Assembly (NCBI GenBank): GCA_963718665.1 | Contig: OY970359.1 | Coordinates: 576,001 to 640,000, forward strand | DNA: 64,000 nucleotides | Reading direction: 5' to 3' | DNA from: an uncultured Phycisphaerales bacterium | GTDB lineage: Bacteria > Planctomycetota > Phycisphaerae > Sedimentisphaerales > Anaerobacaceae | Shown here: positions 1 to 64,000 of the stretch, piece by piece | Layout of the letters: every line of letters begins with the position of its first letter | Numbering within the stretch: position 1 is the stretch's first letter | Translations under genes and position numbers: made by a program | The notes under the pieces: generated by a model | Database searches by the model: none | The model's input: only the letters and a program-made list of their open reading frames with translations | Told to the model about the DNA's origin: nothing

Positions 1-210
1 GCGCTACGGGGACCGAATAACCCCTTTCTAATACGGCAAAAAGGCCAAAAAGTCAATAAAATCAGCTCAGGCGGCAAATTTTGCCAAAATGGGCCCCCGC
101 AATATGAAAACCAGTTCCAATAAAATATTCGGCGGGATTCTTCGACTATTTCGACTACGTTCAAGACAGGTAAAATCCGCCCTGCAATCAAACTTTCACA
201 ATTCCTGACT

Positions 211-239
211 TTGACAAGCCGCACTCTACTGGTTACAGT
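211..239 (+). promoter_or_regulatory. Putative sigma70 promoter of waaA
   Basis: TTGACA (211-216), 17-nt spacer, TACAGT (234-239), just upstream of the ATG at 251. Confidence 0.55.
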
Positions 240-250
240 ATCCCCATATT

Positions 251-1591
251 ATGACAGCGCTTATTAATATTGCATATTTGATTGCGCTTTTGGCGGCGAG
301 TCCGATGGCGATTTATAAAATGCTCAGGTACGGGCGATACCGCGCCGGGTGGGCTAATCGCTTCGGCAAAATAAACCGCAAACGACCCGACAAAAAGTGC
401 ATCTGGATTCACGCAGTAAGCGTGGGCGAGGTAAATGCGACGACAACGCTAATCCGCGAACTCGAAGCCAAATTCCCTGATTACGAAATCGCAATCAGCA
501 CCACGACCGACACGGGGTTTGCCCGTGCAAACGCGCTCTTCGGCAGCCGACTGAGCATTTTTTACTTCCCGATGGATTTTTCGCTAACAATGAAACGGGC
601 TTTCGCGAACATCAGACCCGCGATGTGCCTGCTGATTGAGCTTGAGGTCTGGCCCAATCTTGTGCGAATCGCAAAGCAATCGGGTGTTCCCGTAATAGTC
701 GTCAACGGCAGATTGAGCGAACGAAGCTTCAGAAGATACAACCTGATAAAAGCGGTAACGAGAAAGTTATTCGGCAATCTTACGCTGGCACTTGCGCAGA
801 GCGAAGAATACGCCGAGAGATTCCGGCGACTCGGTATGCCTGCGGAGAAGGTTATCGTTACGGGTTCGGTAAAATACGATACCGCGCAGGTAGCAGACAA
901 AGTTGATGGGGCTGAGGTATTGGCGGCTCAACTGGGTCTCAAAAACGAACGACTTTGGGTGGCAGGAGCAACAGGCGACGACGAAGAGCAGATTATTTTG
1001 GACGTTTACAAGCGGCTGGCTGAGCAAAAACAATTCGCGGATTTACGACTTGCGATTGTGCCCCGAAAGCCGGAGAGATTTGATGAAGTAGCAAATTTAA
1101 TTAAACAAGCAGGATTCGGATTGATTCGGTATAGCGAAGTAAAGAAAGAAGCCACAGAGCATTTATTAGCCACAGAGAGCACAGAGGACACAGAGAAAAA
1201 AATCATAAATCATAAATCATCAATCATAAATGTAATTCTCGGCGATACGATGGGTGATTTGCGAAAATTTTATTCGCTTGCTGCGGTAATTTTTGTGGGC
1301 AGGTCGTTAGTGCCGATGGGCGGGTCGGATATGATGGAGGCGGCGGCATTAGGCAAATGTACGATTTTTGGCCCGCACGCGTTTAACTTCAAACAGGCCG
1401 TAGAGGATTTGCTGAAAGCCAACGGCGCAATCTTAGTCAAAAACGCAGATGAATTATTAAGTGCGATGACCAAATGCCTGACCGATGCCGATTATGCTCG
1501 ACGAATCGCTCAAAACGGCCGGCAGATAATCAGAAAAAACCAAGGCGCAACAGCACGCACGATAAACAACATCAGCAAGATGTTGAAATAA
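251..1591 (+). CDS. waaA: 3-deoxy-D-manno-octulosonic acid (Kdo) transferase
   Basis: Motifs WIHAVSVGE, STTTDTG, ELEVWPN, NGRLSERS, VPRKPERF, GDTMGDL, GRSLVPMGG. Confidence 0.95.
   Translation: MTALINIAYLIALLAASPMAIYKMLRYGRYRAGWANRFGKINRKRPDKKCIWIHAVSVGEVNATTTLIRELEAKFPDYEIAISTTTDTGFARANALFGSRLSIFYFPMDFSLTMKRAFANIRPAMCLLIELEVWPNLVRIAKQSGVPVIVVNGRLSERSFRRYNLIKAVTRKLFGNLTLALAQSEEYAERFRRLGMPAEKVIVTGSVKYDTAQVADKVDGAEVLAAQLGLKNERLWVAGATGDDEEQIILDVYKRLAEQKQFADLRLAIVPRKPERFDEVANLIKQAGFGLIRYSEVKKEATEHLLATESTEDTEKKIINHKSSIINVILGDTMGDLRKFYSLAAVIFVGRSLVPMGGSDMMEAAALGKCTIFGPHAFNFKQAVEDLLKANGAILVKNADELLSAMTKCLTDADYARRIAQNGRQIIRKNQGATARTINNISKMLK
1151..1231 (+). repeat. In-frame micro-repeat insertion in waaA: CACAGAG-containing 9-mers plus 4 x CATAAAT-type heptamers
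   Basis: GCCACAGAGAGCACAGAGGACACAGAG, then CATAAAT CATAAAT CATCAAT CATAAAT (1204-1231). Confidence 0.75.
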
Positions 1592-1593
1592 AA

Positions 1594-2496
1594 TCAACTC
1601 CGCAGTTTTTTATTGACGGCTTTGATGTGAGCCGGGGAAGTGCCGCAGCAGCCGCCGATTATGGTTATGCTGGCGGCGTAGATTTGCTGCGCGGCATCGG
1701 CAAACTCATCGGGCGTTACCTTATAGACGGCTTTGCCGTCGAGCAGTTCTGGTTTACCCGCGTTTGGTTCGGCGAAGACCAGGACCTTCGGATTAACTGC
1801 CTTGGCGGCGGCAACATACTTTTTTGCAAGCTCAACATATTCGTCGAGGGAGGTTGTGCCGCAGTTGAAACCCACGGCGTCTGCGCCAGCGGCTACAAGG
1901 GATGAGACGGCGGTTTTCACATCGACGCCCATCATAGTTCTGAAATCGTCTCCGCGTTTGTCGAAAGACATCGACGCGAGAACGGGTAAGACGGAGCCCG
2001 AGTATTTGACCGCTTCGACAGCGACGACCGCTTCATCGACAGCACCCATTGTTTCGATGATAAAGCCATCGACCCCTCCTGCTATAAGCGCCTTTACCTG
2101 GTCGGCAAAGATTCCCCTGAGCTGGTCGGGCTTCAAGCTGCCGAGCGGTTCGAGAAAGTCGCCGCTTGGACCTATATCGCCGAGGACATATTTATCTTTT
2201 CCCGCGGCCTTGCGGGCAAGCTGAGCGCCGGTTGTGTTAATGTCCCCAACGCGGTTTTCGAGGCCATGCCGAGCAAGGGTGAAGCCATTGCCGCCAAAGG
2301 TATTCGTAAGGATGGCGTCGCTGCCCGCGTTCAAATAGCTGTTATGAATCCGCAGGACCAAACCAGGCGATTCAAAATTAAGTAATTCACTGCACTTGCC
2401 CGGCTCAATACCCAGGCCAATCAACTGTGTCCCCATAGCACCGTCGAGCAGAAACAATCCCTTGCGTAACCTGTCTTTCAAATTCAGCTTACTCAC
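1594..2496 (-). CDS. Homocysteine S-methyltransferase family protein (stand-alone MetH N-terminal-like domain)
   Basis: LLDGAMGT, TNTFG, GDIGPSG, GFNCG, PNAGKP, IIGGCCGT. GTG start at 2496 chosen for its purine-rich RBS; the ORF track starts at 2514. Confidence 0.9.
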   Translation of the reverse strand: MSKLNLKDRLRKGLFLLDGAMGTQLIGLGIEPGKCSELLNFESPGLVLRIHNSYLNAGSDAILTNTFGGNGFTLARHGLENRVGDINTTGAQLARKAAGKDKYVLGDIGPSGDFLEPLGSLKPDQLRGIFADQVKALIAGGVDGFIIETMGAVDEAVVAVEAVKYSGSVLPVLASMSFDKRGDDFRTMMGVDVKTAVSSLVAAGADAVGFNCGTTSLDEYVELAKKYVAAAKAVNPKVLVFAEPNAGKPELLDGKAVYKVTPDEFADAAQQIYAASITIIGGCCGTSPAHIKAVNKKLRS

Positions 2497-2538
2497 AAAA
2501 ATTTCCCCTTTCAAACTTGTATTGCGTTTATATACGGA

Positions 2539-3372
2539 TTATTGCCGTTTCTGTTCGATGGCTTTGCCGTCGATTACCCGGTAAACATGGTCAAAACCAC
2601 GCGGCAAAGGTCTCACAAACAACCGCTGCCGCTGCTGGACGCTCAATTCCGTCGGTTTGACGGATGCCAGCGAAATATCGGCGGAATCCTCGCCGCTTTC
2701 TTTGGAAACGGCAACTATTTTTATCCGCGAAGGAGTTAAAAATCCTTCGGCTGTTTTCTCATAGCCGGCAAATTCCGCTTTCAGGTAAATATCGCCCGAT
2801 TCGTCGAAACGCTCCATCTTTGCTACCACATAATCGCATGACTCGATATATATTTTCTGAAGTATGACGCCGCGGTCGTTACGCAAAGTGAGCAGGTCGA
2901 GATTACCATTACGGCTTAACGTCCAGTCGCCCTGACGTATATCGACAGAGCCAAAGGCCTCAAGGGCTATCATCGGGCTGACGGCGAAGCCATTCCAGAT
3001 TCTGGCCTGCGACCAGGCGCCAGACCAGTACGAGCTGACTTCTTTTGGTTTGAGCCAGAACCAGAATTCGTCGGCGTTTGAGCCGAACACCAGACCGGTG
3101 GCGTCAAAAGCGACGTCGCCCTGCAGGTAAATTTCATCAGGAGGATTCACCCAGAGTTTGACTGGGAAATTTTCTTTGCGAACTTTTCCTTCGGCGTAAT
3201 ACTGCAAAAGACACTGGCCCGTCGCGCAAACGGGAACTGCTTTTTCACGATGCGATTTCAATGCCGCAATCGCTTCGTCAGCGGTCGTTTTGCCCGGACA
3301 ATGACGCATCGGCTGTACGGCACAGCCCGCGAAAAACAGCATCAACATTAAAAACACAAACCGATTTAACAA
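2539..3372 (-). CDS. Hypothetical lipoprotein
   Basis: 277-aa ORF with hydrophobic N-terminus and lipobox-like FAGC; tight spacing with neighbours. Confidence 0.7.
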   Translation of the reverse strand: MLNRFVFLMLMLFFAGCAVQPMRHCPGKTTADEAIAALKSHREKAVPVCATGQCLLQYYAEGKVRKENFPVKLWVNPPDEIYLQGDVAFDATGLVFGSNADEFWFWLKPKEVSSYWSGAWSQARIWNGFAVSPMIALEAFGSVDIRQGDWTLSRNGNLDLLTLRNDRGVILQKIYIESCDYVVAKMERFDESGDIYLKAEFAGYEKTAEGFLTPSRIKIVAVSKESGEDSADISLASVKPTELSVQQRQRLFVRPLPRGFDHVYRVIDGKAIEQKRQ

Positions 3373-3861
3373 TTACAACTCTCCCTGCAGAATCTGCCCC
3401 ATCTGGGAAGTCAACTGGGCAACCTGCTCTTCACCCAGATTGGGATTGACCACTTCGGCGAAATCCTGTGTGCCGGTGATTCTCAATCGCCAGATTTCCC
3501 TGCCGTCCTGCGTTCTTGAAGAATCATATTTCAAGCGGCGTCTTCGCATCAGGACAAGCGTAAGGACGAAACGGAAATTAACCTTTTCCTGCTCGGTTTC
3601 CGTCGCCAGCCGTTCAAAGAACGCCATCAGCATATCATCATCGACGAACAACTGCTTTTTCTGTTCGGGCGTCGGCAGTTTGGTTTTCCAGTAACAAAAG
3701 ACCTCCGGCTTTTGCTGCGTCCATGCCTCGGCGCAAAAATCACGCCTCGCAAACCCCTGCTCGGTCTGCACCAAGGTCGCGTAGTATTCCTCGCCCGGCT
3801 GGATTTGCCTGCCTGTGGCACAGCATTGCCCCAGCGGCTTATCAATTACCCATTCGTCCAT
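3373..3861 (-). CDS. Conserved hypothetical protein
   Basis: 162-aa ORF with upstream GGAG; abuts the next gene. Confidence 0.7.
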   Translation of the reverse strand: MDEWVIDKPLGQCCATGRQIQPGEEYYATLVQTEQGFARRDFCAEAWTQQKPEVFCYWKTKLPTPEQKKQLFVDDDMLMAFFERLATETEQEKVNFRFVLTLVLMRRRRLKYDSSRTQDGREIWRLRITGTQDFAEVVNPNLGEEQVAQLTSQMGQILQGEL

Positions 3862-3894
3862 AGTATTATTTCAACTCCATGTTGTGTCGTGCCG

Positions 3895-4230
3895 TCATCT
3901 AAATTTCAAGTGTTCGCACATATTGCTTACAGTGGCAGGCCCGATGCCTTTGACGTTGTCGAGGTCATTGCAATTCTGAAACGCCAAATCGCCCCGGCCG
4001 CTTTGCCGAAACTGTTCACGATAACTTATTATCGCCTGTGCCCTTGCGACCCCGACGCCCGGCAGCATCATCAAGCCCGCCGCAGGAGCATCATTCGGGT
4101 TTATCCTGCTTTCCAGCTCAATTCTGGCTGTTCCGCTTTCCGCAACGACGCTGCCAATCGTAAAGCACAGGCCAAAAACAACAGCCAGGCAAGAGGCGAT
4201 AACAAACGCAAACAATTGAATCCTGTTCAT
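3895..4230 (-). CDS. ComEA-like helix-hairpin-helix DNA-binding protein
   Basis: INPNDA...LPGVGVARAQAII...LDNVKGIGPAT HhH motifs; N-terminal TM segment. Confidence 0.85.
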   Translation of the reverse strand: MNRIQLFAFVIASCLAVVFGLCFTIGSVVAESGTARIELESRINPNDAPAAGLMMLPGVGVARAQAIISYREQFRQSGRGDLAFQNCNDLDNVKGIGPATVSNMCEHLKFR

Positions 4231-4242
4231 ACCGATATTCCG

Positions 4243-5706
4243 TTACCGGCCAAAGATACGGTCGCGGAACCTCTTCAATGCCAGGTATGATTCCTTGGGT
4301 TCGAGTCCCGCCGTCATAAGCCCGCTGTCGGGAACGGCTCCGTCCGCCACATCGGTGAAATTAGAATACATAACCCCGTCAATGCACGCCTTGCTGAGCG
4401 CTATCCTGTAAAACTGGTCGAGCCATTCCGCTTGTTTAACCTTATCCCAGGGGCCATGCCAGAAACCAGAAACATCGGCAGTACCATCACGGCCGGGAAC
4501 CTCGACATTTGTGATATACATCGGCCTTGATATAGGAGCGTAGGAGTCCAGAATCGCCGAAATCTGCATCATATCGCGGACGTGCATGCCGGATTCATCG
4601 GCGCCGAAACGCATAGTAAGCCCGAAGGCGTCGAAATTTATGCCGCTCTGGATGACCATATCCATATAGACCAGCGGCGGAATGGTGTCGGCTGTCTGCC
4701 CGTAATACTCGCCCCAGGGATTGCTGACCTCTATTATCCTCAGCGCGCGTTCAGAAGCGGTCTTGACCGCCCTGTTGGCCGCGCGGGTTATCTCCAGCAC
4801 CTGCTCGAAACCAAATCCGAAATGATTAAAGGCGTTAAGCCCGCTGACGACGCACCACGTCCTGACCATACCGCCATACCTGGCAGCCGCCGCTGAAACA
4901 AACTCGTATGCGTACTCGCGAATCTTCTCAAAATCGGGGTGGCTTTCGAGCAGCCACTTCGGCAGATATTCTTTAGTAAAGCAAAGCAAAGGCCCCGCGC
5001 CAATTGCAAGTTTTCTTTTGCTGAGCATAGTTATACAAACATCAAGTTTTGAAAAGTCGTATTTGCTTCTTTCCAGCTCAATATGTCCCCAGTTGAAAGG
5101 CACCATCGCCAGGCCGAATACGCCGGCCAATTGATCGAGGTAAGCCGGGGTAGTAACCTGCTTAGGGTCAACCCAGCAGCCGAGACAACCGCGGCCAAAC
5201 CCGTGATTTTTACCTCTTGTCGTGAAAAGCAGCTTGGCATGTTTGGCCGCCAGCGATTCCGAAAACGCCATCGCTTTTTGCAGCGCCTGGTCGGCAAGCT
5301 GCGAGGCGGCTGGGCCGTCAGCAATTTCCTGGATGGCCTTGATGAACAAATCCTGGATATCCCCATACAGCGCAGCGGTATCTTCGGCATCCTCGAAAAT
5401 AGACCAGTCCTCGCGTTTGTTGATGATTTGCATAAGCCGGCCGCGGGTCAGCTCCAGATTAAGATTATATGGCTCAGGCCTTTCGGGCAGACAAGTCGTC
5501 GAAAGCAGAATCCTGCCGAAACCCTCAACAGGCCACAGCAACGCCACGCCGGCGGTTTCCTCGCTTGGCTTGTAGCACTCCAGAATGCCGTCCACAAAGC
5601 TGACCTGCGCCTTGCGAATCGCCATACCGTCGGAGCCGAACATATACGCCCCGTGAAGGGCAAAATCCGTTACCTGTTTGCCGTTGTTAAAAATCTGAAA
5701 TCTCAC
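4243..5706 (-). CDS. GH10 (endo-1,4-beta-xylanase)-like TIM-barrel protein, probably degenerate
   Basis: VPFNWGHIE...YDFS, LPKWL, FDAFGL, RPMYITNVEV resemble GH10; WCVVSG replaces the usual WDVVNE. Confidence 0.65.
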   Translation of the reverse strand: MRFQIFNNGKQVTDFALHGAYMFGSDGMAIRKAQVSFVDGILECYKPSEETAGVALLWPVEGFGRILLSTTCLPERPEPYNLNLELTRGRLMQIINKREDWSIFEDAEDTAALYGDIQDLFIKAIQEIADGPAASQLADQALQKAMAFSESLAAKHAKLLFTTRGKNHGFGRGCLGCWVDPKQVTTPAYLDQLAGVFGLAMVPFNWGHIELERSKYDFSKLDVCITMLSKRKLAIGAGPLLCFTKEYLPKWLLESHPDFEKIREYAYEFVSAAAARYGGMVRTWCVVSGLNAFNHFGFGFEQVLEITRAANRAVKTASERALRIIEVSNPWGEYYGQTADTIPPLVYMDMVIQSGINFDAFGLTMRFGADESGMHVRDMMQISAILDSYAPISRPMYITNVEVPGRDGTADVSGFWHGPWDKVKQAEWLDQFYRIALSKACIDGVMYSNFTDVADGAVPDSGLMTAGLEPKESYLALKRFRDRIFGR

Positions 5707-5829
5707 GGTATTCCTTTTATCAGAAATAAATTACTTCACCATATCTTAAACAACCGCGTGATTATAACATCAGCCGCTTCAAAGGCAAATAACCTTAAGG
5801 CCATTTTCTCTCGATAGTGATTTGAGCTG

Positions 5830-6594
5830 TCAGAGATTGACGGCAATGCCACGGTCGCGGAGATATTCCTTCATCTGGGTAATTGTGTAACTTTCGAAAT
5901 GGGTAATTGAGGCCATAAGGACGGCTTCTGCGTGGCCTTTGACGACAGCGTCGTAAAGATGTTCGAGTGTGCCCGCGCCGCCGGAGGCGATTACGGGAAT
6001 ATTGACCGCGTCGGCAACCGCACGGGTCAATTCAATATCGTAGCCCTTCTGCGTGCCGTCGGCATCCATACTTGTAAGCAGGATTTCACCCGCGCCGCGT
6101 TTTGCGCCCTCGACTGCCCATTCGACTGCGTCGATATCTGTCGCCTCAGTGCCCGCCTTAACAGTAACCTGCCAGTGCCCCGCTTTGGTTTTCGACCTGC
6201 GGGCGTCAATGGCAAGCACGACGCACTGGTTGCCGAATCGCTGGGCGGCCTGGGTGAGAATATCCGGATTTTTTACCGCTGCGGTATTGACGGAGCATTT
6301 CTCCGCACCGCTTCGCAAAAGCTCATCCATCTGCTCGACGGTGCTTATGCCACCCCCTACCGTAAACGGGATAAAGACGTTTTCGGCGACTTTGCGAACA
6401 AGGTCAACGATTGTCTTGCGAGAGCGAATCGTCGCGGTGATATCGAGAAAGACAAGCTCATCGGCCCCGTCCTCGCTATAACGCGAGCCAAGCTCGACCG
6501 GGTCGCCGGCGTCTCGAAGATTCAAAAAATGCACGCCCTTTACCACCCGGCCATCTTTAACGTCAAGACAAGGTATTATTCTTCTGGTCAGCAT
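5830..6594 (-). CDS. hisF: Imidazole glycerol phosphate synthase subunit HisF
   Basis: [52 protein letters not shown]. Confidence 0.97.
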
Positions 6595-7205
6595 CAGTTA
6601 CCCCTTCCATTGGCTATCCGGGCGAAATTACGAAGCACCTGTAAACCCTGCCGGCCGCTTTTTTCGGGGTGAAACTGTGTGCCATAAATATTGCCCTTCT
6701 GGATGGACGCGGGCAGCTTGAAACCATAGTCGGTATAGGCAACTTTGGCGGTTTTGTCTGTAACATTGGCGCAGAATGAGTGAGCGAAATAAAAATGCTT
6801 TTCGCCTCCCAAGCCGTCAAATAACGCCATATCATTTGGCAATACAACCTTGTTCCAGCCCATATGCGGTATTACCCGGCCTGGCGGTATGGGAACAACA
6901 TCGCCCGATACAAGACCCAGGCCATTGTGTATGCCGAATTCAGAGCTTTTGTCAAAAAGCATCTGGAAGCCCACGCAGATACCGAGTAGGGGTTTACCCG
7001 CCAGAGCAAGGTCTTTGATTACCGAGCCGAGCGAGCCGAGGGCATTTACAGCGAAACCGAAGGCAGCAACACCAGGCAGAACCAGGGCGGAGGCGGCCTC
7101 AATCTTCCTGCGATCACAGCTCAGCTCGACCGGGCAACCCAGGTGGTCAAAGGCGTTGCAGACACTTTTTACATTCCCAACGTTATAATCGATAACTACA
7201 AGCAT
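6594..7205 (-). CDS. hisH: Imidazole glycerol phosphate synthase glutaminase subunit HisH
   Basis: [40 protein letters not shown]. Confidence 0.96.
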
Positions 7206-7308
7206 ATAAAAAATCAAACCCCAGGTTCAACCGAACATTAACCGGTAAATCGAGTATTATAGTTTAGCAAATTTAAATTGCCAGTCGAATACAATCACCT
7301 TACAATAT

Positions 7309-7329
7309 AGTATCAGTAAAACTGATACT
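7309..7329. promoter_or_regulatory. Perfect 9-bp inverted repeat in the divergent hisH/glmS intergenic region
   Basis: AGTATCAGT-AAA-ACTGATACT. Confidence 0.45.
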
Positions 7330-7415
7330 GCTGTAACGTGCTTCGCCTGCGGTTTCAGTTCAGAAGGTAACCCGTTGTCCGGAAAGACAGTTGAATTACA
7401 ATCGAGGGAAAAGAA

Positions 7416-9354
7416 ATGTGCGGCATAGTGGCATATTTGGGTCAAAGGACAGCTCAGCCAATCATTATCGAGGGACTGAAACGCCTCGAATATCGCGGTT
7501 ATGACTCTGCAGGCGTGGCCCTGTTGAGCAACGGCGTTATTAAAATCCAAAAGACAAGCGGCAGGATAGCTGCCCTTGAAGCGATTCTCGATAAGCCCAA
7601 CAAGGGAGAAACTCTCGGCCTTGGGCATACCCGCTGGGCAACTCACGGCGTTCCAAACCAGATAAACGCCCATCCACACAAAGATTACACCGGCAAAATA
7701 GCCGTAGTCCACAACGGAATCATCGAAAACTACTCAACACTGAAGACCTGGCTGCAAAGCGAGGGTGTTACCTTTGTCAGCGACACCGATACCGAGGTGA
7801 TAGCGAACCTGATTGGCTATTTTTACGAAAGGTGCGACACAGGCGACAAACAATCGCCTCTGCCAAAACTTCTTGGCGCAATACAGGATACCGTCAGCAG
7901 TTTTATGCCTTCTCTTACACTGAAGAAACCCGAAGGCCAGAACAGGTTCGAGTGGGCGGTCCAGCGGGCATTGCAGCAAGTGCACGGCACTTACGGGCTT
8001 GGAATACTGTGCGCAGGACTGCCCTGATATGTTCATCGGAGCCAAAAAGGGAAGTCCGCTGATTCTGGGGGTAAGTGAAGGTGAATACATCCTCGCATCG
8101 GACGCAGCGGCGATTGTTGAGCACACGGCGAGAGCAATTTACCTTTCGGACAACGAAATGGTAATTGTTACCGCGGACGGATTCCATACCAAGACAATTG
8201 ATAACATCGCGGTAACCAAATCGCTTGAAAACATCGAATTCTCGCTCGAACAAATCGAGCTTGGCAAGTTCAAACATCACATGCTCAAGGAAATCTTCGA
8301 GCAGCCCACGGCGCTAGCCACCTGTATGGGCGGCAGAATTGACCCGCAAAAAGACAGAATCCACTTAGGCGGCGTCAATGATTACCTGCGGGCGATGACG
8401 CACATAAAACGGATAATTATCACCGCCTGCGGGACGGCGTTCCACGCGGGGCTGGTCGGCGAATTCCTCTTCGAGCAACTGGCGAGAATCACCACCGAGA
8501 CCGAATACGCCAGCGAGTTTCGCTATCGCAATCCAATCGTGGAAGACGGCACAACCGTCATCGCGATAAGCCAGTCGGGCGAGACGGCAGATACACTTGC
8601 CGCCGTAGAACAGGCAAAAGAACGCGGCGCAACGGTTCTCGGTATCGTCAACGTCGTCGGCTCATCGATAGCCCGCGCCACCGACGCAGGGGTATATCTG
8701 CACGTAGGCCCCGAAATAGGCGTGGCAAGCACAAAGGCATTCACTGCCCAGGTCGCCGTGCTGACAATGCTTGCTATCGAGCTTAGCAGAAGAAGACACA
8801 TCAGCAGCGATGAAGCGACAAGATACATCAAAGAGCTGACTAAAATACCGGATAAAATCTCACACATCCTTGAACAGTCGGAAGACATCCGGAAAATTGC
8901 TGAGGCGAACATCAACCAGAACAACTGGCTGTTCCTGGGCCGGGGCGTCAATTATCCCGTCGCGCTGGAAGGCGCATTGAAGCTCAAGGAAATAAGCTAT
9001 ATTCACGCCGAAGGATTGCCCGCTGCGGAGATGAAACACGGCCCCATCGCCTTGATTGTCGATGGTATGCCTGCCGTATTCATCGCCACCAACGGCCCTC
9101 AATACGAGAAAATCATAGGCAATATCTCCGAGGTCCGGGCAAGAAAGGGCAAAACCATTATCGTCGCCACCGAAGGCAACGACCACATCAAACAGTATGC
9201 CGATTACCTGATAACCGTACCCGATGCGCCGGAATTGCTTCAGCCGATACTCACCGTCATACCGCTTCAGTTGCTGGCGTATCACGCGGCCGTCCTCCGT
9301 GGCCACGATGTCGATAAGCCCCGCAACCTGGCAAAGAGCGTTACGGTCGAGTAA
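7416..9354 (+). CDS. glmS: Glutamine--fructose-6-phosphate transaminase, split by a +1 frameshift near 8016
   Basis: MCGIV...[26 protein letters not shown] in ORF 7416-8027; [38 protein letters not shown] in the second frame. Removing one G from GCAGGAC restores [12 protein letters not shown]. Confidence 0.93.
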
Positions 9355-9355
9355 T

Positions 9356-10069
9356 ATGCGAAGAAAGATTCAGACGGGTTTCACCATCATCGAGTTACTC
9401 GTCGTCATTGCGATAATCGCCGCATTAACAGCTATACTCCTGCCCGGGCTGGGAAAAGCCAGGGCAATGGCAAGGCGGGTAAGTTGCGGCTCCAACCTGC
9501 ATCAAATCGATATGGCGATGCACCTGTACCTAAGTGAAAACAAGGACACATACCCCTGTGCTCAGGACCCGCTGGACCCAAATACCCCTACTCTCTGGCT
9601 TTGGATGGGGCGTGGCTGGCGGAGTTTCATCACGCCATATTTCGGCGAAAAAATCGATATCAATAACCCATCTGTCCTAAGGTGTCCCGGCGACCAAACA
9701 CAGGCCAGTACATACGAGGCCACAAGCTACGCATACTCAATGGCTTTTTATCACAGCCCACAGCAGATTAACGATATGAGCAGCCCGACGGACAACTATC
9801 AGAATCCGAAACCTTCAATTTCGCAGGAGGCCGACAGGGTTGCCAAGCCGGCAGGGAAAATTATTGTCGGCGACTGGAACAGCAACCATCAGCGACTCAA
9901 TCCGGGTGAAGACAAGGGTTGGTGGAACGGACTGGGCTGCCGGAACTTTTTGTTCGCCGATGGCCAGGTACAACTGCTGCAAGCCGGGAAAATCCGCAAC
10001 GCCAATGATGAAAATCCTAATCCAAATCTTACAATCGACGGCATCGAAGGCATCGACTGGCCACAATAA
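9356..10069 (+). CDS. Prepilin-type N-terminal cleavage/methylation protein (DUF1559-like, H-X9-DG-type C-terminus)
   Basis: [45 protein letters not shown]-terminal NFLFADGQV. Confidence 0.9.
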
Positions 10070-10154
10070 TCATTGCGGCTGTGGCACTCCATCTTAAATT
10101 GCCGATATAATAACAAAGAGAATTTTCGTTTCACTTGCTTATGCGAGGTGAAAA

Positions 10155-10619
10155 ATGGGAAAAAACAGATTAGCCACCAGGTTACTCATAATACTGGTTC
10201 TCGCAATCTCGCTTGCCAGCTGCAAAGATGACAAGAAGCAAAAAGCCCTTGTCGAAGAAATTGCCCGTGCAAAAGCCGAAGCCGTCAAGCTCAGGGCGGA
10301 GACGGTGCAGTTGAAAAGCGAAATCAGCTACCTTAACGAAAAACTCGTTACCGCAAACCAAGCAAGAGATAATATGCAGATACAATTAGACCAGATGATT
10401 AAAGACAGCAACTCAGCGGTAACCAATACTGATAACATTCAGCAGGAAAACGACAAACTCCGGAAGCTGCTGGCCGAGCAATTAAAAAAGAACAATGAGC
10501 TGGAAAAACAGGTTGAATACTTAAAGATGGTTATCCGCGAAATCCAGGCAAGAATTGACCCTAATAAAATTGCGGAACATCCGCCAACGCCAATCGAAGA
10601 TACAGCAGCCAGCAAGTAA
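10155..10619 (+). CDS. Hypothetical coiled-coil lipoprotein
   Basis: RBS GAGGTG, lipobox LASC, long heptad-rich helix. Confidence 0.75.
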   Translation: MGKNRLATRLLIILVLAISLASCKDDKKQKALVEEIARAKAEAVKLRAETVQLKSEISYLNEKLVTANQARDNMQIQLDQMIKDSNSAVTNTDNIQQENDKLRKLLAEQLKKNNELEKQVEYLKMVIREIQARIDPNKIAEHPPTPIEDTAASK

Positions 10620-10627
10620 GCGGTCCT

Positions 10628-11023
10628 TCAATGGACGTTAAGTTTGTTTGTAATGTAGTTGACTATTGAATTGACAGTGAACAAATCACCGAGCTTATTA
10701 ATGTCCGGATTGTTTTGGAACGCCGATAAATCAGTGTGAGGCATCTTGCTTTTCAATTCAGCAAGTCCTTTAGCGGTTAATTTGCCGTGGCTGACCAGTT
10801 CGGGATTGTTCATCAGCGTTTCGACGGGGAAAAGCTCTTCGCGTGGGACTTTTATGCCGAATGCCTTTTCCAGTCGAAAGACAATGTCTAAAAAGTCGAT
10901 ACTTTCCGCCCCGAGGTCGCCCATCAGCGTAGCCGAGCCGGTTACCTCTTCTTCATCGACTCCCAGGGCATTAACCAGCACCTCTCGCACCTGCTCGAAG
11001 ACCTGCTCTTTTGTGGCTGCCAT
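10628..11023 (-). CDS. acpP: Acyl carrier protein (long form with ~45-aa insertion)
   Basis: DLGAESIDFLDIVFRLEKAFGIK; C-terminal FTVNSIVNYI; RBS AGGAG before ATG at 11023. Confidence 0.85.
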   Translation of the reverse strand: MAATKEQVFEQVREVLVNALGVDEEEVTGSATLMGDLGAESIDFLDIVFRLEKAFGIKVPREELFPVETLMNNPELVSHGKLTAKGLAELKSKMPHTDLSAFQNNPDINKLGDLFTVNSIVNYITNKLNVH

Positions 11024-11139
11024 ATTCTCTTCTCCTTTTAGGCCAAGCCCCGGCAATATCCCCGCTACCGCCTTCAAACCGATGGTTAAATTACTTTAAT
11101 TATCCCGCGGAGGCAATACCTCAACATCTCGAAAACACC

Positions 11140-11245
11140 TTTACAGAAAACGAAACCTCTACTATAATTCATTTGTTTTAGAGGATAAGCCGAAAACAAC
11201 TTACTGATTCAGGGCTGCGAGAAACAATTTCGCAGCCCTTTTTTT
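11140..11245 (+). ncRNA. Candidate stand-alone small RNA transcription unit (~70 nt) with promoter and terminator
   Basis: TTTACA-17 nt-TATAAT (11140-11168); hairpin TTGTTTT/AAAACAA (11173-11199); terminator AGGGCTGCGA/TCGCAGCCCT plus T-run (11211-11245); no ORF between them. Confidence 0.55.
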
Positions 11246-11349
11246 GCGCAAAATTCTGCCCGGCAAAAACGGCAATAACGATATTAACACTTCCGGTTCT
11301 GGGAGTAATTACTTTGCGATTTTATTTGAACCGGCGAGGAAAACCAAAC

Positions 11350-11424
11350 TCGGGGTGACTGGATTCGAACCAGCGGCCTCTTGGTCCCAAACCAAGCGCT
11401 CTATCCAAGCTGAGCTACACCCCG
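11350..11424 (-). tRNA. tRNA-Pro (anticodon TGG)
   Basis: Reverse complement CGGGGTGTAGCTCAGCTTGGATAGAGCG-CTTGG-TTTGGGA-CCAAG-AGGCC-GCTGGTTCGAATCCAGT-CACCCCGA folds as a cloverleaf. Confidence 0.97.
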
Positions 11425-11454
11425 CATAACGGCCAAACTGAACCGTAAAGGCGT

Positions 11455-11483
11455 ATTCTACACGCAGCCACAGGATATTGCAA
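11455..11483 (-). promoter_or_regulatory. Putative sigma70 promoter of tRNA-Pro
   Basis: Minus strand TTGCAA-17 nt-TAGAAT. Confidence 0.65.
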
Positions 11484-11549
11484 CAAAAACGACACTTAAG
11501 GAGAACAGAAGACGGATGACAGAAAACAGAAAACTGAGGAAAATCATCA

Positions 11550-11578
11550 TTGCCAAACACATCGGCAGTTGCTATAAT
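11550..11578 (+). promoter_or_regulatory. Putative sigma70 promoter of rpmB
   Basis: TTGCCA-17 nt-TATAAT with TG extension. Confidence 0.7.
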
Positions 11579-11648
11579 TTCTCGTTTCAAAGGCAGTATG
11601 AGCGTGTAGGTGTTAATAGCAGCGTTTTTTCGCAAAGGAGTATGTTAG

Positions 11649-11915
11649 ATGTCAAGAGAATGTCATTATACGGGCAAAAGAGTATCGTTCGGCAATAAGA
11701 TTGCTCGTAGAGGTAAGGCCAAGTACTTAGGCGGCGTCGGTCGCAAGATTACCGGTATCACCAGAAGAAAGTTCAAGCCGAATATCCAGAAGGTTCACGC
11801 GATTGTCGATGGCAAGATAACCCGGATAAGGGTATCAACCAAGGCGATAAAGATGGGGCTTGTTCAAAAACGGCTAAAACGCAACTACAAACCCGCCGAG
11901 AAGAAGGCCAGTTAA
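11649..11915 (+). CDS. rpmB: 50S ribosomal protein L28
   Basis: MSRECHYTGKRVSFGN...TRRKFKPNIQ...RIRVSTKAIK; RBS AAGGAG. Confidence 0.95.
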   Translation: MSRECHYTGKRVSFGNKIARRGKAKYLGGVGRKITGITRRKFKPNIQKVHAIVDGKITRIRVSTKAIKMGLVQKRLKRNYKPAEKKAS

Positions 11916-11944
11916 CGGAAGTGGTTTGGTCGAAGAAGCTTCCT

Positions 11945-11974
11945 GAGCGAGGCGGGCTGCGCCTCGCTCTTTTT
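11945..11974 (+). terminator. Intrinsic terminator after rpmB
   Basis: GAGCGAGGCG-GGCTG-CGCCTCGCTC-TTTTT. Confidence 0.85.
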
Positions 11975-11990
11975 ATTTAGTTTGGGCGGT

Positions 11991-12290
11991 ATGGACAAAA
12001 AGATAGACAAATCGCAGGTGAAAAAGGTCGCCAAATTAGGCCGGCTGGATTTGAGCGAAGCGGAGATAGAGGAGTTCGCCGGGCAACTGAGCACCATTAT
12101 CGATTATGTTGAGAGAATGAATAAGCTGAACACCGAAGGCGTCGAGCCGATGGCACACTGCCTGCCGGTAAATAACGTCTTCCGCGACGACATCGTAAAA
12201 AAATCCATGGGAACAGAAAAAACACTGGCAAACGCACCGGAGCAGGATGGCGCATTTTTCAAGGTGCCCAAAATTCTTGAAGAACCGTAA
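11991..12290 (+). CDS. gatC: Asp/Glu-tRNA amidotransferase subunit C
   Basis: VKKVAKLGRL, LNTEGVEP, NVFRDD, LANAP...FFKVPKIL. Confidence 0.95.
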   Translation: MDKKIDKSQVKKVAKLGRLDLSEAEIEEFAGQLSTIIDYVERMNKLNTEGVEPMAHCLPVNNVFRDDIVKKSMGTEKTLANAPEQDGAFFKVPKILEEP

Positions 12291-12292
12291 CC

Positions 12293-12323
12293 ATTTATGA
12301 TTTCTGATTTATTATTTATGATT
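12293..12323. repeat. 4 x ATTTATG-type heptamer tract (reverse complement of the waaA tract)
   Basis: ATTTATG ATTTCTG ATTTATT ATTTATG ATT. Confidence 0.7.
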
Positions 12324-12341
12324 GGGAAATAAGAATATAAT

Positions 12342-13103
12342 ATGAAAATGGAAAGGTTTTGGAGAATTCTCGTTTCCTTTTTAGTCATAGTTTGTGTTGG
12401 ATATGAAACGACGATTGGGGCAAACAAGGGAAAAGCAGGAGAGCAGAGCAATCAGATGTTAAATGAAAAAATTGCGAAAGTCATTGACTGCAATTATTTA
12501 CTGTATTTGCCAGTTGACTACGGCAAGGACGACAAGAAATGGCCTTTGATACTGTTCCTGCACGGCAAGGGAGAAAGAGGAAACAATATCGAGGTCATCA
12601 AAAAACAAGGCCCGCCCAAGATGATTGCGCAGGGCAAAAGCTTTGATTTTATTGTCGTCTCGCCCCAGTGCCCCAACGATCTCTGGTGGCCCGAGCAGAC
12701 CGATGTCCTGATAACTTTGCTCGATGAAATTGAGGCAAAATACCGGGTCGATACCGACAGGGTTTACCTGACAGGTCTGAGTATGGGCGGATTCGGAACG
12801 TGGACACTGGCAATCGAATATCCGAATCGGTTCGCGGCCATAGCGCCGATATGCGGCGGCAGTGAACAATATCTCGGGTATCGGCTTAAAAAAGTGCCCG
12901 TATGGGCATTTCACGGAGCAAAAGACAATGTTGTGCCGCTGATAAGGTCGCAGGAAATGGTCAATGCAGTCAAGAAGACGGGCGGAGACGCAAAGCTGAC
13001 GGTTTATCCTGAGGCCGAACACGACTCGTGGACGGAAACCTATAATAATCCGGAACTTTACCAATGGTTTTTGTCACACAAGATAAGCGACAGGACAAAG
13101 TAA
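12342..13103 (+). CDS. Secreted alpha/beta hydrolase (carboxylesterase/peptidase-like)
   Basis: PLILFLHGKGERG, VVSPQCP, YLTGLSMGGFGTW (GxSxG), WAFHGAKD, terminal His in EHDSW; N-terminal signal. Confidence 0.9.
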   Translation: MKMERFWRILVSFLVIVCVGYETTIGANKGKAGEQSNQMLNEKIAKVIDCNYLLYLPVDYGKDDKKWPLILFLHGKGERGNNIEVIKKQGPPKMIAQGKSFDFIVVSPQCPNDLWWPEQTDVLITLLDEIEAKYRVDTDRVYLTGLSMGGFGTWTLAIEYPNRFAAIAPICGGSEQYLGYRLKKVPVWAFHGAKDNVVPLIRSQEMVNAVKKTGGDAKLTVYPEAEHDSWTETYNNPELYQWFLSHKISDRTK

Positions 13104-13113
13104 CGGATTCGCA

Positions 13114-14574
13114 ATGGATTGGCAAAGCGCAAAACAATTACGGGATAAGATTGCAGCCCGCCGGACCAGCAGTGTCGAGGTGACAAAGGCGGTCTTTGCG
13201 CGTATAGCGAAGATAGAGCCAACTATTGGTGCGTTTATCAGCACCTTCGAAGAGCAGGCGATTGCCCGCGCAGCCGAGATTGACAGGCATATCACCGCAG
13301 GGGAAAAAGTCGGGCAATTAGCCGGCGTGCCGGTAGCGGTAAAGGATAATATGTGCACGACGTTTGGAACGACGACGTGCGCATCAAAGATATTAGCCAA
13401 TTTCCACGCACCATATAATGCCACAGTAGTTGAAAAACTGCTGGCGGCAGATGCCGTGATAATCGGTAAAACAAATCTCGACGAATTCGCGATGGGTTCG
13501 AGCACCGAAAATTCGGGGCTAAAACAAACCGTAAACCCATGGGACACAAAGCGTGTTCCGGGTGGAAGCTCCGGCGGGTCAACAGCGGCTGTCGCAGCAG
13601 GCCTTTGTTATGCTGCGCTCGGTTCGGATACGGGCGGCTCGATAAGACAGCCCGCGAGCTTGTGCGGCGTTGTTGGATTGAAACCAACATACGGGCGAGT
13701 ATCGCGCTACGGCCTCGTCGCTTATGGTTCGAGTTTAGACCAGATTGGTCCAATTACACAAACGGTTGAAGATTGCGCCTTGACGCTGAATGTTATCGCA
13801 GGCCACGACCCGGCGGACAGCACCAGCGTCGATGAAAAAACCTCGCCGGTTACTGATTACCTCGCGAAATTGGATGAGCCGGTGAAAAGTTTAAAAATTG
13901 GTATCGCATCGAGTTTTAATGCCGGAGCCGATGAGCAGGTGCGAAAGGCAATCGACGAGGCGATACAAACCTATAAAAAACTCGGTGCGGCTATAATGGA
14001 AATTGATATGCCCCACCTTGATTACGCGATAGCGGCCTACTATATGGTCGCAACCGCTGAGGCGTCGAGCAACCTGGCGAGATACGACGGCGTGCATTAC
14101 GGGCACAGGACACAAAACCCGAATGACTACATCGAGGTTTATACAAAATCACGTGCCGAGGGTTTCGGCAAAGAAGTCAAACGCCGGATAATGTTAGGCA
14201 CATACGCGCTATCGAGCGGCTACTACGACGCTTACTATTTGAAAGCCCTGAAGGTGCGAAACCTTATACGCGGTGATTTCGTGCGGGCATTTGAAAAATG
14301 CGACTGCATTATGATGCCCGTCGCCCCCACTACCGCTTTCAAAATAGGCGAAAAGGTCGATGACCCGCTGAAGATGTACCTGTCGGACATTTACACTATC
14401 GCGGCGAATTTAGCGGGCATACCAGGCATAAGCATCCCCTGCGGCTTTGACGACAAGCAATTGCCCATCGGCCTGCAAATTTTATCGCCTGCGTTCAGCG
14501 AGGAAAAACTGTTGCGAATAGCGCAGATGTATGAAAAGCAAACTGACTGGCACAAGAAGAGGCCATTGATTTGA
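13114..14574 (+). CDS. gatA: Asp/Glu-tRNA amidotransferase subunit A
   Basis: Amidase signature GKTNLDEFAMGSSTE, PGGSSGGS, GSDTGGSIRQPA, EVKRRIMLG. Confidence 0.97.
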   Translation: MDWQSAKQLRDKIAARRTSSVEVTKAVFARIAKIEPTIGAFISTFEEQAIARAAEIDRHITAGEKVGQLAGVPVAVKDNMCTTFGTTTCASKILANFHAPYNATVVEKLLAADAVIIGKTNLDEFAMGSSTENSGLKQTVNPWDTKRVPGGSSGGSTAAVAAGLCYAALGSDTGGSIRQPASLCGVVGLKPTYGRVSRYGLVAYGSSLDQIGPITQTVEDCALTLNVIAGHDPADSTSVDEKTSPVTDYLAKLDEPVKSLKIGIASSFNAGADEQVRKAIDEAIQTYKKLGAAIMEIDMPHLDYAIAAYYMVATAEASSNLARYDGVHYGHRTQNPNDYIEVYTKSRAEGFGKEVKRRIMLGTYALSSGYYDAYYLKALKVRNLIRGDFVRAFEKCDCIMMPVAPTTAFKIGEKVDDPLKMYLSDIYTIAANLAGIPGISIPCGFDDKQLPIGLQILSPAFSEEKLLRIAQMYEKQTDWHKKRPLI

Positions 14575-16034
14575 GTAATGTAGATTACAAAGTTTTGGTG
14601 GGCTTGGAAATTCACGTGCAGCTTTACACGCGGACGAAGATGTTCTGCGGCTGCGAGCTCGCTTTCGGCGCAGAGCCAAACAGCAGGGTTTGCCCCGTCT
14701 GCCTCGGTATGCCCGGGTCGCTGCCCGTTATGAACAAACAGGCGGTGGAATTTTCGATGCTGGCTGGGCTTGCGCTTAATTGTCAGATTCCGTCTTTCAC
14801 CAAGTGGGACCGCAAAAGCTACTATTACCCGGATTTGCCGAAAAATTACCAGATAAGCCAGTATGATTTGCCGCTGGCCGTAAACGGGCATATCGAGATA
14901 CCGACACAGGATGGCTCGCTGAAAAAAATCAGAATCCGGCGGGCACATTTAGAGGAGGACGCGGGCAAAAATCTACATACGGCAGGAAACTTCTCGCAGG
15001 TGGATTTAAATCGCGCGGGCACCCCCTTGCTGGAGATTGTTACCGAGCCGGATATGAACACCGCAGCCGAAGTGCGGGGATTAGCCGAAGAATTGCAGCG
15101 GATTGTCAGATACCTTGGTGTATCGGAAGCGGATATGCAAAAAGGGCATATGCGTTTCGAGCCGAATGTGAATCTCGTAATCAATCGTGCAGGCCAGCAA
15201 TTCAAAACGCCGATTGTCGAAGTGAAGAACCTCAATAGCTTCATGGCGCTGAAGAAGAGTATCGAATACGAAATCGAAAGACAGAAGGATCGGTTCCTCG
15301 AAACCGGCGAAACAATGGAGATGGGCAACAAAAGCACACGCGGCTGGGACGACGTAAAAGAAGTTACCGTTCTGCAAAGAGAAAAAGAAGAGGCACACGA
15401 TTATCGTTATTTCCCCGACCCGGATTTGGTGCCTGTGCGGGTCAACGAGCAATGGCTTAACGAAATCAAATCCCGGCTGTGCGAGCTGCCGCTTTCAAGA
15501 CGGATTCGATATACGAAGAAATACAGTTTGAACGATTACGATGCAGGCGTGCTGACTAACGACCGCCCAGTCGCTGATTTCTTCGAGGAAGCCGTCAAGG
15601 CGGGCGGCGAACCGAAACGCGTTTGCAATCTCCTGACACAGGTAGGATTAAAATTGGCAAATGCCCGCGGATGCGCAATCACAGAACTTGGCCCGAAGGC
15701 TGCCGATATTGCCCGGCTTGCCCAAATGACGCAAACAGGCGAAATCAGCGCAACAGCCGCAAATACCATTTTGGAGGAAATGGTAAAAACAGGTAAAACC
15801 CCGCGAGAACTTGCTGAACAACTGAACCTGATTCAAAAAAGCGATGCGGGCGAACTTGAGGCAATCGTTGACGAGGTGCTCAAGAGCAATCCACAGGCAG
15901 CCGCGGATTTCAAAGAAGGCGGCAAAAAAAGCGGCAAGGCAAAGGGCTTCCTGCTTGGCCAGGTAATGCAAAAAACAAAAGGCCGGGCAAACCCCAAAGT
16001 GGCTTCTGAAATTCTTGATAAAAAGCTCGCCTGA
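14571..16034 (+). CDS. gatB: Asp/Glu-tRNA amidotransferase subunit B
   Basis: VGLEIHVQL, YYYPDLPKNYQISQ, HLEEDAGK, DYRYFPDPDL. Confidence 0.97.
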   Translation: MSNVDYKVLVGLEIHVQLYTRTKMFCGCELAFGAEPNSRVCPVCLGMPGSLPVMNKQAVEFSMLAGLALNCQIPSFTKWDRKSYYYPDLPKNYQISQYDLPLAVNGHIEIPTQDGSLKKIRIRRAHLEEDAGKNLHTAGNFSQVDLNRAGTPLLEIVTEPDMNTAAEVRGLAEELQRIVRYLGVSEADMQKGHMRFEPNVNLVINRAGQQFKTPIVEVKNLNSFMALKKSIEYEIERQKDRFLETGETMEMGNKSTRGWDDVKEVTVLQREKEEAHDYRYFPDPDLVPVRVNEQWLNEIKSRLCELPLSRRIRYTKKYSLNDYDAGVLTNDRPVADFFEEAVKAGGEPKRVCNLLTQVGLKLANARGCAITELGPKAADIARLAQMTQTGEISATAANTILEEMVKTGKTPRELAEQLNLIQKSDAGELEAIVDEVLKSNPQAAADFKEGGKKSGKAKGFLLGQVMQKTKGRANPKVASEILDKKLA

Positions 16035-16159
16035 GTTCTATTTTCCGCCAACAAACAGATAATTCATGGGAAGCGTCATATTTTTTCCACATTTATCGGG
16101 ATTTCGCTGGACATCCTCTTTCTTGGGGCTAAAATCCTATAAGATATAGGGAGAATAGT

Positions 16160-18040
16160 ATGCCCAGGTCAGGAAAAAACAACGAGCGTATAGAACAGAC
16201 ACCCCGTGGCAATAGAAAACTGACCAAAGTCGAACCGCTTCGCCCGCAGGCCGAAAATCTCGATAAACACTATAACGATTTGGCGAAGTTTCCCTCGGAA
16301 AATCCTTACCCGGTTATGCGTATCCACAAAAATGAGACGATTCTTTACGCCAACAAGGCAAGCGAGCCGCTTTTGAAGGCCAAAGATAGCGCCGTTGGTA
16401 AGCCAGCGCCATTGGAATGGCATCGGCTGACGCAGGAAATTCTTGCGTCTGGCCGCATTGGAGAACAGGAGACGGAGCACAACGGACAAATATTTGGCTT
16501 CAGAGCGGTACCCATTGCCAGCAGTAATTATGTAAATTTTTATGGCGTGGACATCACCGAACAGAAGAAAGCAGAGGAATCGCTAAAGGAGAGCGAAACA
16601 AGATTCAGAGAGCTGTTTAACAATATGAGCAGCGGGGTGGCAGTTTACGAGGCGGTAGAAGACGGCTCAGATTTCATCATCAGGGATTTCAACACGGCCG
16701 GGCAAAGAATGGAGAAAACCAGCAAAGAAGACGCTGTTGGAAAACGAGTCACACAAGTGTTTCCCGGTGTTAAGGAAATGGGCCTGTTGGATGTCTTCCG
16801 GCGAGTATGGCAAACCGGAAGGGCCGAGCAGCACCCAACAAACCTTTACAAAGACGGTAGAATTTCGGGATGGCGAGAAAATAATGTATATAAACTACCG
16901 AGCGGCGAAATAGTAGCGATTTATGACGACGTGACCGAGCAGCAAGTAGCACTGGAACAGTTGCAGGAAGAACGGAATCTTCTGCGGACGCTTATTGACC
17001 ACATACCCAGCGGTATTTATGTCAAAGATAAGGACGGTCGATTCCTTGCCTGCAATAAATCTCTGGCTGAATTATGGAACGTAAGAGACAAGGATGATAT
17101 TATAGGCAAAACGGATTTCGACCTTTTTGAGCCGGCAAGGGCACAGCACTATTTTGACGAAGAACAGAAAGTGATACAAACCGGCCAACCTATTATTAAC
17201 CAGGAATTGCAGTGCACAGATAAAACAGGCAATGACAATTTCCTTCTGGTAGCCAAAGTTCCATTGCGGGATAGCGCCGGCAATATCACAGGGCTTGTAG
17301 GGATTCATCGGGATATCACAGAACGCAAACAGGCAGAGCAAAATCTCCTTGAGCATCAGAACCATCTTAAACAACTGGCGGCACAATTAACGATGGCCGA
17401 GGAAGGGGAACGCAGACGCATAGCAGGCGAAATTCACGATGAGATAAGTCAGACGCTTGCTATGGCAAAAATCAAGCTTGACGCTCTTCGAAGCTCACCA
17501 CACTCCGAAGGAGCACCCGCTGAGATTAAACAGATAAGCTCTTACATAGAAAAAGTGATTCAGGAAACCAGGACATTGACTTTTGAACTCAGTAATCCCA
17601 TTCTTTACGAATTGGGTTTTGAGGCCGCTGCCGCCGAATGGCTGAATGAACAGGTTCAGGTAAAACACGGTATCGCCACCGAGTTTCTTGACGACGGCAA
17701 AGCCAAATCCTTAGACAACGATGTTAAGGTGGTGCTTTTCAGGAACGTCCGTGAACTGCTCACCAATTGTATTAAACACGCCAAAGCGGAAAAAATCAGG
17801 GTCAATATCCGCAGAATCGATAATTCGACAGAGGTTATCGTCGAAGACAACGGCGTCGGTTTCGACCCGGTACAAGTCAGGGCAACGGCATTCAAAAAGG
17901 CAAAATTCGGATTGTTCAGCGTCCGCGAGAGTCTGGAAAATATTGGCGGAAGTTTTGAAATAGAATCAAAACCCGGTGCCGGCTGCAAGGCCACAATGGT
18001 TGTGCCGATGAAAAACACACAAACAAATAAGGAGATGTAA
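16160..18040 (+). CDS. Multi-PAS sensor histidine kinase (HisKA_3/NarX-like)
   Basis: PAS/PAC repeats (DITEQK, RDITERK), EEGERRRIAGEIHDEISQ, ELLTNCIKHA, EDNGVGFD. Confidence 0.93.
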   Translation: MPRSGKNNERIEQTPRGNRKLTKVEPLRPQAENLDKHYNDLAKFPSENPYPVMRIHKNETILYANKASEPLLKAKDSAVGKPAPLEWHRLTQEILASGRIGEQETEHNGQIFGFRAVPIASSNYVNFYGVDITEQKKAEESLKESETRFRELFNNMSSGVAVYEAVEDGSDFIIRDFNTAGQRMEKTSKEDAVGKRVTQVFPGVKEMGLLDVFRRVWQTGRAEQHPTNLYKDGRISGWRENNVYKLPSGEIVAIYDDVTEQQVALEQLQEERNLLRTLIDHIPSGIYVKDKDGRFLACNKSLAELWNVRDKDDIIGKTDFDLFEPARAQHYFDEEQKVIQTGQPIINQELQCTDKTGNDNFLLVAKVPLRDSAGNITGLVGIHRDITERKQAEQNLLEHQNHLKQLAAQLTMAEEGERRRIAGEIHDEISQTLAMAKIKLDALRSSPHSEGAPAEIKQISSYIEKVIQETRTLTFELSNPILYELGFEAAAAEWLNEQVQVKHGIATEFLDDGKAKSLDNDVKVVLFRNVRELLTNCIKHAKAEKIRVNIRRIDNSTEVIVEDNGVGFDPVQVRATAFKKAKFGLFSVRESLENIGGSFEIESKPGAGCKATMVVPMKNTQTNKEM

Positions 18041-18042
18041 CC

Positions 18043-18696
18043 ATGCCCACGAGAATTTTATTAGTTGATGACCACGCAATTATTCGCCAGGGTTTGAGCT
18101 CGCTTCTGGAAAAACAGCCGGACATCGAAGTGGTCGGAGGTGTCGAGGACGGACGACAGGCGGTGGATACCGTTCGTCAGCTTGCGCCGGACCTTGTGAT
18201 TATGGATATCAGTATGCCTAATCTCAACGGTATCGACGCCGCGCGCAAGATAGCTGAGGAAATCAGCGGCGTGAAGATTATCGCGCTATCCATCCACTCC
18301 AGCCGGCGGTTCGTTGCCGAAATGCTCAAGGCGGGAGCTTCGGGCTATATACTGAAGGATTGCCTTTTTGACGAACTAATGGAGGCAATAAAAACCGTCC
18401 TTGGTGGCGGAATTTATCTAAGCCCCAAGATAACCGGCGTCGTGATAGACGACTATGTCCAGCGTCTCTCGCAACAAGGGCAGCCCGACGGACCGACTCT
18501 GAGCGACCGTGAGCGGGAAGTGCTGCAGCTTTTGGCCGAAGGCAAAAGCACCAAACAAATCGCTCTCCAAATCCACGTCAGCGCCAAAACCATTGAGTCG
18601 AATCGGCGTAATATAATGGACAAGCTCAAAATCAACAGTGTCGCGGAACTAACCAAGTATGCTGTCCGCGAGGGAATAACACCTCTGGAGCAGTAA
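18043..18696 (+). CDS. NarL/LuxR-family response regulator
   Basis: ILLVDDHAIIRQG, PDLVIMDISMP, LSDREREVLQLLAEGKSTKQIA. Confidence 0.95.
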   Translation: MPTRILLVDDHAIIRQGLSSLLEKQPDIEVVGGVEDGRQAVDTVRQLAPDLVIMDISMPNLNGIDAARKIAEEISGVKIIALSIHSSRRFVAEMLKAGASGYILKDCLFDELMEAIKTVLGGGIYLSPKITGVVIDDYVQRLSQQGQPDGPTLSDREREVLQLLAEGKSTKQIALQIHVSAKTIESNRRNIMDKLKINSVAELTKYAVREGITPLEQ

Positions 18697-19013
18697 GCCG
18701 AGCAATTAAACGCCAAAAAGCATTCGCCCATTGGCTTTATAGCCACAAATCGCCATATCCTAATACCGTTATGGCATATATTACTATCTATTATTTAGGT
18801 TTTGCGAAGTCGCTTTTCAGGCAATTCCTTCCTGCATTCCGCCTCTAATCGGCCGATAATACCGCAGGTTACTGCTACAAAAACGCCCTTTGGGGGGCCA
18901 GTCAGGGATGGCTGGTTGCTGCTTCGCCGAGAATAACATTTCAAGTTAGCCGCCTGCGAGTTAAAATCGGACGGGGCAGCTTTCTGCACAATAAAAACCA
19001 ATCATCGATGTCA

Positions 19014-19667
19014 TTACTTCTGCCCTGAGTTTTTCTGAAGAATTTTGCTCTCGGTACCGGCAAGCAGCCGGATGATGTTGTCCCTGTGGAGGATAAAAAC
19101 CATAACAGGGATAACCATCCCGACTATCAGCAAGGGCCACAAATCCGCAAATCGCCAGCCGGGGATTATTGCTATGGCAGCAACAAAGACAACGGGAAAA
19201 GCAAACGCAGAGGCAAGCGAAGCAAGTGACACATATCGCCAAATAAGCACAAAAATAATCCAGACAAGAAGCGTAATCGCCGCGCAAATGGTATAATAAG
19301 GCCATAAGCCAAGCGCAACACCGAAACTTGTCGCAACACCTTTACCGCCTTTGAAACCAAGATAAACGGGAAATACGTGCCCAAGTATAGCCGCACATCC
19401 CACGGCAAGCTGGGCAATCAACTCCCTCGTTGTCCCATTCTCGCCAAGCCACAATCCCACAGCCAATGTCGGCAACAGGCCCTTGGCCAAATCCAGCACA
19501 AAACAAACATACGCCCATCGCCTGCCCAAAGCGCGAGACAGATTTGTCGCGCCGATATTTCCTGAGCCGACCTTGCGCAAGTCAATTCTGTGAGCAGCGG
19601 CTATGAGCATCCCGAATGATACCGAGCCGAACAGATACGCCCCGATTAAAAACGCGGTTAATCTCAT
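19014..19667 (-). CDS. plsY: Glycerol-3-phosphate acyltransferase PlsY
   Basis: GSGNIGATN, DLAKG, GHVFPVYLGFKGGKGVAT, HRDNIIRLLAGTE. Confidence 0.95.
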   Translation of the reverse strand: MRLTAFLIGAYLFGSVSFGMLIAAAHRIDLRKVGSGNIGATNLSRALGRRWAYVCFVLDLAKGLLPTLAVGLWLGENGTTRELIAQLAVGCAAILGHVFPVYLGFKGGKGVATSFGVALGLWPYYTICAAITLLVWIIFVLIWRYVSLASLASAFAFPVVFVAAIAIIPGWRFADLWPLLIVGMVIPVMVFILHRDNIIRLLAGTESKILQKNSGQK

Positions 19668-20851
19668 CGTCGCCTCCTCTTCTCCAGTATTTCATCGTAA
19701 ACATCCTTAAGCTGCTGCGCAACCCTGGCGACCGAAACATCCCGGCGAAGATTATCGCTGATAATCGCGTTCGCTGCCCGATTAAGATTATCACGATTAG
19801 TGAAGTATCTGATTGCCTCACTTAACGCGGCAACATCGCGAGGGTCATCGATTGCCCTGCCGTGCCGATTATCCGCAAACAGGTCGATGGCCCCGTTAAA
19901 TTTCGTGGTTATGACTGGTTTGCCCGCGGCAAGGGCCTCAAGAATGAACCGCGAACAGGGGTCATCGAAAGTGGGCAAAACAGCCACATCGGTCGCCGCA
20001 ATCAACTCCTGCACGTTGCCGACGTCTCCGAGAAAGACGACTTTTTCTTCGACTCCCAGTTTTGCGGCCAGTCGGCGATACGCCGTCGAGCTTGCCCGGC
20101 CGGCAACAACCAATCTCGCTGGCGTATTATTATCCGTTTTTTGAAGCCGACCAATCGCCTCCACCAGACAATCGAGACCTTTACGCTTGAAATCATGACC
20201 GACAAAAAGAAACAGAACCGCATTACCTGCTTCTTTTGAACCCAGTTGAGCCAATAACTTAGTCCGCAATGAATCGACACGGGACTTATCTATCTGTCCG
20301 GCCGGCTTGATGCCGTTTGGTATGACCACCATTCGATGTTCAGGGATATGGTAGTGGGTCCTGAACTGCTCCGCCACGTAATTAGAAATCGCGACAACCA
20401 AAGGCCCGGTTTGCCCTTCTGCGAGCCGGTGTTCCGCACCAAACCACGCGGTCCTGCGAAAATTCAAAAATGCGGTTTTTCTTTTCAACGCCTGAAAAAC
20501 GGGGCAGCGATACGTCGCGGCCTTACGGATTATTGATTCAGCAAAAGTCCCGCTCCTCGGCTGATAAATATCCGCAAAGTCAAAAGGCAGAACGCTGTGA
20601 AGAATATCATAATGATTCTGTTCGGTGTGTTTTTTCAAAGCCCTCGCAAAAACCTGATAACTCGTCCTTTTACCGGGCATATCCGCACACAAAATATGCA
20701 CGTTTTGGGCTGTTGGCCGACCTTTGGCGGCAAGGATATGTGTGTCATAGCCGATCGCCCCGATGGCCTCGGCCAATTCACTGACCGAACGCTCAGCCCC
20801 GCCAAGCGCGACATCCGCCCGCTCAATTATGATTGCTATCTTTGGTTTCAT
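19664..20851 (-). CDS. Glycosyltransferase family 4 (WaaG-like, LPS core)
   Basis: GGAERSV, VIPNGI, FVGHDFKRKG, ILEALAAGKPVITT. Confidence 0.9.
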   Translation of the reverse strand: MKPKIAIIIERADVALGGAERSVSELAEAIGAIGYDTHILAAKGRPTAQNVHILCADMPGKRTSYQVFARALKKHTEQNHYDILHSVLPFDFADIYQPRSGTFAESIIRKAATYRCPVFQALKRKTAFLNFRRTAWFGAEHRLAEGQTGPLVVAISNYVAEQFRTHYHIPEHRMVVIPNGIKPAGQIDKSRVDSLRTKLLAQLGSKEAGNAVLFLFVGHDFKRKGLDCLVEAIGRLQKTDNNTPARLVVAGRASSTAYRRLAAKLGVEEKVVFLGDVGNVQELIAATDVAVLPTFDDPCSRFILEALAAGKPVITTKFNGAIDLFADNRHGRAIDDPRDVAALSEAIRYFTNRDNLNRAANAIISDNLRRDVSVARVAQQLKDVYDEILEKRRRR

Positions 20852-20871
20852 CCGTCGGTATTATAGCCCGC

Positions 20872-21699
20872 TTAAGTTTCGAAAAGAACCGCCCTACCGT
20901 GTTTGGCGTCGTGTCTGGCCATACGCCTGGCCTTACCGGCGATGCGCCTGACAAATACTTTGTCGCCCGCGTTAAGTTTTTCGCGACCAAGATATGCCAG
21001 AAGAAATCGCAGCCGGTCGGTTTTTGAAAAGTATCCGGCGGGAGCCGAATAATGCAACTGGGCGATGTCCTTAACGCGGTATATTTCACTGAATAACACC
21101 GGCTTAAACACCCTTGCCAAATCTATCAGATAAAATCGACCATCCGGAACCCTGAATATGTGGCACAGATATAAATCGCGATGACGGCAGCCGGTATCGT
21201 GAAATTTTTTTATAAATAACGCCAACTGCCTTATAAACTGCCGGCGTAAAGCCATATTTTCCGCTGTCCCCGGCTCATTAAAAAAACCTGGCAAACTTCG
21301 CTCAAGCGATTGACCTTCCCGTATTTCCTCGATGGCCACAAAACTGCGTTTCTCGAAAAAACCTCTCCAAACCTGTCCCCACGCAATCATTTTTGGCGTA
21401 TTTATTCCCATCGTCGCCAGTTTTTTCGCCGCCTCGACCTCCGCCATAGCCCAACTAACGCGTTTTTTCGCAGATAACCAGTTTTTAAATTGTGTCATTA
21501 TCGGCGGATGGTCATATCGTTTAAGAAAAACCGTAGTGGCAGGCGACTCAATCTTAAATTCGATTCTGCTTCGATACGAGGCGAGATTTTTCTTGGTGAG
21601 ATTTTTCCCCGCCCCAAACGCGAACATCGCCTCAATTGACGTCAGGCCAAGCCGTTCAAAGCCGGTCTTGTATGCCGGGTCGATAAAAAACTCCGTCAT
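20872..21699 (-). CDS. Lipopolysaccharide kinase (WaaP/Kdo/InaA family)
   Basis: VFLKRY, HRDLYLCHIF, YLIDL, KDIAQL, TDRLRFL. Confidence 0.88.
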   Translation of the reverse strand: MTEFFIDPAYKTGFERLGLTSIEAMFAFGAGKNLTKKNLASYRSRIEFKIESPATTVFLKRYDHPPIMTQFKNWLSAKKRVSWAMAEVEAAKKLATMGINTPKMIAWGQVWRGFFEKRSFVAIEEIREGQSLERSLPGFFNEPGTAENMALRRQFIRQLALFIKKFHDTGCRHRDLYLCHIFRVPDGRFYLIDLARVFKPVLFSEIYRVKDIAQLHYSAPAGYFSKTDRLRFLLAYLGREKLNAGDKVFVRRIAGKARRMARHDAKHGRAVLFET

Positions 21700-22754
21700 A
21701 TCACGCCCCGCTTCCCGAAACTGCCCGCATCCAGAACTTTTGTCGCCGCTTTACAGACCATTTCGACGGTTATCGCTTCCATACAAAAATGCGACGTTTC
21801 CCTGCAAACCGGCTTATCGCAGGGTGCGCAGGGGGCATCGCCTTTGATAAATACCTCGTCAGCGTAACCGGGGTCCGTCCACGCCGAGTTATTCGGCCCT
21901 ACCAGCGTAATGACTTTCCGCTTTAACCCGATGGCAATATGTCTCGGCCCCGTGTCATTGCAAATAACCAAATCCGCGACGGCGATAAGCGCCTTCAACT
22001 CCCCAAGCCCGACAGGCGTATCGCCCAAGTTTATCGGCTTGTGTTTCGCAGCATCAACAATATGCTCTGCAATATGTTTTTCGTCTGCGTTTGGCGCAAC
22101 CGACAACACAACCGTCGTGTTATACTTTTCGGCCAGCCAGTCGGCGATTTGGGCAAACCTGTCCGCAGACCAGCGTTTGCTTGGCCCCGCCGCTGCGCCT
22201 GGAACAAGAATCACTACAGGCCCCTTCGCGTTGAAAACCGCCGGCAATTTCGCCTTCAATTTCTCTGTGTCTTTCGGCTCAACCGACAACTCGATGCGCC
22301 TGTCCCGCACATCTGCGCCTAACTTCGCCGCGACAGCCAGATAATAATCAACTATCGATATCGGCTCAAATTCTCCTGACGGCAATCTGGGCGGATACAA
22401 CTTTTCGGTCAATAATATCCCCCGCCCGTCCCTTGCGTAACCAATACGAACGGGTATTCCCGCCAGCCGGCAAGTCAAAGCGGAGCCAAAAGAATTTTTG
22501 AACATAATCGCGTGCGTAAAATTATGCTTCTTCAGCATCCGGGCAGTGGCGAATACACCGCTATTATTTTGTTCGAGCCACGTGTCCGCTAAACCACAAG
22601 GTGAAAAAATCTGGCGCACAACATTGCTTGCGAAAAACGTTATCTTCGAGGAATTGAACCGCCCGCGAATCGCCCGCAGGGCAGGCGTGCATAAAATTGC
22701 GTCCCCCATCGGAGAAGGAAGCCAGACCAGAATATTGTCCTTCGTATCAGCCAT
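21696..22754 (-). CDS. waaF: LPS heptosyltransferase II (GT9)
   Basis: LPSPMGDA, RIGY, PGAAAGPSKRW, NDTGPRHIA, C-terminal CAPC. Confidence 0.88.
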   Translation of the reverse strand: MADTKDNILVWLPSPMGDAILCTPALRAIRGRFNSSKITFFASNVVRQIFSPCGLADTWLEQNNSGVFATARMLKKHNFTHAIMFKNSFGSALTCRLAGIPVRIGYARDGRGILLTEKLYPPRLPSGEFEPISIVDYYLAVAAKLGADVRDRRIELSVEPKDTEKLKAKLPAVFNAKGPVVILVPGAAAGPSKRWSADRFAQIADWLAEKYNTTVVLSVAPNADEKHIAEHIVDAAKHKPINLGDTPVGLGELKALIAVADLVICNDTGPRHIAIGLKRKVITLVGPNNSAWTDPGYADEVFIKGDAPCAPCDKPVCRETSHFCMEAITVEMVCKAATKVLDAGSFGKRGVI

Positions 22755-22790
22755 TTTTAAGTAAATAGATGTGATTCCTGCGCAGTCCCA

Positions 22791-23758
22791 CTACCTCGGC
22801 CCGCGCATGACGTAAAACGTCAGCGCCATCAACTGCAAAAGTATAGCGAACCCGATGGAAATAAGAAGCTGGTTGAACTGTTTCGTTGGGCTCGTCAAAA
22901 ACCATATACTCGCAAGCAAACACAAAAACACTAGCCCCTGTGCGATACCCGCAACAAAACGGGTTATGGAAAATTCCCCGAACATATTATGTCGCTGCAT
23001 CATTTTAATCTGGTCAAGGATATTGCTCAGCAGACGTTCCGTCGTCGGCTGTTCGGCCGGTTGAGGTGGTGCAGTTTGCTCTGGTTCGGCTTGTTGCGGC
23101 GTCGCGGCTTGTTGTTGAGACACAGGCTCTTGCGGCTTTTCCTCAATCGCCTGTGCCTGCTGCTCAGCTGGCAACACATTGGCAGGTTTCTGCGCCGACC
23201 GCGATTTCATCTTGATAATGTTCACGACTTCTTTGAGATTTACGGCCTTATAATCAGGAGCCGGCGCTCCCGGCTGGAGTTTTTGCTCATGCGTGCGACC
23301 CGCAAGCATTATCGTTCTGCAGCCGGCCCTCGCTCCCGCCTCTATGTCATTGGTGGTGTCGCCAACTATCCAGGATTCCCGCAGGTCGATATCCATGTCC
23401 CTGCTCGCCGCAAGGAGCATCCCCGGGTTGGGCTTGCGCCAATCGCTTTCCTTGCGGTATTTCGGAATCACCCCTTCAATATGATAAGGACAATAGTATA
23501 TCCGGTCTAAGGACACGCCCTTTTCCGCAAGAAGCTGTTCCAGTCGTTTGTGAATCTGACCAAGAACCTCCTCGGTTACAATTCCTCTGGCCACGCCGGA
23601 CTGGTTCGACACAACGACAAGTTTATACCCAAGCGACTTAAGCGAGCTCAACGCCTCCGGGCGCCTTCGAGCAGCTTGACCTGGTCCGGGTTATCTATGT
23701 ACCCGGGGTCCTCTATTATCGTATTGTCACGGTCCAGGAATATCGCTTTGTTGGCCAT
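22791..23758 (-). CDS. gmhB: D-glycero-D-manno-heptose 1,7-bisphosphate phosphatase (HAD-IIIA) with C-terminal membrane extension; one base missing near 23660
   Basis: ATG at 23758 gives MANKAIFLDRDNTIIEDPGY...LLEGA, then the frame changes to EALSSLKSLGYKLVVVSNQSGVARG...YCPYH...RKPNPGM...VGD. Confidence 0.85.
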
Positions 23759-23770
23759 AATTATCTTCGC

Positions 23771-24349
23771 CTATGCAAAACTTTGCTCAACGAGTTTACA
23801 GATTATGTGATACGCGAGCAGGTGAATCTCCTGACTTCTCGCCGCGGATTCACTGTCCGTGCAAAAACATTTATCCGCCAGCCGTTGTATCCTGCTGTTT
23901 TTTCTGCCGGTAAACGCTATAACGACAGCGCCCTTTTTTCTGGCGACCTTCACAGCCGCAAGGATATTAGGCGATGAGCCGCTCGTCGATATCGCCCAGA
24001 ATATATCGCCTTTTCTCACAAGCGCCTCGGCCTGCCTGGCAAATATATTCTCATAACAACCGTCGTTGGCAATCGAGGTCAGCACCGAACTGTCAGTCGT
24101 CAGGGCAACGGCAGGCAACGCCCTGCGACTGGACTCGAATCTGTTCACTAATTCCGCCGCGATATGCTGAGCATCCGCAGCCGAACCACCGTTGCCGCAG
24201 ATATAAACCGTCGCGCCTTTTTTAATCGCCTTTGCTATCGCGCCGGCAATATCGGCAATCGTCTCCAGCCCCGACTCTTCAAGCTCAGTAACCATTCTCC
24301 TGTGAGTCCGAACTATTTCGAATACCTGCTTTTTCAAATTTTTGCTCAT
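23771..24349 (-). CDS. gmhA: Phosphoheptose isomerase
   Basis: CGNGGSAADAQHIAAEL, SIAND, ISTSGSS, RSQEIH. Confidence 0.95.
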   Translation of the reverse strand: MSKNLKKQVFEIVRTHRRMVTELEESGLETIADIAGAIAKAIKKGATVYICGNGGSAADAQHIAAELVNRFESSRRALPAVALTTDSSVLTSIANDGCYENIFARQAEALVRKGDIFWAISTSGSSPNILAAVKVARKKGAVVIAFTGRKNSRIQRLADKCFCTDSESAARSQEIHLLAYHIICKLVEQSFA

Positions 24350-25845
24350 CGCTTCCCTGATTTCGTTTTTGCTACCTGCGATTTCATTTTTTCGATTATA
24401 AGCGTCGAGCTTTTGCCCTTCATAAGAGGTGCAAATAACAGTTTGCCTCCGTATGATTTGACGAACTTCGCACCCACGACGCCTTTTTTCTCCCAGTCCT
24501 TCCCCTTGACTAAAACATCAGGCTTGACCTTCTTGATAAGGTCAATCGGGGTTGATTCATCAAATATCGTAATGTAATCCACCGACTCAAGGGCCGCCAG
24601 GACCGCCGCCCTGTCAACCTGGTTGTGAATAGGCCTGTCAGGCCCTTTGATTACTCGCACAGAACTATCACTATTTAACCCGACGACCACGACGTCGCCA
24701 CGCTCTTTGCAGAACTTCAGGTATTCGATATGTCCCCTGTGTATGACATCGAAACAGCCGTTGGTAAAAACGATTTTCTGACTTCGTTTGCGACGCCAGG
24801 CCAGCTCCGCCAAAAGCGAATCAACCGACCGAACCTTGCCCTCGCCGCCGCGGTTAAGATAAACAATTTCAGTTATTATCTCGTCCCTGCTGACAGTCGC
24901 GCCGCCGAATTTCTCCACCTCGATTCCGCCTGCGATATTCGACAACTGAACCGCCGTCTTGAAATCGCAGCCGGCCGCAAGTGTCAACGCCAAAGTCGCC
25001 AATACCGTGTCCCCTGCCCCCGTTACATCATACACAATGCGAGGCCTTGTTGGTATTTGCTCATCGAAACCGGGGCTCCTGAGATACGCCCCTTCCTTAT
25101 CCAGCGTAATGACTATCGCTTCGAGTTTGAGCTTTCGCACAAATTCCCTGGCCGCATGGGCCGCGTCAGCGATGGTCTTTATTTCGAACCCTACGCCCAT
25201 ACGCGTTTCATACCGATTAGGCGTAATGACCGATGCCCCGGTGTATTTCGAATAGTCGCTAATAGGCGACGGGTCAATCAAAACCCTTTTGCGTGCCTTC
25301 GCGGCAAGTTTAATTACCTTTTTGCAGAACAAATCCGCGAGGACACCCTTGTTATAATCCTGCAAACAAATGTTATCCGCCTGTTTAATCCTGGTCTCTA
25401 AAATCTTTGCCAGCCGGCCATATTGCCCCTCAGTCAACGGCTCGGTCGATTCATTATCCATCCTGAACAACTGCTGCTGGTGTCTATGCTGCGCCAGACC
25501 TATCAGTCGCTGTTTGGTCGTCGTCGGCCTGTCTGTAACAGTCATCAGGCCCGATACGTCCGCACCCATCTTCGCCAGCAGGTCTTTGAGCTTCTTCCCG
25601 TTTGCGTCATCACCTATAACACCTACGCATAAGGGAACCGCCCCCAGTGCGCACAAATTCGCCGCAACCAGCCCCGCCCCCCCGCAACTGTATTCGGTTT
25701 TGGTTACCTTCAGCACGGGCACAGGCGCTTCGGGGCTAATCCGCTCGGCGTCGCCATACACATATACATCGAGCATAAAATCGCCCACAAGCAGCACTTT
25801 CGGCGTGCCGAGCTTTGTTATGGCATTTAGAAGATTTTCATACAT
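24346..25845 (-). CDS. hldE: Bifunctional heptose 7-phosphate kinase / heptose 1-phosphate adenylyltransferase
   Basis: RISPEAPVPV, DVTGAGDT, VFTNGCFDVIHRGH, GLNSDSSV, PDVLVKG. Confidence 0.96.
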   Translation of the reverse strand: MYENLLNAITKLGTPKVLLVGDFMLDVYVYGDAERISPEAPVPVLKVTKTEYSCGGAGLVAANLCALGAVPLCVGVIGDDANGKKLKDLLAKMGADVSGLMTVTDRPTTTKQRLIGLAQHRHQQQLFRMDNESTEPLTEGQYGRLAKILETRIKQADNICLQDYNKGVLADLFCKKVIKLAAKARKRVLIDPSPISDYSKYTGASVITPNRYETRMGVGFEIKTIADAAHAAREFVRKLKLEAIVITLDKEGAYLRSPGFDEQIPTRPRIVYDVTGAGDTVLATLALTLAAGCDFKTAVQLSNIAGGIEVEKFGGATVSRDEIITEIVYLNRGGEGKVRSVDSLLAELAWRRKRSQKIVFTNGCFDVIHRGHIEYLKFCKERGDVVVVGLNSDSSVRVIKGPDRPIHNQVDRAAVLAALESVDYITIFDESTPIDLIKKVKPDVLVKGKDWEKKGVVGAKFVKSYGGKLLFAPLMKGKSSTLIIEKMKSQVAKTKSGKR

Positions 25846-25860
25846 AGCGGTTTTCTGCGA

Positions 25861-26997
25861 TTAAACAGTTCTTTTCCGTGGTATTTTACCCGCAAGCGAC
25901 CGTTCAATCAACTCCATTATACGGTCCTGCCCCTCCACAAACTGCAACCTGACCGCCAGATATGCCAAAACCAACTCCCCCTCCCCCGACGCCGGCTGCG
26001 ATATTTTGTTATAATCCTTCTCCGTAGTAAGCATCATCCGGGCACCCGACTTCGCCGCGTCGCGATAAATATCGTTCACGTCATTGACTGTATAATTATA
26101 GTGGTCGTCGTAAACCTTAGACCCAACGATATTCGCTCCTGCCAGCCCCACAGTCGCCAAAAACGCCTCCGGGTTCGCTATCCCGCAAAAAACATATATT
26201 TTTTTGCCTTTCAATTCTTCAAGCTGAATTTGCTTCTCGCCCGAAACCGCGAAAACCGGGCTGTGAATCGTCTGCGCTATTATAACATCGGGATTTATCC
26301 TGTTGATAGCCGCCGTCAATTCTGTCAGATTATTTTTCGAAACCAGGTCGCACCTGGTAAGTATTACCGCCTTTGCCCTTTTCAACGCCGAAACCGGTTC
26401 GCGCAGTAAACCCGCAGGCAGCAATCTGCCATAGCCAAATGGCTGCATTGCGTCGATGGTTACAATATCAATATCCCTGTGCAGCCGACGGTGCTGAAAA
26501 CCATCGTCCATAATCAGGACCTGTGCCCTGCGTTTTTTTACCGCCTCAATCGCCCCCGCCAGCCGGTCAGGGTTTACCACTACCGCCGAACCGGAACAAT
26601 TTTTAGCTAACATCCCCGGCTCATCACTCTCGCCCTTCGCCGCTTTATACCCGCGGGTCAGTATCGCGCAATTGACATTCTGCTCACGGAACAGATTGCA
26701 TAACCAGATTACCAAAGGCGTCTTGCCCGTCCCTCCGACGGTTATATTGCCGACGCTTATTACCGGGACCGTTGCCTGTGTCCTGTCCGATGTTACAAGT
26801 CCCGCAGCCGTTACCGCGTATGATTTGGCCTGCCCCCCGTCATACAGCCAATTCCGCAGCGAGATGCCCAAACCATAAAAAACCGCGGCGACATTCAACA
26901 GCAGGCGCAACGCCGACGCGATAACGCCTGTGCTTTGCCCAGAAACAAGTTTCTTAAACCGCTCCTGGTTCATACCGATGATAGTCCGGGTCTCCAT
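25861..26997 (-). CDS. lpxK: Tetraacyldisaccharide 4'-kinase
   Basis: VISVGNITVGGTGKTP, LTRGY, SDEP, MDDGFQH, LLPAGLLREP, TTEKD. Confidence 0.95.
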   Translation of the reverse strand: METRTIIGMNQERFKKLVSGQSTGVIASALRLLLNVAAVFYGLGISLRNWLYDGGQAKSYAVTAAGLVTSDRTQATVPVISVGNITVGGTGKTPLVIWLCNLFREQNVNCAILTRGYKAAKGESDEPGMLAKNCSGSAVVVNPDRLAGAIEAVKKRRAQVLIMDDGFQHRRLHRDIDIVTIDAMQPFGYGRLLPAGLLREPVSALKRAKAVILTRCDLVSKNNLTELTAAINRINPDVIIAQTIHSPVFAVSGEKQIQLEELKGKKIYVFCGIANPEAFLATVGLAGANIVGSKVYDDHYNYTVNDVNDIYRDAAKSGARMMLTTEKDYNKISQPASGEGELVLAYLAVRLQFVEGQDRIMELIERSLAGKIPRKRTV

Positions 26998-27001
26998 TGA
27001 A

Positions 27002-28084
27002 CTACAAATTTCTGATTTTCCTTATTATCGCGTCGGCCATTTCCTGTGTGCCGACCGCCGTCGGGTCGTTGCGGTTTGCCTTCATATCGTAAGTAACATC
27101 TTTACCCTCGGCTATTACTTCCGCGACCGCGTTCTCAAGCTTGTATGCCTCCGCCGTATTCCCGATGTGCCGCAAAAGCAACACGCCGCTGAGTATCAAA
27201 GCAACAGGATTGACCTTGTTAAGCCCCTTGTATTTCGGTGCGCTGCCGTGAGTCGCCTCGAATATCGCGGCCTTCTCGCCTATATTCGCCCCCGGCGCAA
27301 CACCCAATCCCCCTACTAATCCCGCACACAAATCACTGAGAATATCCCCGTATAAATTGGGTAATACCAGGACATCATACAACTCCGGCTTTTGCACTAA
27401 CTGCATACACATATTGTCAACGATGCGGTCCTCGAACTCGATATCGCTGTTCTTCGCCGCTATCTGCCTGCTAATCTCCAGCCAAAGACCGTCGGTGAAC
27501 TTCATAATATTGGCCTTGTGAACGCTCGTAACCTTTTTACGACCCATTTTCCGGGCGTAATCAAAAGCATATTGCACTATCCGCTCTGTGCCCGCGACCG
27601 AAATGGGTTTTATGCTTATCCCGGAATCTGACCTGATTTGTTTTTTGTTGTGCTTATTGAGCCAGTTTATAAGCTCAGCCGTATCGTCCTTGCCCTTCTC
27701 AAATTCGACGCCCGCGTAAAGGTCCTCGGTATTTTCACGGACGAGAACAAGGTCGATATTCGAGTATTTGCTGCGAACGCCCTTATAACTTTTGCAGGGT
27801 CTCAGGCAGGCGTACAGGTCAAATATCTGCCGCAAATGAACGTTTATGCTGCGAAACCCCGTGCCCACGGGCGTCGTTATCGGCGCCTTCAGCGCAATCG
27901 CGTTCTTTTTTATCGATTCCACCGTCGAATCCGGCAAAGGTGTCCCCGCTTTGGCCATTACATCAACTCCCGCCTCGCAGATTTCCCATTTTATTTTCGC
28001 GCCCGTGGCGTCGATGCATCTTTGCGCTGCCTGGGCTATCTCAGGCCCAATACCATCACCCGTTATCAGCGTAACATTAGTCAT
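27002..28084 (-). CDS. Isocitrate/isopropylmalate dehydrogenase family protein (likely NAD-dependent IDH)
   Basis: [43 protein letters not shown]; start MTNV at 28084. Confidence 0.92.
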
Positions 28085-28118
28085 AATCTTAAGCTCCAGA
28101 ATTAAATACGAGGGGATG

Positions 28119-28186
28119 ATAGTATCGCTCAAAAGCGACGATGTCAATAACGACCATTGACAAAGGGGTATCAAACCTGTTATTCT
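28119..28186. promoter_or_regulatory. Back-to-back divergent sigma70 promoters (dehydrogenase gene and tRNA-Lys)
   Basis: Minus: TTGACA(28147-28142)-17 nt-TACTAT. Plus: TTGACA(28157-28162)-18 nt-TATTCT. Confidence 0.65.
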
Positions 28187-28205
28187 GCTTGCCTGTTAAA
28201 TTACC

Positions 28206-28278
28206 GGGAGCGTAGCTCAGTAGGTAGAGCACCGCACTTTTAATGCGTAGGTCCTGGGTTCGAATCCCAGCACTCCCA
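28206..28278 (+). tRNA. tRNA-Lys (anticodon TTT)
   Basis: GGGAGCG-TAGCTCAGTAGGTAGAGCA-CCGCA-CTTTTAA-TGCGT-AGGTC-CTGGGTTCGAATCCCAG-CACTCCC-A. Confidence 0.95.
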
Positions 28279-28319
28279 TTTGGAAAATTGGAGGACGGAG
28301 GACTGAAAACGGAAGACGG

Positions 28320-28709
28320 CTAAGCCATCGCTGGTTCAAGAACATCTTCTTCGTTCGGCTGTGAATTAGCTAATTCACCCGGCCTGAACGGAAGTGGCTC
28401 ATGAAATTTCATCGCCACGCGACTCAGGCCATTGCCAATTTGGTCAATTCGACAAACCTGACCCGCGCGAACAAAATCACTGATATCGAAACGGTCATCC
28501 TCGTGGTAATATGGAACGCTGAAACGGGTTGTTATGTTTTGGCCCGGATAAGGGCAGCCCTTGTCCGCATAGCAGGTAAAAGCAGCCCCTCCGCTGGAAA
28601 CGTCAACCATTTGTCCTTGTGAAAGTAAACCGGCAAAATTCTCTGCGAACCACACAGGCCAGTGGTATCTTAATCTTGGCTCTCTTCTCCGCTCGGCTGT
28701 GTCTTGCAT
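28320..28709 (-). CDS. PilZ domain protein
   Basis: ERRREPR and DVSSGG c-di-GMP-binding motifs. Confidence 0.85.
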   Translation of the reverse strand: MQDTAERRREPRLRYHWPVWFAENFAGLLSQGQMVDVSSGGAAFTCYADKGCPYPGQNITTRFSVPYYHEDDRFDISDFVRAGQVCRIDQIGNGLSRVAMKFHEPLPFRPGELANSQPNEEDVLEPAMA

Positions 28710-28794
28710 TGCCGGTTCCTCAAAAAAGACATTAATGTGTTTACTCCCTGCGAATCGTCTTTTTCAAGGGACGGCTTAAGAGATTGATAAGTGT

Positions 28795-28850
28795 GATTGA
28801 TGATTGATTATCTAAAGCCCCGTTCCGCTCTAAATAATCAATAATCAATC
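28795..28850. repeat. 17-bp inverted repeat built from GATTGAT/ATCAATA-type heptamers
   Basis: GATTGATGATTGATTAT ... ATAATCAATAATCAATC (1 mismatch). Confidence 0.65.
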
Positions 28851-28888
28851 GATAAAAAAAGTTGGGACAAAGTCGAATGTTCCGATAA

Positions 28889-30238
28889 TCAGCGAATGAC
28901 CTTATTTACCAAGTCGATAAACTGCTCCCCCCGCTGCTCGTAATTCTCGAACATATCATAGCTGGCGCAGGCAGGACTAAGTAAAACCGCATCCCCTTCA
29001 ACAGCCAGGCCGTTAGCCAATTTAACCGCCTCTTCCAGTGTCTTGGCGTATTTGACCTGTGCCTTGTTTTGCGGATGATTCTGAATGATTTTCCCTATCG
29101 CCCCGGCGGTCTGGCCTATGAGAATCGCCGCCTTGGCCTTTTGGGCAATTTTTGCGCCAAACTCATCGAATGGGATATGTTTATCATACCCGCCCGCTAT
29201 GATAATGGGGCTATCGAACGCCTCAAGGGCGACAATTGAACTGTCCGGCGTGGTCGCCTTGGAATCGTTATACCAGCGAACCCCCCCTGCCTCGCCCACG
29301 AGCTGCAACCTGTGAGGCAACGCCTTAAATGCGGGCAAGCACCCAATTATCTGCTCATCGGCTACATCGAAACGCTTTGCCGCGGCAATAGCACCGGCCA
29401 AATTGGCAAGATACGCCCTGCCCGGCAACCCATACTCGCTGTGAATTCTCGCTGGCACATCATCGGCAGAAAATTTCACGCAAACCCGCCCTGCGTCCTT
29501 CTGATATTTCGCAAACCACTTGCTGCCCACCTCATCATCGCTGTTGAAAATCGAAACCGCCGGCTGATTCGCGTCCGGCTTCTGATGTTGAAAGATTAGC
29601 TCTTTGGCCTTGCAATAATTCTCGAATGTCTTATAGCGGTCCAAATGATTCGGCGTAAGGTTCGTCAGCAACGCGACCTGCGGTGCCTTATCGCTTTGGG
29701 CCAACTGCTCAATCTGAAAACTCGACAGCTCCAAAACAACCAAATCGTCGGGTTTTATTTTACCTGCAATCGTCAGCATCGGCTCATTGCCTATATTGCC
29801 GCCCAACCAGACCTTTTTACCAAATCGACTTCTAAGCAAATGTGCCGTAAGTGATGTCGTGGTGCTTTTGCCATTGGCGCCGGTTATACCGATTATCTTC
29901 GCCGGGCAAAGCTCGAAGAATAATTCGATTTGCGATGTAACTTTTCTCCCTGCCTTGCGGGCAATCTGTAAAAACTTGTTATCCAAAGGCACAGCGGGAT
30001 TAGCCACCACCATATCCGCCTGCTCGAAATCACCTCCCTCGTGTGAGCCGAGATGGTAATCAACATCGAGGCCTTTTAATTGAGCGATTGATTCCGCGAG
30101 CGCATCCTGTTTTGCCAAATCGGTAACGATTACTCTTGCCCCCGCCGAGCAGGCAAACTTCACAACATCCACCCCTCCCCCGAACCTCCCGAGGCCCATC
30201 ACTAAAATCTTTTTATCTCTGAAAAGACCTTCACCCAT
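28889..30238 (-). CDS. murD: UDP-N-acetylmuramoyl-L-alanine--D-glutamate ligase
   Basis: GITGANGKSTTT, GGNIG, ELSSFQ, NHLDRY, YNDSKAT, LLSPACASYDMF. Confidence 0.95.
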   Translation of the reverse strand: MGEGLFRDKKILVMGLGRFGGGVDVVKFACSAGARVIVTDLAKQDALAESIAQLKGLDVDYHLGSHEGGDFEQADMVVANPAVPLDNKFLQIARKAGRKVTSQIELFFELCPAKIIGITGANGKSTTTSLTAHLLRSRFGKKVWLGGNIGNEPMLTIAGKIKPDDLVVLELSSFQIEQLAQSDKAPQVALLTNLTPNHLDRYKTFENYCKAKELIFQHQKPDANQPAVSIFNSDDEVGSKWFAKYQKDAGRVCVKFSADDVPARIHSEYGLPGRAYLANLAGAIAAAKRFDVADEQIIGCLPAFKALPHRLQLVGEAGGVRWYNDSKATTPDSSIVALEAFDSPIIIAGGYDKHIPFDEFGAKIAQKAKAAILIGQTAGAIGKIIQNHPQNKAQVKYAKTLEEAVKLANGLAVEGDAVLLSPACASYDMFENYEQRGEQFIDLVNKVIR

Positions 30239-30281
30239 ATCTCTATGAGCCGATACGATTTTTTGCGAGTATAACGCTAAG

Positions 30282-31232
30282 TTACAGCGCATCCTGAACG
30301 GCCTTTGCGATATCCAGCTTGGCGTCAATCACTGCCTGCTCGATACACTTCTTCCAGTTGTCGCCGTACTGCTCCTTGTATTTAGGATTCTCATAAGCGT
30401 AGATAATCGAACGCGACGCGTTAATCAGTGCGCCGTTGCCGTCGTGCTTGCAGAACCGGACACAATCCGCGGCCGATGCCCCTTGTGAGCCGTAGCCGGG
30501 AACGAGGAACCACATATTGTCATATTTTTTCCGCAGAGCCGTCGTCTCTTCGGGACTCGTCCCGCCGATAACCATACCAACATTGCTGTAACCGGCCTTG
30601 CCGATTCTGCCGGGCTTATTTGCTATTTCGCCCACAACCGCCGCAAGTTTCTCATACATTTTTTGCCCGTCGCCGGAAGCGAAATCCTGTATCACAGCCG
30701 CGCCGGGGTTGCTCGCTCGAACCCATACAAATACACCCTTACCCTGCTTTGTGGCAACATCCGCGAATGGCTCGATTGCCTCTGCGCCCGCGAAACCGTT
30801 AACCGTTATCGCATCGGGGGCAAGCGTGTCCTCAAGGCCCGCCATTTCGGGATTTTCCAGATGCGCCGTTGCGTATGCCTCTGCCGTATGACCTATATCG
30901 CCTCGCTTGACATCTCCGATTACCTCAACGCCAAGTTCGTTCGCCTCGGAAATAAGTGAATAATAGCTTTCGATTCCCTGCCAGAGATATTTTTCAAAAA
31001 ACGCTATGTTGATTTTCACCGCCGGCACCATCGGCGCGACAATCCTCAGCACCTGTGTGCAATAATCGAATATCGCATCGACCGCCGAGTCCACGTCGAA
31101 CTCGTCATTCATATCGCTTCTGTTCGTTATCACCGCGGGAAGCCGGCTGTAAACCGGGTCCAAACCAACAATCAATGGTGTTCGCTTGCTCTTTATCGCT
31201 TCAACCAGCCGGTCGCCAAAATGATTAGCCAT
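30282..31232 (-). CDS. pyrF: Orotidine-5'-phosphate decarboxylase
   Basis: VGLDP, VKINIAFFE, DVKRGDIGHT, LVPGYGSQG, NASRSII. Confidence 0.95.
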   Translation of the reverse strand: MANHFGDRLVEAIKSKRTPLIVGLDPVYSRLPAVITNRSDMNDEFDVDSAVDAIFDYCTQVLRIVAPMVPAVKINIAFFEKYLWQGIESYYSLISEANELGVEVIGDVKRGDIGHTAEAYATAHLENPEMAGLEDTLAPDAITVNGFAGAEAIEPFADVATKQGKGVFVWVRASNPGAAVIQDFASGDGQKMYEKLAAVVGEIANKPGRIGKAGYSNVGMVIGGTSPEETTALRKKYDNMWFLVPGYGSQGASAADCVRFCKHDGNGALINASRSIIYAYENPKYKEQYGDNWKKCIEQAVIDAKLDIAKAVQDAL

Positions 31233-31365
31233 ACTATTATAAATCCTTTCTTATTCGATTTTCGTTTTTCGCTTTAAGCTGCTTATATTTTGCTTTACTA
31301 TAACCGCTCGATTGTTTTCTAACAAGCTTTCAGTGGCAATTAAGACAAAAAAAGATTCAGAGAAA

Positions 31366-32061
31366 ATGAAGAACAGGAAATTCAAAGCATACTTCTGGCT
31401 TGCACTGCCTCTTGTGCTCGTGTTACTGGCGTTTGTCCTGGTAACGCACAGACCAAAATATTACGCCCCGCTTCGAATCGCCGACCAGAGACAAATCAGC
31501 GTCTATCTGAGTAACTATTTGATGCCGACAGTTTACAACAACTCACAGCTTGATGACCCCTTCGAGGTCGTAATCACGGAGGAAGGCCTTAATGATATAA
31601 TCGCACGCTGGCGCCAGCCGGTAAAATTCAATAACATCACCTTCACTGACCCGCAGGCAATTTTCACGCAAAGCCAAATTATACTGATGGCGACAGCCAA
31701 AACGCGTTTTGCCAATCCCATTCTGACTGTCCGTATAACTCCCGCGATAAATTCATTCAGCCAGTTAAATATCCACGTTGACGGCGTATCCCTCGGCGAG
31801 GCCGGCATCACAACACTCACAAAATCAATGGGTAACAAGGCCTTTACTGACTGGCTTGCGTTCACGGGCACAGAGCCGAATAATATCGTCGCACAGGTAT
31901 GCAGGTCGCTGCTCAACGATGAGCCGTTCGACCCGGTCTTCAAAGTAGGCGACAAATCTCTGCGCATCTGCAAAATCAAGCTCGAAAAAAAGAAAATAAC
32001 CGCACTTTTGCTTCCTCTTCCCGACGCCCCACGCCCTTCTTCTAAAACAAAACATCATTGA
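31366..32061 (+). CDS. Hypothetical membrane-anchored protein
   Basis: Long ORF with one N-terminal TM segment; ATG at 31366. Confidence 0.7.
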   Translation: MKNRKFKAYFWLALPLVLVLLAFVLVTHRPKYYAPLRIADQRQISVYLSNYLMPTVYNNSQLDDPFEVVITEEGLNDIIARWRQPVKFNNITFTDPQAIFTQSQIILMATAKTRFANPILTVRITPAINSFSQLNIHVDGVSLGEAGITTLTKSMGNKAFTDWLAFTGTEPNNIVAQVCRSLLNDEPFDPVFKVGDKSLRICKIKLEKKKITALLLPLPDAPRPSSKTKHH

Positions 32062-32254
32062 ATATCCAGTCGCATTATCGGACTATAGCAAAACCACTCG
32101 TAATAAAGTCCGCGATTTCCCTATTTTGTGGCGGAAATACCTCGCTACGCCCTAAAAAGCCGTCTAAATGCTCAATCCGTCGTAATTTAACAACGATATA
32201 AAGAGCATAATTCAGGTTTCAATGATTGTTTTTTCTGTTAACTGGGGACGATTT

Positions 32255-33019
32255 ATGAGCACTTTATTGACCGAAAAACCGGGCGTCATGAGTGCTGACG
32301 AACGTGAAAAACTGCTCAAACAGATTGAAAGCATAAGCAAGGAATTCCAGGACTTCGTGTACATCATTTCACACGACCTGAAGGCGCCGTTGCGCGCGAT
32401 AAATGCGCTGTCCGACTGGATTGCCACTGATTACGCCGACAAGTTTGACGACGACGGCAAAGAACAGCTCAAGATGCTTACCACCCGCGTAAACAGGATG
32501 CAAAACCTCCTCGACGGCGTTCTGCAATACTCAAGAATCGGCCGTATTAAAGAAGACCCGGCTCCAATCGACCTCAATCAGCTTTTGCAGGAAATCATAA
32601 AGCTGCTCGGCGCACCGGCTAATATACATATAACCGTCGAAGGCCGGCTGCCCGTTATCACCTCCGAACCAACCCGCATACAGCAGGTCTTTCAGCATCT
32701 GCTCAGCAACGCCGTAAGATTTATGGATAAACCCGAAGGTTTCATCAAAGTCGCCTGCGCCGAGGAAAACGGCTTCTGGAAATTCAGCATCGCAGACAAC
32801 GGGCCGGGCATCCCCGAACAGCACTTCGAAAAAATCTTCCGGCTCTTCCAGACCCTTCAGGCCAAAGACCAGTTCGAAAGCACAGGTGCAGGTCTGACGC
32901 TCGCAAAAAAAATCGTCGAATTATACGGCGGCAAAATATGGCTCACCTCCACCGTCGGCCAGGGTTCAACGTTCTTTTTCACACTGCCAAAAACAGACGG
33001 CCAAATAAAAACCGATTAA
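32255..33019 (+). CDS. Sensor-less histidine kinase (HisKA + HATPase)
   Basis: YIISHDLKAPLRAI, QVFQHLLSNAV, ADNGPGI, GAGLTLAKKIVE. Confidence 0.9.
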   Translation: MSTLLTEKPGVMSADEREKLLKQIESISKEFQDFVYIISHDLKAPLRAINALSDWIATDYADKFDDDGKEQLKMLTTRVNRMQNLLDGVLQYSRIGRIKEDPAPIDLNQLLQEIIKLLGAPANIHITVEGRLPVITSEPTRIQQVFQHLLSNAVRFMDKPEGFIKVACAEENGFWKFSIADNGPGIPEQHFEKIFRLFQTLQAKDQFESTGAGLTLAKKIVELYGGKIWLTSTVGQGSTFFFTLPKTDGQIKTD

Positions 33020-33034
33020 ACAGGGGACAACTAT

Positions 33035-34174
33035 ATGAAACTCGAACAAAATATATGGGCGCAAAAAACCGGCTGGCAGCCGTCAGCGCCCGGAGTAATT
33101 GGAAAATCCGCACAACTGGTCCTGGTTTTTGGTTCGACCGACCTGTTCAAACAGGCGCCCCTGCCAAAAGAACTGACCAACGCATATCCAGACGCACATT
33201 TTGTCGGCTGCTCCACGGCAGGAGAAATTTGCGGAACAACAGTATATGACGACTCCCTGACAACCGTGGCGGTACATTTTGAAAAAACCACCGTCAAAAC
33301 TCATGAAGTGGAAGTCAACTCCGTTGAGGATAGTTTCCTGGCCGGCGAGCGCCTCGCAGCAATTGTGAATCCGGCCAACCTGAGCCACCTCTTTGTACTT
33401 TCAAAAGGCGTTAATATCAACGGAAGTGAACTCGTCAAAGGGCTTGAAAAAAACCTCCCTGAGAGCGTAATTGTAACCGGAGGCCTGGCAGGAGACGGCC
33501 CGAAGTTTCAGGAAACATTAACCTTCTCCGACGGCGTTCCCAAAAATAACGTCATATCCGCAATCGCATTCTACGGCCACAAACTAAAAGTCGGCTATGG
33601 CTCCGTCGGCGGATGGGACCCTTTCGGCCCCGAAAGAATTGTCACCCGCTCAAAAGGTAACGTCCTCTATGAGCTTGACGGGAAAAACGCCCTGGAACTC
33701 TACAAGCAGTATCTCGGCGAACACGCGAAAGGCCTGCCCGCCACCGGCTTGTTTTTCCCCCTGGGTATTCGAGATAATGAGGCAACTACCAGTTTGGTCC
33801 GCACCATCCTGGCCACAAATGACAAAGAGCAGAGTATAACATTTGCAGGCGACGTCCCCCAGGGCTTCCACGCCCGCCTGATGAAGTTTAATTATGAACG
33901 AATGATAGATGCCGCAGCCCAGGCCGCGAAAAACTGCCTCGACACAATCGATTTCCCTAAAGTCGAGCTGGCAATTATCGTTAGTTGTTGTGGAAGAAAG
34001 TGGATTCTTAAACAGCGGGTTGAAGAAGAAATTGAAGCGGTCCGCGAAATCTTCAGTAATGACACCATCCTTACCGGTTTCTACTCATACGGAGAAATAG
34101 CGCCGGTCGCGGGCGGCAGAAAATGCGCCCTTCATAACGAGACAATGACAATAACCGCGTTTTCCGAGGCCTGA
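33035..34174 (+). CDS. FIST N/C signal transduction protein
   Basis: GCSTAGEI, GGLAGDG, GGWDPFG, SCCGRK, GFYSYGEI, LHNETMT. Confidence 0.92.
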   Translation: MKLEQNIWAQKTGWQPSAPGVIGKSAQLVLVFGSTDLFKQAPLPKELTNAYPDAHFVGCSTAGEICGTTVYDDSLTTVAVHFEKTTVKTHEVEVNSVEDSFLAGERLAAIVNPANLSHLFVLSKGVNINGSELVKGLEKNLPESVIVTGGLAGDGPKFQETLTFSDGVPKNNVISAIAFYGHKLKVGYGSVGGWDPFGPERIVTRSKGNVLYELDGKNALELYKQYLGEHAKGLPATGLFFPLGIRDNEATTSLVRTILATNDKEQSITFAGDVPQGFHARLMKFNYERMIDAAAQAAKNCLDTIDFPKVELAIIVSCCGRKWILKQRVEEEIEAVREIFSNDTILTGFYSYGEIAPVAGGRKCALHNETMTITAFSEA

Positions 34175-34176
34175 CA

Positions 34177-35565
34177 ATGGATAAAATGCACAGCTTACTC
34201 AGACGCCAGATTAAAAAAATCTTCGGCTCCGCCGATAACATCCCTAAAGATTTTCAGGAAATAATCGGCGTCGTCAACGAGGCATACTTCAATTTCGATG
34301 CCGACCGGCTCCTGCTTGAACGCTCCATCGAAATCAGCTCACATGAATTAGTCGAGGCCAACTCCCAGATGCGGTCTATCCTTCAGGCCATACCGGATAT
34401 GTTCCTCAGAATTGATGCCGACGGGAAAATCCTTGAATGCAAAATACCGGCAAACAACACTTTCAGCCATCTCAAAGCCAATGAACTCGTTGGAAAAAGT
34501 ATTTATACATGTTTTGGCCCTCTGGCCGCACGCCGACTCGAATGGTCAGTCAGAAGGGCCGTAAAAAACAAAACCGTCGAAATCGCGGAGTATTCAGTCC
34601 AGAACCAGGCAGAACAATTCCGTGAAGCGCGAGTGGTCTGGCTGGGTGATGAACAGCTTATAGTGATTGTCCGCGATATAACCGAAAGAAAACTCGCCGA
34701 AGACCGCCTGCTTGAGAGTCGGCGAACGCTTCAAACACTGATGAGCAACCTCCCGGGAATGGCATATCGCTGCCGGAATGACCGCGACTGGACTATGGAA
34801 TTTGTCAACGAAGGAAGCATCAATCTCACCGGCTATCGGCCCGCCGAACTCATCAACAACAGTAAAATAACATACAACCAGTTGATTCATCCGGATGAGT
34901 GCGAAAAGGTATGGGATACTATTCAGGCCGCACTGAAAGAACACAAACCGTTCCAGCTAACCTACAGAATAAAAACCGCTGACGGTGAACAAAAATGGGT
35001 ATTGGAGCAGGGACAGGGCATATTCACCTCCAAAGGTGAACTGCTGGCCATCGAAGGATTTATTTCAGACATCACCGACAAAGTGCAAATGCAGGAATCT
35101 ATCAAAGAAAGCGAACGTTTCCTTTCCGAAGTATTTGCCAGCATCCAGGACGGCATCAGCGTGCTTGATACCAACTTCAATATTGTCAGGACCAATGCGG
35201 CTATGGAAAAGTGGTATGCACACGCTATGCCTCTGGTAGGCAAGAAATGTTACGAAGCTTACCACGGACGCAAAACACGCTGCGACGCCTGCCCAACCTG
35301 TCGAACCCTTGAAACCGGCAAAGCTGATTACGATGTAGTCCCCAAAATAGGGCCGGGCGGAAAAGTTACGGGCTGGATTGACCTCTACAGCTTCCCCCTG
35401 ATTGATACTACAACAGGAAAACTAAAGGGTGTAATCGAGTATGTTCGTGAAATCACTGATGTCAATGCACGCAGGGCCGCCGAAAAAAAACTCGCAGAAT
35501 CGCCAAAAAAATCCGTCGACGATGAAGCCCCTGCCGTGGTAACAACATCGGCAACCGAAATATAA
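34177..35565 (+). CDS. Multi-PAS domain protein with no recognisable output domain
   Basis: N-terminal LLRRQ/ADRLLLERS helix, PAS folds (NLPGMAYRC, IHPDE, GKKCY), ends after EYVREITD. Confidence 0.85.
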   Translation: MDKMHSLLRRQIKKIFGSADNIPKDFQEIIGVVNEAYFNFDADRLLLERSIEISSHELVEANSQMRSILQAIPDMFLRIDADGKILECKIPANNTFSHLKANELVGKSIYTCFGPLAARRLEWSVRRAVKNKTVEIAEYSVQNQAEQFREARVVWLGDEQLIVIVRDITERKLAEDRLLESRRTLQTLMSNLPGMAYRCRNDRDWTMEFVNEGSINLTGYRPAELINNSKITYNQLIHPDECEKVWDTIQAALKEHKPFQLTYRIKTADGEQKWVLEQGQGIFTSKGELLAIEGFISDITDKVQMQESIKESERFLSEVFASIQDGISVLDTNFNIVRTNAAMEKWYAHAMPLVGKKCYEAYHGRKTRCDACPTCRTLETGKADYDVVPKIGPGGKVTGWIDLYSFPLIDTTTGKLKGVIEYVREITDVNARRAAEKKLAESPKKSVDDEAPAVVTTSATEI

Positions 35566-35566
35566 T

Positions 35567-37995
35567 ATGCAAAGCGCAAATCCAATAACAACCAAGTCGC
35601 CGAAAAAAGATGGGGAAGCAATCAAATTGCCCATCCTCATACCGCTATTTGCCTCAATTTTGCTGTTGCTGATAATTTTCACCCTCGCTATCTATCGTCT
35701 CCAGCAAAAACACATCAACGATGACGTCCAGGCCCGCCTCAACAATGTCTCTCGCTATTTTAACCAGTTCCTCGCCTCGGATGCCCGACTCATCGGCGAA
35801 ACAACTCATTTCGTAAAGGATAATCCGGACATTCAAAACGCCTGGCTCGCAAAAGACCGCAACACCCTGCTGACCCTGACCGCCCCCATATTTGAAAAGC
35901 TCCACCAGGATTACAGGATAACACACCTGTATTTCATCGACGTTAATCAGACCTGCTTTCTGCGAGTCCATAATCCGCCGCGATTCGGCGACCACATAAC
36001 CCGCTTCACGCTCAAATCCGCAGCCGAAACCGTAAAACCATACTGGGGCATCGAGCTGGGACCATACGGCACTTTTACGCTACGAGTGGTTCAGCCCTGG
36101 TTCGTAAACAATACCCTAACCGGATTTGTGGAATTCGGCGAAGAAATCGACCATATCGCGCCACAGCTTAAAAGCGTTGTCAACGTTGACTTGGCTTTTC
36201 TGATAGATAAATCGCTCCTCAACCGCGATGACTGGCAGGAAGGGCTTAAAATGGTGGGACGCACAGGCGACTGGGACCTGATGCCTAACTGTGTAATAGC
36301 CGATTCCACTATGCCTGAAGTTACGCCGGAATTTATAAAACTCGCTGGCCTGCCGCACAAAGAACATCAAGACCATATCCTCACCGCAAAACTGGACGGC
36401 TCAACTTTTTCCGCCGGCTTCGTCAAACTTTCAGACGCCGCGGGACACGAAGTCGGCAACATCCTCGTTATTAAAAATATCACAAAAGAACGGACTTCGC
36501 TCCAGATGCTGCTGGTAACCATCGCAACCATGAGCTTCCTGATAGCATCCACGCTCATTTCGTTCTTCTACATCCACATCGCCGGCATAGAAAAACACAT
36601 TATTGAAACGCACGTCTCGCTCGCAACAGAAATCGAAAAACGAAAAGAAGTCGAGATACTGCTTCGCAAACACAAAGACAATCTTGAAGACACAGTCAAA
36701 GAACGAACAGGAGAACTTGAACAAACCAATAAATACCTTCAGGGAGAAATTGTTGAACGCCAAAAAGCGGAAAACTCGCTGCGAAAAAGCGAGGAACGCT
36801 TCAAACAGGTGGCCGAAAGCGCCGACGCCTGGATTTGGGAAGTTAATGCCGAAGGATTATATACTTATTCAAGCCATGTTGCAGAAAAGGTGCTTGGATA
36901 TAAGCCGGAAGAAATCGTCGGGAAAAAATATTTTATGACTTCTTCACCCCGGAAGTGAAGGAAGAGTTCAAGAAAGCCGCATTTGAAACTTTTAACAAGA
37001 AAGAGAGATTTAGCGGCTTCGTTAATCCTAATATACATAAGAACGGCAGCACCGTCATTTTAGAGACGACCGGCACACCAATCTTGGACGACAAAAGGAA
37101 TCTTTGTGGATATCGCGGAGCAGATGTAGACATTACCGAACGCAATAAGGCCCAGCAGCGTCAGACCCAGCTGCTCGAACAGTTGGAAAAGACCAACAAA
37201 CGCCTCCAGCAGGAAAACGAACTACGCACAAAGGCAGAAAAATCGCTTGAAAAACTCAACGCCGACCTCGAATCTACCGCCATCCAGTTAAGCCGAACCA
37301 ATAAACAGCTAAATGAATTCGCCCACTTGGCCACGCACGACCTGAAAACCCCCCTGCGCGGCATCGGCACGCTGGCACAATGGCTATACACCGATTATTA
37401 CGACAAGCTCGACGACGACGGACGCCAACAAATAAACCTGCTGGTCAAAAGAGTCAGGCGAATGGACAACATTATCAACGCCATTCTGCAATACTCCGCA
37501 ACCACCAGAGACAAACTCAAAGAACGCAAGGTCGATTTGAATATATTGCTCAAGACAGCCGTTGATAAAATTAACCCGCCCGAAAACATCAAAATAACTA
37601 TAAACAAAACCCTTCCCGTCCTGATATGCGAAGAGGAACACCTCTGGCAGGTATTTCTCAACCTTATCTCCAACGCCGTAAAATTTTCCGACAAACCGCA
37701 GGCGACCATCATAATCGACGTAGAAGACGAAAAATACTTCTGGAAGTTCAGCGTCGCCGACAACGGCCCCGGCATCGAACCGCAGCATTTCGATAGAATA
37801 TTCCAGCTCTTCCAGACGCTCAATAACCACGACGACGTCGAAAGCGAAGGCATTGGCCTGACCCTGACCAAAAAAATCGTCGAACTCTATGACGGCAAAA
37901 TCTGGCTCACCTCCAAAGTCGGCGTCGGCTCCACCTTCTTCTTCACCATCCCAAAGCAAATGACCGCCGTCTCAAAATCCCCCCAGCCCGCCTAA
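35567..37995 (+). CDS. Membrane Cache-like/PAS sensor histidine kinase, split by one missing T near 36931-36934
   Basis: 2 TM plus periplasmic domain and PAS in 35567-36958; kinase (ATHDLKTPLRGI, NLISNAVKF, DNGPGI) in the next frame. TATTTTATGAC vs expected TATTTTTATGAC (KYFYDFF). Confidence 0.88.
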
Positions 37996-38290
37996 ATTCC
38001 ACCGCAATAATTTCACATTCCTGACCTGCGATTACCGCGAATTGTTTTTTTGCGAAATATTTTTTATCGTAAGCTTTCCCCCTGTAAGTACTTATGGATA
38101 ACAGGCGCAAAATCATTCGTTTTTTTTCATCAACATTAGCATTGGTCAGTCGCCTTCTGATATAGAAGCAGGAGAACTATGTTTATGACACTACCCAAAG
38201 TTCCAGAAATAGTCGCAATTCGGCAAGTTCAAGTAAACGCCGGTCAACACCCCACAAATGTATACGCAGGATTTATCGGAGGAAACCCCA

Positions 38291-40063
38291 ATGGCTAAAA
38301 GAATCATTCTAATCTCATCATTTCCCATTTGCGTCGTTCTTGTGATTATTGCCCTTATTTTGGCAGGCGTCGGACACGGACAACCGGCAAGTACCCCTGC
38401 AAACATTGAACAGGCAAAATCACAGACTATCTCATCGGTTAATTTGGGCAAATTAGATGACGCTAATACAGCGATTGATAAGCTTATCGCCGGCTATGCC
38501 AATAATGCGAATTCGGCCTCGACCCTTGCGGATGCCGCAAACCAGTGCGCCTGGGACAGAAATTACGATGGCGCCAATAGGTTATACCGTGCAGTTGTTG
38601 ATAAAGAGCCGAATAATCCAATGTCGGTTAAGGCCCGTTTAGGTTTGGCCCGGCTGAATGCCCTTACGCTTATTGAAGAAAAGAACTATCCTCCTGCTCA
38701 GCAGCAGGCCGATTCTATGGCCGTTGATTTCAACAGCGAATCGGACCTCCCGGTGGCATTATTTCATATCGGCAAGGAATTTACCTGGCAGCACAGATAT
38801 AGCGAGGCAAAAGACGCTCTTGCCCACATAGATAATAACTCCCTGTCTGATTCATTTTCAAAAGAGGTTCAATTGTGGACGGCAAGGGCGAATGTCTGCT
38901 CGCTTATCAACAAGACAACCGATACAGAGGTCGTTGCCGCAATAGATAAGCTGATGACTGATTTTGCGGGCGATTCGGGCTTGGCGGAGGCGGTTTACTG
39001 GATAAGCAAGGAATATGAGTGGAAAAAAGGCACATCGATTAACAGGGCGGGCTGGTACGACACGCCCAACAGCGTATATCAGAAAATAATGCAGGAGTTC
39101 AGCGATACGCCTTATGGTCAGGAGGCGGAATGGGACCAGAAGCGATTGGCATACCGGATGAAAATCTTCAAATTGATACAGGAGCCGAATCAGGCCGCAA
39201 CGGATGCCGCGATTGAAACTATGATAACTGACCTTAAAGGCAGACCTGAGCTTGCGGGTGAACTTTACTGGATTGCCTGCGGCTACGAAGAGCGGCCGGA
39301 TAAAGGTTCACAGGCAGAGCAGATGTACGCCCGGATAGTAAATGATTGCCCGGGAACGGACGAGGCGGACAGGGCCGTTCTCGATGTCCGGCGAAGGATT
39401 TTTAGCGACGTTCTCGATTCAGGCGACGTAAATTCGGCTTATACACTGCTGGACAATTTTATCGCTGACTTCAAACAGAATCTCTACGCCGGCGACTGCC
39501 TGGGCCGGGTTACTATGGGTTGTTATAAGAAGGCAGAGGAGCTTAGGGACCAGAATCAGCCGGATAAGGCAATGCTGTATCACCAGGTATGCGCGAATGT
39601 ATGGGAGCGGATACAAAACAACAGTCTGCCGATTACCAGCGACCTCGTGTATTTGTACTTCTACGTTGCCATTAATTATCACGAAATGCACAGGTGGACG
39701 GATGCTATCAATAATTATCAAAAAGTCCTCGACAACTGGCCTGATTTTGAACACGCCTGCGGGATACAGGCGGCAATCGGCGGCTGTTACGAAAAGCTTA
39801 GAGATAAGGAAGGAGTTCCGAAAGAAGGGGTAAATCCTTTAATAGAGGATGCCTACATAGCAATTTTGACTAATTACCCCAACTGTTATGCAATTAAAAA
39901 TGCGGCATATAAACTTGCCGGGATCATGCTGGAAAAAGGTGATAAGGCCTCTGCTGCGAAGTATTATAAGAAGTTTCTTGAAACAGCCAGACCTAATGAT
40001 GACCGTCTTGCACCTGTTAAAGCCAAACTTGCCGAATTGACCGCCGAAGGAGGGAACAACTAA
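38291..40063 (+). CDS. Secreted tetratricopeptide-repeat protein, head gene of the cassette array
   Basis: Signal-like N-terminus after GGAGG RBS; helical repeats (LAEAVYWI, LAGELYWI, AINNYQKVLDNWP, AAYKLA); stop overlaps the next ATG (TAATG). Confidence 0.85.
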   Translation: MAKRIILISSFPICVVLVIIALILAGVGHGQPASTPANIEQAKSQTISSVNLGKLDDANTAIDKLIAGYANNANSASTLADAANQCAWDRNYDGANRLYRAVVDKEPNNPMSVKARLGLARLNALTLIEEKNYPPAQQQADSMAVDFNSESDLPVALFHIGKEFTWQHRYSEAKDALAHIDNNSLSDSFSKEVQLWTARANVCSLINKTTDTEVVAAIDKLMTDFAGDSGLAEAVYWISKEYEWKKGTSINRAGWYDTPNSVYQKIMQEFSDTPYGQEAEWDQKRLAYRMKIFKLIQEPNQAATDAAIETMITDLKGRPELAGELYWIACGYEERPDKGSQAEQMYARIVNDCPGTDEADRAVLDVRRRIFSDVLDSGDVNSAYTLLDNFIADFKQNLYAGDCLGRVTMGCYKKAEELRDQNQPDKAMLYHQVCANVWERIQNNSLPITSDLVYLYFYVAINYHEMHRWTDAINNYQKVLDNWPDFEHACGIQAAIGGCYEKLRDKEGVPKEGVNPLIEDAYIAILTNYPNCYAIKNAAYKLAGIMLEKGDKASAAKYYKKFLETARPNDDRLAPVKAKLAELTAEGGNN

Positions 40064-40439
40064 TGATAATGCTGCTTACAAAAAAGACCTTATGGACGTA
40101 TATTATTACAAGCATGGTTTTATTTATAACAATACTTGTTAATGATGCCTTCGGTGTTGGTGGTGGTGGTGGCCATCCGCCTTGCCCGGTATGCTATAGC
40201 TGGGGTTATGATGATGTCTTGGATGAGTGGGGATGTTATATTTGGACCTGCGGTAATCAACAGTGTTGCAACGGAACATGTTTTGACCCTAGTACCACGG
40301 GATGCTGTAACGGCGTAACCTATGACCTTAGTTCCCAGGCATGTTGCGGCGGGGCGATTCAGACTAAAGGCGGCTGTATGGACTGCATAAATAACGCATG
40401 GGTATCCACTTGCGATTCCTCCCAGTGCCAGACCTGCGA
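39690..40439 (+). repeat. ~750-bp near-identical direct repeat, copy 1 (TPR 3' end plus Cys-rich 5' end); copy 2 at ~47735-48484
   Basis: Sequences align at a constant offset of 8045 bp (40063 vs 48108). Confidence 0.92.
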
Positions 40440-40983
40440 TGGTAGTGGCGATTGTGTATCAAAGTGCGACCCAAGCCAATGCCAGACCTGTGTGAACGGC
40501 AACTGTCCGGTTTGTTATCCGCACAAGTTGAACTGCTGTGATGATTACGATTGCTATCATTGTGTCGAGAAATCCTTCGGCGAAATCTGCCAACCATGTC
40601 TTTGGAAACCCTGGTCTTATGCGGTATTAATGACGTGTCATATGATGCCTGATCCACTATTTGACCCATGTTCGGATGGATGTTCAAATCCTTTTGGTGA
40701 CCATCCAGATGACCCCGCCGATTGTTGCGCTCCGGATAATTCGAGCTTTTATTGGGCTTGTTATAACCACGATTTCTGCTATCAAACCTGTGGAATGCCC
40801 AAAAGCCCTTGTGACAATTACTTTGGCGATGATATGGAAGCTGTATGTTCGAGCACAACTCTCTTATGCCATATTGTATGTGAGGCCCAAAGGGTAATAT
40901 ACTGGACGGCAGTATCACTTTGCGGAGAAGGCCCTTACGAAAGTGACCAATTAGATGCATGTGTTTGTTGTGATTGTTCTTAA
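40063..40983 (+). CDS. Cys-rich secreted protein, cassette A: constant di-Cys repeat N-terminus plus phospholipase A2-like C-terminus
   Basis: Full signal peptide, GVGGGGGHPPC, CCNG repeats; DGCS...FYWACYNHDFCYQTCG..K..CD..F matches the sPLA2 His-Asp motif (group XII-like spacing). Confidence 0.85.
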   Translation: MIMLLTKKTLWTYIITSMVLFITILVNDAFGVGGGGGHPPCPVCYSWGYDDVLDEWGCYIWTCGNQQCCNGTCFDPSTTGCCNGVTYDLSSQACCGGAIQTKGGCMDCINNAWVSTCDSSQCQTCDGSGDCVSKCDPSQCQTCVNGNCPVCYPHKLNCCDDYDCYHCVEKSFGEICQPCLWKPWSYAVLMTCHMMPDPLFDPCSDGCSNPFGDHPDDPADCCAPDNSSFYWACYNHDFCYQTCGMPKSPCDNYFGDDMEAVCSSTTLLCHIVCEAQRVIYWTAVSLCGEGPYESDQLDACVCCDCS

Positions 40984-41015
40984 CAGGTAAAATGAAATGA
41001 AATAGGAGATTTGAA

Positions 41016-42224
41016 ATGCGATGCTTATCGAAAAATATGGCCGGACTTGTGATTTGTATTATGACGTCAAATTTATACGCAGAAAAATTGACCGTGGTTT
41101 GGGAAAAAGAATTAGGCGATGACAATAATCTCAGTTATGTCGGTCACGAGGCAGTATGCAATAATGGGACTCTACAAGTTGTTGGTTATGCGTTTGATTC
41201 AAAAGCGCGTTCATCCGGAAAGTACTGGTTCTGGCAGATTAATTCTGACGGTAACATCGTATCACATGAAGATTTCCACGCTGTTTCAAATGTACGTCCC
41301 TCGGATATTATTTTCGGCTCATGGCTAACAAAAGGATTGAAAGTTGACCAGAGCGGTATGTACTGTGCGGGCAAGTTCGGCTCAAAGGAGCACTCTTTCG
41401 CTAAGTTCGGAGCAAGCGACAAAAAATTGCTCAAAAAACAAATCCCAATTGACCCCAATAAAAAACCTGGTGATTCGAATCATATGTCAGAAGAATTTGT
41501 TCTCAAAATGGCTGACCTGTCGGATAACAAGTTCCTTTTGGTGGGAAGAGACTCGCAATCTAATGGTTTTGCCGCAAAAGTCGATTCGGATGGTGACGTT
41601 TATTGGTGCAGAGTGTTTGAGAAAAGCAAATTGTCTTTTATTGTCGATGCTGTTGAAGTCGAAAATAGTTTGATATTGTTGGAGTGTTTTTCAGATGGCG
41701 GACCTAAAAATAATTTCTATGAAGGTTTTAATTGTCGCCTTATAAAATGTGATTCCGACGGTAATATTCTTTATGAAAAGTCCTTTATCGGAAGCGGCGC
41801 ATTTCCAAACAAATACCCGGAATTGCACAAAACCGATTCAAACAGTTTCTCAGTCGGTTACGACAAACAGTGCGATTTGACCAGAATAGAATATTGTGTG
41901 GTCAAATATGATGATAAGCTAAATCTGTTGTCTGAAAAAACAATCATCGATAAGGAAACCAAAACACCTGTTTATATACATATATTGCCGGTTTCATCTG
42001 GAGGGTTTATTACTGCTTATAATGATACTTTGGGCAAAATTACCGTTAGCAAATATTCGGGTTCAGGAGATTTATCGACCTCTTTGACTTTGGATAATAT
42101 TGTTGTAATCGATGATTTCCGAATTGTCGGTTCAGGCAATAAGTGCTTTATTATCGCATTGTCAATGCCCGCAAGTACCGATAACCGTGTGAAGACGAAA
42201 ATAGCTGCTTTGACTATTGAATAA
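41016..42224 (+). CDS. Secreted beta-propeller-like partner protein (cassette A)
   Basis: RBS AGGAG, signal peptide, repeated (K/Q)xDSDGxxxW-type blades; paralog at 51126. Confidence 0.8.
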   Translation: MRCLSKNMAGLVICIMTSNLYAEKLTVVWEKELGDDNNLSYVGHEAVCNNGTLQVVGYAFDSKARSSGKYWFWQINSDGNIVSHEDFHAVSNVRPSDIIFGSWLTKGLKVDQSGMYCAGKFGSKEHSFAKFGASDKKLLKKQIPIDPNKKPGDSNHMSEEFVLKMADLSDNKFLLVGRDSQSNGFAAKVDSDGDVYWCRVFEKSKLSFIVDAVEVENSLILLECFSDGGPKNNFYEGFNCRLIKCDSDGNILYEKSFIGSGAFPNKYPELHKTDSNSFSVGYDKQCDLTRIEYCVVKYDDKLNLLSEKTIIDKETKTPVYIHILPVSSGGFITAYNDTLGKITVSKYSGSGDLSTSLTLDNIVVIDDFRIVGSGNKCFIIALSMPASTDNRVKTKIAALTIE

Positions 42225-42681
42225 GAAAGTGAAACGTATGGGTAAGCATTTTCTGGCAGTCTTGTATTCTGTATTGTTGTTATTACTATGTGTCAGTGGA
42301 TGTTATGTGGCAGGCGGAAGGGGCGGAGGTGGTATTACGCATTATAGTCCACTAAGTAGTGTGGATTGCGGCAAACCATGGGTAATTTCAGTCGGCTATT
42401 CTCTTGCGATGGTTGACCGGAAAGAAAAACCCAGCAAGCTTATAGAAAGATTTAAGGCCGGTGTGGTTCATATTCATTATTCCTCAGATAATAATTTTAT
42501 CGACGTTCCTATGGTTTTTGAAAGCGTGAATCCTGAAACTGGCAAATTGAAAATGAAGGCAGACATGAAACCAATCCCCTGTGATTCCAATATTGAATAT
42601 GTAGGTTACCTTATAGATTTCATGTTCGACAATCACTATAAAAAGTCAAAATATCATATTGTCCCCGTCACCAAAAAATAA
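42217..42681 (+). CDS. Small lipoprotein (cassette A)
   Basis: TTG start overlapping the previous stop, lipobox VSGC; diverged paralog at 52327. Confidence 0.78.
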   Translation: MNKKVKRMGKHFLAVLYSVLLLLLCVSGCYVAGGRGGGGITHYSPLSSVDCGKPWVISVGYSLAMVDRKEKPSKLIERFKAGVVHIHYSSDNNFIDVPMVFESVNPETGKLKMKADMKPIPCDSNIEYVGYLIDFMFDNHYKKSKYHIVPVTKK

Positions 42682-42714
42682 TTTGTCTCATTTGATTCCG
42701 GCAGGATATAAAAA

Positions 42715-43860
42715 ATGAAAAGAATGGTGTTATTTTGTTTTATAATCTCATACATTTTATGTGGTTGCAGCTACAATAATAAAACGGAAGATAAAGAATA
42801 TATTCGGCGGTATGGAATGATGGTTGGTTATGTTCCCGGGCCGTTTTTCCAATATGGCCAAACAAAACTGGCCGAATCTCGGCATTTCGACCTTGGTAAT
42901 ATTCCTAACGAAGTTCGCAAAATAAAAGCTGTTGTTCCATTTTCTAATCCCGGCAGAGAGCCGTTAGTTATCGAAAAAGTTAACAGTCCCTGCCCCTGCT
43001 TTTCCGGCTGGGATGGTGATAAAGAGGTCACGCCTGATCAAAATGGCGTGATAAATATTTATTTTGATAAGGACAAAATAGAATCCGGCCATGTAAGTCG
43101 TTTTGTGCGCATAAATACAAACGACCCTGCCAATAGCGAAGTAAAAATACTTTTCGACCTCAACGTTATTCGTAGTCCGGAGGAAGAAGACATTCTTTCG
43201 CTGCGAGATGAAATCCAGAGGATAAAAAGCGAATTACAGTCCCTTCGTAAGGAAATCCGGCAACTGGCCCCTGCACGGAATACTGGCAGTAAGAGGGAAT
43301 CTGTCCCTTCAAATAAGTTGGATACGAATGTTTATGATGTTAATATTGGTTCATCTCCGACCCTCGGACCTGACAATGCCCCTGTCACAATTGTGGAATT
43401 TTTCGACTTTCAGTGCCCTTTCTGTGCGAAGGAATATCCAAAGATTAAGCAAATTATGGCTGAATACCCCGGCAAAATACGGGTTGTTTTTAAGCATTTT
43501 CCGCTGAATTTTCACAAGCAGGCCTTCGCCGTCCATGCGGTAACGGAATTTGCTCTTCGCCAAAAAGGGCCGGATGCTTTTTGGAAATTGCATGATATGA
43601 TTATGGCCGACCCCGAAAAGATAGATACCGCGACTTTACGAACATACGCACAAAAAATCGGATTGGATATAACCGAATTGGACAAACTATGGGCGGATGA
43701 GAAATCAATAGCGGAATTACTAAAGGCGGACAAAGAACTGGCGGAAAAATGCAACGTCAACAGCACGCCCACAATATTTATCAACGGCAGGAAACTTGCT
43801 GACCGTTCTTTGGATGGCTATCGCAGCCGAATTAAGGAAACGCTGAGCCAGGCCAAATGA
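42715..43860 (+). CDS. Lipoprotein with DUF1573-like Ig domain and DsbA-like thioredoxin domain
   Basis: LCGC lipobox; FSNPGREPLVIEKVNSPCPC; APVTIVEFFDFQCPFC; VFKHFPL; VNSTPTIFING. Confidence 0.9.
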   Translation: MKRMVLFCFIISYILCGCSYNNKTEDKEYIRRYGMMVGYVPGPFFQYGQTKLAESRHFDLGNIPNEVRKIKAVVPFSNPGREPLVIEKVNSPCPCFSGWDGDKEVTPDQNGVINIYFDKDKIESGHVSRFVRINTNDPANSEVKILFDLNVIRSPEEEDILSLRDEIQRIKSELQSLRKEIRQLAPARNTGSKRESVPSNKLDTNVYDVNIGSSPTLGPDNAPVTIVEFFDFQCPFCAKEYPKIKQIMAEYPGKIRVVFKHFPLNFHKQAFAVHAVTEFALRQKGPDAFWKLHDMIMADPEKIDTATLRTYAQKIGLDITELDKLWADEKSIAELLKADKELAEKCNVNSTPTIFINGRKLADRSLDGYRSRIKETLSQAK

Positions 43861-43862
43861 TA

Positions 43863-43942
43863 GATTTTGAATACTCCTGCAGGGCACAGGCAGCCATCGG
43901 CTGTTTTACGGGCTAATTATCGTTATGGTTTTGCTCTTAACA
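43863..43942 (+). repeat. Cassette junction element, copy 1 (TPR-derived left arm plus invariant 47-mer at 43896-43942)
   Basis: ATCGGCTGTTTTACGGGCTAATTATCGTTATGGTTTTGCTCTTAACA. Confidence 0.92.
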
Positions 43943-44794
43943 GCGACTGTTTATGATGCCTGTGGTGTTGGTGGTGGTGGCCATCCGCCTTGCCCGATAT
44001 GCTATAGCTGGGGTTATGATGATGTCTTGGATGAGTGGGGATGTTATATTTGGACCTGCGGTAAGCAACAGTGTTGCAACGGAACATGTTATGACCCTAG
44101 TACCACGGGATGCTGTAACGGCGTAACCTATGACCTTAGTTCCCAGGCATGTTGCGGCGGGGCGATTCAGACTAAAGGCGGCTGTATGGACTGCATAAAT
44201 AACGCATGGGTATCCACTTGCGATTCCTCCCAGTGCCAGACCTGCGTAGGCGGCCAATGCAAGGTTTGCGGCGGCGACGCAAACCAGGCCTGCTGTAACG
44301 GCACATGCTACGACATTAGCACCCAGGGCTGCTGTTATGGAGAATTGTACAGTTTTAATGACTGTAAGTATTGCGACGACGAAGCCGAAGCCCCGTTATC
44401 CACTTGTGACCCAAGCCAGTGCGAGACCTGCGATGGCAATGGCAGTTGTGTGGTTTGCGGCAACGACCCAAATCAATTCTGCTGTAACGGCGAATGCTAC
44501 GAGAACGACGATGACGATTCTGAAATGCTACTACAAACCGGCCGGTTAACCTTCAACCAAGGCAAATGGCAGGAGTCTATTTCCTATTTTGAAAGAGCGA
44601 TGACCAAATTTCCTGCCGGCAGTAAACCGCCCGATGCCCTCTATGCACTGGCGAGGATGTATGAAGAAACAGGGGATATATCTAAGGCAATGGATACCTA
44701 CGGGCAATTGCTCACTTTATTGGAAGACGGAAGCCCGGTAATTCAAAAGGTAAAAACGCGTATTATATCGTTCCAGGAAGAATCCGGAAATTAG
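43925..44794 (+). CDS. Cys-rich protein, cassette B (5'-truncated leader): constant N-terminus plus TPR C-terminus
   Basis: Same constant region, further CCNG repeats, acidic NDDDDSE linker, TPR pair (GKWQESISYFE...DALYALARMYEETG). Confidence 0.75.
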   Translation: MVLLLTATVYDACGVGGGGHPPCPICYSWGYDDVLDEWGCYIWTCGKQQCCNGTCYDPSTTGCCNGVTYDLSSQACCGGAIQTKGGCMDCINNAWVSTCDSSQCQTCVGGQCKVCGGDANQACCNGTCYDISTQGCCYGELYSFNDCKYCDDEAEAPLSTCDPSQCETCDGNGSCVVCGNDPNQFCCNGECYENDDDDSEMLLQTGRLTFNQGKWQESISYFERAMTKFPAGSKPPDALYALARMYEETGDISKAMDTYGQLLTLLEDGSPVIQKVKTRIISFQEESGN

Positions 44795-44809
44795 AAAGGA
44801 GATAAGTCA

Positions 44810-45151
44810 ATGGAACTTTTGAAGCGTATGAATTATGAGATTGTTTTTATTATAGCGACAACCATTGTTGCGATATGTACGGCGCTTCCTGCTTGCACGA
44901 TACGCGGAGAAAGAACTTTTGGAGGTGACAATACTGGCAAACGTTGCACACAGAATGTTTCACCTAATCCGAAATGCGCAACCAGACCTGGTGGAGAACC
45001 TTGCCCTCTTATACATACTCAGTGTAAACTCTCATGCACTGGTTCTTCAACTTGTACTGTTTGTTCAGATGCATCTGATGCATGTCGTCCCTGTAGGTTA
45101 GACCTTGTCCACTGTATAAATCAGCCCAACGAGGATTGTTATAGTGAGTAA
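44810..45151 (+). CDS. Small secreted Cys-rich peptide (13 Cys, possible GG cleavage site)
   Basis: RBS AAGGAG, hydrophobic leader, ERTFGG then 11 Cys. Confidence 0.75.
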   Translation: MELLKRMNYEIVFIIATTIVAICTALPACTIRGERTFGGDNTGKRCTQNVSPNPKCATRPGGEPCPLIHTQCKLSCTGSSTCTVCSDASDACRPCRLDLVHCINQPNEDCYSE

Positions 45152-45195
45152 AAATAATCTGTGCCGAATAAAATGAAGTATATAGGAGCTATTTT

Positions 45196-46257
45196 ATGAT
45201 TAAGAAAAATTATTTATTGACTGCCATAATCGTTATGTCTCTGATGGTGTCTTCTGAGGGTATGGCGCTTACGGCCAGCCAGGTCCTCGATAAGTATAAG
45301 GAGTCGCTTAACTGGACTCGGTCTGTTTCAATGCGTGTTGATGTAAATGTGGACATTCTTGAGTGGCCTGACGCAAATATCCCCCGGTATTATTCAAGGC
45401 CTCAATTTGTTTATCGGCAAGACGGAAATAACTGCGAATGGATTGGAAAGGGCCTTGTATTCGATGCTAACTGGAAATTATTGGATGACAGCAGCTTAAA
45501 CATCCAGGACATCTTTGCAAATGGCCGGTATTTTACCATTTCTCCCACACAACATGGTCCGAACAAGATACCCCGTTATGCGATGATTACGCGCGATTCC
45601 AATCCGTATTATCAGCAGCGATTAGGAGAATTGAGCGCATCAAGCATATTTGGAGGGCCTTTGTTTGGCAAGATGGGTGGAAATAGTAATTATAGTATTG
45701 CCGACCTTCTTGGTAGTGACACAAATCTGCATTTGCGTCCGGATACAGAACCAATAAGAGGTAATTTATGTTATGTTCTTGAGGGCATAACAAAATATGG
45801 TCGCATAACGGCATGGATATCGTCAGACAATGCATACAATGCCCTGAAATGGTCTGTGGAAAAGGGACCAAATGACCTCGTTAATGATAAACCTGCAGGA
45901 ACAATTGTAGAAAAAAGTATTTATGAATTTGACCTCGTTGATTTCCATGAAGTAAACGGGATAATTGTTCCTAAAGATGCCTATTTAACAACAACTGGAA
46001 AATTATCTTTTGATGGTAAAACTATTGCTCGTTATACATATCAGATCTCGCAGGTCTCTTTAAAGCCGGATTTCAAAGCCCTTGGCGCCTTCACGCCAAA
46101 TGTGCCGGAGGGAACACGCGTAAAACTACTGGAAGCGCCGGGGGTTCGATATGTCTGGCGAAACAACAAAGCTGTCCTCGATGTCAATGAGGCAACGTTT
46201 GAAAAAATCGATAAGACAATCGAGCAGTTCAAGCAACAGCAAGATGCGAACCAATAG
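45196..46257 (+). CDS. Secreted beta-rich partner protein (LolA-like fold suspected)
   Basis: RBS AGGAG, signal peptide, IRGNLCYVLEG, NGIIVPK, FTPNVPEGTRV. Confidence 0.75.
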   Translation: MIKKNYLLTAIIVMSLMVSSEGMALTASQVLDKYKESLNWTRSVSMRVDVNVDILEWPDANIPRYYSRPQFVYRQDGNNCEWIGKGLVFDANWKLLDDSSLNIQDIFANGRYFTISPTQHGPNKIPRYAMITRDSNPYYQQRLGELSASSIFGGPLFGKMGGNSNYSIADLLGSDTNLHLRPDTEPIRGNLCYVLEGITKYGRITAWISSDNAYNALKWSVEKGPNDLVNDKPAGTIVEKSIYEFDLVDFHEVNGIIVPKDAYLTTTGKLSFDGKTIARYTYQISQVSLKPDFKALGAFTPNVPEGTRVKLLEAPGVRYVWRNNKAVLDVNEATFEKIDKTIEQFKQQQDANQ

Positions 46258-46277
46258 GGAAAGGTTTAAACAACAAG

Positions 46278-47108
46278 GTGAAACCGATATCACTTAAACC
46301 ATTGCTATTTTTGGTTTTTCTGGTCGTTACTCTATGCGGCTTTTGCTTTGATTGCCAAGCAGCAGAACCAAATACTGTTTCCCTCCAGCAGAAATCATCC
46401 GGTGGTTATTGCGGGATTTATTCTTTGTATGGGGCGATGAAATATTTTGGGGTGCATGTTGAACCGAATGAGTTGCTGAAACCCGAATATATCGGCTCGA
46501 TTCAGGGTAGCTCTCTTGCTGAGTTGAAAAAGGCCGCAGAGAAATATGGCTTGTTTGCTATTCCGGTCGCGCGTCTATCTACGAAAGACCTTCGTAAATC
46601 ATCTTTACCCGTAATTATTCACGTCAAATCCTCACCAACCGACAGAAAGTATGACCACTATGAGTTATTTTTAGGTTCAAAGCAGGGACAAGCGTTGATT
46701 TATGACCCTCCGACCCCTATTGAATCGGTGGAGTTTTGGACATTGGCTCCGCGATGGGACGGCAGCGGGTTACTTATATCTAATAAGCCAATAAACCCCA
46801 ATTTTGTTTTTGCATCTTCCCGCTTGCGATTCGTCGGATATACGGGGATTGCAGTATTATTAGTTCTTGCAGCAAGGTGGGGACATAGATATTTGTTTGA
46901 TTATCGCCCAGCGATGTCTCGTAAACAAAAATTTCTATTGAGTATAGGTCAGTGTATGATTCTGGTACTGATTTCGGTTTTTATCGCTATTGTGTATCAT
47001 TCATACAATGATGAGGGATTGCTTTTGCGTAAACAGGCAACTCAAGCTATTCAACTGGCGTATAAATCAAACCATAACAATATACACAAGACAGGCGATA
47101 CCAAATGA
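46278..47108 (+). CDS. Stand-alone C39-like cysteine peptidase with C-terminal TM helices
   Basis: YCGIYSL (Cys), GSSLAELKKAAEKYGL, LPVIIHV...HYEL (His), IYDP (Asp), RWDGSGLLIS; no ABC domain. Confidence 0.85.
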   Translation: MKPISLKPLLFLVFLVVTLCGFCFDCQAAEPNTVSLQQKSSGGYCGIYSLYGAMKYFGVHVEPNELLKPEYIGSIQGSSLAELKKAAEKYGLFAIPVARLSTKDLRKSSLPVIIHVKSSPTDRKYDHYELFLGSKQGQALIYDPPTPIESVEFWTLAPRWDGSGLLISNKPINPNFVFASSRLRFVGYTGIAVLLVLAARWGHRYLFDYRPAMSRKQKFLLSIGQCMILVLISVFIAIVYHSYNDEGLLLRKQATQAIQLAYKSNHNNIHKTGDTK

Positions 47109-47563
47109 AACGTCAAATTGTTGAAGTTTTTGTGATTTTGGTGCGAATAGCGATTGGCAGTATTTTTATAGCCAGCAGCATACCAAAATTGCGCCAGCCA
47201 TACGATTTTCTGGCCAGCGTTTACAGTTATAAGCTTGTAGGGTTTCAATTCGGCCTCGCGGTGGCAGTGGTTTTGCCCTGGGTTGAACTTTTTGTGGGAA
47301 TCTGTTTGGTGGGGGGTATTTTAGTAACGGGGGCGCTTTTGGCAAGTATTGGATTGTTCACAATGTTCGGTTTCGTTCTGGCGTCTGCTTTATGGCGCGG
47401 CCTCAATATAAGCTGCGGCTGCTTTAATTCTTCTGATACGAACATTATCAGTTACTGGACTTTAGGCCGAGCAATAGGGCTGTTGTTAATATCATTAGCA
47501 ACATGGCTTTTCGCTGTAATTGTCACACGTATATCGAGTGAAAATTTAAACGTTCAAAAATGA
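47105..47563 (+). CDS. MauE/DoxX family redox membrane protein
   Basis: RIAIGSIFIASSIPKL, LPWVELFVG, RGLNISCGCF. Confidence 0.9.
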   Translation: MKRQIVEVFVILVRIAIGSIFIASSIPKLRQPYDFLASVYSYKLVGFQFGLAVAVVLPWVELFVGICLVGGILVTGALLASIGLFTMFGFVLASALWRGLNISCGCFNSSDTNIISYWTLGRAIGLLLISLATWLFAVIVTRISSENLNVQK

Positions 47564-47685
47564 CATCACAGAAAAACCACGTTCCGGTTCAAGAAAAACT
47601 CCGTTTTGCTTTATCGCCCTTTCACAAGTAAATAAGTAAAGCGTGGTCAAACGGGCAGCGAACACCCAAAGCTACCTTAGGGCAA

Positions 47686-48108
47686 ATGGATGCCGAGGCC
47701 ACGTTAATTGCCGCTGTCAATTACCATGAGATGGGCAGGTGGACGGACGCTATCAATAATTATCAAAAAGTCCTCGACAACTGGCCTGATTTTGAACACG
47801 CCTGCGGGATACAGGCGGCAATCGGCGGCTGTTACGAAAAGCTTAGAGATAAGGAAGGAGTTCCGAAAGAAGGGGTAAATCCTTTAATAGAGGATGCCTA
47901 CATAGCAATTTTGACTAATTACCCCAACTGTTATGCAATTAAAAATGCGGCATATAAACTTGCCGGGATCATGCTGGAAAAAGGTGATAAGGCCTCTGCT
48001 GCGAAGTATTATAAGAAGTTTCTTGAAACAGCCAGACCTAATGATGACCGTCTTGCACCTGTTAAAGCCAAACTTGCCGAATTGACCGCCGAAGGAGGGA
48101 ACAACTAA
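47686..48108 (+). pseudogene. 5'-truncated copy of the TPR gene's 3' end
   Basis: C-terminal ~120 aa identical to 38291-40063; lacks signal peptide and N-terminal ~450 aa. Confidence 0.85.
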
Positions 48109-49019
48109 TGATAATGCTGCTTACAAAAAAGACCTTATGGACGTATATTATTACAAGCATGGTTTTATTTATAACAATACTTGTTAATGATGCCTTCGGT
48201 GTTGGTGGTGGTGGTGGCCATCCGCCTTGCCCGATATGCTATAGCTGGGGTTATGATGATGTCTTGGATGAGTGGGGATGTTATATTTGGACCTGCGGTA
48301 ATCAACAGTGTTGCAACGGAACATGTTTTGACCCTAGTACCAAGGGATGCTGTAATGGCGTAACCTATGACCTTAGTTCCCAGGCATGTTGCGGCGGGGC
48401 GATTCAGACTAAAGGCGGCTGTATGGGTTGCGTAAATGATAACTGGGTATCCCTTTGCGACTCCTCCCAGTGCCAGACCTGCGTAGATGGTAACTGCAAA
48501 TCTTGCAATGAAGCAGATCCGAATAAAGATTGCTGTAACGGCGCATGCTATGACCCCGCAACCCAGGGATGCTGTAACGGCGAAATCTATGACCCCAATA
48601 CTGAAAAGTGTTGCTGCAATGGTACACCTCTCCCGAAGTGTAAGTTAACTGATGGAGAGGTTTGTGCAGACCCTTGTGGCCATTATCCCCCATGTAATTG
48701 GAGATGTACTTATATGACGGGTGATAATTGTCTTGGTGTATATTCAAGAGAATACAAAGGATGGACAGAAAAAATATGTAGCGGAGGTTGTCCAGGCGAA
48801 TGCGAGTCCAATGAAAGCGTTTGTTATATACAAACACAATGTCAAACAGTTTGGATGCCTGTAGTGTCTCAGCAATGCGTTGGGCCCTCGCCAGCTGGCG
48901 GATGTAAGTCGCTAAATGAAAATAATTTTGGCGTATGGTGCTTTCACTGTGACGTTATGCCTAATACTCAATGTAGTATAAAAAGACAAAATGATGCCTG
49001 TATAAGTTGTGGAGAATAA
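48108..49019 (+). CDS. Cys-rich secreted protein, cassette C: full leader, constant N-terminus plus unique Cys-rich C-terminus
   Basis: Leader identical to cassette A; diverges after CDSSQCQTC. Confidence 0.85.
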   Translation: MIMLLTKKTLWTYIITSMVLFITILVNDAFGVGGGGGHPPCPICYSWGYDDVLDEWGCYIWTCGNQQCCNGTCFDPSTKGCCNGVTYDLSSQACCGGAIQTKGGCMGCVNDNWVSLCDSSQCQTCVDGNCKSCNEADPNKDCCNGACYDPATQGCCNGEIYDPNTEKCCCNGTPLPKCKLTDGEVCADPCGHYPPCNWRCTYMTGDNCLGVYSREYKGWTEKICSGGCPGECESNESVCYIQTQCQTVWMPVVSQQCVGPSPAGGCKSLNENNFGVWCFHCDVMPNTQCSIKRQNDACISCGE

Positions 49020-49021
49020 TT

Positions 49022-50131
49022 ATGAAATCTGAAAAAATAATGTTTGTGATTGTCAGTTTATTGGCTTTTACGGCTTTTGTATATGGTGAGCCAAATGATT
49101 TTAAGCCGGTTTCGAGTAATGACGTAAACTACGTTTTGAATATGCTCGCAGCCCATACCCAGGATAATTATGACCGCATTAACACATGGGAGGGGGAAAT
49201 AGAAAATACAGACTATATATGGTTCCACGGAACATCTGCCGAAAGAATTTTTAGGGGGTATATGGATAGCAATGAACAAGCCCCTGATGAAATTAAAGAA
49301 ACAGTAAAGGGCAACAATGGCTTTTTGGTTGATAGCAAGAAGGACAACCTCTTAATTCGTAGCACTCCTGTCGGAAAAATAACTTTATTGGATATTAAAA
49401 CCAATCGTTCATATGAATCAGGTTTGCAAAGAAGTGAAGATGCTGTAATTACAACGCCAGATTATCAGATAAAGTGCGACCCTTACAGATTGAACCGTGT
49501 TTCAAAAGAAACAATACAAAGGATGGGTACCAAAAGTCCTGTCTCAGGTAATATTATGATGGCTATGGGGGAGAATGACCCAAGAATTGTATTAAAAGGC
49601 CGAGGTTTACCTGTCTGGTCTATATTGGAATCTTTGGCCAAAAAAGGGTTAGAGCAGGGAGGTGTTTCCAACAAACTCGAAGAAAGAGTCAATGTCGGTT
49701 TAGTTGATTATCGAATAGAAATACCAGGTGTTGCAGATGGAAATGTTGTGGGATTCCTGAGTATGCTTTTTTCAGGCAATAAAGGTTTTCTTGTAACAGA
49801 ATACGAGACCAGAAACAAAGATGGCAGCCTCCGAGCAAAAGAGATGATAGATTTTACTTTGGTTGATGGTGTCTATTTGCCGGCCCGAATCCATTACACT
49901 TCTTATGAAGATAGTGGAAAAATGATGGAGGATAGGATGCAAATATTCAAAAATATGCGGGTCAATAAAACTATTCCGGAGGATTCTTTTACATATAAAA
50001 ACGCCGGTTTGAAAAATGGTGATTTATTCGACGACAAAATCGAAGGCAAGAAATACAAATACCAGGACGCGAATCTTGTCTCGATTGAAGAGCCAAATAA
50101 GTTGCCAGAGCCGAATAATCCGCCAAAATGA
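49022..50131 (+). CDS. Secreted beta-rich partner protein (cassette C)
   Basis: RBS GGAG, signal peptide, VDGVYLPARI, VNKTIPEDSFT. Confidence 0.78.
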   Translation: MKSEKIMFVIVSLLAFTAFVYGEPNDFKPVSSNDVNYVLNMLAAHTQDNYDRINTWEGEIENTDYIWFHGTSAERIFRGYMDSNEQAPDEIKETVKGNNGFLVDSKKDNLLIRSTPVGKITLLDIKTNRSYESGLQRSEDAVITTPDYQIKCDPYRLNRVSKETIQRMGTKSPVSGNIMMAMGENDPRIVLKGRGLPVWSILESLAKKGLEQGGVSNKLEERVNVGLVDYRIEIPGVADGNVVGFLSMLFSGNKGFLVTEYETRNKDGSLRAKEMIDFTLVDGVYLPARIHYTSYEDSGKMMEDRMQIFKNMRVNKTIPEDSFTYKNAGLKNGDLFDDKIEGKKYKYQDANLVSIEEPNKLPEPNNPPK

Positions 50132-50154
50132 CGGCGGATAAAATAGTTTGTCTC

Positions 50155-50244
50155 CAACTGGCCTGATTTTGAACCCGCCTGCGGAATACAGGTGGCCATC
50201 GGCTGTTTTACGGGCTAATTATCGTTATGGTTTTGCTCTTAACA
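50155..50244 (+). repeat. Cassette junction element, copy 2 (47-mer at 50198-50244)
   Basis: CAACTGGCCTGATTTTGAACCCGCCTGCGGAATACAGGTGGCC plus the invariant 47-mer. Confidence 0.92.
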
Positions 50245-51093
50245 GCGACTGTTAATGATGCCTGTGGTGTTGGTGGTGGTGGCCATCCGCCTTGCCCGGT
50301 ATGCTATAGCTGGGGTTATGATGATGTCTTGGATGAGTGGGGATGTTATATTTGGACCTGCGGTAATCAACAGTGTTGCAACGGAACATGTTTTGACCCT
50401 AGTACCACGGGATGCTGTAACGGCGTAACCTATGACCTTAGTTCCCAGGCATGTTGCGGCGGGGCGATTCAGACTAAAGGCGGCTGTATGGGTTGCGTAA
50501 ATGATAACTGGGTATCCCTTTGCGACTCCTCCCAGTGCCAGACCTGCGGCGGCAATGGCATTTGCGTATCAAAGTGCGACCCAAGCCAATGCCAGACCTG
50601 TGTGAACGGCAACTGTCCGGTTTGTTATCCGCACAAGTTGAACTGCTGTGATGATTACGATTGCTATCATTGTGTCGAGAAATCCTTCGGCGAAATCTGC
50701 CAACCATGTCTTTGGAAACCCTGGTCTTATGCGGTATTAATGACGTGTAACAGAGTCGATGATCCAACATTTAATCCAAAAACAGATGGATGTTCAAATC
50801 CTTTTGGCGACCATCCTAATGACCCAGCCGATTGTTGCGCTCCGGACAATTCGAGCTTTTATTGGGCTTGTTATAACCACGATTTTTGTTATCAGACATG
50901 TGGTGCCGATAAAGGCGGTTGTGACTCTGCCTTTGGCAATGATATGGAAGCTGTTTGTGCAGGCACAAGTCTCTTATGCCATGTTGTATGTGAAGCGCAA
51001 AGAGTGATATATTGGGCGGCAGTTTCACTCTGCGGAGAAGGCCCTTACGAAAGTGACCAATTAGATGCATGTGTTTGTTGTGATTGTTCTTAA
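50227..51093 (+). CDS. Cys-rich protein, cassette D (5'-truncated leader): phospholipase A2-like C-terminus, allele of A
   Basis: ACYNHDFCYQTCGADKGGCDSAF. Confidence 0.8.
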   Translation: MVLLLTATVNDACGVGGGGHPPCPVCYSWGYDDVLDEWGCYIWTCGNQQCCNGTCFDPSTTGCCNGVTYDLSSQACCGGAIQTKGGCMGCVNDNWVSLCDSSQCQTCGGNGICVSKCDPSQCQTCVNGNCPVCYPHKLNCCDDYDCYHCVEKSFGEICQPCLWKPWSYAVLMTCNRVDDPTFNPKTDGCSNPFGDHPNDPADCCAPDNSSFYWACYNHDFCYQTCGADKGGCDSAFGNDMEAVCAGTSLLCHVVCEAQRVIYWAAVSLCGEGPYESDQLDACVCCDCS

Positions 51094-51125
51094 CAGGTAA
51101 AATGAAATGAAATAGGAGATTTGAA

Positions 51126-52334
51126 ATGCGATGCTTATCGAAAAATATGGCCGGACTCGTGATTTGTATTATGGCATCAAACTTATACGCGGAGAAGTTG
51201 ACCGTGGTTTGGGAAAAAGAATTAGGCGATGACAATAATCTCAGTTATGTCGGTCACGAGGCAGTATGCAATAATGGGACTCTACAAGTTGTTGGTTATG
51301 CGTTTGATTCAAAAACGCGTTCATCCGGAAAGTACTGGTTCTGGCAGATTAATTCTGACGGTAACATCGTATCACATGAAGATTTCCACGCTGTTTCAAA
51401 TGTGCGTCCCTCGGATATTATTTTTGGCTCATGGCTAACAAAAGGATTGAAAGTTGACCAGAGCGGTATGTACTGTGCGGGCAAGTTCGGCTCAAAGGAA
51501 CATTCTTTCGCCAAATTCGGAGCTAACGATAAAAAATTGCTAAAAAAACAAATACCGGCTGACCCGAATAAAAACCCGAGCGACTCAAATGATAAATCAG
51601 AGGAGTTTGTCCTCAAGATGGTTGACCTGTCAGATAACAAGTTTCTTTTGGTAGGAAGAGATGCAAAATCTAATGGTTTTGCCGCAAAAGTCGATTCGGA
51701 TGGTGATGTTTATTGGTGCAGAGTGTTTGAGAAAAGCAAATTGTCTTTTATTGTCGATGCTGTTGAAGTCGAAAATAGTTTGATATTGTTGGAGTGTTTT
51801 TCGGATGGCGGACCTAAAAATAATTTCTATGAAGGTTTTAATTGTCGCCTTATAAAATGTGATTCCGACGGTAATATTCTTTATGAAAAGTCCTTTATCG
51901 GAAGCGGCGCATTTCCAAACAAATACCCGGAATTACACAAAACCGATTCAAACAGCTTCTTAGTCGGTTATGACAAACAGTGCGATTTGACCAAGATAGA
52001 ATATTGTGTGGTCAAATATGATGATAAGCTAAATCTGTTGTCTGAAAAAACAATCATCGATAAGGAAACCAAAACACCTGTTTATATACATATATTGCCG
52101 GTTTCATCTGGAGGGTTTATTACTGCTTATAATGATACTTTGGGCAAAATTACCGTTAGCAAATATTCGGGTTCAGGAGATTTATCGACCTCTTTGACTT
52201 TGGATAATATTGTTGTAATCGATGATTTCCGAATTGCTGGTTCAGACAATAAGTATTTTGTCATCGCATTGTCAATGCCCGCAAGCACCGATAACCGTGT
52301 TAAAACCAAGATAGCCGCCTTGAATATTGAATAA
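51126..52334 (+). CDS. Secreted beta-propeller-like partner protein (cassette D)
   Basis: Same length (402 aa) as 41016-42224, about 18 substitutions by eye. Confidence 0.8.
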   Translation: MRCLSKNMAGLVICIMASNLYAEKLTVVWEKELGDDNNLSYVGHEAVCNNGTLQVVGYAFDSKTRSSGKYWFWQINSDGNIVSHEDFHAVSNVRPSDIIFGSWLTKGLKVDQSGMYCAGKFGSKEHSFAKFGANDKKLLKKQIPADPNKNPSDSNDKSEEFVLKMVDLSDNKFLLVGRDAKSNGFAAKVDSDGDVYWCRVFEKSKLSFIVDAVEVENSLILLECFSDGGPKNNFYEGFNCRLIKCDSDGNILYEKSFIGSGAFPNKYPELHKTDSNSFLVGYDKQCDLTKIEYCVVKYDDKLNLLSEKTIIDKETKTPVYIHILPVSSGGFITAYNDTLGKITVSKYSGSGDLSTSLTLDNIVVIDDFRIAGSDNKYFVIALSMPASTDNRVKTKIAALNIE

Positions 52335-52782
52335 AAAGGGAAAACATACGCGTAAATATTGCTCGGTATCGCTATATTTATTATTGTCTTTGGAACTACT
52401 ATGTATCAGCGGATGTCAAGTCGCAGGCGGTGGTGGCATGTTCTATTGCCCTCCAAACAATATTATTTGCGATAAACCATGGTATATTACAGTGAAATAT
52501 GTGGTTGTTCCGATTGACCCGAAAGAAAGATATGGTAAGCTGACTGAAAGATATAAAGATGTTATGATACATATTCGCAATTCCGTAAATAGTGATTTTG
52601 TCGCCGTGCCTATGGTTGTAGAGAACGCGAATCCAGCAAAGGGCGAAATACAATACATCGCAAATATGAAAGCGATTCCCTGTAACGCCGGTATTACGTA
52701 TGTGGAATATTATATAGATGAAATGTTTAAGGGTGTTTACAATGGAACAAAATCATACAGGGTCCCCGTAAACAAAAACTGA
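52327..52782 (+). CDS. Small lipoprotein (cassette D)
   Basis: Lipobox ISGC; shares CxKPW, VPMV, IPC and VPV with 42217-42681. Confidence 0.78.
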   Translation: MNKKGKHTRKYCSVSLYLLLSLELLCISGCQVAGGGGMFYCPPNNIICDKPWYITVKYVVVPIDPKERYGKLTERYKDVMIHIRNSVNSDFVAVPMVVENANPAKGEIQYIANMKAIPCNAGITYVEYYIDEMFKGVYNGTKSYRVPVNKN

Positions 52783-52814
52783 TTTTTAGTATGTAACCTC
52801 CATGGGAAATCTAA

Positions 52815-53975
52815 ATGAAGAAGGCAGCGTTATTTTGTCTTATAGTAGTGTGTATTTTATGCGGATGCAGGCACAATCAGAATCAGGACGCAGAATATAT
52901 TCAGAGATATGGAATGATGGTTGGTTATGTTCCCGGACCATTTTTTCACTATGGTCAAACCAAACTGGCCGAATCGCGTCATTTTGACCTCGGTGATATT
53001 CCGCATGAAGTTCATAAAATAACAGCTACTATTCCTTTCACCAATCAAGGCAGAGAAACGTTGATTATCAAAAAAGTTGATAGCCCCTGCCCCTGCTTTG
53101 CCGGATGGGATGGCGATAAAGAGCTTGCCCCTCGCCAAAAAGGGGTGATTTACCAAAAGGGAGTGATTAATGTTTACTTCGACAAGGACAAAATAGAATC
53201 CGGACACGTAACCCGTTTTGTGCGTATAAATACAAATGACCCGTCCAATAACGAAATAAAAATATTCTTCGACTTCAATGTTATGCGCAGCCCGGAAGAA
53301 GAAGATATTCGCTCGTTACGAGATGAAGTCCAGAGGATAAAAGGCGAGTTGCAGACCCTTCGTAAGGAGATTCGACAGTTTACTCCCGCAAAAAACGCAA
53401 GCAATAACAGGAGAGCTGCCCCCGCAAACAATCCGGACACGAATGTTTACGACGTTAATATCGGCACATCACCCACCCTCGGTCCGGATAGTGCCCCTGT
53501 TACAATTGTTGAATTTTTTGACTTCCAGTGCCCGTTCTGCACAAAGGAATATCCAAAGATTAAGCAAATTATGGCTGAATACCCCGGCAAAATACGGCTT
53601 GTCTTTAAGCATTTCCCGTTGGATTTTCACAAGCAGGCCTTCGCCGCCAACGCCGTAACGGAATTTGCTCTTCGTCAAAAAGGGCCGGAAGCTTTCTGGG
53701 AGCTTCACGACATGATTTTGGCTGACCCCGAAAAAATCGACGCCGCAACTTTACGAGCATACGCACAAAAACTCGGATTGGATATAACCGAATTGGACAA
53801 ACTCTGGGCGGATGAGAAGGCGATAGTAGAATTACTAAAGGCAGACAAAGAACTGGCAGAAAAATGCAACGTCAACAGCACGCCCACAATATTTATCAAT
53901 GGCAGGAAACTTACTGACCGTTCTCTGGATGGCTATCGCAACAAAATTAAGGAAACGCTGAGCCAGGCCAAATAA
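52815..53975 (+). CDS. DUF1573-like plus DsbA-like lipoprotein (cassette D)
   Basis: FFDFQCPFC, VNSTPT; paralog of 42715-43860. Confidence 0.9.
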   Translation: MKKAALFCLIVVCILCGCRHNQNQDAEYIQRYGMMVGYVPGPFFHYGQTKLAESRHFDLGDIPHEVHKITATIPFTNQGRETLIIKKVDSPCPCFAGWDGDKELAPRQKGVIYQKGVINVYFDKDKIESGHVTRFVRINTNDPSNNEIKIFFDFNVMRSPEEEDIRSLRDEVQRIKGELQTLRKEIRQFTPAKNASNNRRAAPANNPDTNVYDVNIGTSPTLGPDSAPVTIVEFFDFQCPFCTKEYPKIKQIMAEYPGKIRLVFKHFPLDFHKQAFAANAVTEFALRQKGPEAFWELHDMILADPEKIDAATLRAYAQKLGLDITELDKLWADEKAIVELLKADKELAEKCNVNSTPTIFINGRKLTDRSLDGYRNKIKETLSQAK

Positions 53976-53977
53976 TT

Positions 53978-54059
53978 CTGACTTTGAATACGCCTGCGGG
54001 ATAGAGGCAGCTATCGGCTGTTTTACGGGCTAATTATCGTTATGGTTTTGCTCTTAACA
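53978..54059 (+). repeat. Cassette junction element, copy 3 (47-mer at 54013-54059)
   Basis: CTGACTTTGAATACGCCTGCGGGATAGAGGCAGCT plus the invariant 47-mer. Confidence 0.92.
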
Positions 54060-54620
54060 GCGACTGTTTATGATGCCTGTGGTGTTGGTGGTGGTGGTCA
54101 TCCGCCTTGCCCGATATGCTATAGCTGGGGTTATGATGATGTCTTGGATGAGTGGGGATGTTATATTTGGACCTGCGGTAATCAACAGTGTTGCAACGGA
54201 ACATGTTTTGACCCTAGTACCAAGGGATGCTGTAACGGCACACTCTATAACCTTAGCACCCAGCAGTGCTGTAGTGACATCTCGCCTTCCTATGTATGTG
54301 GTATTAATCAAGCATGCTGCAACGGGTCCTGCTGTAACCCATACAAGTGCCAGACTTGTTTTAGTGGTGAATGTCAGGTTTTATACATAGTGTGTCCAAG
54401 TGCCGCTGGGGGGTGCCTGGATGGCGGAGCTTGTGGAGTCGGAAATTATCATGAAGAAATTCAGTGGCTAACCATGTATCCTATGGACGAATACCCATGT
54501 CAAGATACACTCTATACATGTACTGTGTGGACACCATTCGTAGATGAAAATTGTATGGTATCTATAGCTGTTTACTGTCCCGAAACGTATTTGGGATGTA
54601 ACCCGGCAATTGGTACTTAG
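54042..54620 (+). CDS. Cys-rich protein, cassette E (5'-truncated leader): shorter constant region plus unique Cys-rich C-terminus
   Basis: Matches the others up to DPSTKGCCNG, then diverges. Confidence 0.78.
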   Translation: MVLLLTATVYDACGVGGGGHPPCPICYSWGYDDVLDEWGCYIWTCGNQQCCNGTCFDPSTKGCCNGTLYNLSTQQCCSDISPSYVCGINQACCNGSCCNPYKCQTCFSGECQVLYIVCPSAAGGCLDGGACGVGNYHEEIQWLTMYPMDEYPCQDTLYTCTVWTPFVDENCMVSIAVYCPETYLGCNPAIGT

Positions 54621-54630
54621 GAGACAAAAA

Positions 54631-55551
54631 ATGAAATCGTCTTTGGTTTTATGTTCAGTAACAATCATAGTCGGGGCATTATGCCCTTCAACAACATCGG
54701 CTATTACTGCTGATGAGATTATCAACGGATTAGAGCAAAGAGAGCAAAGCATAAAAACTATTCATGGGGAATTTGATGTATGGGCTCAAATAAGAACAAA
54801 TGATGGGAACACCGAAGAAATTGAGAAGCAATACGAATGGACCAAAAATGGGAACACCCAAAAACTAATCACAGAATACAAAATGCTACCAGAAAGGCTC
54901 AAGCCTAAAGAGCAAAATAATATATGCCCTACTTGCCCAAATCCAATGAAAATGCATGTAATGGCTAATAAGGAAATTCGCTTATTTGATGGGCAAACGA
55001 CTCAACAATTTTTACCAGAAAGCAATAGTGCCGCCATTTTCCCAGGAGACCAGATATTTTTTGCAGGTAAAGTGCCTGAAGACTGGTTGATGAAAAGAAT
55101 CAAGCGGAAATCATTGTCGGTTTTTTTAAAACAACAAGATAATTTCTTGAAATATACAGGAGACATTAATTTGGAAGGGCAGCGATGTCATATCCTAGAA
55201 TTTAGCGATCACAATACGTATGATGGCAAACTATATATTGTAGATGGACAGAAACTATTTACGACCAAATTTGAGATAAACATAATAAATCACAATCTTC
55301 CATTCAACACACGAGAAGAGGATATATTCAGCGATTTCAAATCTTACGGTAATATAACTTTGCCATCGAAGGTTACCGTGACTGTTTACGATGTTTATCC
55401 GGAGAAAGAGCAATTATCAATGAAAGAAATTTTCACCGTTAAAAAATTAGAGATTAACGGTCAAATCACTAATTCTGATTTAAGCATGCGACTCCCAGTT
55501 GGTACGCGTGTTCATGATTCCGTAGCGAATAAAGATTTTGTTGTTCATTAG
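54631..55551 (+). CDS. Secreted beta-rich partner protein (cassette E; LolA-like fold suspected)
   Basis: RBS AGGAG, signal peptide, FDGQT, LEGQRCHILE, GNITLPSK, LPVGTRVHD. Confidence 0.78.
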   Translation: MKSSLVLCSVTIIVGALCPSTTSAITADEIINGLEQREQSIKTIHGEFDVWAQIRTNDGNTEEIEKQYEWTKNGNTQKLITEYKMLPERLKPKEQNNICPTCPNPMKMHVMANKEIRLFDGQTTQQFLPESNSAAIFPGDQIFFAGKVPEDWLMKRIKRKSLSVFLKQQDNFLKYTGDINLEGQRCHILEFSDHNTYDGKLYIVDGQKLFTTKFEINIINHNLPFNTREEDIFSDFKSYGNITLPSKVTVTVYDVYPEKEQLSMKEIFTVKKLEINGQITNSDLSMRLPVGTRVHDSVANKDFVVH

Positions 55552-55571
55552 AATTTTCAAGGTGGTATTAT

Positions 55572-55690
55572 CCTGACTTTGTACCCGCCTGCGGGATACA
55601 GGCGGCCATCGGCTGTTTTACGGGCTAATTATCGTTATGGTTTTGCTCTTAACAACGATTGTTAACGATACATACGGCCTTGGCCCGTGT
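55572..55690 (+). pseudogene. Junction element copy 4 (47-mer at 55608-55654) with a remnant cassette start
   Basis: Invariant 47-mer, then MVLLLTTIVNDTYGLGPC, after which similarity is lost. Confidence 0.8.
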
Positions 55691-56227
55691 TCATCAATGC
55701 CCTGCGGCCAATACGGTTTTGGCTCGTCTGCCGATTTTAAGCCCCTGTTTTACCCGCGAGGCAGGCAAATTTTACCGCCCAACCGATGTGAAAAACACCC
55801 GCTAAAACCCCAAAAAACGCCCTAACCCCTAACCTTCTATTAAAAAACACCATATAACCATTATCATATCCCACATAAGCCAGGCCAAAAAATCCGCCAA
55901 ATTGCAAAAAAAATGATTGTTATTACCCGCTTTGACGATTACTATATGTTTTCGTGTGCGAAAAATTACGGCTGCCCCGTGTTCTCGGGGAATGTAGTTA
56001 GGTGTATTCGATGATTTTTGCAGGGTCTGCTTACAGTGCGTATTAGCCGAACAATTGCTCGGTTCGGCGAAGGTTTCGCGCCGATTGTGGCCGGTATGCA
56101 AGGGTTTTTGCTCCAGCGACGGCCTATGAATCGGGTTGTTATACAACATTGGGTTGAACTACGGAGGCACAAGATGTAGCGTCAAACCAACGACAACCTC
56201 GATTTATTGGGCTTGAAGCGTGGATGT

Positions 56228-56254
56228 GGAAACCGGTATGGTTTCCTTTTTTTT
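56228..56254 (+). terminator. Intrinsic terminator/attenuator in the nusA leader
   Basis: GGAAACC-GGTAT-GGTTTCC-TTTTTTTT, ~60 nt before the nusA start. Confidence 0.7.
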
Positions 56255-56312
56255 ATTGCTCGTCTCCGCGAAGACGCTGAGTCGTAGCCGGATTGTAAGG
56301 AAGCATAAACAA

Positions 56313-57548
56313 ATGAATCAGGAATTACTTAGAATAGTTGAAAACGTAGCCAGAGACAAGAACATCGACAAAGAATCCATCTTTGCCGACCTTGAGGAGG
56401 CAATGGTTTCCGCTATAAGGAAGCATTTCGGAACACCCGAAAGCGAAATCGTCGTCCAGATTGACCGGGCCAGCGGTCAGGTTACCGCCTTCAAGGATAA
56501 ACAGCCAATCAATATCAATCAGCTTGGCCGAATATCCGCTCAGACCGCCAGGCAGGTTATGGTGCAAAAAATCAAGGCCGACGAAAGAGACAGCATTTAC
56601 ACCGAGTTTGCACAGAGAAAAGGCGAAATCGTCAACGGTTCCGTAGTCCGATACGAAGGCGGTTCCCTCGTCATCGGCCTCGACCACCGCACTGAGGCGT
56701 TTATGCCGAAGGGCGAGCAGATAGTCGGCCAAACCCACAGGCCGGGCGAAAGAATCAGGTGCCTCATTCTCGAAGTCAAAGAGGTCTCAAACCAGGTTAA
56801 AATCATCCTGTCTCGGACCCACCCGGACTTCATCCGCCGGCTCTTTGAGCAGGAAGTCCCCGAAATAGCCGAGGAAATTATCGAAATAAGGGCGCTTGCC
56901 CGCGAAGCCGGCTACCGAACAAAGGTCGCCGTCGCCTCACTCGACGAAAAGGTTGACCCCGTCGGCGCCTGCGTGGGCGTCCGCGGCAGCAGAATAAAAA
57001 ATATCGTCGATGAGCTTGGCGGCGAAAAAATCGACATCGTCCGATGGAGCGATTCATCGCAGGTCTTTATTACCAACGGCCTTATGCCCGCAAAGGTTAG
57101 CGAAATCGCACTGTGCTTTGAGCTCGGCAGGGCTACCGTCGTCGTCGATGAGGACCAGCTTAGTTTGGCGATAGGCAAGCACGGTCAGAACGTCCGGCTC
57201 GCAGCCCGGCTCACCGGCTGGGATATCGATATCCTCACACCCGATGAATACAATCAGGGCATTGAACGACTCACTAAATGCGTTAAAAGTATCGAGGGTG
57301 CTGATGATACCCTCGTTGATAAACTTATTGCGCTGGGTATAATATCGATTCTCGACCTGGATGATGTCGGCGCTGAACCCCTGGTAACGGAACTCAATAT
57401 AAAACCGGAACTTGCCGGGCAGCTTATTGCCGTAGCTGTCGAAGAAGCCAAAAAACTTGCGGCTGATAGTAAACAAAAACAAGCCGAAGAACTGCTACAG
57501 GAACAAGCGCAGCAAAATCCCCCGGCAGACAGCCCTAACCAAACCTGA
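56313..57548 (+). CDS. nusA: Transcription termination factor NusA
   Basis: LGRISAQTARQV, LSRTHPDF, REAGYRTKVAV, GACVGVRGSRI, AIGKHGQNVRLA. Confidence 0.97.
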   Translation: MNQELLRIVENVARDKNIDKESIFADLEEAMVSAIRKHFGTPESEIVVQIDRASGQVTAFKDKQPININQLGRISAQTARQVMVQKIKADERDSIYTEFAQRKGEIVNGSVVRYEGGSLVIGLDHRTEAFMPKGEQIVGQTHRPGERIRCLILEVKEVSNQVKIILSRTHPDFIRRLFEQEVPEIAEEIIEIRALAREAGYRTKVAVASLDEKVDPVGACVGVRGSRIKNIVDELGGEKIDIVRWSDSSQVFITNGLMPAKVSEIALCFELGRATVVVDEDQLSLAIGKHGQNVRLAARLTGWDIDILTPDEYNQGIERLTKCVKSIEGADDTLVDKLIALGIISILDLDDVGAEPLVTELNIKPELAGQLIAVAVEEAKKLAADSKQKQAEELLQEQAQQNPPADSPNQT

Positions 57549-57568
57549 TTTTTGGGAGTGTCTCAGCA

Positions 57569-60163
57569 GTGGCCATAACAAGAGTATATTTGTTGGCTCG
57601 CGAACTTGGTGTCTCAAGCACCGCTATTATGAAAAAGTGCCAGGATGAGGGGCTTGACATCAAAAACCACATGGCCACTATCTCCGCCGGGCTTGCGGCC
57701 ACTATAAAAGAATGGTTCAGTGAAGGAGACCATACCACCGCCATCGAAACCGCCCAGAAGGTTGACCTCGAAAAAGCCCGCGTCAGAAAATCAAGAGGTA
57801 AAAAAACCGCCGAAGCGGAGCCAGCTACTGCCGAAATACCACAGGAAACGCCCGCTGTTACCGAGATTCAGGAAGTACCACCGGCTTTGGAAACACCGGC
57901 TGAACCGACGCCTGCCACCAACAAACCCGCCCCGCCTCAGCCGAGACACGCCGTCGCCAGAATCGAACCGCCACCAATCATACCCGCCGGTCCTATGCTC
58001 GAAAAACCCGAGCCGGCCAAACTTACAGGCCCGCAGGTCGTGCGCATCGAGGCACCGGAACCCGCACCCGCAATGCGACGACCAAGACCAAAGCCGAGAT
58101 ACGATATGCCAGTAACCTCGCCTTTGATGGCCTCCGACAAGGATGAAGATACCATCGCACCGATGAGGGGCGGACAGGTCGCCACCAAAAAACCAAAAGA
58201 ACGAACGCATGGTCGCCGGCGAACCGAATACGAAACCGAAACCGTTAAAAAAACCAAGCTGATTACCCAGAGGCGAGAAAAAGATTTAGAAGAAAGACGA
58301 GCTCGGCTCGATGCCGCAGGAAGCGAAGGTTTACGACTCAGGCCGCTGCGGAAAATCACCTCAAAAACCCACCCTGAAGCCGCACAGCCCGTAATTAAAC
58401 CTACGTCTGCCTCAATTACAGAACCCATTACCGTTAAAAGTTTGGCTGCGGCGCTGGTCGTCAAGGTCTCCGATGTAATCGCCAAACTGCTGCAGCAAAA
58501 CCTCATTGCCACCGCTAACCAGATTATCAGCACAGAAGTCGCAGAGCTTGTATCAATGGAACTGGGCATCGAATTGCACGTCGAACACAAGGCCTCCCTT
58601 GAAGACCAGATAAAAACAGAATTTGAAAACAGACCCAGACCCAACCTCAAACGACGCCCGGTTATCGCTACCATGCTCGGCCACGTTGACCACGGCAAAA
58701 CAAGCTTGCTGGATAAAATTCGTTCCACAAACGTTACCGCAGGCGAAGCAGGCGGAATCACACAGCATATAGGCGCTTATCAGGTCAACGTCGGAAAGGG
58801 CAAAGTAACATTCCTCGATACGCCGGGCCATGAGGCGTTTACGGCTATGCGGGCAAGAGGCGCGACTATGACCGACGTCGTCGTGCTCGTCGTCGCCGCG
58901 GGTGACGGCGTTATGCCCCAGACAATCGAAGCAATTCACCACGCAAAAGCAGCCAACGTTCCCGTCATCGTCGCGCTAAACAAAATCGACCTGCCCGGAA
59001 GCGATATCAACCGCGTTTACTCACAACTGGCAGAGCACGAGTTGATTCCCGTGGAATGGAGCGGAACAACAGAAATCGTTAAAACAAGCGCAACAACCGG
59101 CGTAGGTATCGCCGACCTGCTCGAACACCTCGATTACGTCGCCGAACTGCTCGACCTTAAAGCCGACGACACCATACCCGCCACCGGCTGGGTTGTCGAA
59201 GCACACCTCTCGCAAACCAGGGGCCCCGTCGCCACTGTGCTTATCAAAGAAGGCGTTATGACCAAGGGAGACATAATCCTCGCCGGCTGCGCCTACGGCA
59301 GGGTCAAAACCCTCAAAGACGGCTTCGGCAAAAGCGTCAAATCAGCGACAAGCTCAACCCCCGTCGAGGTCAGTGGTCTTCAGTTTGTCCCCAACGCCGG
59401 CGACAAATTCTACATCCTCAGCGATATTAACAAAGCCAAGGCCGCCGCCAACGAAAACCAGATGCTCCATAGAGAAGGCGCTCTCGCCAAAAGAACTCAG
59501 ATTACCCTCGATAATCTCTTCACCCATATTAAAGCCGGAACCGTCAAAGAGCTTAATCTCATCATCCGCGCCGACGTTCAGGGCTCAGTTGACGTCCTGA
59601 CTAAATATATATCCGAAACGAGCACCGCCGAAGTCAAACTCAAGATTTTGCACACCGGCACAGGCGGCATCACCGAGGGAGACGTCGTTCTCGCTGAGGC
59701 GTCAAACGCTATCGTCATCGGCTTCAACGTCGTAGCAGACGAACTCGTCGCCAAAATGGCCGAGAAAAAAGGCGTCGATATCAGGTTCTACAACATCATC
59801 TACCGCATTACCGAAGACCTCCAGAAATCGATGGTCGGCCTGCTCGAACCGGAAGAGCGGGAAAAAACCATCGGAAGAGCCGCCGTCAGAACAACTTTCA
59901 AGGTATCAAAGGTCGGAACAATCGCCGGCTGCTTTGTCAACGACGGCGTCGTCAAAAAGAACGCGAAAATTCGCCTCATACGCGATAACATCGTCATACG
60001 CGACAATATGACCATCGAGTCGCTCAAGCACTTCAAAAACGACGCCAGCGAAGTAAAAGCCGGTCTCGAATGCGGCATCAAAATCGCCCGCTTCGACGAC
60101 GTGAAAGCAGATGACATATTTGAACTTTACGAAATCCAGAAGGTGGCGAGAACCCTCCAGTAG
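57569..60163 (+). CDS. infB: Translation initiation factor IF-2
   Basis: [46 protein letters not shown]. Confidence 0.98.
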
Positions 60164-60183
60164 GTATCGCTCTTTATACTATT

Positions 60184-60570
60184 ATGCCCACGAGAAGACA
60201 GGAGAAAATCGCACGTGTCGTAAGGGAGGCGGTTAGTGACGCCATCGCCAATCACCTCAGCGACCCGCGAATAGAATCACTTGTCAGCGTCACAAAGGTC
60301 GATGTCTCCGCGGATATGCGCATCGCCAACGTCTATCTCAGCATGTTCGGCGGCACCGAAACCGCCCAGAACAAAACCTTCATCGCGATTCTCCACGCCA
60401 GAAGACGAATCCAGATGCTCCTTGCAGAACAGGTTAAAAGCAGGTTCTGCCCCGTTATAAATCTCCACAAGGACGAAAATTTCAAGAAAACCATCGAAAC
60501 TATGAGGCTCATTGACGACCTGGCCGGTGAGTTCAAAGATAAAGATTCCATTGACCAGGAGCACGGTTGA
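60184..60570 (+). CDS. rbfA: 30S ribosome-binding factor RbfA
   Basis: RRQEKIA, DPRI, VTKVDVSADMRIANVY; follows infB. Confidence 0.93.
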   Translation: MPTRRQEKIARVVREAVSDAIANHLSDPRIESLVSVTKVDVSADMRIANVYLSMFGGTETAQNKTFIAILHARRRIQMLLAEQVKSRFCPVINLHKDENFKKTIETMRLIDDLAGEFKDKDSIDQEHG

Positions 60571-60641
60571 TTGTTATATTTGCCGGCATGGCCGTTCCGG
60601 CCGCGTTTTCACGGGTTTAAGGCCTGTGCCACGGGATACTT

Positions 60642-61292
60642 ATGAAAGACAGTAAAGAATACTCGAAAAAAATTCAAAAACTATATCGCTCACTGAAGCG
60701 AAAACCGGGCAAGCATCACCCTGTTGAATACGATGAGCCCGTTGACGCACTCGTATTTGCCATCGTAAGCGAAAACCTCACGGAATCGCACGCGCAGGCT
60801 GCGATTAAAAAGCTCAAGGACTACTTTGTTGACTCGAATGATTTGCGGGTGGCAACCATCGAGGAAATAGTCGAAGTCCTCGGCCCGGATTTCGAGCCGG
60901 CACGCAGTATTGCCGCCACACTCGTCAGCGTGCTTAACGCCGTATTCAACAAACACAATATGCTCGGCCTGCAGTCGCTTCGCAAATTAGGCAAAAGGCC
61001 CACGAAAATACTGCTCGAAAAACTCAACGGCGCAACCCCCTTCGCCGTCGATTACTGTATGCTCACCTCAATGCAGGGCCACGCCATACCGCTGACCCCG
61101 AAAATGATTGAGTTTCTCAAAACCGGCCAGTTCATCCACGCCGAAGCCATTTACGAAGAAATCGAAGGGTTTCTCTGCCGGCTGATTTCAATCAAAAACG
61201 CCTGTGAATTTTACTCGCTCCTCAGGCGCGAAAGCGAATCGCCCAAAAAACAGCCGCCAAAAACAAAAAAGAAAATACAAAAAAATCCGTAA
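60642..61292 (+). CDS. Hypothetical protein, weak HhH-GPD/endonuclease III-like
   Basis: EPVDALVFAIVSEN, FVDSNDLRVATIEEI resemble the Nth-like N-terminus; no Fe-S motif. Confidence 0.6.
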   Translation: MKDSKEYSKKIQKLYRSLKRKPGKHHPVEYDEPVDALVFAIVSENLTESHAQAAIKKLKDYFVDSNDLRVATIEEIVEVLGPDFEPARSIAATLVSVLNAVFNKHNMLGLQSLRKLGKRPTKILLEKLNGATPFAVDYCMLTSMQGHAIPLTPKMIEFLKTGQFIHAEAIYEEIEGFLCRLISIKNACEFYSLLRRESESPKKQPPKTKKKIQKNP

Positions 61293-61320
61293 ATAACGCA
61301 ACTTTTCGAAAGAATATAAA

Positions 61321-62196
61321 ATGTCACAGGAAGTTTTAAAATTAGGTATCCCCGCCGGAAGCTTGCAAAAAGCAACCATCGAACTTTTCGCCAAGGCCGG
61401 CTTCAACATCACCGAATCCGACAGAAGCTATCTGCCCGCCATCGACGACGACCAGATACGGCCGACAATGCTCCGCGCTCAGGAAATGAGCCGGTACGTC
61501 GCCGACGGCGTCCTCGACGCCGGCATCACCGGCTACGACTGGATAATGGAAAACAACTCCGACGTAATCGAGGTCTGCCAGCTCGGTTACAGCAAAGCCA
61601 CAAGCAAACCCACAAGATGGGTCCTGGCTGTTCCCGAAGAATCGAAAGTCCAGAAGGTGCAGGACCTAAAAGGCGGAATCATCGCCACGGAGCTCGTCAA
61701 CGTAACCAAAAAATTCTTCGCCGACAAAAATATCGACGTCAAAATAGAATTTAGCTGGGGTGCAACCGAAGTCAAAGCCCGCCTCGTCGATGCGATTGTC
61801 GAGCTTACCGAAACCGGAAACTCTCTCGTCGCCAATAACCTGCGGATAATAGACACCGTTATTACTTCCACAACACGATTTATCGCCAACAAACAGGCCT
61901 GGCAAAACAAATTCAAAAAGGAAAAAATCGAAAACATCGCCATCCTGCTCAACGCCGCCATCGACGCCCGCAACATGGTCGGCCTCAAAATGAATATCGA
62001 AAAGACCAACCTCGACAAAATACTGAAAGTCCTGCCCTCGGAAAAAAGCCCCACCATTTCAAGTTTGGCTGACCCCAACTACATCGCCATTGAAGTTATT
62101 ATCGACGCCAAAATCGAACGCTCCCTTGTCCCCGCTCTCAAACGCGCCGGCGCTTCAGGAATAATTACCTATCCCCTCAACAAAGTGATTCATTAA
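61321..62196 (+). CDS. hisG: ATP phosphoribosyltransferase (long form)
   Basis: LGIPAGSLQ, LDAGITGYDW, FSWGATE, DAIVELTETG, SPTIS. Confidence 0.95.
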   Translation: MSQEVLKLGIPAGSLQKATIELFAKAGFNITESDRSYLPAIDDDQIRPTMLRAQEMSRYVADGVLDAGITGYDWIMENNSDVIEVCQLGYSKATSKPTRWVLAVPEESKVQKVQDLKGGIIATELVNVTKKFFADKNIDVKIEFSWGATEVKARLVDAIVELTETGNSLVANNLRIIDTVITSTTRFIANKQAWQNKFKKEKIENIAILLNAAIDARNMVGLKMNIEKTNLDKILKVLPSEKSPTISSLADPNYIAIEVIIDAKIERSLVPALKRAGASGIITYPLNKVIH

Positions 62197-62202
62197 GGGC
62201 AT

Positions 62203-63333
62203 CTAAAAAATAGCGTTCAGCAGCCCTGCTAATGCTCCGCCCGCAATAAGCCAGGTCGAATTGACCTTGAACCGAATCAACAGCGCAAAAGAAATAATGG
62301 CAATCATAATGGTAAAGGGGCCGGTCAACGATGCCCTTCCTAACTGCCAGCTAACCGCAGCCATAAGTGCCAATGCCCCGACATTGACGCCGTCGAGAAA
62401 GGATGCCGCTAACTCAGATTTGCGAATGTGCGGCACAAGTGGTCCGGTAATTGCCACATAGACAAACGATGGAAGAAAGATAGCGACTGTGGCTACGATG
62501 GCGCCTGTTGGCCCGCCGAGCATATAGCCAATAAAAGTTGCTGTGGTGAAAACCGGGCCTGGCGTAAATTGCCCGACGGCAACAGCATCTATCAACTGGC
62601 TTTCTGTCATCCAATGTAGTTTTTGCACGAGGTCGGCGTTAAGAAAAGCCAACAGCACATAGCCGCTTCCAAAAAGCAATGCACCGACCTTCAGAAAAAC
62701 AAGAAAAAGAGGCCACAATCCAAAAGAAGCTATTGCCGCTCCCTGTGCAACGGGGGTAGAAGCAGAACCCAAAAATAATATAGATAACGCGGTATGCCGC
62801 CATTTATTGGCGCCACTTATAATTGCCACGACCAACCCGGAACCGAGTAGAACCAGCAATACGTTGAGACCGAGGAAACTGAAAGCCATAGCGATAACAG
62901 CAACTGCCCCAAGAAATCTGGACTTTACCGCGCTGCGGCCAAGCCGCCAGATGGCCTGCAAAATGACTGCAATTACAACTGGTTTAATCCCGTAGAAGAC
63001 GGCCGATACCTCGAGAAGCGTTCCGAATCGCACATACGCCCAGGCAATGGCGGTTACAAGAATCATTGCAGGTAAAATAAAACAAAGCCCCGCAAGTAAC
63101 AGCCCTGCTGCACCTGCGCGGGTATAGCCGATATAAATTGCCATTTCGGTAGAGCTTGGGCCGGGGATGAGATTGGCCGCTCCAAGCAAATCGAGGAATT
63201 TTTCGCGGGTTAGCCACTTACGCCGGACAACGGCTTCATCTTCCATCATCGCGATGTGGGCGGCGGGTCCGCCGAATGCCGTCAGACCCAGCTTGAGAAA
63301 TAATTTGGCCAGTCCGGCCAATCTTTGCGTCAT
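62203..63333 (-). CDS. chrA: Chromate efflux transporter
   Basis: AFGGPAAHIAMM, NLIPGPSSTE, FGSGYVL, GQFTPGP. Confidence 0.93.
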   Translation of the reverse strand: MTQRLAGLAKLFLKLGLTAFGGPAAHIAMMEDEAVVRRKWLTREKFLDLLGAANLIPGPSSTEMAIYIGYTRAGAAGLLLAGLCFILPAMILVTAIAWAYVRFGTLLEVSAVFYGIKPVVIAVILQAIWRLGRSAVKSRFLGAVAVIAMAFSFLGLNVLLVLLGSGLVVAIISGANKWRHTALSILFLGSASTPVAQGAAIASFGLWPLFLVFLKVGALLFGSGYVLLAFLNADLVQKLHWMTESQLIDAVAVGQFTPGPVFTTATFIGYMLGGPTGAIVATVAIFLPSFVYVAITGPLVPHIRKSELAASFLDGVNVGALALMAAVSWQLGRASLTGPFTIMIAIISFALLIRFKVNSTWLIAGGALAGLLNAIF

Positions 63334-63372
63334 AAAACCCTCACCTCCTCTTTGCGGAATCCATCGGTATTC

Positions 63373-64000
63373 TTATTCATTTGAGGGTAATAAAGGAACT
63401 ACCAGGGCATCCCGCGGAATTTCCCCTGTCAGCGATTTTAAAAACGCGTTAATGTCCCCAAGCTCCTCTTTTGAAAGCTCTCTGCCTATCTGAATTTTAC
63501 CCATAATCCATTCGGCCTGCTCCAATGAGCCAACCGAGCCGTCGTGAAAATACGGCGAGGTTTTTTCAACGTTTCTCAACATCGGGACTTTGAATACAAA
63601 CTTGTCCGATTCTTCCTTTGTCACCTCGTATCTTCCGTTATCAACCGGTTCGCTTTTGGTATATTTCCAGTATGACTCAATGAGGCCGAATTTCATATAC
63701 ATCTGCCCCCCCGCGTAAACGCCCGAATGGCAGCCGGAGCAGCCGACGTCCATAAATGTCTTCAAACCCTTCTTTTCCCGTTCATTCAGTGCCTGCTGAT
63801 TCCTTGCCAAAAACGCGTCAAAAGGCGAAGGCGTAACGAGTGTCCGCTCAAATGCGCCGATTGCCTTCGCGAAATTGTCTATTGTAACAGCATTTACATC
63901 GCCCGGGAACGCCTCCTTGAACAATGGGCCGTATCCTATTTCCCCCAGCTTCTTTTCGACCGCCGCGTAGGAAGGCATACCGAATGAAGCCGGCCCTGTC
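63373..64000 (-). CDS. Di-heme cytochrome c peroxidase (C-terminal part; gene runs off the window)
   Basis: AIGAFERTLVTPSPFD, GCSGCHSG, FKVPMLRNV, PYFHDGS, FLKSLTGE. Confidence 0.92.
   Translation of the reverse strand, partial: TGPASFGMPSYAAVEKKLGEIGYGPLFKEAFPGDVNAVTIDNFAKAIGAFERTLVTPSPFDAFLARNQQALNEREKKGLKTFMDVGCSGCHSGVYAGGQMYMKFGLIESYWKYTKSEPVDNGRYEVTKEESDKFVFKVPMLRNVEKTSPYFHDGSVGSLEQAEWIMGKIQIGRELSKEELGDINAFLKSLTGEIPRDALVVPLLPSNE

Follow-up and report, generated by a model that had tools for sequence, protein, structure and literature searches.

What kind of system is encoded by an array of secreted, cysteine-rich genes that begin alike and end differently? We analysed such an array in a stretch of 64,000 nt (the window) from an uncultured planctomycete of sediment, and it probably represents a lineage-restricted, Sec-exported and maf-like system of putative polymorphic toxins and immunity proteins, with the cell envelope as its target. 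Coordinates are positions in the window, except those marked C1, which refer to a second locus in the same genome (G000).

Organisation of the array

The five cargo genes named by a sequence-only reading, together with a remnant at 55637, are all present on the plus strand (Table 1), and their shared constant block matches its description. This block occurs in six copies in the genome (168–279 nt in common, 94.6–99.2% identity). The four tail types reported for the window were also recovered, A1 and A4 having the same one. With A6, the carrier of the second locus, six carriers from one genome combine a constant N-terminus with five types of variable C-terminus, a criterion for polymorphic toxins (Zhang 2012). 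A2, A4, A5 and the remnant have neither a start nor the n-region of the signal peptide and open with ~50 bp of the TPR gene. The array is indeed AT-rich, with a GC content of 0.430 against 0.492 for the genome, and 0.15% of equal-sized genome windows are that low. Promoter and terminator scans gave chance-level results, and PADLOC returned 0/13.

Table 1. Features of the array, with positions in the 64,000-nt window
Feature	Position	Strand	Description
Upstream region	38046..38290	+	Also present, ahead of the TPR gene copy, at the second locus; likely promoter and leader
Lead TPR gene	38291..40063	+	590 aa counted from ATG at 38291, the ORF being open from 38258; hydrophobic N-terminal segment
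A1	40063..40983	+	Complete signal peptide, then constant block, di-cysteine repeats and a phospholipase A2 (PLA2) tail; 45 Cys
B1	41016..42224	+	Exported, beta-propeller-like; candidate PLA2 immunity protein
C1	42217..42681	+	Small putative lipoprotein; diverged most within the duplicated block
D1	42715..43860	+	DUF1573 and DsbA-like thioredoxin, putative lipoprotein; Pfam above cut-off
Cassette head before A2	43863..43924	+	~50 bp of TPR gene joined to truncated signal-peptide allele
A2	43925..44794	+	5'-truncated carrier whose tail is the C-terminal ~95 aa of a TPR paralog
E	44810..45151	+	113-aa secreted Cys-rich cargo without carrier repeats; 13 Cys
F	45196..46257	+	LolA-fold family partner of E; E = 5.5e-5 (profile built from relatives)
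C39 peptidase	46278..47108	+	Stand-alone, N-terminal signal; PF03412, E = 3e-13
MauE/DoxX membrane protein	47105..47563	+	PF07291, E = 2e-22
TPR 3' fragment	47713..48108	+	Residues 471–601, 98% identical to the TPR gene
A3	48108..49019	+	Complete signal peptide and constant block; disulfide-rich tail of non-enzymatic type
H	49007..50131	+	Exported LolA-fold partner of A3
Cassette head before A4	50155..50226	+	TPR piece and truncated leader
A4	50227..51093	+	5'-truncated carrier, second PLA2 allele
Second PLA2-module copy	51126..53975	+	Diverged; B2 51126–52334, C2 52327–52782, D2 52815–53975
Cassette head before A5	53978..54041	+	TPR piece and truncated leader
A5	54042..54620	+	5'-truncated carrier, short Cys-rich tail
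I	54610..55551	+	LolA-fold family partner of A5; E = 1.2e-9 (profile)
Last cassette head and carrier remnant	55572..55745	+	Remnant N-terminus differs; closes with a ~20-bp motif

Tails and their partners

The tails of A1 and A4 match the phospholipase A2 family PF09056 at E = 5.9e-4 and 2.4e-5, respectively, both below the curated cut-off, and the A1 tail aligns with the Streptomyces phospholipase A2 1faz (E = 0.005), including its His-Asp motif. Tox-PLA2 domains are marked by the motifs DxC[ST], CxxHxxxYxN and C (PMC3482391). The tails hold DGCS and CYNHDFCY, with T in place of the final N of the second motif. Judged by sequence, both tails are phospholipase A2 domains with the Tox-PLA2 motif, and catalysis is predicted; the two alleles differ by a dS of 0.44 with a dN/dS of 0.26. 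A word-index search returned no longer proteins with this tail. HMMER gave 465 matches at E ≤ 0.001, and RHS repeats were found in 6 of 27 selected longer matches, the 27 scanned coming from among 150 matches listed. Homologs of B follow PLA2 tails in loci L050 and L114 of related genomes, and the Atlas neighbours of B1 are PQQ_2/DUF5122, a lead only. The six homologs of C1 are all unnamed or hypothetical. The DsbA-DUF1573 (two copies), MauE and C39 genes, recognised earlier, score above the Pfam cut-off and look like accessory maturation genes rather than cognate partners.

The reading of all five genes as effectors finds support in a recognisable toxin domain for A1 and A4 and fails for A2. 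The A2 tail shows 41% identity to the C-terminus of the TPR protein of L051 (E = 3e-26), and on this alignment it derives from the 3' end of a gene paralogous to the TPR gene and is no effector. The same type of TPR fusion occurs in L070 as the lead gene, with another N-terminus. Homologs of E are found in L070 and, straight after a TPR gene, in L033. As a point against a toxin reading, some TPR genes run directly into C39-MauE (L051, L077, L124).

Among nine homologous A3 tails, 12 Cys are invariant and nothing else. The structure model of the A3 tail is unreliable (pLDDT 45), and the prediction of its complex with H scored 0.01, the partner fold being uncertain in that model, so that it speaks neither for nor against pairing. 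Homologs of the A5 tail were absent from the loci searched (L014–L117), and no Pfam or NCBIfam toxin domain was matched in A3, A5, A6 or E. The AlphaFold model of H (pLDDT 82.7) retrieved LolA3 with Foldseek (E = 2e-10) and superposed on a DUF1329 protein with Z = 15.1 and rmsd 4.0 over 217 aligned residues at about 11% identity. The model of H shows the LolA half-barrel with helical lid, and profile homology extends it to F, I and J. By this model and these profiles, the partners of A3 (H), A5 (I), A6 (J) and E (F) make up one divergent LolA-fold family. The LolA fold is known as a lipid and lipoprotein carrier, which counts against an antidote role. No link between LolA-like proteins and toxin immunity was found in the literature searched, where the LolA passages dealt with something other than immunity.

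The carrier, described earlier as a di-cysteine-repeat protein, has a galaxin-like match (E = 1.2e-4), which lies below cut-off. A signature of secretion, also a criterion for polymorphic toxins (Zhang 2012), is present: A1, A3, A6 and E have signal peptides by inspection, and the genome has five secretin matches. No outer-membrane route for the cargo was identified, which counts against a toxin reading; the searches for Slam and ShlB matched no control genome and so say nothing about these transporters.

The TPR gene and the cassette heads

The lead TPR gene shares a stop/start overlap with A1, and 38046–40392 is 99.3% identical to C1:2227420–2229765. The second locus (G000:C1:2227420–2231625) encodes the identical TPR protein followed by a further tail, A6, on a carrier with a signal peptide by inspection, and its partner J. 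Among the genomes searched, the TPR family is restricted to one planctomycete family, its closest members being 50–72% identical, and of 23 further genomes in the genus, 17 have the system.

The ~50-bp TPR piece, which carries a short inverted repeat, starts four cassettes and ends loci L001, L018, L071 and L084. All four cassette heads have one common junction with ~8 bp of microhomology, and the start points of other TPR fragments spread over residues ~471 to 587. The ~20-bp end motif also closes the second locus; two other genome matches to the end motifs lie inside unrelated genes. Inspection of the window's other ORFs by eye brought up no recombinase. Because of the varied fragment starts, the ~8 bp microhomology and the lack of a recognised recombinase, a site-specific TPR site is disfavoured, and we prefer homologous or microhomology recombination together with inheritance as the likely source of these heads.

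Tails are inherited with their partners

Across 39 hand-picked cargo-partner pairs, in which related genomes are not independent, tail similarity correlated with partner similarity (rho 0.32, reached by 0 of 2000 permutations) and head similarity hardly did (rho 0.06, 168 of 2000). The tail score was at least 20 bits in 28 of 741 comparisons, and all 28 had a partner score of at least 75 bits. Nine new pairs were added: five had a tail match, and in every case the top-scoring partner came from that same locus (5/5, L137 repeating L092); four had none. The cognate downstream gene is therefore inherited with the tip, as in the criterion of Zhang 2012. It should be noted that such co-inheritance is expected from linkage alone, since tail and partner are adjacent. 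The proposed specificity of partners for tails was upheld in this respect; F, H and I, however, belong to one LolA-fold family and are not unrelated proteins.

Moreover, truncated cassettes, mosaic blocks and lead/cassette swaps between genomes are sequence traces of stand-alone cassettes and recombination with the lead gene, a further criterion for polymorphic toxins (Zhang 2012). The PLA2 tail with B leads in this genome, whereas in L050 and L114 it sits behind fragments of the TPR gene, A6 with J leads here and lies downstream in L017, and the A2-E-F-C39-MauE block takes the lead position in L070. The constant block of A1 and A4 has 0 nucleotide differences over 72 codons against a tail dS of 0.44, and in the middle of the block A1 matches A2 and A4 matches A3, though the A1 and A4 tails are of the same type. 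From these patterns, the constant block is evidently homogenised.

Members of this TPR family also stand at the head of Rhs loci in relatives: in L056 a 2852-aa Rhs gene follows, accompanied by a HEAT partner and two Rhs orphans, and in L062 an Rhs gene of 2757 aa. In L046, L086 and L093 they precede HExxH tails that are paired with HEAT proteins; HEAT repeats are listed among immunity proteins (PMC3482391). The claim that a TPR protein stands in for Rhs fits the array, which has no Rhs core, and in relatives the TPR family works with Rhs as well. Against a toxin reading, many TPR-led cargoes are PKD, LamG, beta-helix or carboxypeptidase-regulatory proteins that have no recognised toxin tip (L058, L060, L098, L108).

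Comparison with known systems

The closest known system is the maf locus of Neisseria (mafA-mafB-mafI with mafB-CT cassettes; PMC4287609, PMC3482391). Both have a lineage-restricted invariant gene just before a signal-peptide cargo, a constant N-terminus with a variable tip and the partner next, downstream cassettes of which some are start-less, and several loci per genome. However, the array has no sequence match to MafA or DUF1020 (MafB-N) by Pfam, and by this measure lies outside Maf. Its upstream protein is a TPR solenoid, its carrier a disulfide repeat stalk and its tips PLA2 or disulfide domains; its partners are exported, its cassettes hold pieces of the upstream gene, and disulfide-maturation genes travel along. 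Rhs orphan-cassette toxins with a Tox-PLA2 tip (PMC3482391) share the PLA2 tail family and, in relatives, the TPR family at the head of true Rhs loci with orphans, whereas the array has neither YD repeats nor an Rhs core and its cargoes measure 110–320 aa. The single Rhs match of the genome lies about 60 kb from the array, and VipB has no match in the genome. CDI (CdiB-CdiA-CdiI) likewise places a toxin gene, its immunity gene and orphans behind a partner gene on one strand; the array differs by its small, disulfide-bonded cargo without haemagglutinin repeats. Pfam found no CdiB/TpsB in the array, and a genome-wide PF03865 search matched no control genome. Within the LolA superfamily (LolA3, DUF1329, TP0789-like, RseB/MucB), whose fold the H model has, the divergent paralogs of the array are each tied to one cargo family and not to the lol pathway. 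The polymorphic surface protein of the Myxococcus kin receptor TraA/TraB also has cysteine-rich repeats; TraA varies in its N-terminal part and its partner is invariant, whereas the tip of the array is C-terminal and its partner varies with it. No description of this system was found in the literature searched, although the supplements of PMC3482391 might list planctomycete members.

Alternative explanations

That the array is misassembled, or consists of decaying genes duplicated in tandem without selection, is suggested by the near-identical repeats, by three 5'-truncated carriers and by the fact that no listed contig covers the array end to end, but we consider it highly improbable. Misassembly is unlikely because the duplicated genes differ (amino-acid identities of 88% for A1/A4, 95.5% for B, 79% for D and 44–47% for C) and independent short-read contigs cross several junctions (39049–40188, 46940–47778, 49448–50223 and 54407–55633). 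Decay is opposed by a dN/dS of 0.10–0.41 across all variable parts compared, in copies differing up to a dS of about 1, and by the many relatives with the same layout. Contig depths and a single low-depth joint (48150–55630) gave too weak a signal for population switching. A RiPP- or bacteriocin-like cluster, in which C39 cleaves Cys-rich precursors and thiol enzymes or radical SAM proteins modify them, is also quite unlikely: the genes for C39, MauE and thioredoxins, the small size and Cys-rich nature of cargoes like E, and radical SAM/SPASM genes in L052 and L054 speak for it, yet the cargoes have Sec-type signal peptides, C39 is stand-alone and goes with one module only, the array has no ABC transporter, and neither locus of this genome has a radical SAM gene. 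With no exporter, the array does not belong to the C39-ABC bacteriocin/RiPP class, though the reading could still hold for the E-F-C39-MauE block alone.

The more serious alternative, which we judge rather unlikely, is TPR-dependent export or display of variable surface or matrix proteins. The tips would be ligands, adhesins or identity tags, the LolA-fold partners cognate carriers or receptors (for folding, transport or kin recognition), and toxic tips (PLA2, Rhs) a minority of passengers. Such a role would fit LolA-fold partners for 4 of the 7 cargo genes of the genome (A3, A5, A6, E), tails that conserve a cysteine scaffold only, adhesin-like giants behind the same TPR family, galaxin-like repeats, which are known in matrix proteins, and an A2 TPR tip kept in two genomes. 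It is opposed by enzymatic tips (PLA2, HExxH) on the same carriers and in the same slot, each with its own partner family, by H-family partners only 20–32% identical to H when the closest TPR proteins are 50–72% identical, and by truncated cassettes and partners in toxin-immunity order, the polymorphic toxin layout (PMC3482391). The polymorphic toxin class proposed earlier is borne out by architecture (PLA2 tip, tail-partner co-inheritance, swaps, a homogenised block, and the Rhs loci that this TPR family heads) and less so by content, since only 2 of 6 carrier tails have a recognisable toxin domain, one tail is a TPR fragment and the commonest partners are carrier-type LolA proteins.

Proposed mechanism and significance

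In the polymorphic toxin-immunity reading, the overlapping lead TPR and first cargo genes are translationally coupled and would be transcribed jointly with the partner. The cargo would cross the inner membrane by its signal peptide, and the DsbA-like D and MauE may aid disulfide formation. The TPR protein would then escort or display the cargo, a role suggested by their constant adjacency and by TPR-cargo fusions. The di-cysteine repeats would form a stalk whose variable tip attacks the envelope of a neighbour cell: a putative PLA2 in A1 and A4, and in A3, A5, A6 and E disulfide domains that probably act on the membrane or in the periplasm. The next gene would supply a periplasmic antidote, propeller-like B against PLA2 and a LolA-fold protein against disulfide tips. 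Recombination, through either the constant block at the 5' end or the 3' piece of the TPR gene, would exchange tip and partner between lead and downstream positions, where partner genes may still guard against old toxins.

A broader reading is tentative. The TPR protein might define an undescribed planctomycete export or display pathway whose cargo ranges in size from disulfide peptides of 110 aa to Rhs proteins of 2,800 aa. The commonest cargo would be a new class of antibacterial effectors, non-enzymatic and built on a hypervariable disulfide scaffold, and a cognate LolA-fold protein would neutralise each of them; TPR 3' ends and cargo heads would travel together as matched recognition pairs, and A2 an adaptor chaining cargoes.

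Planctomycetes of the Sedimentisphaerales type are mostly uncultured, and no description of their conflict systems was found in the literature searched. The locus supplies cargo-partner pairs that are small enough to express and belong to a lineage-restricted system. Should the LolA-fold partners prove to be antidotes, they would represent a new role for the fold and their cargoes a new disulfide-rich bacterial effector family; if they are carriers or receptors, the array would be a system for recognition or display that is itself new. A candidate for Sec-type Rhs protein handling in this lineage is, moreover, the TPR family.

Array layout and second locus

The array is a 17.4-kb block flanked by a histidine kinase gene and nusA, with the order TPR, A1, B1, C1, D1, A2, E, F, C39, MauE, a TPR 3' fragment, A3, H, A4, B2, C2, D2, A5, I and a remnant. 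The sequence-only reading had described an AT-rich, one-strand region with a common block, and this description holds: GC is 0.430 against 0.492 for the genome, all 19 ORFs and the remnant lie on a single strand, and the five A genes (carrier cargoes) all contain the block. Moreover, a second locus repeats 2.3 kb at 99.3% identity; its TPR protein is identical to that of the array, and a sixth tail (A6) with partner J comes next. Cys content exceeds 8.5% in 9 of 2352 genome ORFs, seven of them within these two loci.

Positions of the second locus and of further features in the source genome (G000) and in loci of relatives (L)
Feature	Position	Observation
Second locus	G000:C1:2227420-2231625	TPR, A6, J
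Stand-alone Rhs gene	G000:C1:550193-554173	~22 kb before the window; 1326 aa, GC 0.43, N-terminus signal-like; not preceded by a TPR gene
Low-GC region	G000:C1:1182000-1212000	resembles a polysaccharide biosynthesis cluster
Low-GC region	G000:C1:2384000-2412000	resembles a polysaccharide biosynthesis cluster
glmS-like gene (by eye)	window 7416-10069	three overlapping ORFs; suggests frameshifts or assembly errors
tRNA-Pro	window 11350-11424	not adjoining the array
tRNA-Lys	window 28206-28278	not adjoining the array
Histidine kinase	window 35567-37995	appears split too
Carrier/H-family fusion	L052:13107-13814	carrier N-terminus on C-terminal part of H-family partner; probably a deletion product
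Carrier/RHS fusion	L117:19651-21058	carrier-like Cys-rich N-terminus fused directly to RHS repeats

Cassette structure and recombination

The signal peptide is complete in A1, A3 and A6, whose start overlaps the stop codon of the preceding TPR gene or TPR fragment. In A2, A4, A5 and the remnant, a ~50-bp piece of the TPR gene forms the 5' end and runs, across ~8 bp of microhomology, into the middle of a different signal-peptide allele; relatives L084 and L086 have this allele intact. These four are preceded by in-frame stops and are probably silent cassettes.

Across six copies, the constant block is 94.6-99.2% identical. Over 72 of its codons A1 and A4 do not differ, against a tail dS of 0.44, and the middle parts of these two genes fall with different copies; dN/dS is 0.10-0.41 for every variable part compared. 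The block is thus homogenised by recombination, whereas the tails and partners are of old origin and purifying selection acts on them. The A2-E-F-C39-MauE block is the lead in L070, A6 with J is found in a downstream position in L017, and the phospholipase tail with B in L050 and L114; cassette blocks, as these comparisons indicate, swap position between genomes.

Tails and their partners

The proposal of variable tails was borne out in part: distinct tail types follow the common block, but A2 ends in the C-terminus of a TPR paralog. The small Cys-rich cargo E, directly after A2, has a homolog immediately 3' of such a paralog in L033. The A1/A4 tail is a phospholipase A2 domain: it matches PF09056 (E=6e-4 and 2e-5, both under the cut-off) and a Streptomyces PLA2 (E=0.005, His-Asp motif aligned), and agrees with the Tox-PLA2 motif in the part of PMC3482391 consulted. 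HMMER returned 465 relatives of this tail; among 27 longer ones picked from the best 150, six carry RHS repeats. The A3 tail family (9 sequences) has 12 invariant cysteines and no other invariant residue. Family searches with the tails of A5, A6 and E gave no match; the A6 repeats resemble Galaxin_repeat (E=1.2e-4, under the cut-off).

The model of H has a LolA-like fold. A profile from 16 relatives' partners put H, I, J and F in the first four places among the 2352 ORFs (E from 6e-14 to 5.5e-5; next-best 0.07), the rank of H not being independent, since three profile members are its distant relatives. The H alignment matched the J/F/I alignment at 93.8% probability. B resembles a beta-propeller, which we regard as a lead. 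By inspection, all partners have N-terminal signals, which agrees with a role outside the cytoplasm. MauE has a role in disulfide maturation, and D (DUF1573 plus DsbA), MauE and C39 are read as putative maturation helpers.

In keeping with the claim of tail-specific partners, partner similarity tracks that of the tail and not of the head. Nine new cargo-partner pairs were examined (15 of 20 stretches read, 5 dropped as repeats); in all 4 independent ones that showed a tail match, tail and partner agreed. Linkage and kinship without binding can produce the same pattern.

Distribution of the TPR family

Within the genus, 17 of 23 further genomes have a match to the TPR family, and a single TPR protein as query matched in 37 of 120 genomes of the taxonomic family; at E<=1e-40, with at most 4 candidates scored per listed genome, 250 genomes from elsewhere in the phylum gave no match. 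Relatives carry planctomycete labels in 17 of 18 cases, and a C1 homolog with 96% identity is labelled Sedimentisphaerales. In a Verrucomicrobiota-labelled record (L081/L110), a secreted Ig-domain cargo accompanies a distant homolog of the TPR protein.

Sixty non-redundant near-full-length TPR genes were surveyed, six of them without a visible downstream gene. In 49 of the other 54, the next gene has a hydrophobic N-terminus; 28 of these 49 are Cys-rich (three retrieved with a Cys-rich query) and 3 are Rhs-like giants. In L056 a TPR gene heads a locus that has a 2852-aa Rhs gene with a HEAT partner as well as two Rhs orphans; HExxH motifs occur in other tips, whose partners are HEAT proteins. 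The TPR gene of L057 and of L131 carries a short Cys-containing tail at its own end, and a LolA-type partner comes after it. TPR-cargo modules of L001, L018, L019 and L084 share a chromosomal site beside one conserved gene, with a different cargo in each genome. Some TPR-led loci with Cys-rich ORFs contain or adjoin radical SAM/SPASM-type genes (L052 and L054 by Pfam, L082 and L135 by eye), possibly a ranthipeptide-like sub-type.

Comparison with known systems and interpretation

The closest layout is that of Neisseria mafA-mafB-mafI with its cassettes, as far as described in the parts of PMC4287609 and PMC3482391 consulted, although by sequence the array falls outside Maf, Rhs and CDI. Simple pairs of signal-peptide toxin and immunity protein, with periplasmic immunity, are described in the consulted part of PMC12419801, but the LolA-like proteins there are not immunity proteins. 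In the main texts of the literature searched, few of them from subscription journals, we found no description of a TPR/Cys-rich/LolA-fold system.

Several points count against a toxin reading: four of the genome's seven cargoes have no enzyme motif and are paired with a carrier-type fold, several cargoes led by TPR resemble adhesins, and some TPR genes run straight into C39-MauE. With five secretin matches and none for VipB in this genome (94.6% complete), no particular route across the outer membrane stands out. The main rival, a display or recognition system, seems to us rather unlikely. The array shows those general features of polymorphic toxins that sequence analysis can check, with a recognisable toxin domain in the A1 and A4 tails only, and an envelope-acting polymorphic toxin-immunity system is the most likely reading, which we favour with some reserve. 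The cassette system itself is real, actively recombining and lineage-restricted.
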